64,000 bases of DNA from Callorhinchus milii (lineage: Eukaryota). A program made the position numbers and the translations under genes. The notes beneath the pieces were generated by a model. The model was not told the origin of the DNA, ran no database searches, and worked only from the letters and a program-made list of their open reading frames with translations. Below are positions 1 to 64,000 of this stretch, piece after piece (position 1 is the first letter of the stretch; each line of letters begins with the position of its first letter). The stretch spans positions 3,350,001-3,414,000 of the forward strand of contig NW_024704743.1 in NCBI RefSeq assembly GCF_018977255.1, read 5' to 3'.

Positions 1-220
1 ACACCGCCCCAGAAAAATCTTTCAGATCACAACTGAAGACCATCCACTTTGATTGTTTTGTTGGTCTCCTCCCCCTCTCCCACGGCTCGGCCATTGCCAA
101 GCGCTCTGAGACGATGCCCCATGCGAAGGGCACTGGGCAAGTGCAGGTTGTTGTTGTGGTTGAGTTGGGTAAGTGCAGGTTGATGCTGTGCCCACTGTTG
201 ATGTTCTTGTGCTTTCCCAG

Positions 221-3200
221 AAACCTGGAAACCCATCAAGGACCCGTGGGCCATCACAAAGCGCCAAGGTAATGGATACAGCCTGCTCTTGTCAATCTGG
301 GCCTTTCTTCTATTTCTCAATGGAATTGCTTCACAAGGAATCGACTTCCGGCGAAATTCCCATACCATTCCTTACCAGCAATCCCGTTCGAGGGCCTCAA
401 TGCTATTCCCCCATTTCTCTGTTTTATTCTGTGAAGTGCTTTGAGACATCTCAATAATGTGATAAGGAGCTATATTGAATGCAATGATTATTACTATTAA
501 TAACGATAGTTCCATCAGGACAACTGCACAGTGAAGGAGCTCTCCAACCAACTCAACAGCTCAGTCTGGCTATTGCTTGAAAATTTCTATGGGATGAAAG
601 TTAACATCAGTGACACAACTTAAACTTGTGTTGTGCAGCTGAAGTCATCGATTTCAATGTTCTATTTCTCGTCTTCAAACCTTTCACGTATCGGCACCTC
701 CCTATCTTTCTACCCACTCCTCCACTCGCTGCCTCTATTCAGTTGGCTCAGGGCTCCTGCTTGACCTTTGTTCCCTCCACTGACAAGCGATGGCTGCGCA
801 TTCAATACGACTCTCCGAAGCTTTGGAAATTACTCCCTCTGCATCGTCCCCTCCTTCCTCACTTTTAGATCTTCCAGGGCACTGCTGATGGCAGCACAGA
901 CAGCCTGGCTCATCGGCAAGACCTAGAAGGGCAGACCAGTCACTTGGGACTCATCCCATTCATGTCTTGTTAACCCTGCAAGCCAAAGCTCTGACAGTTA
1001 GGGTAGTCCTTGCTGGACAAGCAGTGGGAAAGCTTGCCGGACAGCAACATCAATTGCAAACTATGCAATTTTAGATGGTTAGACATCAGCAGTTTCCCCT
1101 GATGCAGACTATGGGTTCCCCAAGCCTTGTCTTTTGCCAAACTGCACCTAATAGTTTCTGGAATTACGTAAGCACTATGTGTCCCTCCAGGGAGAGAATG
1201 CGCATTCCATTCCAACAATCTATCGCTGGGATTTCCATGTGTAGGTGGGATGCATGGAATTCCCAGTTTGGTTTGGATACTCTTAAACACGATGATGGGT
1301 ATCCATATGTGTCAGACACTCGGCTGACACCGCACCAGAAAAATCTTTCAGATCACAACTGAAGACCATCCACTTTGATTGTTTTGTTGGTCTCCTCCCC
1401 CCTCTCCCACGGCTCGGCCATTGCCAAGCGCTCTGAGACGATGCCCCATGCGAAGGGCACTGGGCAAGTGCAGGTTGTTGTTGTGGTTGAGTTGGGTAAG
1501 TGCAGGTTGATGCTGTGCCCACTGTTAATGTTCTTGTCCTTTCCCAGAAACCTGGAAACCCATCAAGGACCCGTGGGCCATCACAAAGCGCCAAGGTAAT
1601 GGAGACAGCCTGCTCTTGTCAATCTGGGCCTTTCTTCTATTTCTCAATGGAATTGCTTCGTAAGGAATCGACCTCTGGTGAAATTCCACTCCATTGCTTA
1701 CCAGCAATGCCGTTCGAGAGGCTCAATTATATGCTCCTGTTTCTCTGTGAAGTGCTTTAAGACATGTCAATGATGTGATAAGGAGCTATATTGAATGTAA
1801 GGATTATTAGTATCAATTACGATAGTTCCATCAGGACATCTACACAGTGAAGGAGCCGCCAACCATCTCAACACCTGGGTCTGGCTATTGCTTGAAAGTT
1901 TCTATGGGATGAAGGTTAACATCAGTGACACAACGTGAACTTGTGTTGTGTAGCTCACGTCATCGATTTCAAGGTTCTATTTCTTGTCTTCAAACTTTTC
2001 ACGTATCGGCACCTCCCTATCTTTCTAACCTGCTTTCTACCAACTCCTCCACTCGCTGCCTCTATTCAGTTGGCTCAGGGCTCCTATTTGTCCTTTGTTC
2101 CCTCCACTCCACAAGCGATGGCTGCGCTTTCAATACTACTCTCCGAAATTTTGGAAATTACTCCCTCTGCATCGTCCACACCTTCCTCACTTTTTGATCT
2201 TCCAGGGCACTGCTGACGACAGCACAGACAGCCTGGCTCATCAGCAGGACCTGGAAGGGCAGACCAGTCACTCGGGGCAGTGATTCATCATACTCATGTC
2301 TTGTTAACCCTGCAAGCCAAAGCCCTGATAGTTAGGGTGGTCCTTGCTGGAGAAGCAGTGGGAAAGCTTGCCGGACAGCAACATCAATTGCAAACTATGT
2401 GGTTTTAGATGGTTAGGCTTGAGCAGTTACCCCTAATGCAGACTCTGGGATCCCCAAGCCTTGGCTCTTGCCAGCCTACGCCTAATAGTTTCTGGAATTA
2501 CGTAAGCACGATGTGTCCCTCCAGGGAGAGATTGCGCATTCCATTCCAACAATCTATCGCTGGGATTTCCATGTGTAGGTGGGATGCATGGAATTCTCAG
2601 TTTGGTTTGGATACTTTTAAACACGATGATGGGTATCCGTATGTGTCAGAGACACTCGGCTGACACCGCCCCAGAAAAATCTTTCAGATCACAACTGAAG
2701 ACCATCCACTTTGACTGTTTGCTCGGTCTCCTCCCCCTCTCCCACGGCTCGGCCATTGCCAAGTGCTCTGAAACGCTGCGCCATGTGAAGGGCACTGGGC
2801 AAGTGCAGGTAGTTGTTGTGGTTGAGTTGGGTAAGCGCAGGTTGATGCTGTGGCCACTGTTGATGTTCTTCTCCTTTCCCAGAAACATGGAGACCCACCA
2901 AGGACCCATGGACCACCACCAGGCGCCAAGGTAATGGAGACAGCCTGCTCTTGTCAATCTGGGCCTTTCTTGTATTTCTCAATGGAATTGCTTCGTAAGG
3001 AATCGACTTCTGGTGAAATTCCACTCCATTCCTTTCCAGCAATCCCGTTCGAGGGGCTCAATGCTATTCCCCCATTTCTCTGTTTTATTCTGTGAAGTGC
3101 TTTGAGACATCTCAATGATGTGATAAGGAGCTATATTGAATGCAATGATTATTACTATTAATAACGATAGTTCCATCAGGACAACTGCACAGTGAAGGAG

Positions 3201-6200
3201 CTCTCCAACCAACTCAACAGCTCAGTCTGGCTATTGCTTGAAAATTTCTATGGGATGAAGGTTAACATCAGTGACACAACTTAAACTTGTGTTGTGCAGC
3301 TGAAGTCATCGATTTCAATGTTCTATTTCTCGTCTTCAAACCTTTCACGTATCGGCACCTCCCTATCTTTCTACCCACTCCTCCACTCGCTGCCTCTATT
3401 CAGTTGGCTCAGGGCTCCTATTTGTCCTTTGTTCCCTCCACTGACAAGCGATGGCTGCGCATTCAATACGACTCTCCGAAGCTTTGGAAATTACTCCCTC
3501 TGCATCGTCCCCTCCTTCCTCACTTTTAGATCTTCCAGGGCACTGCTGATGGCAGCACAGACAGCCTGGCTCATCGGCAAGACCTGGAAGGGCAGACCAG
3601 TCACTCGGGACTCATCCCATTCATGTCTTGTTAACCCTGCAAGCCAAAGCCCTGACAGTTAGGGTAGTCCTTGCTGGACAAGCAGTGGGAAAGCTTGCCG
3701 GAGAGCAACATCAATTGCAAACTATGCAGTTTTAGATGGTTAGACATCAGCAGTTTCCCCTGATGCAGACTATGGGTTCCCCAAGCCTTGTCTTTTGCCA
3801 AACTGCACCTAATAGTTTCTGGAATTACGTAAGCACTATGTGTCCCTCCAGGGAGAGAATGCGCATTCCATTCCAACAATCTATCGCTGGGATTTCCATG
3901 TGTAGGTGGGATGCATGGAATTCCCAGTTTGGTTTGGATACTCTTAAACACGATGATGGGTATCCATATGTGTCAGACACTCGGCTGACACCGCCCCAGA
4001 AAAATCTTTCAGATCACAACTGAAGACCATCCACTTTGATTGTTTTGTTGGTCTCCTCCCCCCTCTCCCACGGCTCGGCCATTGCCAAGCGCTCTGAGAC
4101 GATGCCCCATGCGAAGGGCGCTGGGCAAGTGCAGGTTGTTGTTGTGGTTGAGTTGGGTAAGTGCAGGTTGATGCTGTGCCCACTGTTGATGTTCTTGTCC
4201 TTTCCCAGAAACCTGGAAACCCATCAAGGACCCGTGGGCCATCACAAAGCGCCAAGGTAATGGAGACAGCCTGCTCTTGTCAGCCTGGGCCTTTCTTCTA
4301 TTTCTCAATGGAATTGCTTCACAAGGAATCGACTTCCGGCGAAATTCCCATACCATTCCTTACCAGCAATCCCGTTCGAGGGGCTCAATGCTATTCCCCC
4401 ATTTCTCTGTTTTATTCTGTGAAGTGCTTTGAGACATCTCAATGATGTGATAAGGAGCTATATTGAATGCAATGATTATTACTATTAATAACGATAGTTC
4501 CATCAGGACAACTGCACAGTGAAGGAGCTCTCCAACCAACTCAACAGCTCAGTCTGGCTATTGCTTGAAAATTTCTATGGGATGAAGGTTAACATCAGTG
4601 ACACAACTTGAACTTGTGTTGTGTAGCGCAAGCCATCAATTTGAAGGTTCTATTACTCATCTTCAAACCTTTCACGTATCAGCACCTCTCCATCTTTCCA
4701 AGCTGCTTTCTACCCACTCTTCCACTCGCTGCCTCTATTCAGTTGGCTCAGGACTCCTACTTGTCCCTTGGTCCCTCCACTCCAAAATCGCTGGCTGCGC
4801 TTTCAGCCACTACTCTCTGAAGCTTTGGAAATTTCTCCCTCAATCGCTCTGCATCGTCCTCACTTCTAGATCTTCCAGGGCACTGCTGATGACAGCACAG
4901 ACAGCTGATTGGCAGGACCTGGAAGTGCAGATCAGTCAATCGGGGCAGGAATTCATCCCACTCATGTCCTTGTTAACCCAGCAAGCCAAAGCCCTGACGG
5001 TTAGGTTGGTCCTAGCTGGACAAGCAGCGGGAAAGCTTGCCGGATAACAACATTATTGCAAGCTTGTGGTTTTAGATGGTTAGGCTTCAGCAGTTACGCC
5101 TAATGCAGACTCTAGGATCCCCAAGCCTTGGCTCTTGCCAGCCTACGCCTAATAGTTTCTGGAATTACGTAAGCACTATGTGTCCCTCCAGGGAGAGAAT
5201 GCGCATTTCATTCCAACAATTTTTCTCTGGGATTTCCAAGTGTAGGTGGGCTGCATGGGAATCTCAGCTTGGTTTGGCCACTCTTAAACACAGTAATGGG
5301 TTTCTGCATATGTCAGACACCCGGCTGAGCACCACCGCCCCCCAAATCTTTCAAATCACAACTGAAGACCATAAACTTTGACAGTCCTTATGGCCATCTC
5401 CTCCCGCTCACCCGGCCAAGGGCTCTGAGATGCTGCCCCATATGACGGGCACTGGGCAAGTGCAGGTTGTTGTTGTGGTTGAGTTGGGTAAGTGCGGGTT
5501 GAGGCTGTGCCCACTGTTGATGTTCTTGTCCTTTCCCAGAAACCTGGATTCCAATCAAGGACCCGTGGACCACCACAAGGCGCCAAGGTAATAATAATAA
5601 TAATAATAATCCTTGCATTTGATATAGCGCTTTTCATGTCGGGAGGACGTCCCAAAGCGTTTCACAGAACACAATGTAAAGTGAATTGACTGTATATTTG
5701 TCGGCGAACACGGCAGCCAATGGAGCACAGCAATGTCCCACAAACAATCGTGGATTGAAAATGACCAATTTATTATTGTGTTTTTTTTGGAGGGATTATT
5801 ATTAGGCTCTGTGTGGAGTAAGGAAACTTGCCCAAGGTTTCGCCCTGCCTGGAATTGAACTCAGGTCTCTCGCTTGCAAAGCGAGTGCTCAAACCACTGA
5901 GCTACAGGACTCCACGACAGCGTGCTCTTGTCAGTCTGGGCCTTTCTTCTATTTCTCAATGGAATTGCTTCATAAGGAATCGACTTCGGGTGAAATTCCA
6001 TTCCATTCCTTACCAGCAATCCCGTTCGAGGGGGTCAATGCTATTCTCCTGTTCCTCTGTGAAGTGCTTTGAGACATGTCAATGTTCTGATAAGGAGCTA
6101 TATTGAATGCAAGGATTATTACTATTAATAACGATAATTCCATCAAGACAATTGCATAGTTAAGGAGCCGCCAACCAACTCCACACCTTGGTCTGGCTAT

Positions 6201-8794
6201 TGCTTGAAAGGTTCTATGGGATGAGGGTTAACATCAGTGACACAACTTGAACTTGTGTTGTGGAGCTGAAGTCATCGATTTCAAGGTTCTATTTCTCATC
6301 TTCAAACCTTTCACGTATCGGCACCTCCCTATCTTTCTAACCTGCTTTCTACCCACTCCTCCACTCACTGCCTCTATTCAGTTGGCTCAGGGCTCCTATT
6401 TGTCCTTTGTTCCCTCCACTCCACAAGCAATGGCTGCGCTTTCAACACTACTCCCCGAAGCTTTGGAAATGACTCCCTCTGCATCGTCCACACCTTCCTC
6501 ACTTTTAGATCTTCCAGGGCACTGCTGATGACAGCACAGAGAACCTGGCTCATCGGCAGGACCTGGAAGGGCAGACCAGTCACTCGGGGCAGGGATTCAT
6601 CCCACTCATGTCTTGTTAACCCTGCAAGCCAAAGCCCTGATAGTTAGGGTGGTCCTTGCTGGGCAAGCAATGGGAAAGCTTGCCGCACAGCAACATCAAT
6701 TGCAAACTATGCGGTTTTAGATGGTTAGACTTCAGCAGTTACCCCTAATGCAGACTAGGGTTCCCCAAGCCTTGTCTTTTGCCAAACTGCACCTAATAGT
6801 TTCTGGAATTGGTTAAGCACTATGTGTCCCTCCAGGGAGAGAGATTGCGCATTCCATTCCATCAATCTATCAATGGGATTTCCATGTGTAGGTGGGATGC
6901 ATGGAATACTCAATTTGGTTTGGATACTCTTAAACACGGTGATGGGTATCCGTATGTGTCAGACACGCGGCTGACACCGCCCCATAAAAATCTTTCAGAT
7001 CACAACTGAAGACCATCCACTTTGACTGTTTGTTCGGTCTCCTCCCCCTCTCCCACGGCTCGGCCATTGCCAAGCAATCTGAGACGCTGCCCCATGTGAA
7101 GGGCACTGGGCAAGTGCAGGTTGTTGTTGTGGTTGAGTTGGGTAAGTGCAGGTTGATGCTGTGGCCACTGTTGATATTCTTGTCCTTTCCCAGAAACATG
7201 GAGACCCACCAAGGACCCGTGGACCACCACAAAGCACCAAGGTAATGGAGACAGCCTGCTCTTGTCAATCTGGGCCTTTCTTCTATTTCTCAATGGAATT
7301 GCTTCGTGAGGAATCGACCTCTGGTGAAATTCCACTCCATTGCTTACCAGCAATGCCATTCGAGAGGCTCAATTATATGCTCCTGTTTCTCTGTGAAGTG
7401 CTTTAAGACATGTCAATGATGTGATAAGGAGCTATATTGAATGTAAGGATTATTAGTATCAATTACGAAAGTTCCATCAGGACATCTACACAGTGAAGGA
7501 GCCGCCAACCAACTCAACACCTTGGTCTGGCTATTGCTTGAAAGGTTCTATGGGATGAAGGTTAACATCAGTGACACAACTTGAACTTGTGTTGTGTAAC
7601 TCAAGTCATCGATTTCAAGGTTCTATTTCTCATCTTCAAACCTTTCACGTATCGGCACCTCCCTATCTTTCTAACCTGCTTTCTACCCACTCCTCCACTC
7701 GCTGCCTCTATTCAGTTGGCTCAGGGCTCCTATTTGTCCTTTGTTCCCTGTACTTCACAAGCGATGGCTGCGCTTTCAACAATACTCTCCGAAGCTTTGG
7801 AAATTACTCCCTCTTCATCGTCCACTCCTTCCTCACTTTTAGATCTTCCAGGGCACTGCTGATGACAGCACAGATAGCCTGGCTCATTGGCAGGACCTGG
7901 AAGGGCAGAGCAGTCACTCGGGGCAGAAATTTATCCCACTCATGTCTTGTTAACCCTGCAAGCCAAAGCCCTGACAGTTAGGGTGGTCCTTGCTGGGCAA
8001 GCAGTGGGAAAGCTTGTCGGACAGCAACATCAATTGCAAACCATGCGGTTTTAGATGGTTAGACTTCAGCAGTTACCCCTAATGCAGACTCTGGGATCCC
8101 CAAGCCTTGTCTTTTGCCAAACTGCACCTAATAGTTTCTGGAATTGGTTAAGCAGAATGTGTCCCTCCAGGGAGAGAGATTGCGCATTCCATTCCAACAA
8201 TCTATCGCTGGGATTTCCATGTGTAGGTGGGATGCATGGAATTCTCAGTTTGGTTTGGATACTCTTAAACACGGTGATGGGTATCTGTATGTGTCAGACA
8301 CTCGGCTGACACCGCCCCAGAAAAATCTTTCAGATCACAACTGAAGACCATCCACTTTGACTGTTTGTTTGGTCTCCTCCCCCCTCCCCCACAGCTCGGC
8401 CTTTGCCAAGCGCTCTGAGACCCTGCCCCATGTGAAGGGCAATGGGCAAGTGAAGGTTATTGTTGTGGTTGAGTTGGCTAAGTGCAGGTTGATGCTTTGG
8501 CCACTGTTGATGTTCTTCTCCTTTCCCAGAAACATGGAGACCCACCAAGGACCCATGGACCACCACCAGGCGCCAAGGTAATGGAGACAGCCTGCTCTTG
8601 TCAATCTGGGCCTTTCTTCTATTTCTCAATGGAATTGCTTCATAAGGAATCGACTTCTGGTGAAATTCCACTCCATTCCTTACCAGCAATCCCGTTCGAG
8701 CAGCTCAATGCTATTCTCCTGTTCCTCTGTGAAGTGCTTTGAGACATGTCAATGATGTGATAAGGAGCTATATTGAATGCAAGTACTAATAATC

Positions 8795-8830
<36 letters not shown>

Positions 8831-11800
8831 CAGTACTAATAACGATCGTTACATCAGGACATCTGCACAGTGAAGGAGCCGCCAACCAACTCAACACCTT
8901 GGTCTGGCTATTGCTTGAAAGTTTCTATGGGACGAAGGTTAACATCAGTGACACAACTTGAACTTGTGTTGTGTAGCTCACGTCATCGATTTCAAGCTTG
9001 TATTTCTCGTCTTCAAACCTTTCCTCCACCTCCCTATCTTTCTAATCTGCTTTCTACCCACTTCTCCTCTCGCTACCTCTATTCAGTTGGCTCAGTGCTC
9101 CTGCTTGTCCCTTGGTCCCTCCACTCCAAAATTGCTGGCTGCGCATTCAGCCACTACTCTCCGAAGCTTTGGAAATTTTTCCCTCAATCCCTCTGCATCA
9201 TTCTCTCCTTTCTCACTTTTCAATCTTCCAGGGCACTGCTGATGGCAGCACAGACAGCCTGGCTCATCGGCAGGACCTGTAAGGGCAGACCAGTCACTTG
9301 GGGCAGGGATTCATCCCATTCATTTCTTCTTAACCCAGCAAGCCAAAGCCGTAACGGTTTGGGTGATCCAAGTTGGACAAGCAGCGGGAAAGCTTGCCGG
9401 GCAGCAACATCAATTGCAAACTATGTAGTTTTACATAGTTAGGCTTGAGCAGTTACCCCTAATGCAGACTCTGGGATCCCCAAGCCTTGGCTCTTGCCAG
9501 CCTATGCCTAATAGTTTCTGGAATTATGTAAGCACTATGTGTCCCTCTAGGGAGAGAATGCGCATTTCATTGCAACAAATTTTCTCTGGGATTTCCAAGT
9601 GTAGGTGGGCTGCATGGGAATCTCAGCTTGGTTTGGCTACTCTTAAACACGGTAATGGGTTTCTGCATGTGTCAGACACCCGGCTGAGCACCACCGCCCC
9701 CCAAATCTTTCAAATCACAACTGAAGACCATAAACTTCGACAGTCCTTATGGCCATCTCACCCCGCTCACCCGGCAAAGGGCTCTGAGATGCTGCCTCAT
9801 TTGACGGGCATTGGGCAAGTGCAGGTTGTTGTTGTGGTTGAGTTGGGTAAGTACAGGTTGATGCTGTGGCCACTGTTGATGTTCTTGTCCTTTCCCAGAA
9901 ACATGGAAACCCACCAAGGACCCGTGGACCACCACCAAGCGCCAAGGTAATGGAGACAGCCTGCTCTTGTCAGCCTGGGCCTTTCTTCTATTTCTCAATG
10001 GAATTGCTTCATAAGGAATCGACTTCTGGTGAAATCTCCACGCCATTCCTTACCAGCAGTCCTGTTCGAGGGTCTCAGTGATATTCTCCTGTTTCTCTGT
10101 GAAGTGCTTTGAGACATGTCAATGTTCTGATAAGCAGCTATATTGAATGCAAGGATTATTACTATTGATAACGATAATTCCATCAAGACAATTGCATAGT
10201 TAAGGAGCCGCCAACCAACTCAACACCTTGGTCTGGCTATTGCTTGAAAGGTTCTATGGGATGAAGGTTAATTTCAGTGACACAACTTGAACTTGTGTTG
10301 TGTAGCTCACGTCATCGATTTCAAGGTTCTATTTCTCATCTTCAAACTTTTCACGTATCGGCACCTCCCTATCTTTCTAACCAGCTTTCTACCCACTCCT
10401 CCACTCGCTGCCTCTATTCAGTTGGCTCAGGGCTCCTATTTGTCCTTTGTTCCCTCCACTCCACAAGCGATGGCTGCGCTTTCAACACTACTCCCCGAAG
10501 CTTTGGAAATGACTCCCTCTGCATCGTCCACTCCTTCCTCACTTTTAGATCTTTCAGGGCACTGCTGATGACAGCACAGACAGCCTGGCTCATCAGCAGG
10601 ACCTGGAAGGGCAGACCAGTCACTCGGGGCAGGGATTCATCCCACTCATGTCTTGTTAACCCTGCAAGCCAAAGCCCTGATAGTTAGGGTGGTCCTTGCT
10701 GGAGAAGCAGTGGGAAAGCTTGCCGGACAGCAACATCAATTGCAAACTATGTGGTTTTAGATGGTTAGGCTTGAGCAGTTACCCCTAATGCAGACTCTGG
10801 GATCCCCAAGCATTGGCTCTTGCCAGCCTACGCCTAATAGTTTCTGGAATTACGTAAGCACTATGTGTCCCTCCAGGGAGAGATTGCGCATTTCATTCCA
10901 ACAATCTATCTATCGCTGGGATTTCCATGTGTAGGTGGGCTGCATGGAATTCTCAGTTTGGTTTGGCTACTCTTAAACACGATGATGGGTATCCGTATGT
11001 GTCAGACACTCGGCTGACACGGCCCCATAAAAATCTTTCAGATCACAACTGAAGACCATCCACTTTGACTGTTTGTTCGGTCTCCTCCCCCTCTCCCATG
11101 GCTCGGCCATTGCCAAACGCTCTGAAACGCTGCCCCATGTGAAGGGCACTGGGCAAGTGCAGGTTGTTGTTGTGGTTGAGTTGGGTAAGCGCAGGTTGAT
11201 GCTGTGGCCACTGTTGATATTCTTGTCCTTTCCCAGAAACATGGAGACCCACCAAGGACCCATGGACCACCACTAGGCGCCAAGGTAATGGAGACAGCCT
11301 GCTCTTGTCAATCTGGGCCTTTCTTCTATTTCTCAATGGAATTGCTTCGTAAGGAATCGACCTCTGGTGAAATTCCACTCCATTCCTTACCAGCAATCCG
11401 TTCGAGAGGCTCAATTATATGCTCCTGTTTCTCTGTGAAGTGCTTTAAGACATGTCAATGATGTGATAAGGAGCTATATTGAATGTAAGAATTATTAGTA
11501 TTAATAACAATAGTTCCATCAGGACATCTGCACAGTGAAGGAGCCGCCAACCAACTCAACACCTTGGTCTGGCTATTGCATGAAAGTTTCAATGGGATGA
11601 AGGTTAACATCAGTGACACAACTTAAACTTGTGTTGTGTAGCTGAAGTCATCGATTTCAATGTTCTATTTCTCGTCTTCAAACCTTTCACGTATCGGCAC
11701 CTTCCTATCTTTCTACCCACTCCTCCACTCGCTGCCTCTATTCAGTTGGCTCAGGGCTCCTGCTTGACCTTTGTTCCCTCCACTGACAAGCGATGGCTGC

Positions 11801-14800
11801 GCATTCAATACGACTCTCCGAAGCTTTGGAAATTACTCCCTCTGCATCGTCCCCTCCTTCCTCACTTTTAGATCTTCCAGGGCACTGCTGATGGCAGCAC
11901 AGACAGCCTGGCTCATCGGCAAGACCTGGAAGGGCAGACCAGTCACTCGGGATTCATCCCATTCATGTCTTGTTAACCCTGCAAGCCAAAGCCCTGACAG
12001 TTAGGGTAGTCCTTGCTGGACAAGCAGTGGGAATGTTTGCCGGACAGCAACATCAATTGCAAACCATTCGGTTTTAGATAGTTAGACATCAGCAGTTTCC
12101 CCTGATGCAGACTACGGGTTCCCCAAGCCTTGTCTTTTGCCAAACAGCACCTAATAGTTTCTGGAATTAGTTAAGCAGGATGTGTCCCTCCAGGGAGAGA
12201 GACTGTGCATTCCATTCCAACAATCTATCGCTGGGATTTCCATGTGTAGGTGGGATGCATGGAATTCCCAGTTTGGTTTGGATACTCTTAAACACGATGA
12301 TGGGTATCCGTATGTGTCAGACACTCGGCTGACACCGCCCCAGAAAAATCTTTCAGATCACAACTGAAGACCATCCACTTTGACTGTTTTTTTGGTCTCT
12401 CCCCCCTCTCCCACGGCTCGGCCATTGCCAAGCGATCTGAGACGCTGCCCCATGCACTGGGCAAGTGCAGGTTGTTGTTGTGGTTGAGTTGGGTAAGCGC
12501 AGGTTGATGCTGTGGCCACTGTTGATGTTCTTCTCCTTCCCAGAAACATGGAGACCCACCAAGGACCCATGGACCACCACCAGGCGCCAAGGTAATGGAG
12601 ACAGCCTGCTCTTATCAATCTGGGCCTTTCTTCTATTTCTCAATGGAATTGCTTCGTAAGGAATCGACCTCTGCTGAAATTCCACTCCATTCCTTACCAG
12701 CAATGCCGTTCGAGAGGCTCAATTATATGCTCCTGTTTCTCTGTGAAGTGCTTTAAGACATGTCAATGATGTGATAAGGAGCTATATTGAATGTAAGGAT
12801 TATTAGTATCAATTACGATAGTTCCATCAGGACATCTATACAGTGAAGGAGCCGCCAACCATCTCAACACTTGGGTCTGGCTATTGCTTGAAAGGTTCTA
12901 TGGGATGAAGGTTAACATCAGTGACACAACGTGAACTTGTGTTGTGTAGCTCACGTCATCGATTTCAAGGTTTTATTTCTTGTCTTCAAACCTTTCACGT
13001 AACGGCACCTCCCTATCTTTCTAACCTGCTTTCTACCAACTCCTCCACTCGCTGCCTCTATTCAGTTGGCTCAGGGCTCCTATTTGTCCTTTGTACCCTC
13101 CACTCCACAAGCGATGGCTGCCCTTTCAACACTACTCTCCGGAGCTTTGGAAATGACTCCCTCTGCATCGTCCACTCCTTCCTCACTTTTAGATCTTCCA
13201 GGGCACTGCTGATGACAGCACAGACAGCCTGGCTCATCAGCAGGACCTGGAAGGGCAGACCAGTCACTCGGGGCAGGGATTCATCCCACTCATGTCTTGT
13301 TAACCCTGCAAGCCAAAGCCCTGATAGTTAGGGTGGTCCTTGCTGGAGAAGCAGTGGGAAAGCTTGCCGGACAGCAACATCAATTGCAAACTATGTGGTT
13401 TTAGATGGTTAGGCTTGAGCAGTTACCCCTAATGCAGACTCTGGGATCCCCAAGCATTGGCTCTTGCCAGCCTACGCCTAATAGTTTCTGGAATTACGTA
13501 AGCACTATGTGTCCCTCCAGGGAGAGATTGCGCATTCCATTCCAACAATCTATCGCTGGGATTTCCATGTGTAGGTAGGATGCATGGAATTCTCAGTTTG
13601 GTTTGGATACTCTTAAACACGATGATGGGTATCCGTATGTGTCAGACATTCGGCTGACACCGCCCCATAAAAATCTTTCAGATCACAACTGAAGACCATC
13701 CACTTTGACTGTTTGTTTGGTCTCCTCCCCCCTCTCCCATGGCTCGGCCATTGCCAAACGCTCTGAAACGCTGCCCCATGTGAAGGGCACTGGGCAAGTG
13801 CAGGTTGTTGTTGTGGTTGAGTTGGGTAAGTGCAGGTTGATGCTGTGGCGACTATTGATGTTCTTGTCCTTTCCCAGAAACATGGAGACCCACCAAGGAT
13901 CCATGGACCACCACTAGGCGCCAAGGTAATGGAGACAGCCTGCTCTTGTCAGCCTGGGCCTTTCTTCTATTTCTCAATGGAATTGCTTCGTAAGGAATCG
14001 ACCTCTGGTGAAATTCCACTCCATTGCTTACCAGCAATCCCGTTCGAGGGGCTCCTGTTTCTCTGTGAAGTGCTTTAAGACATGTCAATGATGTGATAAG
14101 GAGCTATATTGAATGTAAGGATTATTAGTATCAATTACGATAGTTCCATCAGGACATCTACACAGTGAAGGAGCCGCCAACCAACTCAACACCTTGGTCT
14201 GGCTATTGCTTGAAAGGTTCTATGGGATGAAGGTTAACATCAGTGACACAACTTGAACTTGTGTTGTGTAGCTCACGCCATCGATTTCAAGATTCTGTTT
14301 CTTGTCTTCAAACCTTTCACGTATCAGCACCTCCCTATCTTTCTAACCTGCTTTCTACCCACTCCTCCACTCGCTGCCTCTATTCAGTTGGCTCAGGGCT
14401 CCTATTTGTCCTTTGTTCCCTCCACTCCACAAGCGATGGCTGCGCTTTCAACACTACTCTCCGAAGCTTTGGAAATGACTCCCTCTGCATCGTCCACTCC
14501 TTCCTCACTTTTAGATCTTCCAGGGCACTGCTGACGACAGCACAGACAGCCTGGCTCATCGGCAGGACCTGGAAGGGCAGACCAGTCACTCGGGGCAGGG
14601 ATTCATCCCACTCATGTCTTGTTAACCCTGCAAGCCAAAGCCCTGATAGTTAGGGTGGTCCTTGCTGGGGAAGCAGTGGGAAAGCTTGCCGGACAGCAAC
14701 ATCAATTGCAAACTATGTGGTTTTAGATGGTTAGGCTTGAGCAGTTACCCCTAATGCAGACTCTGGGATCCCCAAGCCTTGGCTCTTGCCAGCCTACGCC

Positions 14801-17800
14801 TAATAGTTTCTGGAATTACGTAAGCACTATGTGTCCCTCCAGGGAGAGATTGCGCATTCCATTCCAACAATCTATCGCTGGGATTTCCATGTGTAGGTGG
14901 GATGCATGGAATTCTCAGTTTGGTTTGGATACTCTTAAACACGATGATGGGTATCCGTATGTGTCAGACACTCGGCTGACACCGCCCCAGAAAAATCTTT
15001 CAGATCACAACTGAAGACCATCCACTTTGACTGTTGTCGGTCTCCTCCCCCTCTCCCACGGCTCGGCCATTGCCAAGCGCTCTGAGACGCTGCCCCATGT
15101 GAAGGGCACTGGGCAAGTGCAGGTTGTTGTTGTGGTTGAGTTGGGTAAGCGCAGGTTGATGCTGTGGCCACTGTTGATGTTCTTGTCCTTTCCCAGAAAC
15201 ATGGAGACCCACCAAGGACCCATGGACCACCACTAGGCGCCAAGGTAATGGAGACAGCCTGCTCTTGTCAATCTGGGCCTTTCTTCTATTTCTCAATGGA
15301 ATTGCTTCGTAAGGAATCGACCTCTGGTGAAATTCCACTCCATTCCTTACAAGCAATCCCGTTCGAGGGCTCAATTATTCTCCTGTTTCTCTGTGAAGTG
15401 CTTTAAGACATGTCAATGATGTGATAAGGAGCTATATTGAATGTAAGGATTATTAGTATCAATTACGATAGTTCCATCAGGACATCTGCACAGTGAAGGA
15501 GCCGCCAACCAACTCAATACGTTGGTCTGGCTATTGCTTGAAAGTTCTATGGGATGAGGGTTAACATCAGTGACACAACTTGGCCTTGTGTTGTGTAGCT
15601 CACGTCATCGATTTCAAGGTTCTATTTCTCATCTTCAAACTTTTCACGTATCGGCACCTCCCTATCTTTGTAACCGGCTTTCTACCCACTCCTCCACTCG
15701 CTGCCTCTATTCAGTTGGCTCAGGGCTCCTATTTGTCCTTTGTTCCCTCCACTCCACAAGCGATGGCTGCGCTTTCAACACTACTCTCCGAAGCTTTGGA
15801 AATGACTCCCTCTGCATCGTCCACTCCTTCCTCACTTTTAGATTTTCCAGGGCACTGCTGATGACAGCACAGACAGCCTGGCTCATCAGCAGGACCTGGA
15901 AGGGCAGACCAGTCACTTAGGGCAGGGATTCATCCCACTCATGTCTTGTTAACCCTGCAAGCCAAAGCCCTGATAGTTAGGGTGGTCCTTGCTGGAGAAG
16001 CAGTGGGAAAGCTTGCCGGACAGCAACATCAATTGCAAACTATGTGGTTTTAGATGGTTAGGCTTGAGCAGTTACCCCTAATGCAGACTCTGGGATCCCC
16101 AAGCCTTGGCTCTTGCCAGCCTACGCCTAATAGTTTCTGGAATTACGTAAGCACTATGTGTCCCTCCAGGGAGAGATTGCGCATTCCATTCCAACAATCT
16201 ATCGCTGGGATTTCCATGTGTAGGTGGGATGCATGGAATTCTCAGTTTGGTTTGGATACTCTTAAACACGATGATGGGTATCCGTATGTGTCAGACACTC
16301 GGCTGACACCGCCCCATAAAAATCTTTCAGATCACAACTGAAGACCATCCACTTTGATTGTTTTGTTGGTCTCCTCCCCCCTCTCCCACGGCTCGGCCAT
16401 TGCCAAGCGCTCTGAGACGCTGCCCCATGTGAAGGGCACTGGGCAAGTGCAGGTTGTTGTTGTGGTTGAGTTGGGTAAGCGCAGGTTGATGCTGTGGCCA
16501 CTGTTGATATTCTTGTCCTTTCCCAGAAACATGGAGACCCACCAAGGACCCATGGACCACCACAGCGCCAAGGTAATGGAGACAGCCTGCTCTTGTCAAT
16601 CTGGGCCTTTCTTCTATTTCTCAATGGAATTGCTTCGTAAGGAATCGACCTCTGGTGAAATTCCACTCCATTCCTTACAAGCAATCCCGTTCGAGAGGCT
16701 CAATTATATGCTCCTGTTTCTCTGTGAAGTGCTTTAAGACATGTCAATGATGTGATAAGGAGCTATATTGAATGTAAGGATTATTAGTATCAATTACGAT
16801 AGTTCCATCAGGACATCTGCACAGTGAAGCAGCCGCCAACCATCTCAACACCTGGGTCTGGCTATTGCTTGAAAGTTTCTATGGGATGAAGGTTAACATC
16901 AGTGACACAACTTGGCCTTGTGTTGTGTAGCTGAAGTCATCGATTTCAAGGTTCTATTTCTCATCTTCAAACTTTTCACGTATCGGCACCTCCCTATCTT
17001 TGTAACCGGCTTTCTACCCACTCCTCCACTCGCTGCCTCTATTCAGTTGGCTCAGGGCTCCTATTTGTCCTTTGTTCCCTCCACTCCACAAGCGATGGCT
17101 GCGCTTTCAACACTACTCTCCGAAGCTTTGGAAATGACTCCCTCTGCATCGTCCACACCTTCCTCACTTTTTGATCTTCCAGGGCACTGCTGATGACAGC
17201 ACAGACAGCCTGGCTCATCAGCAGGACCTGGAAGGGCAGACCAGTCACTCGGGGCAGTGATTCATCATGCTCATGTCTTGTTAACCCTGCAAGCCAAAGC
17301 CCTGATAGTTAGGGTGGTCCTTGCTGGAGAAGCAGTGGGAAAGCTTGAAATCGATGACAGTTCACGTTGTGTCACTGATGTTAACCTCAACATCAATTGC
17401 AAACTATGTGGTTTTAGATGGTTAGGCTTGAGCAGTTACCCCTAATGCAGACTCTGGGATCCCCAAGCCTTGGCTCTTGACAGCCTACGCCTAATAGTTT
17501 CTGGAATTACGTAAGCACTATGCGTCCCTCCAGGGAGAGATTGCGCATTCCATTCCAACAATCTATCGCTGGGATTTCCATGTGTAGGTGGGATGCATGG
17601 AATTCTCAGTTTGGTTTGGATACTTTTAAACACGATGATGGGTATCCGTATGTGTCAGACACTCGGCTGACACCGCCCCAGAAAAATCTTTCAGATCACA
17701 ACTGAAGACCATCCACTTTGACTGTTTGTTCGGTCTCCTCCCCCTCTCCCACGGCTCGGCCATTGCCAAGTGCTCTGAAACGCTGCCCCATGTGAAGGGC

Positions 17801-20800
17801 ACTGGGCAAGTGCAGGTAGTTGTTGTGGTTGAGTTGGGTAAGCGCAGGTTGATGCTGTGGCCACTGTTGATGTTCTTCTCCTTTCCCAGAAACATGGAGA
17901 CCCACCAAGGACCCATGGACCACCACCAGGCGCCAAGGTAATGGAGACAGCCTGCTCTTGTCAATCTGGGCCTTTCTTCTATTTCTCAATGGAATTGCTT
18001 CGTAAGGAATCGACTTCTGGTGAAATTCCACTCCATTCCTTTCCAGCAATCCCGTTCGAGGGGCTCAATGCTATTCTCCTGTTCCTCTGTGAAGTGCTTT
18101 GAGACATGTCAATGTTCTGATAAGGAGCTATATTGAATGCAAGGATTATTACTGTTAATAACGATAATTCCATCAAGACAATTGCATAGTTAAGGAGCCG
18201 CCAACCAACTCAACACCTTGGTCTGGCTATTGCTTGAAAGGTTCTATGGGATGAGGGTTAACATCAGTGACACAACTTGGCCTTGTGTTGTGTAGCTGAA
18301 GTCATCGATTTCAAGGTTCTATTTCTCATCTTCAAACTTTTCACGTATCGGCACCTCCCTATCTTTGTAACCGGCTTTCTACCCACTCCTCCACTCGCTG
18401 CCTCTATTCAGTTGGCTCAGGGCTCCTATTTGTCCTTTGTTCCCTCCACTCCACAAGCGATGGCTGCGCTTTCAACACTACTCTCCGAAGCTTTGGAAAT
18501 GACTCCCTCTGCATCGTCCACTCCTTCCTCACTTTTAGATCTTCCAGGGCACTGCTGATGACAGCACAGACAGCCTGGCTCATTGGCAGGACCTGGAAGG
18601 GCAGACTTGTCACTCGGGGCAGGGATTCATCCCACTCATGTCTTGTTAACCCTGCAAGCCAAAGCCCTGATAGTTAGGGTGGTCCTTGCTGGAGAAGCAG
18701 TGGGAAAGCTTGCCGGACAGCAACATCAATTGCAAACTATGTGGTTTTAGATGGTTAGGCTTGAGCAGTTACCCCTAATGCAGACTCTGGGATCCCCAAG
18801 CATTGGCTCTTGCCAGCCTACGCCTAATAGTTTCTGGAATTACGTAAGCACTATGTGTCCCTCCAGGGAGAGATTGCGCATTCCATTCCAACAATCTATC
18901 GCTGGGATTTCCATGTGTAGTTGGGATGCATGGAATTCTCAGTTTGGTTTGGATGCTTTTAACACGATGATGGGTATCCGTATGTGTCAGACACTCGGCT
19001 GACACCGCCCCAGAAAAATCTTTCAGATCACAACTGAAGACCATCCACTTTGACTGTTTGTTCGGTCTCCTCCCCCCTCTCCCACAGCTCGGCCTTTGCC
19101 AAGCGCTCTGAGACCCTGCCCCATGTGAAGGGCAATGGGCAAGTGAAGGTTATTGTTGTGGTTGAGTTGGGTAAGTGCAGGTTGATGCTTTGGCCACTGT
19201 TGATGTTCTTCTCCTTTCCCAGAAACATGGAGACCCACCAAGGACCCATGGACCACCACCAGGCGCCAAGGTAATGGAGACAGCTTGCTCTTGTCAATCT
19301 GGGCCTTTCTTCTATTTCTCAATGGAATTGCTTCATAAGGAATCGACTTCTGGTGAAATTCCACTCCATTCCTTACCAGCAATCCCGTTCGAGGGGCTCA
19401 ATGCTATTCTCCTGTTCCTCTGTGAAGTGCTTTGAGACATCTCAATGATGTGATATGGAACTATATTGAATGCAAGTACTAATAATCATAATAATAATAA
19501 TAATAATAAATCAGTACTAATAACGATAGTTACATCAGGACATCTGCACAGTGAAGGAGCCGCCAACCAACTCAACACCTTGGTCTGGCTATTGCTTGAA
19601 AGTTTCTATGGGATGAAGGTTAACATCAGTGACACAACTTGAACTTGTGTTATGTAGCTCACGTCATCGATTTCAAGCTTGTATTTCTCGTCTTCAAACC
19701 TTTCCTCCACCTCCCTTTCTTTCTAACCAGCTTTCTACCCACTTCTCCTCTCGCTACCTCTATTCAGTTGGCTCAGGGCTCCTGCTTGTCCCTTGGTCCC
19801 TCTGCTCCAAAATTGCTGGCTGCCCATTCAGCCACTACTCTCCGAAGCTTTGGAAATTTTTCCCTCAATCCCTCTGCATCATTCTCTCCTTTCTCACTTT
19901 TCGATCTTCCAGGGCACTGCTGATGGCAGCACAGACAGCCTGGCTCATCGGCAGGACCTGGACGGGCAGACCAGTCACTTGGGGCAGGGATTCATCCCAT
20001 TCATTTCTTCTTAACCCAGCAAGCCAAAGCCGTAACGGTTTGGGTGATCCTAGTTGGACAAGCAGCGGGAAAGCTTGCCGGACAATAACATCAACTGCAA
20101 ACTATGTTGTTTTAGATAGTTAGGCTTGAGCAGTTACCCCTAATGCAGACTCTGGGATCCCCAAGCCTTGGCTCTTGCCAGCCTATGCCTAATAGTTTCT
20201 GGAATTATGTAAGCACTATGTGTCCCTCTAGGGAGAGAATGCGCATTTCATTGCAACAAATTTTCTCTGGGATTTCCAAGTGTAGGTGGGCTGCATGGGA
20301 ATCTCAGCTTGGTTTGGATACTCTTAAACACGGTAATGGATTTCTGCATGTGTCAGACACCCGGCTGAGCACCACCGCCCCCCAAATCTTTCAAACCACA
20401 ACTGAAGACCATAAACTTCGACAGTCCTTATAGCCATCTCCCCCCGCTCACCCGGCAAAGGGCTCTGAGATGCTGCCTCATTTGACGGGCATTGGGCAAG
20501 TGCAGGTTGTTGTTGTGGTTGAGTTGGGTAAGTACAGGTTGATGCTGTGGCCACTGTTGATGTTCTTGTCCTTTCCCAGAAACATGGAAACCCACCAAGG
20601 ACCCGTGGACCACCACTAGGCGCCAAGGTAATGGAGACAGCCTGCTCTTGTCAATCTGGGCCTTTCTTCTATTTCTCAATGGAATTGCTTCGTAAGGAAT
20701 CGACCTCTGGTGAAATTCCACTCCATTGCTTACCAGCAATGTCGTTCGAGGGGCTCCTGTTTCTCTGTGAAGTGCTTTAAGACATGTCAATGATGTGATA

Positions 20801-23800
20801 AGGAGCTATATTGAATGTAAGGATTATTAGTATCAATTACGATAGTTCCATCAGGACATCTGCACAGTGAAGGAGCCGCCAACCAACTCAATACGTTGGT
20901 CTGGCTATCGCTTGAAAGGTTCTATGGGATGAAGGTTAACATCAATGACACAACTTGAACTTGTGTTGTGTAGCTCACGTCATCGATTTCAAGGTTCTAT
21001 TTCTCGTCTTCAAACCTTTCACGTATCGACATCTCCCTATCTTTCTAACCTGCTTTCTACCCACTCCTCCACTCGCTGCCTCTATTCAGTTGGCTCAGGG
21101 CTCCTGCTTGTCCTTTGTTCCCTCCACTGACAAGCACTGGTTGCGCTTTCAACACGACTCTCTGAAGCTTTGGAAATTACTCCCTCTACATCGTCCCCTC
21201 CTTCCTCAATTTTAGATCTTCCAGGGCACTGCTGATGGCAGCACAGACAGCCTGGCTCATCGGCACGACCTGGAAGGGCAGACCAGTCACTCGGGGCTGG
21301 GACTCATCCCATTCATGTCTTGTTAACCCTGCAAGCCAAAGCCCTGATAGTTAGGGTGTTCCTTGCTGGACAAGCAGTGGGAAAGCTTGCCGGACAGCAA
21401 CATCAATTGCAAACCATTCGGTTTTAGATGGTTAGACTTCAGCAGTTACCCCTAATGCAGACTCTGGTATCCACAAGCCTTGGCTTTTGCCAAAATGCAC
21501 CTAATAGTTTCATGAATTAGTTAAGCAGGATGTGTCCGTCCAGGAGAGAGATTGCGCATTCCATTCCAACATCTATCGCTGGGATTTCCATGTGTAGGTG
21601 GGATGCATGGAATTCTCAGTTTGGTTTGGATACTCTTAAATACGGTGATGTCTATCCGTATGTGTCAGCTGACACCGTCCCAGAAAAATCTTTCAGATGA
21701 CAACTGAAGACCATCCACTTTGACTGTTTGTTCGGTCTCCTCCCCCTCTCCCATGGCTCGGCGATTGCCAAGCGCTCTGAAACGCTGCATATGTGAAGGG
21801 CACTGGGCAAGTGCAGGTTGTTGTTGTGGTTGAGTTGGGTAAGTGCAGGTTGATGCTGTGGCCACTGTTGATGTTCTTCTCCTTTCCCAGAAACATGGAG
21901 ACCCACCAAGGACCCATGGACCACCACCAGGCGCCAAGGTAATGGAGACAGTCTGCTCTTGTCAATCTGGGCCTTTCTTGTATTTCTCAGTGGAATTGCT
22001 TCGTAAGGAATCGACTTCTGGTGAAATTCCACTCCATTCCTTACCAGCAATCCCGTTCGAGGGGCTCAATGATATTCTCCTGTTCCTCTGTGAAGTGCTT
22101 TGAGACATGTCAATGATGTGATAAGGAGGTATATTGAATGTAAGGATTATTACTATTAATAACGATAGTTCCATCAGGACATCTGCACAGTGAAGGAGCC
22201 GCCAACCAACTCAACACCTTGGTCTGGCTATTGCTTGAAAGGTTCTATGGGATGAAGGTTAACATCAGTGACACAACTTGAACTTGTGTTGTGTAGCTCA
22301 CGTCATCGATTTCAAGGTTCTATTTCTCGTCTTCAAACCTTTCACGTATCGGCACCTCCCTACCTTTCTAACCTGCTTTCTACCCAGTCCTCCACTCGCT
22401 GCCTCTATTCAGTTGGCTCAGGGCTCCTATTTGTCCTTTGTACCCTCCACTCCACAAGCGATGGCTGCGCTTTCAATACTACTCTCCGAAGTTTTGGAAA
22501 TTACTCCCTCTGCATCGTCCACACCTTCCTCACTTTTAGATCTTCCAGGGCACTGCTGATGACAGCACAGACAGCCTGGCTCATCAGCAGGACCTGGAAG
22601 GGCAGACCAGTCACTCGGGGCAGGGATTCATCCCACTCATGTCTTGTTAACCCTGCAAGCCAAAGCCCTGATAGTTAGGGTGTTCCTTGCTGGGCAAGCA
22701 GTGGGAAAGCTTGCCGCACAGCAACATCAATTGCAAACTATGCGGTTTTAGATGGTTAGACTTCAGCAGTTACCCCTAATGCAGACTAGGGTTCCCCAAG
22801 CCTTGTCTTTTGCCAAACTGCAACTCCCCTCTCCCACAGCTCGGCCTTTGCCAAGCGCTCTAAGACCCTGCCCCATGTGAAGGGCAATGGGCAAGTGAAG
22901 GTTATTGTTGTGGTTGAGTTGGGTAAGTGCAGGTTGATGCTTTGGCCACTGTTGATGTTCTTCTCTTTTCCTAGAAACATGGAGACCCACCAAGGACCCA
23001 TGGACCACCACCAGGCGCCAAGGTAATGGAGACAGCCTGCTCTTGTCAATCTGGGCCTTTCTTCTATTTCTCAATGGAATTGCTTCATAAGGAATCGACT
23101 TCTGGTGAAATTCCACTCCATTCCTTACCAGCAATCCCGTTCGAGGGGCTCAATGATATTCTCCTGTTCCTCTGTGAAGTGCTTTGAGACATGTCAATGA
23201 TGTGATAAGGAGCTATATTGAATGTAAGAATTATTAGTATTAATAACGATAGTTCCATCAGGACATCTGCACAGTGAAGGAGCCGCCAACCAACTCAACA
23301 CCTTGGTCTGGCTATTGCTTGAAAGTTTCTATGGGATGAAGGTTAACATCAGTGACACAACTTGAACTTGTGTTGTGTAACTCAAGTCATCGATTTCAAG
23401 TTTCTATTTCTCGTCTTCAAACCTTTCACCTATCGACATCTCCCTATCTTTCTAACCTGCTTTCTACCCACTCCTCCACTCGCTGCCTCTATTCAGTTGG
23501 CTCAGGGCTCCTGCTTGTCCTTTGTTCCCTCCACTGACAAGCACTGGTTGCGCTTTCAACACGACTCTCTGAAGCTTTGGAAATTACTCCCTCAACATCG
23601 TCCCCTCCTTCCTCAATTTTAGATCTTCCAGGGCACTGCTGATGGCAGCACAGACAGCCTGGCTCATCGGCCTGACCTGGAAGGGCAGACCAGTCACTTG
23701 GGACTCATCCCATTCATGTCTTGTTAACCCTTCAAGCCAAAGCCCGAATGGTTAGCTGGTCTCGCAGTACAAGCAGTGGGAAAGCTTGCCGGACAGCAAC

Positions 23801-26800
23801 ATCAATTGCAAACCATTCGGTTTTAGATGGTTAGACTTCAGGAGTTACCCCTAATGCAGACTCTGGTATCCACAAGCCTTGGCTTTTGCCAAAATGCACC
23901 TAATAGTTTCATGAATTAGTTAAGCAGGATGTGTCCGTCCAGGGAGAGAGATTGCGCATTCCATTCCAACAATCTATCGCTGGGATTTCCATGTGTAGGT
24001 GGGATGCATGGAATTCTCAGTTTGGTTTGGATACTCTTAAATACGGTGATGTCTATCCGTATGTGTCAGCTGACACCGTCCCAGAAAAATCTTTCAGATG
24101 ACAACTGAAGACCATCCACTTTGACTGTTTGTTCGGTCTCCTCCCACCTCTCCCATGGCTCGGCGATTGCCAAGCGCTCTGAAACGCTGCATATGTGAAG
24201 GGCACTGGGCAAGTGCAGGTTGTTGTTGTGGTTGAGTTGGGTAAGTGCAGGTTGATGCTGTGGCCACTGTTGATGTTCTTCTCCTTTCCCAGAAACATGG
24301 AGACCCACCAAGGACCCATGGACCACCTCCAGGCGCCAAGGTAATGGAGACAGTCTGCTCTTGTCAATCTGGGCCTTTCTTGTATTTCTCAGTGGAATTG
24401 CTTCGTAAGGAATCGACTTCTGGTGAAATTCCACTCCATTCCTTACCAGCAATCCCGTTCGAGGGGCTCAATGATATTCTCCTGTTCCTCTGTGAAGTGC
24501 TTTGAGACATGTCAATGATGTGATAAGGAGGTATATTGAATGTAAGGATTATTACTATTAATAACGATAGTTCCATCAGGACATCTGCACAGTGAAGGAG
24601 CCGCCAACCAACTCAACACCTTGGTCTGGCTATTGCTTGAAAGGTTCTATGGGATGAAGGTTAACATCAGTGACACAACTTGAACTTGTGTTGTGTAGCT
24701 CACGTCATCGATTTCAAGGTTCTATTTCTCGTCTTCAAACCTTTCACGTATCGGCACCTCCCTACCTTTCTAACCTGCTTTCTACCCACTCCTCCACTCG
24801 CTGCCTCTATTCAGTTGGCTCAGGGCTCCTATTTGTCCTTTGTACCCTCCACTCCACAAGCGATGGCTGCGCTTTCAACACTACTCTCCGAAGTTTTGGA
24901 AATTACTCCCTCTGCATCGTCCACACCTTCCTCACTTTTAGATCTTCCAGGGCACTGCTGATGACAGCACAGACAGCCTGGCTCATCAGCAGGACCTGGA
25001 AGGGCAGACCAGTCACTCGGGGCAGGGATTCATCCCACTCATGTCTTGTTAACCCTGCAAGCCAAAGCCCTGATAGTTAGGGTGTTCCTTGCTGGGCAAG
25101 CAGTGGGAAAGCTTGCCGCACAGCAACATCAATTGCAAACTATGCGGTTTTAGATGGTTAGACTTCAGCAGTTACCCCTAATGCAGTCTAGGGTTCCCAA
25201 GCCTTGTCTTTTGCCAAACTGCAACTCCCCTCTCCCACAGCTCGGCCTTTGCCAAGCGCTCTAAGACCCTGCCCATGTGAAGGGCAATGGGCAAGTGAAG
25301 GTTATTGTTGTGGTTGAGTTGGGTAAGTGCAGGTTGATGCTTTGGCCACTGTTGATGTTCTTCTCTTTTCCTAGAAACATGGAGACCCACCAAGGACCCA
25401 TGGACCACTACCAGGCGCCAAGGTAATGGAGACAGCCTGCTCTTGTCAATCTGGGCCTTTCTTCTATTTCTCAATGGAATTGCTTCATAAGGAATCGACT
25501 TCTGGTGAAATTCCACTCCATTCCTTACCAGCAATCCCGTTCGAGGGCTCAATGATATTCTCCTGTTCCTCTGTGAAGTGCTTTGAGACATGTCAATGAT
25601 GTGATAAGGAGCTATATTGAATGTAAGAATTATTAGTATTAATAACGATAGTTCCATCAGGACATCTGCACAGTGAAGGAGCCGCCAACCAACTCAACAC
25701 CTTGGTCTGGCTATTGCTTGAAAGTTTCTATGGGATGAAGGTTAACATCAGTGACACAACTTGAACTTGTGTTGTGTAACTCAAGTCATCGATTTCAAGT
25801 TTCTATTTCTCGTCTTCAAACCTTTCACGTATCGACATCTCCCTATCTTTCTAACCTGCTTTCTACCCACTCCTCCACTCGCTGCCTCTATTCAGTTGGC
25901 TCAGGGCTCCTGCTTGTCCTTTGTTCCCTCCACTGACAAGCACTGGTTGCGCTTTCAACACGACTCTCTGAAGCTTTGGAAATTACTCCCTCTACATCGT
26001 CCCCTCCTTCCTCAATTTTAGATCTTCCAGGGCACTGCTGATGGCAGCACAGACAGCCTGGCTCATCGGCCGGACCTGGAAGGGCAGACCAGTCACTTGG
26101 GACTCATCCCATTCATGTCTTGTTAACCCTGCAAGCCAAAGCCCGAATGGTTAGCTGGTCTCGCAGTACAAGCAGTGGGAAAGCTTGCCGGACAGCAACA
26201 TCAATTGCAAACCATTCGGTTTTAGATGGTTAGACTTCAGGAGTTACCCCTAATGCAGACTCTGGTATCCACAAGCCTTGGCTTTTGCCAAAATGCACCT
26301 AATAGTTTCATGAATTAGTTAAGCAGGATGTGTCCGTCCAGGGAGAGAGATTGCGCATTCCATTCCAACAATCTATCGCTGGGATTTCCATGTGTAGGTG
26401 GGATGCATGGAATTCTCAGTTTGGTTTGGATACTCTTAAATACGGTGATGTCTATCCGTATGTGTCAGCTGACACCGTCCCAGAAAAATCTTTCAGATGA
26501 CAACTGAAGACCATCCACTTTGACTGTTTGTTCGGTCTCCTCCCCCCTCTCCCATGGCTCGGCGATTGCCAAGCGCTCTGAAACGCTGCATATGTGAAGG
26601 GCACTGGGCAAGTGCAGGTTGTTGTTGTGGTTGAGTTGGGTAAGTGCAGGTTGATGCTGTGGCCACTGTTGATGTTCTTCTCCTTTCCCAGAAACATGGA
26701 GACCCACCAAGGACCCATGGACCACCACCAGGCGCCAAGGTAATGGAGACAGTCTGCTCTTGTCAATCTGGGCCTTTCTTGTATTTCTCAATGGAATTGC

Positions 26801-29800
26801 TTCGTAAGGAATCGACTTCTGGTGAAATTCCACGCCATTCCTTACCAGCAATCCCGTTCGAGGGGCTCAATCATATTCTCCTGTTCCTCTGTGAAGTGCT
26901 TTGAGACATGTCAATGATGTGATAAGGAGCTATATTGAATGTAAGGATTATTACTATTAATAACGATAGTTCCATCAGGACATCTGCACAGTGAAGGAGC
27001 CGCCAACCAACTCAACACCTTGGTCTGGCTATTGCTTGAAAGTTTCTATGGGATGAAGGTTAACATCAGTGGCACAACTTGGCCTTGTGTTGTATTCCTT
27101 AAGCCATGGATTTCAAGGTCCACTTATTCATCTTCAAACCTTTCACACCATGGCACCTCCCAACCTTTCTGAACTGCATTCTAACTACTCTACCACCCGC
27201 TGCCACTGCTCAGATGGCTCCGGCCTCCTCCTTGTTCCTTGACCCCTCCACTCCACCATTGCTGGCTGCGATGTCAGTCACTACTCTGCAGATCTTCGGA
27301 AATTTCTCCCTTAATTCCTTTGCTTCGCCCCCTACTTTCTGACTTTTAGATCTTCCAGGGCACTGCTGATTACAGCACAGACAGCCTGGCTCATCGGTAG
27401 GACCTGGAAAGGCAGACCAGTCAATCGGGGCAGGGATTCATCCCATTTATGCCTGATTAACTGTGCAAGTCAAAGCCCTAACGGATAGGGTGGTCCCAGC
27501 TGGACAAGCAGTGGGAAAGCTTGCGGGACAGCAATATCTATTGCAAGCTACATGGCTTTAGCTCGTTAGACTCTGGCAGTTACTCCCAATGCAGACTCTG
27601 GGATCCCCAAGCCTTGGCTCTTGCCAAACTGCACCTAATAGTTTAGCAGGATGCGTGCCTCCAGGGAGAAAGATCGTGCTTTCCATTGCATCAATCTATC
27701 TCTGGCACTTCCATGTGTCGGTGGGATACGTGGGAATCTCAGCTTGGTTTAGATACTCATCAATTCGAAGATGGGTTTCCGCATGTGTCAGACACCAGGC
27801 CTTCTCCTCTGAAAAAAAATCTTTCAGATCACAACTGAAGACCATCCACTTGAACTGTCCTTATGATCACCTCCCCCCTCTGCCCCGGCTCGGCCATTGC
27901 CAAGCACTCCGAAACACTGCCCCATGTGAAGGGCACTGGGCAAGTGCAGTTTGTTGTTAATGTGTTGGGTAAGTGCAGGTAGATGCTGTGGCCACTGTTG
28001 ATGCTCTTGTCCTTACCCAGAACCCTGGACACCCACCAAGGACCCATGGACCACCACAAAGTGCCAAGGTAATGGAGACAGGCTGCTCATGTCAGCCTGG
28101 GCCTTTTTTCTATTTCTCAATGGAATTACTTCATAAGGAATCGAATGCCCATGACATTCCCACACCATTCCTTACAAGCAATCCTTTCGAGGGGCTCAAT
28201 GCTATTCTCCTGTTTCTCTGTTTTATTCTGTGAAATGCTTTGAGACATCTCAATGACGTGATAAGGAGTTGTATTGAATGCAAGGATTATTACTATTATT
28301 AACAATAGTTCCATCAGGACTAACCACACAGTGTGGGAGCTCGCCAACCAACACAACACCTTGGTCTAGCTCTTGGCTCAAGATTTCTCTGGGAGAAAGG
28401 TTGACTTCAGTGATACAATTTGGCCTTGTGTTGTGTAGTGGAAGCCATTGATTTCAATGTCCTCTTACTCGTCTTCAAACCTTTCACATCATGGCACCTC
28501 CATACCTTTCTGACCTGCTTTCCGCCCTCTCCACCAACCACTGTGTCTACTCAGCTGGCTCTGGGCTTCTGCTTTTCCCTTGTCCCATACAGTTTACCAT
28601 TGCTTGCCGCGCTTTCAGTCACTGCTCTCCAATGCTTTGGAAATCTCTCCCTGAATCCCTTTGCCTCGTCCACTCCTTCCTCTTTTTTAGATCTTCCAGG
28701 GCAATGCTGTTGACAGCACAGCCAGCCTGGCTCTTCGGCAGGACCTGGAAAGATAGACAAATCAATCGGGGCATGGACTCATCCCACTCGTGTCTTGTTA
28801 ACCCTGCAAGCCAAAGCCCGAACGGTTAGGGTGGTCCTAGCTAGATAAGCAGCGGGAAAGCTGGCCGGACAGCAATATCTATTGCAAGCTATGCGATTTT
28901 AGCTGGTTAGACTCTAGCAGGTACCTTCAACGCACACGCTGGGATCGCCAAGCCTTGGCTATTGCCAACCTGTGCCTAATAATTTCCGGAATTAGTTAAG
29001 CAGGATTCGTTCCTCCAGGGAGAGAGATTGCGCATTCCATTCCAACAACTTATCTGTGGGATTTCCATGTGTAGTGGGGATGCATGGGAATCTCAACTTG
29101 GTTTGGATACACCTAAACACGGTGATGGGTATCCGTATGTGTCATACACTCGGCTGATACCTCCCCAAAAATATCTGTCGGTTCACAACTGAAGACCATC
29201 CACTTCGACTGTTTTTTTGTTCTCCTCCCCCCTCTCCCACGGCTCGGCCATTGCCAAGCGCTCTGAGACGCTGCCCCATGTGAAGGGCACTGGGCAAGTG
29301 CAGGTTGTTGTTGTGGTTGAGTTGGGTAAGTGCAGTTTGATGCTGTGCCAACTGTTGATACTCTTATCCTTTCCCAGAACCCTGGACACCCACCAAGGAC
29401 CCGTGGACCACCACAAGGCGCCAAGGTAATGGAGACAGCCTGCTCTGGGCCTTTCTTCTATTTCTCAATGGAATTGTTTCATAAGGAATCGACTTCCCTT
29501 GACATTCCCACAGTATTCCTTACAAACATACCCGTTCGAGGGGCAAAATGATATTCTCCTGATTCTCTGTTTTATCTGTGAAGCGCTTTGAGACATCTCA
29601 ATGATGTTATAAGGAGTTACATTGAATGCAAGGTTATTACTATGATTAACAATAGTTCCATCAGGACTGACCAAACAGTGAGGGAGCTCGCCAACCAACA
29701 CAACACCTTGGTCTGGCTCTCGGTTCAAAGTTTCTCTGGGAGAAAGGTTAACATCAGTGTGACAATTTGGTCTTGTGTTGTGCAGCTCAAGCCATCGATT

Positions 29801-32423
29801 TCAAGGTCCTCTTACCCATCTTGAAATCTTACACATCATGGCACCTCCCTATCTTTCTGAGCTGCTTGCTATCTAGTCCACAACCCGGCCACCTGCGTGC
29901 CCTTGTCCCCTCCACTCCACTATCGCTTGGCCGCGCTTTCAGGCACTGCTCTGTAAAGCATTGGAAATCTCTCCCTTATTTCCTCTGCTTTGCTCCCTCC
30001 TTCCTGTCTTTTAGATCTTCCAGGGCACTGCTGATGACAGCACAGACAGCCTGGCTCATTGGCAGGACCTGGAAGGGCAGGCCAGTCACTCGGGGCAGGG
30101 AGTCATCTCATTCATGGCTGATTAACCGTGCCAGCCAAAGCCCTAACGGAGAGGGTGGTCCTAGTTGGATAAGCAGCGGAAACGCTTGCCAGACAGCAAT
30201 ATCTATTGCAAGCTACATGGCTTTAGCTGGTTAGACTCTAGCAGTTACCCCCAATGCAGACTCTAGGATCCCCAAGCCTTGGCTCTTGCCAAACTGAACC
30301 TAATAGTTTCCGGAATTAGTTAAGCAGGATTCGTTCCTCCAGGGAGAGAGATTACGCATTCCATTCCAACAACTTATCTGTGGGATTTCCATGTGTAGTG
30401 GGGATGCATGGGAATCTCAACTTGGTTTGGATACACCTAAACACGGTGATGGGTATCCGTATGTGTCATACACTCGGCTGATACCTCCCCAAAAAGATCT
30501 TTCAGTTCACAACTGAAGACTGGAGTCCTGTAGCTCAGTGGTTAGAGCACTCGCTTTGCAAGTGAGAGACCTGAGTTCAATCCCAGGCAGAGGGCGAAAC
30601 CTTGGGCAAGTTTCCTTACTCCACACAGAGCCCTAATAATAATCCCTCCAAAACCAAAAACAATAATAAATTGGTCATTTTCAACCTACGACTGTTTGTG
30701 GGACATTGCTGTGCGCAATTGGCTGCCGCGTTCGCCCACAAATATACAGTCAATTCACTTTACAGTGTGTTCTGTGAAGCGCTTTGGGACGTCCTCCCGA
30801 CGTGAAAAGCGCTATATCAAATGCAAGGATTATTATTATATTATTATTATTATTATTATAAGACCATCCACTTCGACTGTTTTTTTGTTCTCCTCCCCCC
30901 TCTCCCATGGCTCGGCCATTGCCAAGCGCTCTGAGACGCTGCCCCATGTGAAGGGCACTGGGCAAGTGCAGATTGTTGTTGTGGTTGAGTTGGGTAAGTG
31001 CAGTTTGATGCTGTGCCAACTGTTGATACTCTTATCCTTTCCCAGAACCCTGGACACCCACCAAGGACCCGTGGACCACCACAAGGCGCCAAGGTAATGG
31101 AGACAGCCTGCTCTTGTCAGTCTGGGCCTTTCTTCTATTTCTCAATGGAATTGTTTCATAAGGAATCGACTTCCCTTGACATTCCCACAGTATTCCTTAC
31201 AAACATACCCGTTCGAGGGGCAAAATGATATTCTCCTGATTCTCTGTTTTATCTGTGAAGCGCTTTGAGACATCTCAATGATGTTATAAGGAGTTACATT
31301 GAATGCAAGGTTATTACTATGATTAACAAGAGTTCCATCAGGACTGACCACACAGTGAGGGAGCTCGCCAACCAACACAACACCTTCGTCTGGCTCTCGG
31401 TTCAACGTTTCTCTGGGAGAAAGGTTAACATCAGTGTGACAATTTGGTCTTGTGTTGTGCAGCTCAAGCCATCGATTTCAAGGTCCTCTTACCCGTCTTG
31501 AAATCTTACACATCATGGCACCTCCCTATCTTTCTGAGCTGCTTGCTATCTAGTCCACAACCCGGCCACCTGCGTGCCCTTGTCCCCTCCACTCCACTAT
31601 CGCTTGGCCCCACTTTCAGGCACTGCTCTGTAAAGCATTGGAAATCTCTCCCTTATTTCCTCTGCTTTGCTCCCTCCTTCCTGTCTTTTAGATCTTCCAG
31701 GGCAATGCTGATGACAGCACAGACAGCCTGGCTCATTGGCAGGACCTGGAAGGGCAGGCCAGTCACTCGGGGCAGGGAGTCATCTCATTCATGGCTGATT
31801 AACCGTGCCAGCCAAAGCCCTAACGGAGAGGGTGGTCCTAGCTGGATAAGCAGCGGAAACGCTTGCCAGACAGCAATATCTATTGCAAGCTACATGGCTT
31901 TAGCTGGTTAGACTCTAGCAGTTACCCCCAATGCAGACTCTAGGATCCCCAAGCCTTGGCTCTTGCCAAACTGAACCTAATAGTTTCTGGAATTAGTTAA
32001 GCAGGATGCGTGCCTCCAGTGAGAGAGATTGTGCTTTCCATTGCATCAATTTATCTCTGACACTTCCATGTGTCGGTGGGATACGTGGAAATCTCAGCTT
32101 GGTTTGGATACTCATCAATACGATGACGGGTTTCCGCATGTGTCAGACACCAGGCCTTCTCCTCTGAAAAAAAATCTTCCAGATCATAACTGAAGACCAT
32201 CCACTTGAACTGTCCTTATGGTCACCTCCCCCCTCTGCCCCGGCTCGGCAATTGCCAAGCGCTCCGAAACGCTGCCCCATGTGAAGGGCACTGGGTAAGT
32301 GCAGTTTGTTGTTACTGTGTTGGGTAAGTGCAGGTAGATGCTGTGGCTACTGTTGATGCTCTTCTCCTTACCCAGAACCCTGGACACCCACCAAGGACCC
32401 GTGGACCACCACAAGGTGCCAAG
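221..32423 (+). CDS. Gene A: 25 tandem 48-nt phase-1 micro-exons encoding ETW(R/K)PTKDPWTTT(R/K)RQ repeats (Thr/Pro/Trp-rich, basic, mucin-like)
   Basis: Each exon has a pyrimidine tract plus (c/t)AG acceptor and an AAG|GTAAT donor. Exon starts: 221, 1548, 2883, 4209, 5540, 7194, 8530, 9899, 11237, 12544, 13878, 15197, 16527 (46 nt), 17890, 19223, 20580, 21891, 22975, 24293, 25375, 26692, 28021, 29378, 31046, 32376. Many differences between copies are synonymous in this frame (ACA/ACC, CCA/CCG, GAC/GAT, ACC/ACT). Both Trp codons and KDPW are invariant. Confidence 0.8.
5593..5914 (-). mobile_element. Full-length tRNA-derived SINE
   Basis: On the - strand: head tggagtcctgtagctcagtgg...gagttcaattcc (A/B boxes) and tail atcaaatgcaagga(tta)n. 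Confidence 0.9.
30521..30859 (+). mobile_element. Full-length tRNA-derived SINE with 5-bp target-site duplication (AAGAC)
   Basis: A box tagctcagtgg, B box gagttcaatcc, (tta)n tail; AAGAC at 30516-30520 and 30860-30864; empty site visible in sister units. Confidence 0.93.
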
Positions 32424-33232
32424 GTAATGGAGACAGCCTGCTCTTGTCAGTCTGGGCCTTTCCTCTATAATGGAATTGTTTCATACAGAATCGACTTCCT
32501 GTGAAATTGCCACAGCAAACCCATTCGAGGGGCTCATTGATAATCTCTTGATTCACTGTTTTATTCTCTGAATCCCTTTGAGACATCTCAATGACCTGAT
32601 AAGGAGCTACATTGAAAGCACGGATTATTACTATTATTAACAATAGCTCCTCAGGACTAACCACACAGCGAAGGAGCTCGCCAACCAAAACAAAACCTTG
32701 GTTTGGCTCTCGGTTCAAAGTTTCTCTGGGAGGAAGGTTAACATCAGTGAGACAATTTGGCCTTGTGTTGTGTACCTCAAGCCATCGATTTCAAGGTCCT
32801 CTTATTCGTCTTGAAACCTTACACGTCATGGCATCTCCCTATCTTTCTAACCTGCTTTGTACCCACTCCACCACCTGCTGCCTCTGCACAGCTGGCTCCG
32901 GCGTCCTGCTTCTCCCTTGTCCCCTCCTCTCCACCATCGCTGGCCGTGCTTTCAGCCACTACTCTGCAAAGCTTTGGAAATCTCTCCCTCAATCCCTCTG
33001 CGTCGCTCCCCCCTTCCTGTCTTTTTGATCACGACTGAAGACCTCCTCTCCTTCTGTGCTTAGGGTCACCTCTCCTTCCCTTCGGCTTAGTGTCAGGCTC
33101 TGCCACTATGAAGCGCTCCGAGATGCTGACCTGCATGATGGGAACTGTATAATTGCAGGTGGTTGTTGTTGTTGAGTTGTGTAAGTGTAGGTTGATGCTG
33201 TGCCCGCTCTTGATGCTCTTGTCCTTTCCCAG

Positions 33233-33334
33233 AAACCTGGACACCCACCAAAGACCCGTGGACCACCAAAGACCCGTGGACCACCAAAGACCCATGGACC
33301 ACCAAAGACCCGTGGACCACCACAACGCGCCCAG
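33233..33334 (+). CDS. Gene A exon: expanded repeat exon ETWTPTKDPWTTKDPWTTKDPWTTKDPWTTTTRP
   Basis: cctttcccag acceptor and CAG|GTAAAG donor; 102 nt = 48 + 3x18, so phase 1 is preserved. Confidence 0.8.
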
Positions 33335-33825
33335 GTAAAGGAAACAGGCTGCTCCTGTCAGCCTGGGCCTTTCTGCTACATCTCAATGGAATTGCTACAT
33401 AAGGAATCAACTTCCAGTGAATTTCCCGCAGCATTCCTTTACCAGCAATCCCATTGCCGCATCCCTGTGCAAGTCGATTGTGTCAGTGCTCTTCCTGCCC
33501 AGGGTTATGTTAGGGGAAGTCCATTCCTCCCTATCGCACTGACGTGCCCACTATTGTAGGGATATGTTCTTTATAACAGGGAACCACTATGCTATGGGAC
33601 ACGTGGAGTCCTGTAGCTTTGTAGTTACAACACCCGCCTCGCAAGCGAGAGGACCCGGGTTTGATTGGCGGGCCAGGCATCACTGTGTCACTGTGTGGCT
33701 ATTTTACTGTGTGACATTGTGGCTGTATCACTGTGTGGCTGTGTCACTGTGTCGCTATGTCACTACATCACTGTATCACTGCATCACTGTGTGGCTGTGT
33801 GACTGACGCTGTTTCTCTCGTGCAG

Positions 33826-33882
33826 GCTGCCCCACCGAGACACCGAGCACGCCTCCACCTCCTGTGTACCCACCCATTCCAG
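33826..33882 (+). CDS. Gene A exon: Pro-rich linker GCPTETPSTPPPPVYPPIP
   Basis: ctgac branch point plus gtttctctcgtgcag acceptor; consensus CAG|GTGAGT donor; 57 nt, phase 1-1. Confidence 0.8.
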
Positions 33883-34672
33883 GTGAGTGAAGCACAGGGA
33901 GTTAAGTTGGACACGCATCAAGTGGGGCTATGGTGGCCAACCTTTATGGTCAACCAAATAACCAAATAACTGCATTTTCTGGATTGAATTTTGACCCACG
34001 GTCTCAGTCGTCAACGGTGTATCCTGTGAAGCACTTTGAGTCGTTTCAACAACGAGCGAATGCATTGTATCAAACGGAAGAATTATCATTATTATTATTA
34101 TTATTATCATTATTATATCTCTTGATTATTTGCCATAAATAGGGCTGAATTGGCTCCAGGTTCAGGGTGGGTGAAAACTCAGCCAGGTCTCCTGCTCCTG
34201 GTCCCTCTACTGGCTGTGAGAGATGGAGAGACGTCAGCAGCACAACCACTGGAGTCTGTAGAGCGGGCTCATGCAGGGTAGCGTCGCAGAGCGGTGTGGG
34301 AAGGACCACGGAATTAAAACTATCTTACAGTGAGAAGCAGAGAGGAGAGAAATAGAGGGGGAGAACTGCCGGGCAGCACTCTCAATGGGAAGCTGTGAGG
34401 TTTTAGCTGGTTAGACTCCAGCAGTTACCCCAACGTACGCTCTGGCGTCCCCCAAGCCTTGGCTGTTGCCAACCTGCGCCTAATACTTTCCGGGATTAGG
34501 TAAGCAGGATACGTCCCTCCAGGGAGAGAGTGCGCATTCCTTTCCAACAATCCACCTCTGGGATTTCCTTGCGCTGCTGGTTTGTGTTGCTGGCATGTTT
34601 TGCTTGCGTGTTACTGGCATGTGTTGATGGTGTGTTGGAGGCGTGTGTTGCTGAAGCTTTGATCTTTTGCAG

Positions 34673-34876
34673 GCTGTGGGTGTGGAGGTTGCTGTGGCTG
34701 TCGATGTGACTGTGAGAGATGTGAAGGATATCACAAGGTGCCCTACGACTGCCCCTCCTGCTTCCAGTCTGGGGTCACCCAGCATCATCCCTGCCTTGGT
34801 CAAATAGTCTTCAAACCTGCATCTGGTACCTGGGTCTGGGAATGCCAGGCTCCTCCTGCTCAGCCCCCAGTCTGGG
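34673..34876 (+). CDS. Gene A exon: Cys-rich segment plus degenerate CBM14-like domain (GCGCGGCCGCRCDCERCEGYHKVPYDCPSCFQSGVTQHHPCLGQIVFKPASGTWVWECQAPPAQPPVW)
   Basis: gatcttttgcag acceptor and G|GTAAGT donor; 204 nt, open in phase 1 (the phase-0 reading stops at 34804). G-Y-x-x-V-P-x-D...C-x-x-x-I-V-F-K-P...W spacing resembles CBM14. Confidence 0.72.
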
Positions 34877-35405
34877 GTAAGTCAAATTCTCTCCCTCAAT
34901 CCCTCCGCCTTGCCCCCTCCCTCCCCACTTTCAAAATCCACCTAAAGACCTTCCGTTTTCTCCGTGCTTACGGTCACCTCTCCTCTTCCCCTGGCTTGGG
35001 GTAAGACTCCACCACTGTCAAGGACTCCGGGATGCTACACCGCATGAAGGGTGCTATATAAATGCAATTGTTGTTGTTGTTGTGAGTAAACGGGGCAATA
35101 AGTGGATGGTTTCACTTGTACAGGCTGTCCACAAAGTCCTGTTACTCACATGTTTATTTTCCTACAGTGCCCTGACCATGAACTGTAACATGCGGAAGAA
35201 TGTTGATAACTGTATTCAGATGTACTATTGTATTGTATTCCGTGTGTAGCTGTATTTAGAGGTCCAGAGGATAGGTGTGAGTGTGTTACTGTGTGACTGC
35301 GTGGCTGTGTGATTGTATAACTGTATGGCTGTGTGACGGTATGGCTGTGTCGCTGTATCACTGTGATGCCTTTGCTCAGCTCCTGACACTGTGATTCTCG
35401 TACAG

Positions 35406-35410
35406 GCTAG
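35406..35410 (+). CDS. Gene A probable terminal exon (G-stop), with 3' UTR to about 35890
   Basis: ctgac...ttctcgtacag|GC TAG; AATAAA at 35866-35871. An alternative acceptor near 35168 cannot be excluded. Confidence 0.55.
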
Positions 35411-35865
35411 ACCACAAGGACATCAATCATCGGTTCCACAGCTGAACCCCCAGAGGACAAGGGGATTCTCAGGGCGGTGCGGGAGTGTTAAACCCTCAGC
35501 TCCCCCCCCACACCACACCTCGCTCAGCCTCAGCACCACACAGTGACCATACCAGGGGGTGGGGGGGATAGGGGTGTGGAAGGGGTTGCGAAGTGTTAAA
35601 CCCTCCCTGGTCAACAGCAGTTGCTGGAACCATATCGCGAACAGGACATTCCTTTCTCTGGGAAAACATTCCCTTTCTCTTCCCCCTTGTACTCGGGCTC
35701 CACCAAATCCTATTTCCAAATATTTCTTCATGGGTGAAACAGTGACATAGAGCTCTGCTGTGCCACAGATCAAGATTAGTCCAAGGATTAATAATAATCA
35801 CTGATCATAATGTGTTATTGACGGGACGAGTAGTGGGGTTGATTTTCTTGACATTTTGAAGTTTC

Positions 35866-35871
35866 AATAAA
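35866..35871 (+). terminator. Polyadenylation signal (AATAAA) for gene A
   Basis: First AATAAA I see downstream of the putative stop, followed by GT/T-rich sequence. Confidence 0.5.
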
Positions 35872-37969
35872 AGTTCTGGTGATTGTAAGATGCTTCAGTC
35901 TCGCACAGTGTATTTTTGACCATCCTCCTCGGGCAGCGGTAGGGGTGCGGGTGTGGGGGAAGATAAACTGGCTCTCCTCGGGGCTGAACTGCCTCCAAGG
36001 TGACATGTATGGCAATGGAATTTCGGAATTGAGCCAGCCCCCGGGGCTGGTCCCTACTCTGGTTCCAGGTCCGCAGTATTCCAGGGCACTGCTGATGACA
36101 GTACAGCCCAGCCCAGCTCATCTGTTCAGACTTGGAAGGGTAGACACATCACTAGGGGCTGGGAGTCATCCCACTGAGCTCCTGTTAACCCTGCACACCA
36201 AAACCCTAATGGGTGGGGTGGTTCTAGCTGGGCAAACAGCGGGAAAGCTTGCCGGACAGAGATATCAATGGCAAGCTATGAGATTTTAGCTGGTTAGACT
36301 CCAGCAGTTAATCCAACGCACATTCTAGGCTCCCTTGGCTCTTGCTAACCTGCGCCGAATGCACTGTGGATTTAAGCTGAGCAGGGTGAGTCTCAAGGAG
36401 AGAGTGGACATTCCATTCCAGACACGGGAATTCCACATGTGTACGAATTTTCGACAATTCTGTGCTATTTTACGTTTTAAGGTGAAGCCATCTCAACGCT
36501 CCTTCTGCCTCAACTCCCCACCAACACCCCCCCCAACCTACAACATCCTCCCCCCAACCCCACGAGGACTCAACACTCAACCCTGAACTGCATGTCTGGG
36601 TGACCTTCTGTGTCCCAGCCTCAAACCAATCTTCCCGCTACCGCCATTCCAACCGTCTTACCCTAGTTTCACACAATCCTTCCCCAGGAGATGTGTGAGG
36701 ACTATCCCAGACACAGCCACTGTGATGCCAAAGTAGTATTTATTGGAAGGAAGCATTTGAGATGAGGTTTACAAGCACAAAGACCAATGTCCAAATCTGC
36801 AATGAAATCCACTCTCGCCTTCCACAGTACAAAGCGCAGCAAGTGATTCGGTCAATCTCCTGGGGGCAGAGATTATTGCCACACCGTGTGTTTTCTTGGG
36901 TCAGCCGGGTGTCTGACACATGCGGAAGCCCATCACCGTGTTTAGGAGTATCCAAAACAAGCTGAGATTTCCATGCATTCCACCTACATATGGAAATCCC
37001 AGAGAAAAATTGTGAGAATGAAATGCTACCTGGAAATTCTACACACTCTACCTGGAAGAACGCATCCTGCTTAACTAAGTCCTGAAATTATTGCTGTTTT
37101 TTCGTAATTTTTTGTGTGTTTGTAGATGAAACCAGCTCCCAAATATAGGCTGGATTTACCAACAACCCAAAATGTAGTCCAATGTTGTACTTTAAGGCAA
37201 CGGTCCAGAAGCTGAGAGGGGAGAGATTTGGGGAACTTGGACGTGCTGTTGATGAAGATGGAACCGATTGCTGGTGGGGGCAACAAGAGTGCTTGGGGTG
37301 GGGGGGTTTGGTCGAATAACGTACCCTATTTTTGGGTGTATGTCTGTATGTGTGGGGAGGAGGAGTGTCTGTGTGTGTTTGTGTGTGTGAAGGTGTGTGA
37401 TTGTGTGTGAATGTGTGTCTAATTATTTTTTCACTATCATTTCTCCCAATCGGCCTGTGGCCTCCTGTCCTGGCACACAGGTACCTGTGCCACGAGTGCC
37501 CACTGTCCACATGTGAGGCTGCACACACACACACACACTCAGACAATTACACAGAGACAATCACACATACACACACTGCCAGCGGAGGGCACTATGGAAA
37601 GAAGGACCAGGAGCATGAAGCCTGGCTAGTTTTGCCCTCCCTGATCCTAACCCTGACCCTAACTCTGGGAAGACCGGGGACACTTTAACTCCCCCCACAA
37701 TACAGTCTGGGCTGAGTGAGAGCAGTAAACCTAACTCAGATCCCAACCAGGGAGCTCCTATTTCTGTTTTTAAAACATATTCTCACCAAGTTCACCCGTG
37801 AAGCCAGGGTCACAGTGCGAAAGAGCAGCTTGGGTCAGGGCAGAGGCAGGTAGGCGGACAAGATTAGCTCCTCTGTCCACAGTCACGCTCCAGCACCAGC
37901 CAAACACAGCTTCAACCCATGCAGCTCAGGGGAATACTCACCTGTAAACCCCCGCGCTGTTTTTTTTTC

Positions 37970-38448
37970 CTTCCAATGAATTTTTATTTCCGGTTGCAAA
38001 TGAGTGGAATGTAACAATGTCTGATAGCAGTAACTTCCCCGTCCGTTACTGCGTCCATGTTACAGAAGATATAGCACCGAACATGGCGAGAGATCATTAT
38101 CTGCCATGAAAATGATGGTGCTCTCTCACACACACACACACACCACACACACACTTGCACACACACCGTTACTCTGGACATGTAAATACAGGACTTTGTG
38201 CGAATGGGAAATGGTTGCAGCTTTTCTCAGTGATTAAGCGCAGCACTGGTTCGATCTGATCGGCCGTCCCCGTTGAAGCAGGTTATGAGTAGAGGCTTGG
38301 AGGTGAGAGAGGGCTACTTGTTGTCCTGTGGCTCCCGGTGATCAGGCTCCCAGTTCAGCCCATCAATTCAGTGGATTCAGCTTGTGGATGTCGTGTGGAG
38401 TGACTGAACACATGTTCAGGGCTTGCGCTAATGGAAGGAGGGTGGATT
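37970..38448 (-). other. Candidate non-coding terminal (3' UTR) exon of gene B
   Basis: ggttctcttgtag acceptor ending at 38449; AATAAA on the - strand at 37988-37983; non-repetitive sequence. Confidence 0.45.
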
Positions 38449-38544
38449 CTACAAGAGAACCATAGCATAAGCAACCGCAGAAAATTATTCTATAATAATA
38501 ATAATAATAACAATCATCCTTGCATTTGATATAGCCACTTGTGA

Positions 38545-39290
38545 AGTCCTGCAACTTAGTTGTTAGAGCACTCGCCTCGCAAGCGAATAGGATCTGGGTT
38601 CGATACTCGGGCAGGGTGAAACATTGGGCAAGTTTCCTTACTCCACATGTCTCTGTTTACCCAGCAGCAAGTAGGAACTGACCATGAGGATAGGCTGAAT
38701 AAACTCGGGCTATATTCTCTAGAGTACAGAAGAATTAGGGGGGATCTTATTGAAACATATAAGATTCTTAAAGGGCTGGATAAAGTAGACACTGAGGGTC
38801 TGTTTCCCCTGGTAGGAGAATCTATAACCAGGGGTCACAGTCTTAAAATTAAGGGTCAGCCTTTTAGAACAGAGTTGAGGAAACATTTCTACACTCAGAG
38901 TGTAGTGAATTTATGGAATTCACTACCTCAGAAGGCTGTAGATGCTCAGTCCTTGAACACCTTCAAGGCTGAGACTAATAGATTTTTAAAAAAGAGGGAT
39001 TAGGGGATATGGGGATAGGGCAGGTAATTAAAGTTAGGTCTGAAGATCAGCCATGGTCTTATCAAATGGCGGGGCAGGCTCGAGGGGCCGAATGGCCTAC
39101 TCCTGCTCCTAATTCTTATGTTCTTATGAACCCGGTTGTTAGTTGATTGGCTGCTTGCTTTTTCGGGGTAATATTCCCTTCAAAAAAATAAAAGCCCCAA
39201 AATAATAATAATGTTGTCACTCAATTCATGACTGTTTGTGGGACACTACTTTGCGCAATTGGCTGCCGCGTTTCACCCACAAACATGGGG
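38545..39290 (+). mobile_element. SINE interrupted by a CR1-type LINE 3' fragment (~38680-39128)
   Basis: SINE head at ~38545-38680; ORF2 C-terminus LGLYSLEYRRIRGDLIETYKILKG...TRGHSLK...VVNLWNSLP; ttcttatg tail; SINE body then resumes. Confidence 0.85.
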
Positions 39291-39294
39291 AGTA

Positions 39295-39580
39295 ACAGCA
39301 ACAACTTGCATTTATATAGCGCCACTCATGTAGGGTAGCATCCCAGAGCGCTTGACAATGGCAGAGCATGATGCTGAATCGGGGGGATGTGATCGTAGGC
39401 ACATTCGAAGAGGAAGGTCTTCAGGCGTGACCTGAAGATGGGGAAGGAGGGGACGAGGCAAAGGGATAGAGGAAGAGTGTTCCAGAGTTTCAGGGCATAG
39501 TGGCTGAAAACGCAGCCACTGATGGTGGAAGAGAGGGCTCGAGGGATAAGCAGGAGGCCGGAGCCAATTAAGCGGAGGTG
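39295..39580 (-). mobile_element. L2-like LINE 3' fragment
   Basis: FSHYALKLWNTLP...FRSRLKTFLF motif; gcgctatataaatgcaag(ttg)n tail. Confidence 0.75.
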
Positions 39581-39819
39581 GTGGGGCGAAACCTTAGGCA
39601 AGTAAGGTAAACTTGCCTAAGGTTTCACCCCACCCAGGAATCTAATCCAAGTCCTCTTGCTTGCGAGGTGAGCACACTAACCACTATGCTACAGGACTCC
39701 ACTTTGCTACAGGTTTGCAAATTAAGGGCGGATTGCACAATTCTGTGGGATCACAAAGTGCATTGTGAGGCACAGGGTCTTACACATTTGTCCAGTGAAG
39801 CTGGTGAAGATGGCGAAGC

Positions 39820-40218
39820 TTGACTTCAAGATCCTCACTCTAGTGTTTAAATCCCTCCATTCCTTGGCACCCCCCCCATCTCTCTAACCTCCTCTCTCCC
39901 CACAGTAGTGCCCACTGCCTCCACTCTACTGGATGTGGACTCCTCCGCGTTCCCCCGAATCCTCTGCTCCATCATCGGCGGCCATGCCTTCAGCCAATAC
40001 GCCCCGAAACTTTGGAACTCCCTCCCTCAACGCCTTCGCCTGGCCCCTCCCCCACTCCTTCCCCATCTTCAGGTCGCACCTGAAGACCTTGCTTTTCAAC
40101 CGTGCCTACAGTCATCTTCTCCCTCCCTGTCTGGCTCGGCCTCGAGCTCCACCATTGTTAAGTGCTCTGAGACACCATCCGGCATGGAGGGCGCTATATA
40201 AGTGCAAGTTGTTGTTGT
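39820..40218 (+). mobile_element. L2-like LINE 3' fragment
   Basis: GGHAFSQYAPKLWNSLP...FRSHLKTLLF motif; (ttg)n tail. Confidence 0.78.
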
Positions 40219-40256
40219 TATATAGAAGTGAATGTTACCTTGAAAAGTTGCTGCTG

Positions 40257-40426
40257 TTAGTCGCAAGGTGTGTCACACCTGTTTTTCCATGGGTTGAACT
40301 CCATGTCAGGAGGACAGGTCAAATGGATGGTTTTGCTATTCATACACTGGTAGAAACTCGACTTATTGGCTGGGTCTTTGTAGAATCCGTCAGGCTTCCA
40401 ACAGCAGAAATTTGGCTCAACATATG
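40257..40426 (-). CDS. Gene B last coding exon: CBM14 #8 plus stop (AYVEPNFCCWKPDGFYKDPANKSSFYQCMNSKTIHLTCPPDMEFNPWKNRCDTPCD*)
   Basis: Hand-translated; not in the ORF track. ttgccttgcag acceptor, phase 1, TAA at 40259-40257; AAG|GTAACA donor 18 nt after the stop. Confidence 0.88.
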
Positions 40427-41824
40427 CTGCAAGGCAATGGCAGAGTCAGCTATGGTCCTGGAAATGTGGTCAGGGAGGAAGGCAGGGAGGAAGGAAGAAA
40501 GGAAGAAAAGAAATTGAGAGAGAAAAAGGAAGAAAGAAAAAGTAAGAGAAAGAGAAAAATGGGGGCAAAAAGAGAGTAAAAAGAGAGAAGGAGAAGGAGA
40601 ACATGATGAAGCAAAGGAGAAAAGGAAATGGAGAAAGAGAAAAAGAATGAGAAAGAATATAAAGAATTGGAATTTTACAGTGCTTCACAATGTTGTCAAG
40701 TGTAAATCCATGGGCAAACAGCAGTCAGTTTGTGGACAGCAATGTCCCACAAACAGCCAGGAAGTGGGAGACCAATCTTCTCTGGAGGACACTGGGAGAA
40801 ACTCCTGTCTCTTTACCAATAGTGTCACAGGATCTTTTACGTCCACCCTGAACAGGCAGTCAGGGCCTTGTAATCCCTCGCAAAGTATCGTCAGCCTGGA
40901 CTGTGAGTTCAAAGTCCCGAAGTACAGATCAAAACCCCAACTTTCTGCCTCAAGCTCTTTCCTGTGGAACGTCACTCCACCTCTTCGCAGACACCAACAG
41001 TGAGTTTTCTTTTATGAAACACACGATGCTGGTGTATGACGCAGCATTTCAAAGTCACCACAAAACAAATCCTCAATCATGGACCCCAGTGGTGGCCAGG
41101 CTTTATGGCCGGCCAACAAAATAAATTTTCTTGATTAAATATTTCTTGATTTATGCCATAAATCAAGTGATGTTCCACAACAATAACAACAAATTGCATT
41201 TATGTGGCACTTTTCATGTTGGGAGGACATCCCAAGTCGTGGGACAATAAGGGGTTTGCACCCGAGGTGTGGGTTGGGATCAGAGAGGGGTGGAGGGCAG
41301 GGAGGGTGAAGAGTGAGGATGACTGAAGGTACGGCTGAAAAGGAAGGTTTCGAGACGAGCCATGAAGGAGGCGAGAGCGGATGCGAGGCGGAGGGACTCC
41401 GGGAAGGCGTGCAATCAGAGAAAAATGAAAACACATTACCGATTGAACACGAACTTACCTGGGCTCGTGCAAATGTTTTGGGGAGTCGTTTCTTGATGGC
41501 CCGTGGGCCACAGTTTACCCACTGATTTACAACATTGCTCAATATAAGATTAGAAGACCTCACTGAAACTAGCCCTCAAAAACTCTGCCTCTTCCATCTC
41601 CTCTTACCCTACCACCAGCCTCGCCCTCCACTCCATACACTCAGGCTCCCTGTGCCTTTGTCTTACCAATTATTGGTGCCTGAGGATTTAGCCACTGCAC
41701 TCCTGCTCTCTGGAATTCCTTCCCAAAATGCCTCTGTCAACCTCTCTCTCCAAACAATAATAATCCTTGCATTTGATATAATACCTTATCAAGTCTTTGC
41801 ACCATCTCAAAGCGCTTCACAGAA

Positions 41825-42149
41825 TATAATAATAATAATAATCCTTGCATTTGATATAGCGCTTTTCACGTCGGGAGGACGTCCCAAAGCACTTTACAGA
41901 ACACACTGTAAAGTGAATTGACTGTATGTTTGTGGGCGAACGCGGCAGCCAATTGCGCACAGCAATGTCCCACAAACAGTCGTAGATTGAAAATGACCAA
42001 TTTATTATTGTTTTTGGTTTTGGAGGGATTATTATTAGGCTCTGTGTGGAGTAAGGAAACTTGCCCAAGGTTTCGCCCCCTGCCTGGAATTGAACTCAGG
42101 TCTCTCGCTTGCAAAGCGAGTGCTCTAACCACTGAGCTACAGGACTCCA
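41825..42149 (-). mobile_element. tRNA-derived SINE (young copy nested in an older copy spanning ~41755-42443)
   Basis: Near-identical to the 30521 copy; flanked by the tail and head of a diverged SINE. Confidence 0.85.
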
Positions 42150-42684
42150 TTAAAAAGTGAATTGACTATAAACTTTGTGGGTGAAACGCAGCAGCCAATG
42201 GCGCACAGCAATGTTCCACAAGCAGTCATGGATTGAGTTACCAGATTATTATTATTTTTTAAGGGATTATTACCTCGGAAAAACGATCCGCCAATCGACT
42301 AACAACCGGGTTTCTACTTACTGCTCGGTAAACAGAGGAGTGTGGAGTAAGAAAACTTGCCCAACGTTTTACCCAATCCGGGAATCGAACCCAGGACTTC
42401 TCGATTGTGAGGTGAATGATCTGACCACTGAGCTACAGGACTTTGCATCACACTTCTCCCAAGCAGCAACTTCTCTTAACATCTATCAACAAGCCCTTGG
42501 GTCGCCTTTCCCTATGCCCTGCCTTCTCACTTTGTTCAAGTATCCACATTGTGCATGTAAAATGCTCCACAAAGTTCCCCTATGGGATAGACCTGTTTTC
42601 CATTGTAAAGACAGATAGGCTCTTTTCTGTGATTACAATAGATGTCTGGCTGAATCTTGCTTAGCTACATTGACTCTCATGTAC

Positions 42685-42897
42685 CTGTAGTGCTTGGACT
42701 GGGCATGGCTGAGCTCGGCTGGACATTGATTGGAAAGTCACACACGCTGCTTTGTGAGTTGAAGATGAGACCAGGTGGGCAGCTCAAGTGGAACGTTCTC
42801 CTAAATGCGCACTGATAGAAGCTGGAGCTGTCCTTTGGATCGATGTAGAGGCCATCGGGTTTCAAGTTGCAAAAGTTGGGATCCACCTGGTCAGGTC
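42685..42897 (-). CDS. Gene B exon 9: CBM14 #7
   Basis: Tandem copy of the 213-nt exon with intact splice sites and frame. Confidence 0.88.
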
Positions 42898-43716
42898 CTG
42901 CAGGAGCATCACAACGTCAGCTATGGGCAGCCCTGAACTAACCACATGGGCTTGGGACTGGCTCAGAACATCTGACGCTGGGTTGACAATAAGCAAAGGT
43001 AAAATCATCACTGATTGGTGTTCAATGGTAGATAGCCCCTAGGGTCCTTGGTTCCTGAGGTTCACTCAAGCTAGATTGACGAACTCCCCAGAAAATCTCT
43101 GGTCAAGAGGTCCCTTCTTCCCAATTGATCTCAACCTTCCATACTACTCCCAAACTGATCATTTTCCATTCAGAGTGCACACATTGATCTGGAATCCCAA
43201 TCCCATCTCCTCTCATGACAACATCAGTGTTTCTCCCAGACTCTACCATCTCAGCTGTCCATCCGTCCAGTACAAGGAAATACTTCCTGGTGTGCACCCT
43301 ACAATTTCCCTTCACACCCTTTGAACCCATGGGTGTCCTCAGTGTAGCCCAAAGGAATATTCTCGTTGACTTTTTTCCTTCCCAATCCCAAACACTTCTT
43401 TTTTGGCTCTGAGGTTGGGGCAACAACCACTCTATGTGACAGGGACTGGACACACAACACTTCAGGCATGGTTGGAACATAGCTCATGTAGCATGAGCTG
43501 GACTTCTGGGCATCGGAACTCAACTGGTTGGCAATGGAGCCCACCATCCTGATTGGCCTGGGTTTCTGTCTTACAGAGTTGAGACATCGTGAGAAATGAG
43601 ACAATTCACACCCCCAGATCTCTTTCACTTTTCCCCAAGGCAATTTCAATCCTTCCCATGTCATATCCCCTGATCGTAGCATCCTATTAAATTGATCTGC
43701 AATGACTCTCATGTAC

Positions 43717-43929
43717 CTGTAGTGCTTGGACTGGGCACGGCTGAGCTGGGCTGGACATTGATTGGAAAGTCACACACGCTGCTTTGTGGGTTGAAGATGA
43801 GACCAGGTGGGCAGCTCAAGTGGAATGTTCTCCCAAATGCACACTGATAGAAGCTGGAGCTGTCCTTTGGATCGATGTAGAGGCCATCGGGTTTCAAGAT
43901 GCAAAAGTTGGGATCCACCTGGTCAGGTC
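43717..43929 (-). CDS. Gene B exon 8: CBM14 #6
   Basis: Tandem copy of the 213-nt exon with intact splice sites and frame. Confidence 0.88.
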
Positions 43930-44771
43930 CTGCAGGAGCAGCACAGCATCATCAATGGCCGGGGGCAGACCTGACCTAACCAAATGGGCTTGGGACTGGC
44001 TCAGAATATCTGACGCTCGGTTGACAATGAGCAAAGATAAAATCTTCACTGATTTGTGTTTATTCCGGTCAATGGTAGGTACCTCCTTGGGTCCTTGGTT
44101 CCCGAGGTTCACTCAAGCTATGTTGACAAGCTCTCCAGAGAATCTCTGGTCAAGAGGTGCCTTCAGCCCAATTGATCTCATCCTTCCATACTCCCAAATT
44201 GATTGTCTTCCAATCAAAGTGCCAAACATTGATCTGGAATCCCAATCCTGTCTCCTCTCATGACAACATCAATGTTTCTCCCGGCCTCTACCATCGTCTC
44301 AACTGTCCATCCCACCCTACCCCCACTGTGCAAAGAAATACTTCCTGCTGTAGGCTCTGCAATTGCCCTTCACACCCTTTGAGCCTATGAATGTCCTCAG
44401 TGTAGCCCAAAGGATTATTCTCATGGACTTTTTTCCTTCCCAATCCTAAACTCTTCTTTTTTGGTTCTGGGGTTGGGGCAACCACTCTATGTGACAGGGA
44501 CTGGACAGGCAACCCTCCAGGCGTGGCTTGAGCAGAGCTCATGGAGCATGAGCTGGACTTCTGGGCATCGGAACTCAACTGGTTGGCAATGGAACCCACC
44601 ATTCTGATTGGCCTGGGTTTCTGTCTTGCAGAGTTGAGACATTGCGTGAGTTGAGTTAATTCACATCCCCAGATCTCTTTCACTTTTCCCCAAGGCAATT
44701 TCAATCCTTCCCATGGCATATCCCCTGATCGTAACATCCCATTAAATTGACCTGCATCGAATCTTATGTAC

Positions 44772-44984
44772 CTGTTGTGCTTGGACTGGGCACGGCTGTG
44801 CTGGGCTGGACATTGATTGGAAAGTCACACACGCTGCTTTGTGGGTTGAAGATGAGACCAGGTGGGCAGCTCAAGTGGAACGTTCTCCCAAATGCACACT
44901 GATAGAAGCTGGAGCTGTCCTTTGGATCGATGTAGAGGCCATCGGGTTTCAAGTTGCAAAAATTGGGATCCACCTGGTCAGGTC
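44772..44984 (-). CDS. Gene B exon 7: CBM14 #5
   Basis: Tandem copy of the 213-nt exon with intact splice sites and frame. Confidence 0.88.
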
Positions 44985-45829
44985 CTGCAGGAGCAGCACA
45001 GCATCATCAATGGCCGGGGGCAGACCTGAACTAACCACATGGGCATGGGACTGGCTCAGAATATCTGACGCTCGGTTGACAATGAGCAAAGATAAAATCT
45101 TCACTGATTTGTGTTTATTCTGGTCAATAGTAGGTACCTCCTTGGGTCCTTGGTTCCTGAGGTTCACTCAACGTATGTTGACAAGCTCTCCAGAGAATCT
45201 CTGGTCAAGAGGTGCCTTCTGCCCAATTGATCTCATCCTTCCATACTCCCAAACTGATTGTCTTCCAATCAGAGTGCCAAACATTGATCTGGAATCCCAA
45301 TCCTGTCTCCTCTCATGACAACATCAATGTTTCTCCCATCCTCTACCATTGTCTCAGCTGTCCATCCCACCCTACCCCCACTGTGCAAGGAAATACTTCC
45401 TGGTGTATGTACAGCAATTGCCCTTCACACCTCTTCAGCCTATGGGTGTCCTCAGTGTAGCCCAAAGGATTATTCTCATTGACTTTTTTCCTTCCCAATC
45501 CCAAACTGTTCGCTTTTGGCTCTGGGGTCAGGGCAACTATTCTATGTGACAGAGACTGGAAGAGCACACAACACTCCAGGGTGGTTTGAAGAGAGCTCAC
45601 GTAGCATGAGTTGGATGTCTGGGCATCTGAACTCAACTGGTTGGCAATGGAGCCCACCATCCTGATTGGCCTGGGTTTCTGTCTTGCAGAGTTGAGACAT
45701 CGTGAGAAATGAGACAATTCACACCCCCAGATCTCTTTCACTTTTCCCCAAGGCAATTTCAATCCTTCCCATGTCATATCCCCTGATCGTAACATCCCAT
45801 TAAATTGACCTGCATCGAATCTTATGTAC

Positions 45830-46042
45830 CTGTTGTGCTTGGACTGGGCACGGCTGTGCTGGGCTGGACATTGATTGGAAAGTCACACACGCTGCTTTGT
45901 GGGTTGAAGATGAGACCAGGTGGGCAGCTCAAGTGGAACGTTCTCCCAAATGCACACTGATAGAAGCTGGAGCTGTCCTTTGGATCGATGTAGAGGCCAT
46001 CGGGTTTCAAGTTGCAAAAGTTGGGATCCACCTGTTGAGGTC
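45830..46042 (-). CDS. Gene B exon 6: CBM14 #4
   Basis: Tandem copy of the 213-nt exon with intact splice sites and frame. Confidence 0.88.
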
Positions 46043-46884
46043 CTGCAGGAGCAGCACAGCATCATCAATGGCCGGGGGCAGACCTGACCTAACCAAATGG
46101 GCTTGGGACTGGCTCAGAATATCTGACGCTCGGTTGACAATGAGCAAAGATAAAATCTTCACTGATTTGTGTTTATTCCGGTCAATGGTAGGTACCTCCT
46201 TGGGTCCTTGGTTCCCGAGGTTCACTCAAGCTATGTTGACAAGCTCTCCAGAGAATCTCTGGTCAAGAGGTGCCTTCAGCCCAATTGATCTCATCCTTCC
46301 ATACTCCCAAATTGATTGTCTTCCAATCAAAGTGCCAAACATTGATCTGGAATCCCAATCCTGTCTCCTCTCATGACAACATCAATGTTTCTCCCGGCCT
46401 CTACCATCGTCTCAACTGTCCATCCCACCCTACCCCCACTGTGCAAAGAAATACTTCCTGCTGTAGGCTCTGCAATTGCCCTTCACACCCTTTGAGCCTA
46501 TGAATGTCCTCAGTGTAGCCCAAAGGATTATTCTCATGGACTTTTTTCCTTCCCAATCCTAAACTCTTCTTTTTTGGTTCTGGGGTTGGGGCAACCACTC
46601 TATGTGACAGGGACTGGACAGGCAACCCTCCAGGCGTGGCTTGAGCAGAGCTCATGGAGCATGAGCTGGACTTCTGGGCATCGGAACTCAACTGGTTGGC
46701 AATGGAACCCACCATTCTGATTGGCCTGGGTTTCTGTCTTGCAGAGTTGAGACATTGCGTGAGTTGAGTTAATTCACACCCCCAGATCTCTTTCACTTTT
46801 CCCCAAGGCAATTTCAATCCTTCCCATGTCATATCCCCTGATCGTAGCATCCTATTAAATTGATCTGCAATGACTCTCATGTAC

Positions 46885-47097
46885 CTGTAGTGCTTGGACT
46901 GGGCACGGCTGAGCTGGGCTGGACATTGATTGGAAAGTCACACACGCTGCTTTGTGGGTTGAAGATGAGACCAGGTGGGCAACTCAAGTGGAATGTTCTC
47001 CCAAATGCACACTGATAGAAGCTGGAGCTGTCCTTTGGATCGATGTAGAGGCCATCGGGTTTCAAGATGCAAAAGTTGGGATCCACCTGTTGAGGTC
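46885..47097 (-). CDS. Gene B exon 5: CBM14 #3
   Basis: ctgcag|GACCT acceptor and CAG|GTACAT donor; 213 nt; GPQQVDPNFCILKPDGLYIDPKDSSSFYQCAFGRTFHLSCPPGLIFNPQSSVCDFP... Confidence 0.88.
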
Positions 47098-47419
47098 CTG
47101 CAGGGGCAGCACAGCATCATCAATGGCCGGGGATAGACCTGAGCTAACCACATGGGCTTGGGACTGGCTCAGAATATCTGATGCTCGGTTGACAATGAAC
47201 AAAGATAAAATCATCACTGATTTTTGTTAATTCTGGTCAATGGTAGATACCTCCTTGGGTCCTTGGTTCCCGAGGTACACTGAAGCTATATTGACAGTTC
47301 TCCAGAGGATCTCTGGTCAAGATATCCCTTCTGCCCATTGATCTCATCCTTCCAGACTCTCAGCCTGACTGTCTTTCAATCAGAGCACTACATTTCTTGT
47401 ATGAGTCCGAGCATCAAGA

Positions 47420-47640
47420 GCTCAAGCACCCTTCCTGGCAGCTTTGGCAACAGTTCTTATTGTGACTTATTCTGTGGGTTAAGGAATATTTCCTGATATC
47501 TGGTTTAAATCTGCCCTTCACAATCCTGAAGCCATGTCCTCGTGACTTAGGAACATAGAAATGTAGGAATGACCGGATGAAAAAAGACAATGGTCCATCT
47601 AGTTCACCTTCTACCATCCTAGTAGTCACATGCTGCAATA
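47420..47640 (-). mobile_element. LINE (CR1-like) fragments
   Basis: SRGHGFRIVKGRFKPDIRKY motif plus tail sequence. Confidence 0.6.
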
Positions 47641-47789
47641 ATGGAAATGTTGATAGCAATTAATTCTGGATGGATTATTCTACAACAGAGTGGAAAGCTT
47701 TGGGAACCTTAGATCCAAAGTGGAGCTCATCCCTCTTATACCCTGTGCTGAAGGCCTCATATCTTAGTAAAAGAAGTGCATGCAGTACT

Positions 47790-48112
47790 TCAGGAGCTAA
47801 TTCCCGAGCAGGGCGAAACCTTAGGCAGGTTTCCTTACTCCACACGCCTCCATTTGCCTAGCAATAAACAGGAACCGTTTTTTTTAGTCAATTGGCGGAT
47901 CACTTTCCAGGGCTAATAATCCCTCCAAAAAAAAATTGTTCACTCAATCCACGGCTGTTGGTGGGACACTGCTGGTGCAATTGGCTGCCGGTTTTCGCCC
48001 ACAAAATACACAATACAAAATATATTGACAATGTATGAAAGTGAAGCCTTTTGAGACCTCTCAATGACATGGGAAGGCGCTATAACAAAGACAAGGATTG
48101 TTATTATTATCA
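47790..48112 (+). mobile_element. Diverged tRNA-SINE
   Basis: gggcgaaaccttaggcag.tttccttactccacac core and caaggattgttattatt tail. Confidence 0.75.
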
Positions 48113-49436
48113 CTATAACTGAGACCACATTACAATTGAGAGCACACTACAATCGAGACCACCACAACAACTAAAGCAATCGCTACATTGGAGAACACCA
48201 CGATGATCTATGACTTCTGGGAACTGAGCCCAGCAATCTTTCTTTCTTTACAAGATCACAGCATCAGTTTCGATAAAGAAGACTCTTCAGACCATAATTA
48301 TTCCACAACAGCCATCGTCCCATCACAGCATTAATCTGCTTTGATCTAACACTGTGAGGCAGCAACAAATTGTGTTTATTGCAGCCGCACACTGTTAGAT
48401 TTGGGTCAACTAATGAGTCAACTAACACCCCAATTCTGTGCACAGTGGGTTTGCCTACAAATATACAATCACTTCATTTCACAGTAAATCCTGCCAAGCG
48501 TTTTGAGATGACCTAAACCAAATGCAAGTAAAGTAATATTATTTCTCAGCCCTTTGAAAACTGTTGTCTGTTTCCTTCACTGCTCCATTGATTCCCTGTT
48601 TCTGAAAGGATCCTCGTGCTCCTATATATATATATATATATAAATACCTTCACATCTTAGCATCTCATTACTTCTCTGACCCTCTCCGCTACCTGCCTCC
48701 TTGGCTCCTCACCACCATCAGTGACCGTGCCTTCAGCCACTGCGCTCCTAGCTTTAATCCGTGTGCCTTGCCTTTCCCTCTTTATCTATCTTTAAGACCT
48801 GCCTCTTCAACTGTGCATGTGGTCATCAAAACCTCCCACCCACCTTCTCCCTTCTCTCTTACTTAGCATCCAGCCCCACGACTGTGCAGTTCTTCAAGAC
48901 ACTGTCCCGCATGAAAGGCATGATATAAATACAAATTGCTTTTAGTCAATTACAAATCTACATCAGCAACATCTTGTGACTTTATTTTGTGAATTAATCT
49001 CTCCTGTGACTTTATCAAAGGCCTTTTTGAAATCCAGATTACACACATGGCTTCCCAGTCTGAATGCAGGAATGTCACTTGATAACAGCAACAATAACTT
49101 GCATTTATATGGCACCTCTCATGCAGGGTAGAGTCACAGGGCTCTAACAAAAAGTGTCTGAGATTGGTCGCACAAGACGAAGACCGGTTGGCCCATTTTG
49201 TATCAATAATCCCTTCATTTAACAAGATCTCAAAACATTTCACAGAGAATTGCTACCAAGTCTAGTAATGGTGTACTTGTAGGCAACATGTGGCTCGCTT
49301 GCACCAATTCTGCAATGCAGATCATTGATGCTTACATAAAATGTGTGCTGACCATCCTTGTGTTAGTTTATCTGTGACAGCTTCTGGTGTTGAAGAGTAA
49401 AGCTGTCAAAAAGTTACACTACATACATCCATAGGA

Positions 49437-49850
49437 TTTTTTTTTGCTCAGCGGGTGTCTGACATGTGTGGAAACCAAACCAAACTGAGAATTCTATGCA
49501 TTCCACCTGGAAATGCCAGAGATATTGTTGGGATGGAATGCGCACTCTCTCCCTGGAGGTACATATCCTGCTTACCTAATTCGGGAAAGTATTCGGCGTG
49601 CTTGGGGACCCCAGAGTGTGCATTGGGGTAACTGCTGGAGTCTAACCAGCTAAAATCCCATAGCTTGCCATTGATAATGCTGTCTGGCAAGCTTTCCCGC
49701 TGCTTGTCCAGCTAGGACCACCCTACTCTTTAGGGCTTTGGCTTATAGGCGTAACAGGAGCTGAGTGGGATAATTCCCACACGCGGCTGGGCTCGATTCC
49801 AATATTTCATTGCCAAACATGTCACCTTGGAGATAGTTCAACTTAAAAGA
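49437..49850 (-). mobile_element. Poly(A)-tailed dispersed repeat (same family as the ~475-bp insert in the array units)
   Basis: Ends gtcagacacccgctgagc(A)n on the - strand; other copies at ~34362-34570 (+), 35960-36440 (+), 36890-37085 (-), 60622-61120 (-). Confidence 0.7.
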
Positions 49851-50486
49851 GACCCTGCTTACAACGACAACAACAAATTACAAATATATAGTGCCTTTCA
49901 CATCAGGAGGACATCCCAAAGCGTTAAACGGTCAGGTGGTAGGGCACTCATCGTGTTATTTACTACGTTTCCCAATCTGGAAAATAACCTTTGATTTTAG
50001 AGAGGGTTATAGGGAAGAGAGAGGACAGGAAGGGAAGGAGGTAATAATAATAGTAAAACAAAAGTTAAACCTGTACCCGTATTCGAAAAACTGGTGCGCG
50101 GAAATGACATCACGCAGGGTGTTTTGGCTATTAGTTCAGGTGGGAAATTTTGAAATTTCAACTCCGCGCCTGAACCCACCGATAACCGTGCCTCCTACAC
50201 CGATTCCTGTTCACCCACCAATCCCCGTGACCAAGCTCCTTCCCCGAGACCTCTGCCCTATTGTTGCCTGCGGGTCTCAATCCCGCTGGTTCCTGTTGAC
50301 CTTGATATCCTCTCAACGCACTGCTGGAGGCCTCGCTGCCTCTCAAACTGAAGCATAGGATTATACAGGCAAGACAATAGAGTAAGAGACCAACGGACCA
50401 GTGGCCAATGGACTTTCTCATCCGCAAATCTCCTTTCCTTGAGCTCTATTCAACACCAAATATTAATATTTAATTTTCCTCTTTAC

Positions 50487-51437
50487 CTGTGGTGGTCACC
50501 AATGTGCTGTCCTCTACCGTTGTGGTTGTGGTTGTTGTAGTGGGGTCCGTTGTAGTGGTGGCTTCAGTTGTTGTGGTAGTGGCTTCAGTCGTTGTGGTAG
50601 TGGCTTCAGTCGTTGTGGTAGTGGCTTTAGTCGTTGTGGTCGGCTGTGTTGTAGTGGTGGCCTCAGTGGTTGTGGTGGGTTGTGTTGTAGTGGTGGCTTC
50701 AGTGGTTGTGGTGGGCTGTGTTGTAGTGGTGGCTTCAGTGGTTGTGGTGGCTTCAGTGGTTGTGGTGGGCTGTGTTGTAGTGGTGGCCTCAGTGGTTGTG
50801 GTGGGTTGTGTTGTAGTGGTGGCTTCAGTGGTTGTGGTGGGCTGTGTTGTAGTGGTGGCTTCAGTGGTTGTGGTGGCTTCAGTGGTTGTGGTGGGCTGCG
50901 TTGTAGTAGTAGCTTCAGTGGTTGTGGTGGGCTGTGTTGTAGTAGTAGCTTCAGTGGTTGTAGTGGGCTGTGTTGTGGTGGCTTCAGTGGTTGTGGTGGG
51001 CTGTGTTGTGGTGGCTTCAGTGGTTGTGGTGGGCTGTGTTGTAGTAGTAGCTTCAGTGGTTGTAGTGGGCTGTGTTGTGGTGGCTTCAGTGGTTGTGGTG
51101 GGCTGTGTTGTGGTGGCTTCAGTGGTTGTGGTGGGCTGTGTTGTAGTAGTAGCTTTAGTGGTTGTGGTGGGCTGTGTTGTAGTAGCTTTAGTGGTTGTAG
51201 TGGGCTGTGTTGTAGTGGTGGCTTCAGTCGTTGTCACACGCTCTGTGGTTCCTGGAGGGGTTGTTACAAAGATAACGATACATGCCTTCACCATGTCGCT
51301 GAAGACCAAATCTGGATCACATTTAACATGGATTGTTTTTCCCAACCGACAAAAGTAGAAACTTGTCACATCTAACGGATCCACATGGACACCATCAGGC
51401 AAGCCAGTGCAGAAGGTTGGAATCGCAGTTGTAGTGC
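50487..51437 (-). CDS. Gene B exon 4: CBM14 #2 (FCTGLPDGVHVDPLDVTSFYFCRLGKTIHVKCDPDLVFSDMVKAC) plus long (TTTEATTTTQP)-type mucin domain
   Basis: ttctcttgcag acceptor and CAG|GTAAAG donor; 951 nt open, phase 1-1; matches ORF 50470..51402. Confidence 0.9.
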
Positions 51438-51734
51438 CTGCAAGAGAAATAGCAACACAGATCTACATCTTGTCAAGCCCTGCTGACCCACATTTATCGA
51501 TAGTCCCTGCAGTTCACAATCCCTGCATTACCCGAAATACTACACGTCTGAACACCTCAAGATAACAAAGTAAGGAACTCCAATGTCATGAGTATTATCA
51601 TAAAGATGGTTTGTTGTGTGTGTACGTATGTGGGAATTGTGGATTGTGTTGCATTACATAAGAACATAAGAATTTGCGGAGCAAAAGAAATCCAAGGTCC
51701 ATCTAGTTTGCCGTCCAGCATCCTGGCAGTCTCA

Positions 51735-52046
51735 CTTGGATCACATTTAACAAGGATTATTTTTCCCAACCGACAAAAGTAGAAACTTATTCAAGATTGA
51801 GATAGCTAGATAGATTTCGTATTACAAAAAGGATTAAGGGATATGGGGATAAGGCAGGGTCAGGTTATTAGCTGGAGTTAGATTAGAAGATCAGCCGTGA
51901 TTGAATGGTGGGGGAGGCTCGAAGGACCGAATGGCCTACTCTTGCTCCTACATGTTATGTTATGTTATCACATTGAGTGGATCCACATCGACACTATCAG
52001 GCAAGCCAGTGCAGAAGGTTGGAATCTCAGACATAGTGCCTGCAAG
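51735..52046 (-). pseudogene. Dead duplicate of the gene B exon-4 CBM14, split by a CR1-type LINE 3' fragment
   Basis: 51737-51788 matches 51313-51364 and 51979-52046 matches 51377-51445; the halves are separated by a LINE tail at ~51789-51968. Confidence 0.8.
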
Positions 52047-52187
52047 ACATGTCATGTCCCAAACTATATACTGTACCCCGAGATATTATTTTCTAGCAGA
52101 ACTGTCTAATTTGTTCTTGAAACAAATTACATTTTCTGCTTCCACTGTCTCCCTAGGGAACCGGTTCTCTAAGTTTACTAGTATTAG

Positions 52188-52600
52188 TTTTGGTGTGTTG
52201 TGTGGGGTGTGTTAGGCTGGGATGTCTTGTTGGGTTATGTGGATAGGGGAGTGTTGGGTTATGTTGGGTTGGGGTGTGTTGGGTTGGGGTGTGTTGGGGA
52301 GTATTGGATTGGGGTGTGTTGGGTTGGAGTGTGTTGGGTTGGGGTGTGTTGGGTTGGGGTGTGTTGAGTTGGGGTGTGTTGGGTTGGGGTGTGTTGGCTT
52401 GGGCAGTGTCGGGTTGGAGTGTGTCGGGTTGGGGTGGGTTGGCTTGGGCAGTGTCGGGTTGGAGTGTGTCGGGGTGGGGTGTGTCGGGTTGGGGTGTGTT
52501 GGGTTGGGGTGTGTCGGGTTGTGTTGGGGTCTGTTGGGTTGGGGTGCATTGTGTTGTGTTGGGGTGTGTTGAGGTGTATTGGGCTGTGTTGGGTTGTGGT
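52188..52600. repeat. Intronic G/T-rich minisatellite, approximately (ttggggtgtgttggg)n
   Basis: 15-nt unit built from 5-mers. Confidence 0.9.
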
Positions 52601-52606
52601 GTGTAC

Positions 52607-53313
52607 CTTGGGAGGTTGTTGTTGAAGCCACTGTTGTCTGCACTGGGGCCTCTGTGGTCTGCACCGGGGCCTCTGTGGTCTGCACCGGGGCCTCTGTGGT
52701 CTGCACCGGGGCCTCTGTGGTCTGCACCGGGGCCTCTGTGGTCTGCACCGGGGCCTCTGTGGTCTGCACCGGGGCCTCTGTGGTCTGCACCGGGGCCTCT
52801 GTGGTCTGCACCGGGGCCTCTGTGGTCTGCACCGGGGCCTCTGTGGTCTGCACCGGGGCCTCTGTGGTCTGCACCGGGGCCTCTGTGGTCTGCACCGGGG
52901 CCTCTGTGGTCTGCACCGGGCCTCTGTGGTCTGCACCGGGGCCTCTGTGGTCTGCACCGGGGCCTCTGTGGTCTGCACCGGGGCCTCTGTGGTCTGCACC
53001 GGGGCCTCTGTGGTCTGCACCGGGGCCTCTGTGGTCTGCACCGGGGCCTCTGTGGTCTGCACCGGGGCCTCTGTGGTCTGCACCGGGGCCTCTGTGGTCT
53101 GCACCGGGGCCTCTGTTGTTGTGGTTGGCTGTGTTGGTGCGGCAGTTGTTAGTAAAATGCAGAAGTCGATAGGATCGAATATCCGATTGTTTTGACACGT
53201 GCTGTAGATTGATATGTCTCCCAGGCATTGGAAGAAGCTGGCATTGTCATTGGGGTCAGGATAGATGCCAATTGCTTTTCCATGGCAAAATTTAGCAATT
53301 GGAGCACTGGTCC
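52607..53313 (-). CDS. Gene B exon 3: CBM14 #1 (FCHGKAIGIYPDPNDNASFFQCLGDISIYSTCQNNRIFDPIDFC) plus ~23x TTEAPVQ mucin repeat; 1-nt frameshift near 52918-52920
   Basis: ctcttgcag acceptor and AAG|GTACAC donor. The exon is 707 nt, one base short of a multiple of 3; one 21-mer has ggg instead of gggg. Confidence 0.82.
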
Positions 53314-53674
53314 CTGCAAGAGAGTCACAATGTTAGTCTTGCACAAAGACAGAACAGTCACAACACTCAAACCCCTAGCAGCATCTTAAAACGCTTCACA
53401 GATAAATACTGTAAGTGTAGGCAAAAGTGATAGCCATTTTCCACAGAGCAATGTTGCTCAAGGAGCTGACCAACCAATTGGCATCAGGCAGGACACTGGG
53501 AGAAGCTCCCTTCTCTTTTCAAATAACGCCGCAGGATCTTTAATGTCACCTGAACAGGCGAAGATGGGACCTCCGTTTAATGCCACATTGTGAATCATGA
53601 AGCTGGAACTGAGAAACGTCAGACCCAAAGGGAGATTGCTAGCAAGAAATGGGCAGATTTGTGTGGATATTTTT

Positions 53675-54715
53675 CACATAGGATGGAAACAGGAAGAGGC
53701 CATTCAGCCCTTCGAGCCTGTTCCACCACTTAATTAGATCATGGCTTATCTGTACCTCAACTAATCCTTTCAATTCCAATTTCCGCTTTCTCCCCATATC
53801 CCTTAATACCCCGACCAACCAAAAATGTATCAACCTCACTCTTGAAGGTGTGGATGGAACCAGCATCCACGGTCTTTTGGGGGAGAGAATTCTAGATGTC
53901 TACCACCCTTTCAGTGAAAAAATGCTTCCCGATTCCACTCTTAAACGGCCTGGTTCTAATTTTAAGACTACGCCCCTTGTTTTGGATTTTCCCCCCAGAG
54001 TAAATAGCTTCTCTGTATCTACCCTATCAAATCCCTTTATCATCTTAAATACCTCAATCAAATCACCCCTCAACCTTCTAAACTCAAGAGAATCCAAGTT
54101 TACACAGCCTTTCCTCGTAACTTAACTCTTTCAGGCCTGGTACATTCTGGTGGACCTGCACTGCACCCCCTCCAGGGCCAATATATCTTTCCTGAGGTGT
54201 GGTGCCCAAAACTGAATGCAGTCTCCAGATGGGGTTTGACTAATGCTCTATACAGCTGAAGCATCATTTCTTCCCCTTTGTGTTCCAGGCCCCTTGAAAT
54301 AAAAGCCAACATTCAATTTATTTTTCTGATTAGTTTTTGCACCTGGAAACTAGTTTTTAGTGATTTGTGGAAATGGACACCTAAATCTCTTTGCTCTTCC
54401 ACAGTTCTTAATTCTCCCTATTAAGAAAATATTCTGCTTTATCTTTTTTTGGTCCGTAGTGGTTGACCTCACACTTCCCTACATTGAACTCCTTCTGCCA
54501 ATGCTTTGCCCATTCATTTAATCCGTCTAAGTCCCTTTGTGACTTCCTACTCTCATCTATGCAATTTACTGAGCCACCTATCTTAGTGTCGTCTGCAAAC
54601 TTGGATATAAAACTTTCTAGTCCTTCATCCAAGTCATTTATATGTACAGCGAATAGCTGGGGTCCCAGTACGGACCCCTGGGGGACACCACATGTGACGT
54701 CCCACCAATGAGAGA
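53675..54715 (-). mobile_element. 5'-truncated, degenerate CR1-type LINE (RT fragment)
   Basis: GVPQGSVLGPQLF..INDLD...KFADDTKIGG and LEFRRLRGDLIEVFKMIKGFD motifs, broken by frameshifts. Confidence 0.92.
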
Positions 54716-54802
54716 ACAAGGGGGTGATACATACAATAAATACATACAGTATTTATGTATACAGACTGGTAGAGATTATACAGAGAGTTTGCAAAGACTC
54801 AC

Positions 54803-54835
54803 CCAATTGTCCGAGGACCATGAAGACCAGTGAGA
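54803..54835 (-). CDS. Gene B exon 2: hydrophobic signal-peptide core (V)SLVFMVLGQL(G)
   Basis: tatttgtttcag acceptor and G|GTGAGT donor; 33 nt, phase 1-1. Confidence 0.8.
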
Positions 54836-54914
54836 CTGAAACAAATAATAAATAGAGATAGTGTGAAGTCAAAGTGTTGGTCACACACAGCATGTGCAGC
54901 CTCTCAGTCATGTT

Positions 54915-55297
54915 ATAATAATAATAATCCTTGCATTAGATATAGCGCCTTATCACGTCTCAAAGCACTTCACAAAATATACTGTAAAGTGAATTGATTG
55001 TATATTTTGTGGGTGAATGAAGCATGGGAGCCAATTGCATACATCAGTGTCCCCCAAACAGTCGTGGATTGAGTGACCAAATCGTTATTTTAAAAAAATT
55101 GAAGGGATTATCATCCCTGGAAAGCGATCTACCAATTGAATAACAACCAGATTCCTACTTACTGCTAGGTAAACAGAGGCGTGTGGAGGAAGGAAACTTG
55201 CCTAAGGTTTCGCTCTGCCTGGGAATTGAACCTGGGACCGCTTGCTTGAGAGGCAAGCGTGCTAACCACTAGGCTACAGGGCTACAAGCTACAGGAC
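54915..55297 (-). mobile_element. Diverged tRNA-SINE
   Basis: Same family head, core and tail on the - strand. Confidence 0.8.
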
Positions 55298-55304
55298 ATT
55301 GCAA

Positions 55305-56335
55305 CCAGGCAGAGAGCGGAGACAGACAGAGAGCGGAGACAGACAGAGAGTGGGGATAGGCAGAAAGTGGGGACAGGAGTGGAAAGGGCAGGAGTGTAGA
55401 GGAGAGGAGTGGAGAGGAGTAGAGAGGAAAAAGGAGGAGAGAAGAGACAAGTGGAGAGGCGAGCGGAAGGGAGGAGAGAGGAGAATAGTGAAGAGTGGAG
55501 AAGAGAGGCGAGAAGTGTACAGGAGTGAAGAAGAGCAGAGTGGGGTGGAGAAGGGAGAAGAGGAAAGGAGCAGAGAGGATAGAGGAACGTAAAGGAGAAG
55601 GGAGAGAAGTGAAGAGAAGAGCAGAGATGATGAGAGGAGGAGTAGAGGAACGGAAAGGAGAGGAGAGAAGAGCTGAGAGGAAAAGAGAGGAGCGAAGAGA
55701 AGTGGAGAGGAGAGAGATGAGATGAGAGGAATGAAGGGAAGAGCAGAGAGAAGAGAGAGGAGTGAAGAGGAAAGGAAAGAAGTGGAGAGGAACACGAAGA
55801 GTGCTGGCTGGAGGAGTAGAGCAGAGGAGAGAGGAGTGGAGAAGAGAGGAGAGGAGGAGAGAGGAGAGGAGAGAAAAAAAAGAGGAGAGGACAGGAGCAG
55901 AGAGGAATAGAATGGAGAGGAGGAGAGATGAGTGGAGAGGAGTGGAATGGAAGAGAGGGGAGAGGAGGAGACGGAGAGAGGAGAGAGGAGGGAAGAGAAA
56001 AGGAATGGAGAGGAGGAGAGAGGAGTAGAGAGCGGAGAGGAGCATGAAAGGAGAGGAGGAGAGAGGAGAGGAGAGAGGAGTGGAGAGGAGAGAGGAGTGG
56101 AACGTGAATAGAAAGGAGGAGAGGAATGGTGAGTGCAGCGGAGCAGCAGAGAAGAAAGAAGATGAGAGGAGAAAGGGAGAGGAGAGGACAGGGAGGTGCA
56201 GAGTGGGGTGAAAATAGAGGAGAGGAGGAGAAGAGAAGAGAGGAGTGCAAAGAGTAAAGACTAGAAGAGCAGAGTGGAGAGGAGACGAATGGAGAGGAGA
56301 GGAGAAGAAGAGAAGAGGAGCGGAGTGGAGTGAGG
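55305..56335. repeat. ~1-kb polypurine (GGAGA-type) low-complexity tract in gene B intron 1
   Basis: Almost exclusively A/G on the + strand. Confidence 0.9.
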
Positions 56336-56345
56336 GACCGCTCAC

Positions 56346-56361
56346 CTGCGCACAGGTACAT
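56346..56361 (-). CDS. Gene B exon 1: start of signal peptide (MYLCA)
   Basis: gacagccATG context; CAG|GTGAGC donor; phase 1; TATA-like element ~50 nt upstream of the ATG. Confidence 0.75.
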
Positions 56362-56412
56362 GGCTGTCAGCTGGAGTGATCTTCCCACACTGTTCAGGGC
56401 GCCTCTCTCGGC

Positions 56413-56420
56413 TATTTATG
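56413..56420 (-). promoter_or_regulatory. TATA-like box (CATAAATA) of gene B
   Basis: Lies ~50 nt upstream of the ATG, consistent with a short 5' UTR. Confidence 0.55.
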
Positions 56421-56805
56421 AACCCAAGTGCCCGGCCGTCAGGTTGTGAAAGAGGGTTTAACGTGTGCACACTGCGCGGATTGAGCCAACACATGAATGA
56501 GTCTTAGATTTCCTGGGTCACTCCTTGCCCTGAGGAGCTGGGGGGGGGGGGGGGGGGGGTCATTGCTGCCTCAGGTGGGAAGCGAACACGGTGAGTTGCA
56601 GAACATGACCTCTTCGTGTTGGTCTATTTTAAGCATCTGTTGTGAAACTACAATATGTTTCACAACCCCACAGAGATTTCAGCCTCTCAGTTACCAAATC
56701 CTTTTATCTTGGAAATTAGCGAGAAGGATTCATTTTGTTAAGTCATTATTCCGGTGGGCGTTCAGCACCCACACCTGGATGGGATGGAGGGGATGGGGAG
56801 GCATT

Positions 56806-56806
<1 letters not shown>

Positions 56807-56839
<33 letters not shown>

Positions 56840-57195
56840 TTCCTTGCATTTGCTATTGCGCCTTTTCACGCCATTGGGATACCTCAAAGCGCTTCGCGGA
56901 ATATACTATAAAGTGTCGTGTCTGTGTTTTGTGGCTGAAACCCGGCAGCCAATTGCGCACAGCAATATCGCACAAACAGTCGAGCACTGAGTGACCAAAT
57001 TTTTTAAAAAAAATGTTTTAAGGGATGATTACCCCGGGAAAGAGATCAGGCAATCAACTAATAACCAGGTTCCTACTTAACAGAGGCTTGTGCAGTAGGG
57101 AAACTCGCTTACTGTTTCGCCCCACCCGGGAATCAAACCCGTGTTCCTCTTGTTTGCGAGGCGAGTGCTCCAATAAATATGCTACAGGATTCCAC
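56807..57195 (-). mobile_element. Diverged tRNA-SINE upstream of gene B
   Basis: (aat)n tail; head gctacaggattcca. Confidence 0.8.
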
Positions 57196-58189
57196 AAGAT
57201 AGTCTTGAACACATATCTAGTGATATTGGCATAATGGCAGGTGCCCAGAGAGCATGAAGAGGAGCAGAGTGCATCTGTCCTGATGCTCAGTGAGCCACCG
57301 GAGCTCTCTTCTCCAATCCCATCCGGGTGCCAACTTGGCTCAGTTGGAAGCACTCTCACTTCTGAGTTGGACTTAGACTTGGAATCACGTAGTCTAAAAT
57401 GAGATTCCAATGCAGTGTTGGGGGTGCGCTGCATTTGTCAGAGAGACCGTCCTTCAGTTGAGATGTTAAACCGAAGTCTTGTCTGTTCCTTTCTCAACTT
57501 TTCTACTTTTTTTCCTCCATTCCCTGCTCTCTCCCCATTGTATCTGTACTGGTGCTCGCTCCCCCACTGGAGTTCTCTACTCTAATCCCATTCCCCTGCT
57601 CCTTCTCCCTCGTACTTTTAATATGAGTTTAATATTAATTTCCTCCAGTATTTCTCTGTTGTACATGGTATTACCGCTGGCAGGTAGCTGGCAGTGCTGT
57701 GAATCACGTGTCAAAGGAGTGTTACAGTCAAAGTCCGTGCCAGCTTCGCTCAGGAAAGGGGACAATCCAGGCAGTGTGTGAGCTGAGCTGGGTGTCACAC
57801 CGAGACCCCAGGCCCCACACTCGAGCGATCAGGTTGCAAATTAATCACTGGCATAGTATCTCAGTGACTGAAAAACACTATAAATAATCACTTTTTAATT
57901 TTCATGCATAAAACATCCCGAGGGCGGTATCAGATGACATCTCATCTCACAGCTATTGTGCAGTGTCCCACCCCTGGTGGATTAAGGTGATATTCACCTT
58001 GATGTCCTCTCCTCCTTCAGGGCTTTGATCCGTATTTAACTCCAAAATGTTCGCAATGCTGTCCGAGCAAAGCTTGAGACGCGGTTCTCACATTAAATGT
58101 CACCAGTTTGACCTGCGTTGGGGTCCTGCTGTCCTTGCAGACAGACCAGCATGATCAGAGTGCCCTTTGCTCCTTCTCTGTGTGCTCTG

Positions 58190-58472
58190 CTTGTTTGTCC
58201 CTCATCCCCCTCTGCTCCATCGGTGGCCGTGTCTCAGCCACTATGCTCCGAAACTCTGGAACTCTCTCCCTGAATCCCTCTGCCTTGCCCCCTCCCTCCC
58301 TCCCCCACGTTCAAATCCCGCCTAAAGACCTTCCTTTTTAATCGTGCTTACAGTCACCTCCTCTCTCCCTCTCCCCCCTGACTCGGTGTCAGACTCCGCC
58401 ACTGTCAAGTGCTCCGGGCCGCTACCCCACGTGAAAGGCGTTGTATAAATGCAAATTGCCTTAGTTGTTGTT
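58190..58472 (+). mobile_element. L2-like LINE 3' fragment
   Basis: Same motifs and tail as the 39.8-kb copy. Confidence 0.7.
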
Positions 58473-58789
58473 GGTCCAGGCAAACATTGGTGTCCACCAC
58501 ACCTGCCAGGATGATAAGAATCAACAACTGCCCCTTGAATTTCCAATCAATATCCCACAGGTTCCCCCTTGAACCATTCAGAGCCATGATTTTACATTTA
58601 CCCCCCACCACTCCACCCCCACCCAGCGAGTCCCAGTGTTTTGGCCTCAACACCCTTCCTGGTCACCCAGTTCCAGTCGTTAGTTGCCCTCAGGCTAAAG
58701 AAAATCTTCCTAGTGTCCTCAGCCCTTTATACCTCTAACCTGTGTCCTCTCCTCTGGATACATCCTAAAATAATGGTCTGGGTTATATA

Positions 58790-59250
58790 GAAACATAGGA
58801 ACAGGAGTAGGCTATTCAACCATTTGAGACTGTTCCACCAATCTATAAGATCATGGCTGATCTGTTCCTCAACTACAATTACTTGCCTTTGCTCCATTTC
58901 CCTTGATACCTCGACCTAACAAATATATATTAATATAATAGATACAGTATAATGTAAAATAATAACAATCATAATATAATAGATCCACCTCAGTCTTGAA
59001 AATGTGAATGGATCCAGCATCCACAGCCTTTTGAGGAAGAGATTTCCACTACCCTTTGAGTAAAAAGCACTTTAATTTCAAGATGATGCCCCCTTTTGTT
59101 CTGAATTCCCCCACCAGAGGAAATAGTTTCTCTGTAATTACCCTGTCTTTACTTAGTCAAATCCCATTTAAAAAAGGGACCTCTAGGAGGTCCCTTCTGA
59201 ATCGTCTTCTCTCAAGACTGAAGAGCCTGAGCTTGTCTAATCATTCCCTG
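58790..59250 (-). mobile_element. CR1-type LINE 3' fragment
   Basis: catagga..aggagtaggc..ttc tail as in the 53.7-kb copy. Confidence 0.7.
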
Positions 59251-61309
59251 AACGTGATCAAATTATCATAATTTTTATTTGTATGACCTTTGCTGCCTCT
59301 TCTGATTCCATAGTTTCCTCCAACTTACTCCAAATACTATTTAACTGTCTCACAATGGATCTGCCATGGCGGATGTTTTCCTTCACCCGAAGGGTAATTA
59401 ACCACTGGAACAGGTCACGAAGAGGGTTGGTTGAGGCGGGACACTGGACACATTTGTAAAGCAGCTGGATGCTGTGACGGGAGCGGGTCGGCTGTGGGTT
59501 CTGGAAGGATGAGGTCAAATCAGCCTCTTCCTCATCCGAACCAGTCTTGTTTGATTTGATCGCTGGACCACTGTCCGTCCACACGCCCAGGTCAACCACA
59601 GCACAGGTTAGGGAGGGAGTAAAGCTCCCTCTACAATGGCAGTCTCCGTGAGGTATCCTCAATTGCCGTGAGTTGACACAGTACGTTAGTTGGCACTTCT
59701 GCGCGCAATTGTTCTGCGCATAGAAAGATATGGCACAAAGCCTTGGAGATGACAGCAGGAAGGAGTGAAGGAGGGAAGTGTAGAGCGGAGAAGAGAAGAG
59801 AAGGGAAGAAATGAGAGGAGAGGGGATAGAAGGAAGAGAGGTAAGGAGAGATACGGAGAGGGAAGAGGTGACAAGCGGAGAGAGGAAATGAGAGAAGGGA
59901 GCAGAAATGAAGGAGTGAAGTGAAGAGGGGAAAAGAGGAGAGGGTGTTTGAAAGTGTTGACACCAGGGACAGGGCACATGGAAAGATTCCTGGGATGTGC
60001 CTGGATTAAGAGCGAGGGGCCAAGGTGAATGGAGCTGTTTTATCCCCTCTCTGTCACAGTGTCACTGTGTGCCGTTCCCTCCCATCTGCAATGCGGTGTA
60101 GAATGACCATCTGGCTCGGGTTAATGCTGCCTTTGTTCAGGAAGGCTGAGAAGGGCGTTGGTACCTCAGTCCCAGGCCTGAGGCCCAGGCAATGTAACCT
60201 GACTCCACAGACCCTGAAATTCCAGCCAGCCTCAGCCTGCCAGACCTTTTTGCCCTAAAATGGTTCGGAGAATTCTCAAATCTACTCTTTGATTTTAATT
60301 GGGATTATAGATTGAGGAAAACTGATCTCTGATTTCAGACTGGACAGCCTGACTTTCAGATACCAGGACAGCAGGAGTGAGGGGGCGATTCACTCAAATC
60401 ACACTCAAATCACCCTCGCCTCGCAAGGACCTGGGCTCGATTTCCGGGCAGGGCGCAACCATAGGCATGCTTCCTTAGTCCACGCGCCTCTGTTTAGCTA
60501 GCAGTAGGTAGGAACTCGGTTGTTAGTCGATTGGTGGGTTGCTTTCTAGGGATAATAATTCCTCCAACAAAAAATGTGGGCAGTCAATCCATGGCTGTTT
60601 GTGTGACACTGCTTTGTGGAATTTCTGCTGGAGTCTAACCAGCTAAAACCACATGGTTTGCCATTGAGAGCACAAGCTTTCCTGCTGCTTGTCCAGCTAG
60701 GCCCACTGTACCCGTTATGGCTTCGGCTTACATGGTTAACAGGAGTTGAGTGAGATGATTCACTACCCCTAGTGACTGTTCTGACCTTCCAAGTCCTGCC
60801 AATGAGTCAGGTTGGCATTGCTGTCATCAGCAGTGCCCTGGAATACTGCGGACCTACAGATAGACACAGGCTCAGGAACCGGGATCATCATAGAGGGTGG
60901 ACTTGATTCTGATATTCCGTTACCAAACATTTCACCTTGGAGCCAGTTCACCTGCTAACCTCCCCTCCCCTGCCCTGCGAGGACAGTGGCTAAAACCACA
61001 CAAAACCACACAAAAAATAACATAGCTTGCCACTGATATCGTTGTCTGGCAAGCTTTTCCGCTGCTTGTCCAACTAGGACCACCTTACTTGTTAAGGGCT
61101 TTGGCTTGCACGGTTAACAGGTGCTATGGATGGTGTTGGAATTGATGTGAACCCAGTGACAAGGACTGGTCTGTCTGTCAGTTACTTTATTGTGAGTCGG
61201 ACCACACCTTGCTCTCATATACACAAATCTGATAAAACAAAGCCTTCTCTCCCCCAACTCCCCACCCACAGTAAGAGTGGCTGACTGCGGGAGGGGACAG
61301 ACACATCCC

Positions 61310-61918
61310 CATCAACTCACACACATACACTCACGTACACACACTCACACACATAAATACAACAACAACAAGATTACATTTGTATAGTGCCTTTCATATC
61401 GGGAGGACGTCCCAAGGCACTGAAATACACTCACACGCACACATACACTCACATACAGACATTCACATACACACACTCAAACACATACAGATCCCGCCCA
61501 CACTCCACACACACACATGCTCACACATACATATACACACACACACACACAGAAACACATATATACATACATACAGATAGGCACAAGCAGACACACATAC
61601 ACAAACACACCTAGACAGACACAGACCTTTAGACACACACCCACACACCCAGAAAAATACACATACATACAGACAAGCACAGATTGACAAGACATAGGTA
61701 CAGTCTCCCAGATACACCCAGACACACCTAGATAGACACCGACCTCCAGACACACACTCACAGACACACACAGACAAACACCATACACACATACTGACAC
61801 ACAGAGAAACACACACATACAGTCGGGCACAGACATCCCCTCGCCCCCCCACACACAGAGATACACACTCCTAGACACCCCCATAGACATAGAATCACAG
61901 ACATCCCCCCCTCGCCCG

Positions 61919-61949
<31 letters not shown>

Positions 61950-62042
61950 ATACACAAAGACAGACACAGCTGGATACACACCCAAACACAGACTCACAGA
62001 CACCCATACGCACAGACACAGACTCACAGGCACAAACACATA
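61310..62042. repeat. Degenerate (CA)n-rich tract
   Basis: Direct inspection. Confidence 0.9.
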
Positions 62043-62621
62043 CAGTTCTGGTCCCCTTGACATAAGGCCCTAGAGCCAGTGCCGAGGAGAGCAACGGGGA
62101 TGATCCTCAGTGTTGAAAGGAATGAGCTGTGATCTACGATTAGACGAGTTCGAGCTCTTCAGTCTCGGGAGAAGCCGACTCACAGGGGACCTCATAGAGT
62201 TGTGTAACAGTGCAACTGGGATTAACAAAACAGCTATGGCTGTGGAGTGTGCAAATTGGCCCCCAGTCACGGCCCCAGTGCCCCGCTGAGGAAACACAGT
62301 ATCTGGGACACTCTCCAGGCACTTCTGTAAATACTGTGAGTTTCTTTGACCTGTAGTGACCACTGTGTAGGGAAGTGGGCCAGAGAATCCCCCTGCGGGA
62401 GGGAGACAATGACCTCTCTCTGGTTAACTATAATAATAATAATATTAATACTAATAATCCTTGCATTTGATATAAGGCTTTATCATGTCGTTGAGACATC
62501 TCAAAGTGCTTCACAGAATGAAGAGATGGTGGTGGTGGGGGAGAGGTGGGGGAATGGGGGACAGGACACAGGGAGACAGAAACTCCCTTCTCTTTCTCGA
62601 TGGATATTTAACGTCCACCTG

Positions 62622-63025
62622 AACAACAACAACTTACATTTATATAACGCCCTTCGCTCTGGGTAGCGTCCCACAGCACTTAACAGTGGCGGAGTCTGAC
62701 CCCGAGCCGGGGGAGAGGGAAGGTGGGGGAGGTGACCATAAGCACCATCAAAAAGGAAGGCCTTGAGGCGGAATTTGAAAGTGGGGTGGGAGGGGGGCAA
62801 GGCGGAGGGATTGAGGCAGAGAGTGCCAGAGTTTCGGGGCATAGTGACTGAAAGTGCGGCCGCCGATGGTGGAGCGGAGGGAACAAGGGATGAACAGAAG
62901 GCTGGAGCCAGCCGAGCGGAGACAGCGGTCGGGGGGGCGGGGGGCTGGGTGAAGAGAAGGTGGGGGTGAGAGAGTCGGAAAGGTAGGGAGGTGCCAGGGC
63001 ATGAAGGGATTTGAAAATGGGAGAG
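62622..63025 (-). mobile_element. L2-like LINE 3' fragment
   Basis: FKSLHALAPPYLSD...GGRTFSHYAPKLWHSLP motif. Confidence 0.78.
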
Positions 63026-63299
63026 AGGTTATTATTATTATAACTATCTTGAAGTCGATCCGTTCGGAAATTGGGAGCCAGTGCAGCCCGGCCAGGACTG
63101 GTGTGATGGGGACAGGCCCAGACAGGACCTAAGGTTAACATCTCAGTGGGTGCGTGGTTAGGAGGGGGCGGCGGAGGGGAGGAATGACTAAGCTCAGGTC
63201 TCAAGTTCACCGAGACCCTGTATGGTCAGGGGCTGGTGCAGGGCTAGGTTTTCGGGGTGGGGGGGGGGTGGGGGGGAGTTGCTGGGAATGGTGTGACGT

Positions 63300-63512
63300 T
63301 CATGGAAGGCACAGGGAATTACAGGGGTCCCCGGAACGGAACAGGCTATACACACTGACCAGGGGGAACATGGTGAGAGCCCCCAGCATAGAGCCCAGCT
63401 GCACCACCGCTCCGCACAGTAGAAGGGCACTATGGCCTTCTTCTCGTAGAATCACCCCAATCATGACCTTCACGTAGGACAGACTCCCTGTGAACAGGGT
63501 CCACGACAGCAC
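63300..63512 (-). CDS. SLC52A3: Riboflavin transporter, last coding exon ([70 protein letters not shown])
   Basis: Matches the SLC52 C-terminus as I recall it (SYVKVM.GV.LR...ALL.CGA.VQLGS.LGAL.MFPLV, terminal C-x3-C); tgtctcccag acceptor; upstream exons lie outside the window. Confidence 0.85.
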
Positions 63513-63604
63513 CTGGGAGACACAAAGGGAGCACACGTTACACGTCCTGCTCACAAGAGCGCAAACAGAGAAACCGGCTTAACACGGCATGGAGCGGTGG
63601 AAAT

Positions 63605-63982
63605 TATAATAATAATAATAACCATAATAGTAATCCTTGCATTTGATATAGCGCCTTATCGCGTCTTCGAGACGTCTCAAAGCGCTTCACAGGATGCAAT
63701 ACACCGTAAAGTGTAGTGGCTGTATATTTTGTGGGCGAAATGCGGCAGCCCATTGCCCGCAGCAGTGTCCCACGAACAGTCGTGGATTGAAAATGACCAG
63801 ATTATCATTTTGGTTATATTTCTATTTATTTTTTGAAGGGGATCATTACCCCCGGAAAAGCGATCCGCCAATCAACTAAGATCCAGGTTCCTACTTACCC
63901 CGAGGTAAACAGAGGCGTGTGGAGTAAGGAAACCTGCCCAATGTTTTGCCCTGCCGGGAATCGAACCCAGTGTCCTCTCGCA
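63605..63982 (-). mobile_element. tRNA-SINE in an SLC52A3 intron
   Basis: Same family core and tail. Confidence 0.8.
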
Positions 63983-64000
63983 CCGCTCAAAGCCTCTTAT

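Follow-up and report, generated by a model that had tools for sequence, protein, structure and literature searches.

Vertebrate GH18 chitinases of the CHIA/CHIT1 type consist of a signal peptide, a GH18 domain and a CBM14 domain (PMC10234404). Peritrophins and insect intestinal mucins, the proteins of peritrophic matrices, combine chitin-binding domains with PTS (Pro/Thr/Ser-rich) stretches, and chitin has been reported in hagfish and teleost gut membranes (both from PMC6109156). It has also been reported in chondrichthyan ampullary gel, holocephalan included (10.1101/687301), and the viscosity of chimaera ampullary gel is attributed to proteins that the study leaves unnamed (PMC8379299). Chitin matrices are thus documented in vertebrates, yet their organising proteins are largely unnamed. 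One vertebrate protein of possible relevance, from lamprey (XP_078477949.1 cluster, P0006), is secreted, lacks GH18 and carries CBM14 with short Thr linkers. LPA kringle IV-2 and DMBT1 are tandem exon duplication arrays, in which a symmetrical exon has been amplified together with its intron. Papers listed on arrays of this type include PMC8373072 and PMC9741552.

The locus described here lies for the most part in a window of 64,000 nucleotides of Callorhinchus milii DNA and resembles each of these systems in part. It has the leader exon structure of the chitinase on contig C19 of the same genome and a C-terminal CBM14-like segment, but no GH18 domain, and its product is not an enzyme. With peritrophins and insect intestinal mucins it shares a predicted signal peptide, a Thr/Pro-rich chain, probable chitin-binding-domain ancestry and a plausible matrix role, and it differs from them in its vertebrate chitinase-type leader, a CBM14 under the Pfam cut-off and a basic repeat of 13% Trp. 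The lamprey protein, which it resembles in the features given above, has twelve intact CBM14 stretches and neither the Trp/Arg repeat nor the Cys/Gly-rich stretch. The duplication mode is that of the known exon arrays, whereas the unit here is a micro-exon of 16 codons, occupying <4% of a repeat-filled 1.3-kb unit and present in 30 copies. Most likely, this apparent 40-kb satellite is an unannotated gene for a secreted, cationic, Trp-studded mucus-like protein of chitin-binding family descent, and we are fairly confident that the locus is a real gene. No account of the gene or its repeat was found in the literature searched, which consisted mostly of material outside subscription papers and supplements.

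Gene model and micro-exon array

The predicted gene runs from a TATA-like box through an ATG, a signal peptide, an RKRR furin site, 30 Trp/Thr/Arg-Lys repeats and a Pro- and Cys-rich tail to a stop codon and AATAAA (Table 1). The model has 37 exons, all phase 1 and every splice site AG/GT, and is open for 628 aa without the 46-nt copy. The first exon is phase 1, 34 of the 35 internal exons have a length that is a multiple of 3, and all seven unique exons keep their frame and splice sites. The predicted N-terminus is hydrophobic. An inspection of upstream DNA for signal-peptide, CBM14 or GH18 exons, suggested in the earlier note, yielded the signal-peptide exon and no GH18 in the locus. The 482-residue repeat region contains 28% Thr, 13% Pro, 13% Trp and 22% Arg+Lys, with a net charge of +46, and Thr, Pro and Ser together make up 42%; a predicted signal peptide and tandem Pro/Thr/Ser-rich repeats are features that the product shares with PTS mucins. 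Its tail contains 13 Cys. Neither a WxxW motif nor an N-glycosylation sequon is present in the model, and the VWD/C8/TIL assemblies and cystine knot of MUC2-type gel-forming mucins are absent, the Cys-rich exon having no Pfam match; a model of only 628 aa leaves no space for them. Coding sequence amounts to <5% of the repeat-like 44.5-kb gene span, and such a gene would be lost from view under repeat masking and in short-read assembly.

Table 1. Predicted features of the array gene and its neighbour. Positions are those of the window unless marked L004, a locus immediately upstream (G000:C2:3340201-3350200).
Feature	Position	Strand	Remarks
TATA-like box	near L004:1060		
ATG exon, 16 nt	L004 1128-1143		
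Signal-peptide exon, 33 nt	L004 1749-1781		
Propeptide exon	L004 2879-2944		
Furin-site (RKRR) exon	L004 4548-4607		
Upstream repeat exons	L004 5424-5471, 6324-6371, 7543-7590, 8695-8742		
Intron end	1..220	+	Joins window to the gene's 5' part, upstream in L004
Twelve 48-nt phase-1 repeat exons and introns	221..15244	+	Starts 221, 1548, 2883, 4209, 5540, 7194, 8530, 9899, 11237, 12544, 13878, 15197
46-nt repeat exon	16527..16572	+	2 nt short; frameshift when included
Twelve 48-nt phase-1 repeat exons	17890..32423	+	Starts 17890, 19223, 20580, 21891, 22975, 24293, 25375, 26692, 28021, 29378, 31046, 32376
Final repeat exon, 102 nt	33233..33334	+	In frame; internal 18-nt repeat in frame; four KDPW motifs
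57-nt phase-1 exon	33826..33882	+	Pro-rich linker, one Cys
204-nt phase-1 exon	34673..34876	+	Gly/Cys-rich stretch, then degenerate CBM14-like segment
Last exon	35406..35871	+	Stop codon at start, 3' UTR, AATAAA at 35866
Paralogous neighbour gene, tail to tail	40257..56361	-	ATG exon 56346-56361, signal exon 54803-54835, eight CBM14 domains, Thr-rich mucin repeats

Much of the structure proposed earlier from the sequence of the window was recovered: 26 tandem copies at a spacing of ~1.3 kb, each with acceptor and donor, and three unique phase-1 exons leading to the stop codon and polyadenylation signal. Four further copies lie upstream, and AG/GT flanks all 30. The phase-1 reading given for the unit is its commonest form (12 of the 28 copies of 48 nt), and phase 2 does contain a stop in four of the 29 copies of in-frame length. 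A uniform copy length of 48 nt was true of 24 of the 26 window copies, but the final copy is longer and a frameshifting one had been missed.

The description of the unit as otherwise transposon debris also stood, since ~55% of one intron matches dispersed repeats on comparison with 181 kb of other DNA. Dispersed repeat accounts for about half of the unit, and exon diversity is just modestly under that of introns; both would suit a non-coding satellite in which splice-like motifs arose by chance. We regard this as very improbable, as the 48-nt segment is confined to this locus (30/30 matches), is flanked in phase by a signal-peptide leader on one side and a stop/polyA end on the other, and follows a leader paralogous to an annotated gene.

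Inclusion of the 46-nt copy would stop the frame at 374 aa. This copy may be an assembly error, a skipped exon or a null allele. Skipping would be general if symmetrical exons were left out in varying number, the 46-nt copy always, giving a ladder of chain lengths from a real secreted gene. Every internal exon but one is symmetrical phase 1, and 28 of the 30 copies have, ~50 nt before the acceptor, a GTAAG donor-like motif that could weaken inclusion, but selective skipping of the 46-nt copy has no visible cause because its splice signals match those of neighbouring copies; a product of variable length is in our view unlikely.

Leader paralogy and the Cys-rich exon

The neighbouring gene corresponds to XP_007899433.1, 'mucin-2-like', of C. 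milii, which is 98% identical to a CBM14 exon of the window. The signal exon of the array gene with its flank is identical to the neighbour's at 49 of 64 nt, no other of 452,056 positions reaching 36, and the neighbour provides the only other match to the signal exon in the 992-Mb genome (E 4.1e-9). The promoter and exon 1 of the two genes align with a score of 43, where the best of 200 shuffles scored 32. Both genes have a 16-nt ATG exon, a 33-nt signal exon, phase-1 exons and Thr-rich repeats, and the neighbour has been amplified by the same exon-plus-intron mode, in five 1.06-kb units. They differ in that the neighbour's eight CBM14 domains are intact and the array gene has one degenerate CBM14-like segment; the neighbour's Thr repeats are neutral or acidic and lack Trp, whereas the repeat of the array gene is cationic, contains Trp and is spread over 30 micro-exons; and the neighbour's deposited model has no RKRR propeptide. 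The C19 chitinase likewise has a two-exon leader with a 33-nt phase-1 signal exon, ending QL-G. From this we infer that the leader descends from the chitinase/CBM14 family, a chitinase-type leader having been reused in a non-enzymatic secreted protein. All 11 GH18 matches of the genome are on C19 and C5, and none is in the array-gene locus. The searches also gave four chitin-synthase-family matches, which were not separated from hyaluronan synthases and carry no weight here.

The last coding exon is probably a decayed CBM14. Its best match among 1.84 billion proteins was the lamprey protein with its many CBM14 domains, at E 3e-9 as a sum over 11 stretches. A local CBM14 profile scored 9.7 bits against it (best of 1000 shuffles, 8.4), and hhalign aligned it with CBM14 at E 0.0022 and a probability of 13%, so that homology to CBM14 was detected, weakly. 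A Pfam search found no family at E 10 and the PF01607 gathering cut-off (22.1 bits) was not reached; the exon is outside the 12 CBM14 matches of the genome, and BLASTP gave no alignment with one neighbour CBM14. The CHIT1 disulfides C420-C440 and C450-C463 have been termed essential (PMC4844120). In the ungapped register one partner of each is missing from the CBM14-like segment: the second Cys is lost to a 2-residue deletion, and the fourth is a Trp, a Cys being kept only with a 4-residue insertion. A Trp stands at the place of CHIT1 W465 in an ungapped comparison with lamprey P0006, in a register that is ambiguous. Of two structure models of the region, one reached pLDDT 53 and the other, for which a CBM14 alignment was the input, 69. 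Fold searches with these models gave no significant match; of 116 rows, none significant, the 12th and the 23rd were CHIT1 entries, for a model that is alignment-biased.

Among 1.84 billion representatives the Cys-rich exon had no close relative, and 4 candidates from longer proteins included no homologue. A match of 18 residues to an FG-GAP repeat protein of bacteria (P0007) and a match at C2:1886666 (E 1.6) were dismissed as chance. The repeat exon, searched with 8 flanking residues, had no homologue among 301 candidates, atlas and solved-structure searches gave no match, and an orthologue was not found in any other species searched. The product had earlier gone unrecognised; this holds for the repeat, which is without relatives in our searches, but not for the leader and probably not for the last coding exon, both traceable to the chitinase/CBM14 family. 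The hidden gene first proposed from the array has gained a promoter-like box, an ATG, a signal peptide and a furin site in phase, and paralogy to a CBM14 mucin, while the argument from silent sites, considered below, and the oversight of the frameshift count against the original case.

Variation among the copies

Both Trp codons are invariant in every aligned copy, as had been claimed; KDPW, said never to change, is altered at D or P in three upstream copies. AG/GT and the two Trp codons show 0 changes in 30 copies against ~1.5 per intron site, although the Trp component was picked after data inspection and AG/GT alone gives p ~0.013. Invariant non-CpG sites number 23 of 42 in the exon, against a 34% background (p 0.010), and 47 of 81 in exon plus splice region (p 0.0002). 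Changes at second codon positions are as frequent as in introns, at 1.5 per site, and one exon indel was seen where 3.5 were expected, a depletion that is not significant. Calculated from 23 units, after exclusion of two near-identical ones from the 25, whole-unit pi is 0.090 in exons and 0.113 in introns; the difference is modest and not significant, and conservation equal to that of the exon is reached by 16% of 48-nt windows in introns. Repeat copies are non-independent because of gene conversion.

dN/dS was computed in six frames and gave nothing significant. In phase 1, 8 variants are silent and 20 are replacements, for an omega of 0.75 that is not significant (p 0.31); pairwise pN/pS is 0.51. 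The contention that copy differences are often silent in this frame is therefore weak, and neither dN/dS nor exon-intron divergence, the two comparisons put forward as checks, separates the exon clearly. Omega in phase 0 is 2.1-2.9, in agreement with the statement that the remaining frame turns the changes into replacements.

Such values invite the reading that the locus is a paralogue in decay, or a null allele: a CBM14 mucin duplicate that once functioned, with an array whose turnover is now near-neutral and conserved sites that record past selection and homogenisation. The frameshifted copy, an omega indistinguishable from 1, the degenerate CBM14 and the failure to find an orthologue in the species searched fit it. 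The intact unique exons, however, speak against decay, as do the lack of stop variants in the 28 copies of 48 nt and an invariance that holds across units of 80-100% identity, even the youngest. The neighbour's repeat exon likewise has one unit that is 1 nt short in the assembly, which makes indel errors in repeats plausible at this locus. We consider decay improbable.

Similar doubt attaches to a polyprotein peptide precursor, in which a real gene would yield, in ~20 copies, a peptide of 14 residues with two Trp, cut at the C-terminal dibasic pair and with an N-terminal Gln cyclisable to pyroglutamate. Multi-copy neuropeptide and skin-peptide precursors offer an analogy. An RR-Q or KR-Q end occurs in 23 of the 28 48-nt copies, position 14 is Lys or Arg and the Gln is present in all 28, and the signal peptide and RKRR site make convertase processing plausible. 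The dibasic pair is, however, missing from five of the 28 and from the 102-nt copy. Furin requires Arg at P4, which the repeat dibasic sites lack, the Thr residues adjoining the cleavage site would probably be glycosylated, the freed peptide would be net neutral, and the paralogue is a mucin-type protein. The codon for this Gln adjoins the donor site, so the invariance of the residue may reflect a splicing constraint.

Proposed mechanism and sequence reads

The gene may have arisen when a member of a small group of mucin genes, which carry a chitinase leader and CBM14 but no GH18, underwent inverted local duplication. Unequal crossing-over would then have multiplied a single symmetrical phase-1 micro-exon, together with its intron, to 30 copies, while the lone C-terminal CBM14 decayed or was remodelled. 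The signal peptide would be removed and the chain cleaved by furin after RKRR, leaving the repeat region as an extended chain, O-glycosylated to judge from its composition. Its regularly spaced Trp and basic residues could make multivalent contacts with a polysaccharide, either chitin or sulfated glycans, and the tail Cys could cross-link chains, so that the protein would serve to tether or gel a matrix that contains chitin, be it mucus, gut membrane or gel. Cation-pi assembly, the other role suggested for these residues in the earlier note, is just as conjectural. Granted a real gene, we lean towards this mechanism; for the reading as a whole, a gene for a secreted, proprotein-convertase-processed matrix protein, we put the chances at about even. 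The protein is likely a cationic matrix tether. The locus offers two candidate matrix proteins, one with repeat chemistry met nowhere else in our searches. More speculatively, and with a rather low expectation of being right, the Trp/Arg-Lys repeat might be a new linear multivalent polysaccharide-binding module that replaced CBM14 in a chitinase-family descendant, the enzyme domain lost, CBM14 decayed and ~60 invariant Trp set on an unstructured cationic chain, a candidate tether of chitin globules in chimaera gels; in an alternative form of this idea, the gene would be a vertebrate precursor of ~20 pyroglutamyl Trp-peptides.

None of 12 sequencing runs was labelled as RNA; the array stretch was found in five (X1 share 0.13). 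Over 30950-36000 in runs X1, X12, X6 and X2, the 15 joints listed of 630 included no exon-exon junction and were all repeat noise, a sample that speaks neither for nor against splicing, and no unique coding exon was covered in X1 or X12. X1 and X12 each gave one contig (depth 15-16) with majority-copy letters at 31071 and 31083, whose match stops at 31093, the last exon base. The DNA run X2 continues past this point (cover at 31120: none in X1 and X12, 141 in X2), and genomic copies all continue with GT. A match ending at the exon boundary is the pattern that splicing predicts, but coming from one sample of one study, taken as RNA by guess, it falls below even a weak hint. A 206-nt contig of X1 covers 35619-35824 of the 3' UTR with zero differences, and the 204-nt exon is identical in DNA run X2.

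A probable unannotated gene

The locus is probably a real unannotated gene. The window, G000:C2:3350001-3414000, holds 26 exon-like segments, spaced 0.86-1.67 kb apart and all flanked by AG/GT, and four further repeat exons lie upstream in locus L004. The upstream DNA completes the gene, as it supplies a promoter-like box, an ATG and leader exons. The resulting model has 37 exons across 44.5 kb, no splice site other than AG/GT, and 34 of 35 internal exons divisible by three. Without the 46-nt copy it encodes 628 aa (76 kDa, pI 10.1); with that copy, the frame stops at 374 aa. Of the product, 482 aa are repeat region, with Thr at 28%, Pro and Trp each at 13% and a net charge of +46; the C-terminal tail has 13 Cys in 88 residues. 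The hidden gene claimed in the earlier note gains a complete model with ATG, leader and RKRR site, but among the 15 joints listed of 630 from read mapping at the locus there is no exon-exon junction. Two runs of a single sample, guessed to be RNA, have contigs over the micro-exon, and one of these runs also covers 206 nt of 3' UTR.

The 46-nt copy is the main objection to the gene reading. Its 2-nt loss sits at the exon's most variable columns, the place where a consensus built from reads of several paralogues would go wrong, and one unit of the neighbouring gene's 21-nt repeat exon is 20 nt long, a frameshift in the assembly that is itself an error or an allele. Together these would favour an assembly error; the copy may instead be a null allele, or its exon may be skipped.

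Features of the locus and related loci (window positions unless another locus is named)
Feature	Location	Strand	Detail
5' exons	L004		TATA-like box; 16-nt ATG exon; 33-nt hydrophobic exon; 66-nt exon; 60-nt exon with RKRR site
Repeat array	221-33334		24 exons of 48 nt, one of 102 nt, one of 46 nt
GTAAG motif (example)	170-176		donor-like
Long unit	5540-7193		1654 nt
46-nt copy	16527-16572		2-nt loss
Two successive two-unit blocks	21891-26691		~100% identical
Long unit	29378-31045		1668 nt
Insertion	~30520-30860		presumably SINE-like, tRNA-like head
Neighbouring mucin-like gene	40257-56361	minus	model P0014, XP_007899433.1 'mucin-2-like'
Neighbour's 21-nt repeat exon	52627-53116	minus	one 20-nt unit
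Neighbour's signal exon	54803-54835		33 nt, unannotated
SLC52 pair	L014:75-2485; L015:4115-8298	minus	directly downstream of window
Scribble-like frame	L006 ~5500-5700	plus	
GH18 chitinase pair	G000:C19:2891600-2905805 (L019, L020)		tandem

Selection and turnover in the array

Selection on the repeat exons is narrow in extent, but genuine. On the tree of 30 copies, intron flanks have ~1.5 changes per site and four-fold sites 1.6, first codon positions have 0.5, and no change at all falls in AG, GT or either Trp codon, which upholds the Trp-codon invariance noted earlier. In the proposed comparison of exon with intron divergence, second codon positions, at 1.5, are intron-like. With CpG sites left out, invariant sites number 23 of 42 in the exon, where the background has 34% of 194 (p 0.010), and 47 of 81 when the splice region is added (p 0.0002). 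Counting the Lys/Arg position, five of 16 residues never vary in the 28 copies of 48 nt (both Trp, one Lys, basic position 14 and Gln). The claim that copy differences are often silent fares weakly: of the variants, 8 are silent and 20 replace a residue (omega 0.75, p 0.31); the rival phase-2 frame has a similar ratio, yet contains a stop.

Repeat units are 80-100% identical. All 30 matches of the segment in the 992-Mb genome fall at this locus, so the segment itself is not a dispersed element; one intron does match dispersed repeats over ~55% of its length. The 98% identity of the units at 8530 and 19223 is a sign of higher-order turnover. The near-identical two-unit blocks either arose by duplication very recently or are an artefact of the assembly. 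The 1668-nt unit was stretched by its insertion, and the 1654-nt unit is of comparable length. The GTAAG motif lies ~50 nt 5' of the repeat exons in 28 of 30 copies and is a possible decoy site or splicing regulator.

Leader, neighbour and Cys-rich exon

A mucin-like neighbour faces this gene tail to tail. It has eight CBM14 domains; tandem 1.06-kb units, each an exon with its intron, hold five of these, and one CBM14 exon matches Callorhinchus milii XP_007899433.1 at 98%. The promoters and first exons of the two genes align with a score of 43 (best of 200 shuffles, 32). The neighbour's signal exon is the only other genomic match of this gene's (E 4.1e-9), with 49 of 64 nt identical, flanks included. 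The deposited model lacks this exon, shows four tandem CBM14 exons where the assembly has five, and holds a much smaller number of 7-residue repeats. The chitinase signal exon on C19 is also 33 nt and phase-1, with an identical end. Of the signal-peptide, CBM14 or GH18 exons to be looked for upstream, the hydrophobic 33-nt exon answers to the first; no GH18 exon is present at this locus. At its end the second C19 chitinase gene carries three CBM14 domains within a single frame; salmon chitinase architecture is treated in PMC10234404.

Pfam gives no match for the last coding exon. Among 1.84 billion representatives it is matched best by a lamprey protein that has twelve CBM14 stretches; scored with a local CBM14 profile, it comes out narrowly above 1000 shuffles. 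It lacks the canonical CBM14 disulfide pattern (for the disulfides and Trp465, PMC4844120), and structure prediction and fold searches gave no clear CBM14 fold assignment. An independent DNA run has identical letters, so the missing pattern is no assembly error. The lamprey match and profile score, set against the absent Pfam match and disulfide pattern, would make the exon CBM14-derived rather than a CBM14 member.

Possible role and novelty

The product is most likely a chain that would be secreted, furin-trimmed, extended and O-glycosylated, would bind polysaccharide through its periodic Trp and basic residues, and would be cross-linked through its Cys-rich tail. Trp spacing is 7 and 9, and 6 in the last repeat exon. 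A polyprotein precursor is the main rival: in 23 of 28 copies, a dibasic pair and then Gln stand at the end. Chitin is reported in the ampullary gel of chondrichthyans, including one holocephalan (10.1101/687301), and gel viscosity is ascribed to proteins that the study leaves unnamed (PMC8379299). Chitinous gut membranes are described in lancelet, hagfish and tilapia, in an article that uses neither the word 'shark' nor 'cartilaginous', and insect matrices contain CBD-plus-PTS proteins (PMC6109156). The product of this gene may be linked to one of these matrices.

The chitinase-type leader, PTS chain, CBM14 ancestry and tandem exon duplication are of known kinds. Protein and atlas searches using exons of this gene, and literature searches, turned up neither their combination nor a cationic Trp repeat spread over 30 micro-exons; such searches are weak where a query is short or of low complexity.

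A tandem pair of SLC52 riboflavin-transporter genes was identified by scanning 60 of 145 candidate frames across L014, L015, L005 and L016. Together with a frame that we take to resemble a C-terminal portion of Scribble, this pair may mark the two sides of the locus when orthologues are sought.

What the first reader, a model, noticed from the sequence alone, without database searches (positions are those of the whole stretch)
221..56420. Convergent two-gene cassette of repeat-expanded, chitin-module mucins beside SLC52A3
Genes A (+) and B (-) end about 2 kb apart. Both use only phase-1 introns, both have Thr/Pro repeats and CBM14-related modules, and both grew by tandem exon duplication. Gene A repeats are net basic (R/K) while gene B mucin repeats are acidic (E). 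Inference: they may be paralogous, co-secreted parts of one chitin-based gel, barrier or extracellular matrix.
Basis: inference. Interest (0 to 1): 0.78.

Follow-up and report, generated by a model that had tools for sequence, protein, structure and literature searches.

The report
Chimaera chitin-binding mucin and neighbour
An elephant-shark gene encodes a secreted mucin with eight chitin-binding modules, built like the proteins that hold insect gut linings together, and it ends next to an unannotated repeat-protein gene with a decayed module of the same kind, but nothing yet shows that the two proteins work together.

Summary
Both genes are in the sequence. Gene B (minus strand) has a signal peptide, eight CBM14 modules and two acidic Thr-rich mucin tracts. 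It matches the Callorhinchus milii model XP_007899433.1 'mucin-2-like', which omits the signal-peptide exon and has no MUC2-type domain. The layout is that of insect peritrophins and intestinal mucins, but the modules are four-cysteine, chitotriosidase-like ones. Gene A (plus strand, start outside the window) has 26 tandem phase-1 exons coding basic Trp/Thr/Pro repeats that show coding constraint (pN/pS 0.35-0.37, no stop in 24 of 24 full copies). It ends in a 12-cysteine domain with no Pfam hit and only weak CBM14 likeness; both core disulfides are broken. No public protein for gene A was found. Recent paralogy is not supported: exons and UTRs share no clear DNA homology, and the A domain is nearer to an outside CBM14 protein than to gene B. 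Co-expression and co-secretion could not be tested. Verdict: gene B is a good candidate chitin cross-linker for a chondrichthyan gel or gut lining; the charge-paired two-gene cassette is a hypothesis.

The parts
221..32423 (+). Gene A: 25 tandem small exons (24 of 48 nt, one of 46 nt at 16527), one per 1.33-kb unit; typical reading TWRPTKDPWTTTRRQ. The array runs off the window's left end
   Evidence: pN/pS 0.35-0.37, no stop in 24 of 24; AG and GTAAT invariant
33233..33334 (+). Gene A: 102-nt exon, last array unit, with an internal 18-nt repeat (KDPWTT x4)
33826..33882 (+). Gene A: 57-nt Pro-rich linker exon, phase 1-1
   Evidence: splice sites read from sequence
34673..34876 (+). Gene A: 204-nt exon, phase 1-1; 12-Cys domain, Cys/Gly-rich start followed by a degenerate CBM14-like stretch
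   Evidence: same letters in a contig of run X2
35406..35890 (+). Gene A: predicted last exon; stop at 35408-35410, AATAAA at 35866 (3' end approximate)
   Evidence: inferred, no spliced transcript seen
37965..38448 (-). Gene B: predicted non-coding last exon; AATAAA at 37983-37988 (3' end approximate)
   Evidence: inferred
40239..40426 (-). Gene B: last coding exon, CBM14 module 8 (6 Cys), stop at 40257-40259, donor 18 nt after the stop
   Evidence: (34.8 bits)
42685..47097 (-). Gene B: five 213-nt exons (42685-42897, 43717-43929, 44772-44984, 45830-46042, 46885-47097), CBM14 modules 3-7 with short Ser/Thr/Pro linkers
   Evidence: (51-54 bits for the two scanned)
50487..51437 (-). Gene B exon 4: CBM14 module 2 plus a 259-residue Thr-rich acidic mucin tract (66% Thr+Ser)
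51720..52040 (-). Decayed duplicate of the start of gene B exon 4, interrupted by an insertion of about 180 nt
52607..53313 (-). Gene B exon 3: CBM14 module 1 plus 23 EAPVQTT-type units; one unit is 1 nt short in this assembly
54803..54835 (-). Gene B exon 2 (33 nt): hydrophobic core of the signal peptide; absent from the public model
   Evidence: peak 7-residue hydropathy 2.9 with it, 1.14 without
56346..56361 (-). Gene B exon 1 coding part (ATG at 56361)
56413..56420 (-). TATA-like CATAAATA, 52-59 nt upstream of the gene B ATG
   Evidence: sequence only
63300..63512 (-). SLC52A3 last coding exon (neighbour; no functional link shown)

Best explanation
Gene B makes a secreted protein of about 980 residues that works like an insect peritrophin or intestinal mucin. 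Its five intact internal CBM14 modules bind chitin or a similar GlcNAc polymer by avidity and cross-link fibrils, and its O-glycosylated, acidic Thr tracts hold water and resist proteases. The result is a chitin-protein gel or lining, most likely in the ampullae of Lorenzini, the gut or the skin. It was built from chitinase-type four-cysteine modules by phase-1 exon duplication, so it resembles insect proteins by convergence. Gene A is a separate, fast-evolving repeat-protein gene: a long unfolded chain of basic Trp/Thr/Pro repeats that would stick to polyanions or sugar rings, ending in a decayed CBM14 whose extra cysteines more likely cross-link chains than form a normal chitin-binding fold. 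The two genes are at most old relatives, and joint action is not shown. Shown: exon structure, domains, charge, constraint. Inferred: secretion of A, glycosylation, ligand, tissue.
For: Gene B: CBM14 above cut-off in 5 of 5 modules scanned; human chitotriosidase CBM14 among the top PDB matches (52 bits); CBM_14 is the only Pfam family on the public model; signal peptide restored by exon 2. Both core disulfide pairs (PMC4844120) are present in 8 of 8 modules. The binding pocket P451/G453/L454 with an aromatic residue at the W465 position (PMC5459812) is kept in modules 3-7 (Phe). Chitin is reported in chondrichthyan ampullary gel, including a chimaera (10.1101/687301), and how it is complexed is stated as unknown (PMC8379299). 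Gene A: its frame has the lowest pN/pS of the six (0.37) and no stops; 18 of 1238 overlapping intron windows do as well; the only invariant GTRA donor in the unit is this exon's. Its domain's best hit among 1.84 billion proteins is a 12-module CBM14 protein; 0 of 2000 shuffles reach its score on two of three CBM14 profiles.
Against: No ligand, tissue or transcript was shown. Modules 1, 2 and 8 of gene B lack the aromatic residue at the W465 position. CBM14 also binds hyaluronan and N-glycans, so the ligand need not be chitin. Gene B exon 3 is out of frame by 1 nt in this assembly; the public model is in frame but has 3 units, not 23. Gene A's domain has no Pfam hit, hhalign probability 15%, pLDDT about 52-54 in both models; its E-value of 3e-9 is summed over 11 near-identical repeats, and an unrelated FG-GAP repeat protein got 9e-5 the same way. 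On the gene B-only profile 2 of 2000 shuffles and three repeat-derived frames of the window score as high or higher. Array copies are not independent, so the selection tests are approximate (Fisher p 0.02-0.04).
Confidence: 0.58

Rival explanations
1. One reading: A and B are paralogues secreted by the same cells, and the basic A chains pair with acidic B mucin tracts (and with keratan sulfate) to set a chitin-based gel.
For: Adjacent and convergent; both all phase 1; both end in a CBM14-type exon of about 200 nt followed by an almost non-coding last exon; opposite net charge; the A domain beats shuffles against most gene B modules (0-3 of 1000 for six of eight).
Against: No clear DNA homology of exons or UTRs (2, 21, 25, 28 and 73 of 200 shuffles reach the exon scores, 7 of 200 the UTR score). 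The A domain scores 48-64 against 11 of 12 modules of P0004 but 29-41 against gene B (P0004 was picked as best hit, which inflates this). A keeps a Cys at the second position of the six-Cys peritrophin-A pattern that all B modules lack. Tail-to-tail genes share no promoter (general knowledge). Glycosylation may cancel A's charge.
Confidence: 0.17
2. Gene A is a multi-copy peptide precursor: each repeat ends in a dibasic pair followed by Gln, so convertases would release many copies of a short Trp/Pro-rich cationic peptide, for defence or signalling.
For: 21 of 24 full exons end in RRQ (17) or KRQ (4); both Trp, the Lys-Asp-Pro core and the Gln are invariant. Dibasic-Gln sites in multi-copy precursors are recalled knowledge, not from a call.
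Against: The most diverged, 3'-most units lack the pair (KCQ, RCQ, and the 102-nt exon). Thr runs directly before the pair would hinder cleavage if glycosylated (inference). No signal peptide can be seen, as the 5' end is outside the window.
Confidence: 0.1
3. Gene A is dead or never was a gene: a satellite of retroposon fragments carrying a pseudo-exon, with a chance Cys-rich frame behind it.
For: Most of each unit matches dispersed repeats elsewhere in the window; one exon copy is frameshifted; no public protein found for the domain or the repeat; the selection signal is modest.
Against: Splice sites invariant in 25 of 25 aligned units against 614 of 1214 invariant intron columns; 1 of 56 distinct gap events falls in the exon; codon-level constraint only in the phase-1 frame; three further phase-1 exons continue the frame to a stop and a poly(A) signal.
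Confidence: 0.1
4. Gene B is not structural: it is a soluble mucosal lectin or decoy that binds foreign chitin (prey cuticle, fungi, parasites) or host glycans.
For: Its modules are of the chitotriosidase type, an immune and digestive lineage; CBM14 binds hyaluronan and N-glycans too; it has no polymerising domain.
Against: Eight modules spaced by long mucin tracts is the layout of matrix cross-linkers; endogenous chitin is reported in chondrichthyans. This rival overlaps the best explanation: one protein could do both.
Confidence: 0.2

Closest known systems
Insect peritrophins and invertebrate/insect intestinal mucin (IIM) of the peritrophic matrix
   Same: Signal peptide, many CBM14 modules, Thr/Pro-rich mucin tracts, no catalytic domain (gene B; definitions).
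   Different: Gene B modules have four Cys (7 of 8), not the six-Cys peritrophin-A pattern, and are close to human chitotriosidase CBM14; vertebrate host; tissue unknown.
CBM14 of vertebrate GH18 chitinases (CHIT1, AMCase)
   Same: Sequence, two core disulfides and the hydrophobic pocket are kept in modules 3-7.
   Different: Chitinases carry one CBM14 behind a GH18 domain; gene B has eight and no GH18; Trp465 is Phe in five modules and lost in three; the Cys460-Cys462 pair is absent.
Ciona VCBP-C and Ci-GFM1 (chordate gut chitin-membrane proteins, PMC6109156)
   Same: Secreted chordate proteins with CBM14 that bind the animal's own chitin barrier.
   Different: One CBM14 each, joined to Ig-V domains or to a VWD-type gel-forming mucin scaffold; gene B has neither.
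Gel-forming mucins (MUC2), the source of the public name 'mucin-2-like'
   Same: Thr-rich PTS tracts.
   Different: No VWD, C8, TIL or cystine-knot hit on the public model; the name reflects composition only.
P0004, an unnamed 768-residue protein with 12 four-Cys CBM14 modules
   Same: Hydrophobic N-terminus, tandem four-Cys CBM14 modules with short Thr linkers; 27 of 47 identities to gene B module 3; best hit of the gene A domain.
   Different: No long mucin tract; keeps Trp at the W465 position; its organism could not be determined.

Membership tests
CBM14 (PF01607), gene B modules | Pfam score above the curated cut-off | tested here: met
   28-54 bits against 22.1 in 5 of 5 scanned; 7 stretches on the public model
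CBM14 (PF01607), gene B modules | Two core disulfides (CHIT1 C420-C440, C450-C463) | tested here: met
   All four Cys present in 8 of 8 (definition)
CBM14 (PF01607), gene B modules | Exposed aromatic residue at the W465 position with its pocket | tested here: inconclusive
   Phe with P-P-G-L-I pocket in modules 3-7; Leu, Val, Thr in modules 1, 2, 8
CBM14 (PF01607), gene B modules | Binds chitin | not testable with these tools
   Needs a binding assay
CBM14 (PF01607), gene A domain | Pfam score above the curated cut-off | tested here: not met
   No family reported at E up to 10
CBM14 (PF01607), gene A domain | Two core disulfides | tested here: not met
   First and third Cys align; the second falls in a 2-residue gap and the fourth is Trp. 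Twelve Cys overall, so other pairings are possible
CBM14 (PF01607), gene A domain | Detectable homology to CBM14 sequences | tested here: inconclusive
   Best of 2 hits among 1.84 billion is a CBM14 repeat protein; 7-10 bits on local profiles, 0-2 of 2000 shuffles; hhalign 15%, E 0.002; none by BLASTP to module 3
CBM14 (PF01607), gene A domain | Aromatic residue at the W465 position | tested here: met
   Trp in the aligned column
CBM14 (PF01607), gene A domain | Distorted beta-sandwich fold | tested here: inconclusive
   Models of pLDDT 53.5 and 52.2; the second shows two hairpins but was given gene B modules as alignment; no fold match
Peritrophins / insect intestinal mucin | Six-Cys peritrophin-A pattern CX14-15CX5CX9CX12CX7C | tested here: not met
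   Pattern; gene B has four Cys in 7 of 8 modules, module 8 has six in another spacing
Peritrophins / insect intestinal mucin | Signal peptide plus several chitin-binding modules plus PTS mucin tract, no catalytic domain | tested here: met
   (signal peptide judged by hydropathy only)
Peritrophins / insect intestinal mucin | O-glycosylated and part of a gut chitin matrix | not testable with these tools
   No tissue or protein data
Gel-forming mucins (MUC2 type) | VWD-C8-TIL assemblies and cystine knot | tested here: not met
   CBM_14 is the only Pfam family on P0003
GH18 chitinases | GH18 catalytic domain | tested here: not met
   None on P0003; the exon chain from ATG to stop leaves no room for one. 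Gene A's 5' part was not available

The most novel reading that the evidence does not exclude
These two genes are the protein scaffold of the chitin gel in chimaera electrosensory canals, or of a chondrichthyan gut membrane: a vertebrate peritrophin-like cross-linker, evolved anew from a chitinase module, co-secreted with a cationic, Trp-rich, disulfide-polymerising partner that condenses with it and with keratan sulfate. It would be a peritrophic-matrix-type protein pair in a jawed vertebrate, with gene A a protein family that has no match in the collections searched.
Probability: 0.13. Interest if true: 0.85.

Novelty: new variant of a known kind. Interest (0 to 1): 0.56.

Why it matters
Vertebrate chitin is reported from fish gut and from the ampullary gel of sharks, rays and chimaeras, but the proteins that organise it are not identified; one paper states that it is unknown whether ampullary chitin is complexed with other components (PMC8379299). 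Another contrasts chordate gut membranes with insect ones on the ground that proteins made of many chitin-binding and PTS domains are typical of insects (PMC6109156). Gene B has that insect-type layout in a jawed vertebrate, hidden under the name 'mucin-2-like' and with its signal exon missing from the public model. It gives a named target for gel proteomics and binding assays. Gene A adds an apparently unannotated repeat protein whose peptides can be looked for in the same samples.

Tried and rejected
Expression: no RNA holder listed for 34660-35900 (12 runs listed, 5 hold part or all, none on record as RNA). Four of the 12 were laid on 32300-43300. X1 (RNA is a guess) has one 206-nt contig of depth 3.3 inside gene A's predicted 3' UTR (35619-35824), with no splice joint listed; X12, the same sample, has no depth in that bin; low-level DNA would explain it as well. 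X1, X12 and X6 have no depth in the bins of gene B's UTR exon and module 7 exon. None of this is used for or against expression. Synteny in sharks, rays and bony fish could not be tested: no genome is held for this window and the genome tools cover prokaryotes. The source organism of P0004 stays unknown. Homologue searches for gene A were blank: domain, longer proteins (0 of 4 candidates), repeat exon with flanks (0 of 221), ESM Atlas, PDB sequences (three chance rows). Fold searches with both low-confidence models found nothing. The Atlas search with P0003 gave only arthropod CBM14 clusters at 0.82-0.85, a lead only. P0005 (FG-GAP repeats) rejected as a repeat-summing artefact. CBM-like scores of frames at 643-780, 3304-3441 and 32190-32324 rejected as chance: they lie in dispersed-repeat sequence that looks like an L2 retroposon end (label recalled). 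A second coding exon per array unit was considered and rejected: the other candidate frames lie in dispersed repeats, carry stops in some units, and no other invariant GTRA donor exists. Rfam found only three tRNA-like SINE heads. No complex prediction was run: the proposed contact is between unfolded, glycosylated tracts. Earlier scan notes held nothing on this locus.
Full report
Organism and setting. One gene B exon is 100% identical to XP_007899433.1, 'mucin-2-like' of Callorhinchus milii, the only hit among 14 candidates. The gene at the right end of the window is SLC52A3: its last exon scores 80 bits against human SLC52A3 and 52 against SLC52A2. No whole genome was available, so all structure is from the window.

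Gene B. The model has ten coding exons on the minus strand, all joined in phase 1, and a predicted non-coding last exon. Exon 2 (33 nt) is missing from the public model; with it the N-terminus has a hydrophobic core (peak 2.9 over 7 residues, 1.14 without), as expected of a signal peptide. There are eight CBM14 modules; the 5 scanned all pass Pfam's cut-off, and CBM_14 is the only family on the public protein. Module 3 matches human chitotriosidase CBM14 at 52 bits, second of 8 PDB rows. All eight keep the four Cys of the two disulfides called essential in PMC4844120 (passages seen). PMC5459812 (passages seen) names P451, L454 and W465 as the residues that matter most for binding. Modules 3-7 keep the pocket and have Phe for Trp; modules 1, 2 and 8 have lost the aromatic residue. 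Two acidic Thr tracts follow modules 1 and 2. The window has 23 units in the first tract and five internal module exons; the public model has 3 and 4. One unit is 1 nt short (52905-52924). A long-read error in a near-perfect repeat is the likely cause, but it was not tested. Read in frame, the protein has about 980 residues.

Gene A. The left 33 kb is an array of 26 units of about 1.33 kb, with mean identity 83-92% and the 3'-most units the most diverged. Each unit has one small exon: 24 of 48 nt, one of 46 nt, one of 102 nt. Three lines point to coding constraint. The AG and the first five donor bases are invariant in all 25 aligned units, while 614 of 1214 intron columns are; 32 of 48 exon columns are invariant (Fisher p 0.04). 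The phase-1 frame has pN/pS 0.35-0.37 and no stop in 24 of 24 copies, the lowest ratio of the six frames. Of 1238 overlapping intron windows, 53 have as low a ratio and 18 also lack stops. The copies share history, so these are approximate. Behind the array come a 57-nt Pro-rich exon, a 204-nt Cys-rich exon and a last exon that opens with a stop, all in phase 1. A contig of run X2 covers the 204-nt exon without a difference. The 5' end, and any signal peptide, is outside the window. No public protein was found for the domain or the repeat.

Is gene A's domain a CBM14? Pfam says no and BLASTP to module 3 finds nothing. But phmmer over 1.84 billion proteins returns two hits, and the better one, P0004, consists of 12 CBM14 modules. 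Its E-value is summed over near-identical repeats, and the second hit is an unrelated repeat protein, so the number is inflated. On profiles built from gene B, from P0004 and from both, the domain scores 7.3, 9.0 and 9.7 bits, reached by 2, 0 and 0 of 2000 shuffles; on the P0004 profile it is the best of 942 six-frame segments outside gene B, but on the gene B profile it is not. hhalign gives 15%. The alignment is colinear over about 45 residues and keeps the Trp at the W465 position, but the second and fourth core Cys are gone. Two AlphaFold models stayed near pLDDT 53 and matched no fold. I put descent from CBM14 at about 70%, and normal chitin binding lower.

Are A and B paralogues that act together? 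DNA matches between the two genes are dispersed or simple repeats only; exon and UTR scores are within or near the shuffled range. The A domain scores 48-64 against 11 of 12 P0004 modules and 29-41 against gene B modules, and it has a Cys at the second position of the six-Cys peritrophin-A pattern that gene B lacks. So a recent inverted duplication is unlikely; an old common origin is possible. Phase-1 symmetry is what lets any exon be duplicated without a frameshift and is common in extracellular modular proteins (general knowledge), so it is weak evidence of kinship. The charge contrast is real, but 28% of the A repeat is Thr, and acidic O-glycans could cancel it. Co-expression was not testable with the runs on offer.

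Mechanism. Gene B most likely binds a GlcNAc polymer through five intact modules at once, which would offset the weak affinity of one module (Kd 9.9 mM for the trimer in CHIT1), and uses its mucin tracts as hydrated spacers. That is how peritrophins and insect intestinal mucin are described (PMC4227266, passages seen). Chitin and chitin synthase expression are reported in chondrichthyan ampullae, including a chimaera's gel (10.1101/687301, part 1 of 2 of the text read); chitin membranes are reported in hagfish and ray-finned fish guts, with no mention of sharks (PMC6109156, passages seen). Which tissue applies is open. Gene A most likely gives an unfolded cationic, aromatic chain with a Cys-rich end that cross-links. 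A rival reading comes from the repeat itself: 21 of 24 copies end in a dibasic pair plus Gln, the pattern of multi-copy peptide precursors (recalled).

Novelty. Gene B exists as an automatic model under a misleading name. The layout is known from insects, and PMC6109156 treats it as an insect trait. Ten literature searches listed no paper on a vertebrate multi-CBM14 mucin; the accession, the KDPWTT motif and 'vertebrate peritrophin' had no hits. A mucin survey that covers C. milii has no occurrence of 'chitin' or 'CBM' (PMC4948705, passages seen); a catshark sensory-organ paper has none of 'chitin' or 'mucin' (10.1101/2024.05.23.595469, term search); PMC10234404, PMC1945033 and PMC7663561 (passages seen) mention CBM14 only on chitinases or insect proteins. 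The library lacks most subscription papers, among them the skate gel proteome (Zhang et al. 2018, seen only as a citation), and no supplements were read; either could already list such a protein. From memory, automatic annotations of other fishes also hold multi-CBM14 proteins, so gene B may not be unique; this was not checked. I rate the locus a new variant of a known kind, interest 0.56.

Noticed in passing
window 21891-26468: A two-unit block of the gene A array is duplicated at 99.5% identity (units 21891/22975 and 24293/25375), with shortened units: a very recent higher-order duplication or an assembly duplication.
   Followed up: partly
window 51720-52040 (-): Decayed second copy of the start of gene B exon 4 (module 2) with an intact-looking acceptor, split by an insertion of about 180 nt: a failed exon duplication.
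   Followed up: partly
window 5840-5911, 30531-30586, 42079-42143: tRNA-like SINE heads; two of them sit inside array units and explain the two long units of 1654 and 1668 nt.
   Followed up: partly
window 40239-40256 and 35406-35410: Both genes end with an almost wholly non-coding last exon: gene B has a donor 18 nt after its stop, gene A has its stop in the first full codon of the last exon. Predicted, not seen in RNA.
   Followed up: no
window 34675-34722 (+): The gene A domain opens with eight Cys in 16 residues, rich in Gly, a possible chain-cross-linking or metal-binding segment with no database match.
   Followed up: partly
window 28021-28068 and 32376-32423: Two of the oldest repeat exons end in Cys-Gln instead of Arg-Gln, giving possible free thiols near the C-terminal domain.
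   Followed up: no
window 55371-56330: A 960-nt degenerate GGAGA microsatellite fills most of gene B intron 1; a retroposon reverse-transcriptase fragment (label recalled) lies in intron 2 at about 53640-54750.
   Followed up: no
P0003 against window 52607-53313 and 42685-47097: The public model has 3 tract units and 4 internal module exons where the window has 23 and 5: collapsed repeats in an older assembly, or length polymorphism.
   Followed up: partly

Follow-up and report, generated by a model that had tools for sequence, protein, structure and literature searches.

Vertebrate chitin is established in the fish gut and in the electrosensory gel of sharks, and the locus described here raises the question of whether a vertebrate gene encodes a protein that organises such chitin and, if so, how that gene arose. 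The locus lies in the window, the whole 64-kb stretch of Callorhinchus milii DNA that was analysed, in which an earlier reading made from the letters alone (the sequence-only reading) had seen a secreted, peritrophin-like protein. The proteins organising vertebrate chitin have not been named so far; an example is the ratfish gel, in which one study describes rope-like, protease-sensitive tethers between chitin-rich globules, the tethers being of protein identity not known (PMC8379299). A paper on the chordate gut barrier contrasts insect proteins carrying multiple chitin-binding domains (CBD) and PTS domains with the Ciona proteome (PMC6109156).

Gene model and transcript evidence

The gene is already predicted in RefSeq as XP_007899433.1 ('mucin-2-like') and is referred to here as C. 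milii mucin-2-like. Its features, all on the minus strand, are as follows.

56412..56420, minus: candidate TATA-like element lying 59 nt before the ATG, from sequence
56346..56361, minus: exon 1 coding part, 16 nt, signal peptide residues 1-5, phase-1 donor; the RefSeq start is identical
54803..54835, minus: exon 2, 33 nt, phase 1/1, encoding the hydrophobic signal-peptide core
52607..53313, minus: exon 3, CBM1 (type A, without the binding-site aromatic) and about 23 TTEAPVQ repeats
52911..52930, minus: repeat unit of 20 nt whose homopolymer run is one base too short, shifting the frame in this assembly
51737..52047, minus: pseudo-exon in intron 3, an incomplete duplicate of the CBM2 exon broken by an insertion into two parts with 87% and 96% identity
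50487..51437, minus: exon 4, CBM2 (type B, without the binding-site aromatic) and Thr-rich mucin segment
46885..47097, minus: exon 5, CBM3, the first type-C copy; five such copies of 213 nt lie in tandem units of about 1.05 kb
45830..46042, minus: exon 6, CBM4, type C copy
44772..44984, minus: exon 7, CBM5, type C copy
43717..43929, minus: exon 8, CBM6, type C copy
42685..42897, minus: exon 9, CBM7, type C copy
40239..40426, minus: exon 10, CBM8, type E, with two extra cysteines; coding 40426-40257, stop 40259-40257

Inspection of the sequence showed that all 10 coding exons have GT/AG ends and phase-1 junctions, and that the predicted product has 980 amino acids and one stop when an N is placed at the single-base break. 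The sequence-only reading had given ten coding exons with phase-1 introns and about 980 residues after correction of one base, and both claims were confirmed, as was the order it had proposed: signal peptide, CBM, (TTEAPVQ)n, CBM, Thr-rich mucin, five CBMs, final CBM and stop. Linker 1 comprises 190 aa (31% Thr) and linker 2 comprises 262 aa (65% Thr; 72% Thr, Ser and Pro together). The N-terminus resembles a signal peptide, as judged from hydropathy and orthologues, which agrees with the earlier claim of a secreted protein; exon 2 has a counterpart segment in the shark, skate and ray proteins, and no 19-residue window after residue 30 had a hydropathy above 1.51, indicating no membrane segment.

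As assembled, exon 3 loses its frame at one 20-nt unit (52930-52911), the only exception to the 21-nt period among 22 measured spacings of the TTEAPVQ repeat. Because the RefSeq model passes through the repeat (there collapsed to three units) without losing its frame and the shark, skate and ray orthologues run on past the repeat linker into the next domain, the break is likely a homopolymer assembly error. If the frameshift were real, or if exons 5-9 were seldom used, the chimaera copy would be decaying or would give short isoforms only. The break itself, the dead CBM2 pseudo-exon, the lack of a C. milii counterpart of shark domain D and an exon-skipping isoform present in the shark orthologue could all be read in that way. 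This is very improbable, however, given the in-frame RefSeq model and the state of the five repeat exons (5-9), which contain no stop and no indel and keep their splice sites between introns that are 88-99% identical. In addition, exon 10 is spliced canonically and its single variant is synonymous. The alleles of exon 5 agree with a contig from a DNA run at 8/8 listed differences.

Read contigs were placed over 39600-43700 only. A contig of run X1, judged RNA-type although the run type is a guess, consists of exactly 40426-40239 (exon 10) flanked by another 66 and 259 letters, so that exon 10 is spliced at both ends at canonical sites. This contig has a depth of 4.3 and comes from one of the three RNA-type runs compared; none of the matching runs in the sequencing-run search is on record as RNA. 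Exon 10 lacks cover in runs X9 and X7, and exon 9 lacks it in all three RNA-type runs; neither gap is informative as evidence. The X1 contig begins with 66 letters that were not placed on exon 9 (depth 0 at 42614-42750), possibly owing to exon skipping of the kind seen in shark isoform X3. Exon 10 continues for 18 nt of UTR after the stop and then meets a GT donor at 40238; therefore, a further non-coding exon exists. The scan for a downstream UTR exon of 259 nt had no discriminating power, because its seven candidates lay at all three polyA signals.

Orthologues and relatives

A search across fishes, which the sequence-only reading had proposed, found colinear orthologues in shark (Heptranchias, XP_067824898.1), skate (Amblyraja, XP_032897520.1) and ray (Narcine, 'integumentary mucin A.1-like'). 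The gene is real and is common to chimaeras, sharks and rays. XP_007899433.1 and the elasmobranch models, all of which carry automatic names only, share with the present gene the order signal peptide, A, repeat linker, B, Thr mucin, C, E, and CBM1 in exon 3 shares 57% identity with the domain A region of shark. The models differ in detail: the old RefSeq model skips exon 2 and has four type-C copies, whereas the elasmobranch orthologues have one type C and a type D that C. milii lacks, no extra exon for shark domain D being found in the 64-kb window or elsewhere in the C. milii genome.

Non-catalytic multi-CBM14 models are also predicted in hagfish, lamprey, bichir, sturgeon and teleosts. All 12 vertebrate proteins scanned, two of which are elasmobranch orthologues, contained 4-19 CBM14 stretches and no GH18 domain. 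These predicted fish proteins, named 'chondroitin proteoglycan 2-like' or 'cbd-1-like', are alike in architecture but, the two elasmobranch ones apart, are not established as orthologues of the C. milii gene. Thus, the uniqueness among vertebrates implied by the sequence-only reading did not hold, given the RefSeq prediction, the three elasmobranch orthologues and arrays from hagfish to teleosts. Our literature search found no paper on a non-catalytic vertebrate multi-CBM14 family, and Atlas matches, all below 0.9, serve as leads only. In the domain tree, the CBM14 domains of teleosts and one bichir set fall with chitinase domains, and one bichir GenBank model has a CBM14 array fused to a chitinase domain, so the non-catalytic fish arrays may have several origins.

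Domain content and origin

All eight domains scored above the gathering cut-off of Pfam CBM_14 (PF01607; 28.4-55.4 bits against 22.1 bits), as the sequence-only reading had claimed. Its further claim that no catalytic domain is present was also upheld: the 8/8 genome-wide matches to PF00704 (GH18) lay on contig C19 and none at the mucin-2-like locus on C2, and tblastn of a coelacanth chitinase against 224 kb around the gene matched only CBM exons. The upstream neighbour, about 7 kb off, is an SLC52 transporter gene, and the surrounding block of genes is PUF60-SCRIB ... SLC52A-FBXL6. MUC2-type gel-forming mucins have VWD/C8/TIL and cystine-knot domains; despite its RefSeq name, the C. milii protein has none of these, and only CBM_14 passed in the C. 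milii domains and the whole orthologues.

Arthropod peritrophin-A domains have a six-cysteine register. The Cys2 and Cys6 of this register, which insect peritrophin domains have, are absent in 8/8 C. milii domains. Among named CBM14 domains, Cys2 and Cys6 occur in 1/103 and 0/103 vertebrate domains and in 47/50 and 40/50 invertebrate domains, respectively; four-cysteine domains are also found in some unnamed, possibly non-vertebrate proteins. Vertebrate CHIA, CHIT1 and CHIO have the same four core cysteines as the C. milii domains and no Cys2 or Cys6. The peritrophin likeness therefore stands for the architecture (signal peptide, chitin-binding domains, PTS linkers, no catalytic domain) but not for the domains, which are not six-cysteine peritrophin-A. 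The gut-barrier paper describes insect peritrophins and intestinal mucins as having multiple CBD and PTS domains (PMC6109156); like the C. milii protein, they are secreted and non-catalytic, with several CBM14 domains and Thr/Ser/Pro linkers.

A signal peptide split by a 33-nt phase-1/1 exon 2 is common to C. milii mucin-2-like and 2/2 chitinase genes on C19, and the CBM exon of chiA (C19) is also phase 1. For a type-C domain, the one compared for fold (single-sequence model, pLDDT 71.5), the top Foldseek matches were human CHIT1 CBM14 (E 6e-5, TM 0.64), a CBM14 beta-sandwich fold. In contrast to GH18 chitinases, the C. milii gene has eight modules, no GH18 and a place on a different chromosome-scale contig. 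From these sequence features it appears probable that the gene arose from a GH18 chitinase gene by duplication, after which the copy shed the exons of the catalytic domain and its phase-1 CBM14 exon was multiplied. The four-cysteine domains and the chitinase-like signal-peptide exon favour this origin, under which the peritrophin likeness would be convergent, and the convergence proposed by the sequence-only reading is supported as probable. C. milii mucin-2-like is thus a likely case of a peritrophin-like design reached by chitinase exon loss and duplication.

Alternatively, the gene may descend from an ancient non-catalytic multi-CBM14 gene that vertebrates have in common with invertebrates and not from a vertebrate chitinase. 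This separate question concerns origin only, and the ancient descent seems somewhat unlikely in view of the cysteine pattern, the length and phase of exon 2, and the tree, in which 79/81 vertebrate domains fall on one side (support 90/86); the signal peptides of teleost non-catalytic proteins also resemble, by eye, those of teleost chitinases. On its side, grouping with arthropod domains was not rejected in a two-tree AU test (delta lnL 39.9, p-AU 0.13), the locus is unlinked to the chitinase cluster on C19, and secreted modular proteins commonly have phase-1 introns anyway. Shark domain D clusters with hagfish domains (99/92), so the CBM14-mucin family may predate jawed vertebrates. The clade tests carried no information, as the free quick tree scored worse than either constrained tree.

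Chitin binding and proposed function

Work on human CHIT1 names Pro451, Leu454 and Trp465 as high-impact chitin-binding residues and gives the aromatic Trp465 as the one that matters most (PMC5459812). Their equivalents are P, L and F in 5/5 type-C copies of C. milii (CBM3-7), P, L and W in 3/3 elasmobranch type-C domains, Q/R/L in CBM1, D/L/V in CBM2 and P/M/T in CBM8. Unlike CHIT1, therefore, the C. milii protein has Phe (five domains) or no aromatic (3/8) at the Trp465 position, and it also lacks the extra C-terminal pair Cys460-Cys462 described for CHIT1 (PMC5459812). Within the protein only the five-fold amplified type C retains the aromatic; the amplified domain is the one with an intact putative binding site. 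In the same comparison, from which the chiA domain, 18 bichir domains and one chiB domain were left out, the lamprey domains had Trp in 12/12.

We lean, though not strongly, towards reading C. milii mucin-2-like as a multivalent secreted protein with heavy O-glycosylation that tethers chitin made by the animal itself. A single CHIT1 CBM14 is reported to bind weakly (Kd 9.9 mM for GlcNAc3; PMC5459812), which is why multivalency would matter: type-C domains (CBM3-7) would bind chitin weakly singly and strongly together, and the glycosylated linkers, stiff and hydrated, would space them by tens of nanometres. A single molecule could then bridge several chitin fibrils or globules and gel the animal's own chitin. 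The genome encodes a chitin synthase with the EDR and QRRRW motifs characteristic of that enzyme (PMC10234404), and chondrichthyan ampullae have chitin and chitin synthase expression (10.1101/687301). As sites, the ampullary gel and the gut membrane would be about equally likely, and skin mucus less so. In paddlefish, a published supplement lists transcript Locus_21490 of data set GSE92470 as 13.7-fold enriched in operculum versus fin (padj 1.9e-25; PMC5429088 supplement row 276); its label is that of its top match, which carries only PF01607, and does not imply orthology (PMC5429088).

A broader and rather unlikely version is that early vertebrates built their own peritrophin equivalents from a chitinase gene, in which case the C. 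milii gene would encode the rope-like protein that cross-links chitin globules in the gel of the ampullae of Lorenzini, and related proteins would form the scaffold of the chitin membrane in the gut of hagfish and bony fish. The C. milii protein and its fish relatives are specific candidates for proteins organising the chitin gel and gut lining, and they supply primers and peptides for testing the ampullary gel and the gut membrane.

The same architecture would suit a mucosal-defence or digestive lectin whose target is foreign chitin from crustacean prey, parasites or fungi, which it would agglutinate or lubricate in the mucus of the gut or skin. Descent from a gut chitinase would give gut expression, and the gut-barrier paper describes how Ciona VCBP-C traps bacteria at the barrier by means of its CBM14 (PMC6109156). 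VCBP-C and Ci-GFM1 are envelope-membrane proteins in that account, secreted proteins of a chordate that have a CBM14 and are associated with a barrier of endogenous chitin; they join one CBD to Ig-V or VWD, whereas the C. milii protein has CBM14 and PTS segments only. A lectin for foreign chitin is nevertheless unlikely, since no microbe-binding or catalytic domain is attached, the long spacers between binding modules would suit cross-linking, and chitin synthase is present in the genome.

It is also conceivable, if quite improbable, that the CBM14 domains have lost their chitin binding and serve a mucin-like protein as disulfide-knotted interaction modules for proteins or other ligands. In the C. 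milii protein no aromatic stands at the Trp465 equivalent of types A, B and E, and yet these domains keep their position across chimaera, shark, skate and ray; one PDB match with the CBM14 fold, from Aplysia, is named a polyphenol-binding protein. Against this, type C has Pro, Leu and an aromatic in 8/8 copies (five C. milii, three elasmobranch), and the lamprey domains uniformly keep the Trp. In the favoured tether, domains A, B and E may serve protein contacts, and the terminal domain may join chains through its additional cysteine.

Gene model, splicing and orthologues

The sequence-only reading had proposed a gene at 40257..56420 with ten phase-1 coding exons and about 980 aa after one-base correction, and this model held: the gene is on the minus strand, all ten exons have GT/AG sites, every junction is in phase 1, and 980 aa are encoded once an N is put in at 52930-52911, where a single TTEAPVQ unit of 20 nt (normal length 21 nt) shifts the frame. 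The eight chitin-binding CBM14 domains (CBM1 to CBM8) were borne out by PF01607, as 8/8 exceeded the Pfam CBM_14 cut-off. Of the two linkers, one is 190 aa long with 31% Thr and the other 262 aa with 65% Thr; hydropathy showed no membrane segment in the 980-aa model. Exons 5-9, which encode CBM3-7, are near-identical, with 213 nt apiece, and lie within tandem units of ~1.05 kb; pairs of them differ at 3-10 nt and the introns of the array are 88-99% identical. A contig of a DNA-type run carries the exon-5 alleles at 8/8 listed differences from exon 9, implying that the array also exists outside this assembly.

Four sequencing runs were compared over 39600-43700, three of them RNA-type, the kind of run X1 (RNA) being a guess. 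A 513-nt X1 contig (depth 4.3) matched 40426-40239 exactly, a stretch that begins at the predicted acceptor and ends at a GT donor 18 nt past the stop, with differing letters beyond each end, whereas a contig of run X11 was continuous through both ends. From this one contig, in one of the three RNA-type runs and with the exon 9-10 junction not covered, the results show that exon 10 is spliced and that another non-coding exon comes after it.

The type-C domain, the kind found in CBM3-7, is 100% identical to XP_007899433.1, the 'mucin-2-like' protein of Callorhinchus milii, a 652-aa model that stays in frame through a collapsed form of the repeat, leaves out exon 2 and contains four copies of type C. 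The suggested orthologue search in fishes revealed colinear orthologues in Heptranchias, Amblyraja and Narcine, and the seven best genome matches of the shark protein all lie at this locus. In the domain tree, CBM1 grouped with elasmobranch A (99/97), CBM2 with B (100/99) and CBM3/7 with C (96/76), CBM8 being placed near E without a starred group; no counterpart of elasmobranch domain D was found for this gene in the window or genome. The gene is real and conserved, carries an automatic annotation and is apparently unstudied so far, and it is very unlikely that the chimaera copy is decaying. The skate (Amblyraja) orthologue (P0081/P0198) is entered as isoforms X49 and X50, numbers suggesting extensive mucin-segment variation, and could already be listed in the Zhang 2018 gel proteome and bioRxiv supplements.

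Relation to chitinases and peritrophins

The claimed lack of a catalytic domain was upheld: PF00704 matched the genome only on contig C19 (8/8 matches), tblastn with a coelacanth chitinase over the surrounding 224 kb matched CBM exons only, and no GH18 match occurred among 145 scanned of 327 non-repetitive flanking ORFs of at least 60 aa. On one flank the genes encode RRM and PDZ proteins, on the other SLC52 and F-box proteins; we take the neighbours to be PUF60, SCRIB and FBXL6, and the neighbourhood presumably resembles human 8q24.3.

Window 63303-63578, minus strand; L024:984-2285; L025:6939-7898: two copies of an SLC52 riboflavin-transporter gene, immediately upstream of the CBM14 gene
G000 (C. 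milii genome), C19:2891900-2905830 (L011-L013): two tandem GH18 chitinase genes
G000, C19:2897630-2897860 (L012): remnant of a tandem pair of CBM14-like domains, disrupted by stops and a change of frame, that lies between the chitinase genes

The second C19 chitinase gene ends in three divergent CBM14 domains, not one.

From 2136 domains of 211 proteins, 1142 were retained without isoforms, short matches and within-protein near-copies. Cys2 of the invertebrate pattern was present in 1/103 named vertebrate domains (including 8 window and 32 chitinase domains) versus 47/50 named invertebrate domains, and Cys6 in 0/103 versus 40/50. A second exon of 33 nt, phase 1/1, encoding the signal-peptide core is common to this gene and both C19 chitinase genes. 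In a tree of 146 rows and 57 columns, 79/81 vertebrate domains lay on the same side of a split (unstarred, support 90/86). When two groupings were compared directly with 88 rows, 'vertebrates together' came out 39.9 log units ahead of 'chondrichthyan plus arthropod', but the latter was not rejected (p-AU 0.13). Given the cysteine pattern, exon 2, the tree and the non-significant AU test, derivation from a chitinase gene is likely, though not demonstrated. The description as peritrophin-like is apt for design, in which the predicted protein would work like a peritrophin, but not for family, as it falls outside peritrophin-A and its domains lack the Cys2/Cys6 pattern.

At E<=0.001, a representative-protein search matched 3675 proteins, of which 150 were listed; 20 of these, picked for naming mostly by four-cysteine domains or high identity, comprised 15 vertebrate proteins, 1 crinoid protein and 4 without stated organism. 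Twelve predicted proteins of vertebrates, one each from shark, skate, sturgeon, lamprey and hagfish, two from bichir and five from teleosts, contain 4-19 CBM_14 stretches and no GH18, the hagfish model beginning mid-domain. In searches of the open full-text literature, with most hits judged by title or abstract start, none dealt with non-catalytic multi-CBM14 proteins of vertebrates; in passages of PMC10234404, PMC1945033 and PMC9671328, CBM14 is covered solely within chitinases or absent. One bichir GenBank model is a CBM14 array fused with a chitinase domain. Teleost chitinase models from Siganus (P0029, 3154 aa) and Esox (P0049, 5937 aa) are rich in CBM14 copies and could stand as intermediates between chitinases and arrays that lack a catalytic domain.

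Predicted chitin binding and a possible scaffold role

An O-glycosylated Thr tract takes up a stretched, rod-like form, at roughly 0.25 nm per residue, which would make the Thr-rich linkers spacers some 45-65 nm long. The terminal domain carries extra cysteines, one in shark and skate and two in this gene, which might serve as a chain link. In human CHIT1, Pro451, Leu454 and Trp465 have the greatest weight and single-domain affinity is millimolar, according to PMC5459812. Since Pro, Leu and the aromatic (Phe) are kept solely in CBM3-7 of this protein, the amplified type-C domain is the likely binder; elasmobranch type C has Trp at the aromatic position in 3/3. Type-C amplification would raise avidity, with five-fold the number of sites. 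That the CBM14 domains are modules for non-chitin ligands is quite unlikely.

G000, C3:73023014-73025060 (L040, L041): exons of a chitin synthase, bearing the EDR and QRRRW motifs

By their motifs, L040/L041 belong to a chitin synthase encoded in the genome, and L042 and L043 appear to be hyaluronan synthases. Chitin is reported from the ampullae of chondrichthyans (10.1101/687301) and from gut membranes of hagfish and teleosts (PMC6109156), and in ratfish ampullary gel unidentified protein ropes are reported to hold chitin-rich globules (PMC8379299). In paddlefish, a transcript with a top hit that contains PF01607 only, possibly but not necessarily from an orthologue, was 13.7-fold up in ampulla-rich operculum versus fin (PMC5429088). 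We lean modestly towards the protein being a scaffold for the animal's own chitin; a lectin for foreign chitin is a less probable, rather doubtful role.

A mini-exon-like array elsewhere in the window

Window 199-33334, plus strand: ~30 tandem units of ~1.3 kb, the array reaching some 4.4 kb beyond the window's left edge

Each unit holds a 48-nt phase-1 mini-exon-like segment with conserved splice sites, encoding a Trp/Thr/Pro-rich 16-mer of the TWRPTKDPWTTTRRQ type; the exceptions are one copy of 46 nt and the last copy, which is 102 nt long and contains four internal repeats. All genome matches of the segment (30/30) lie at this single place.
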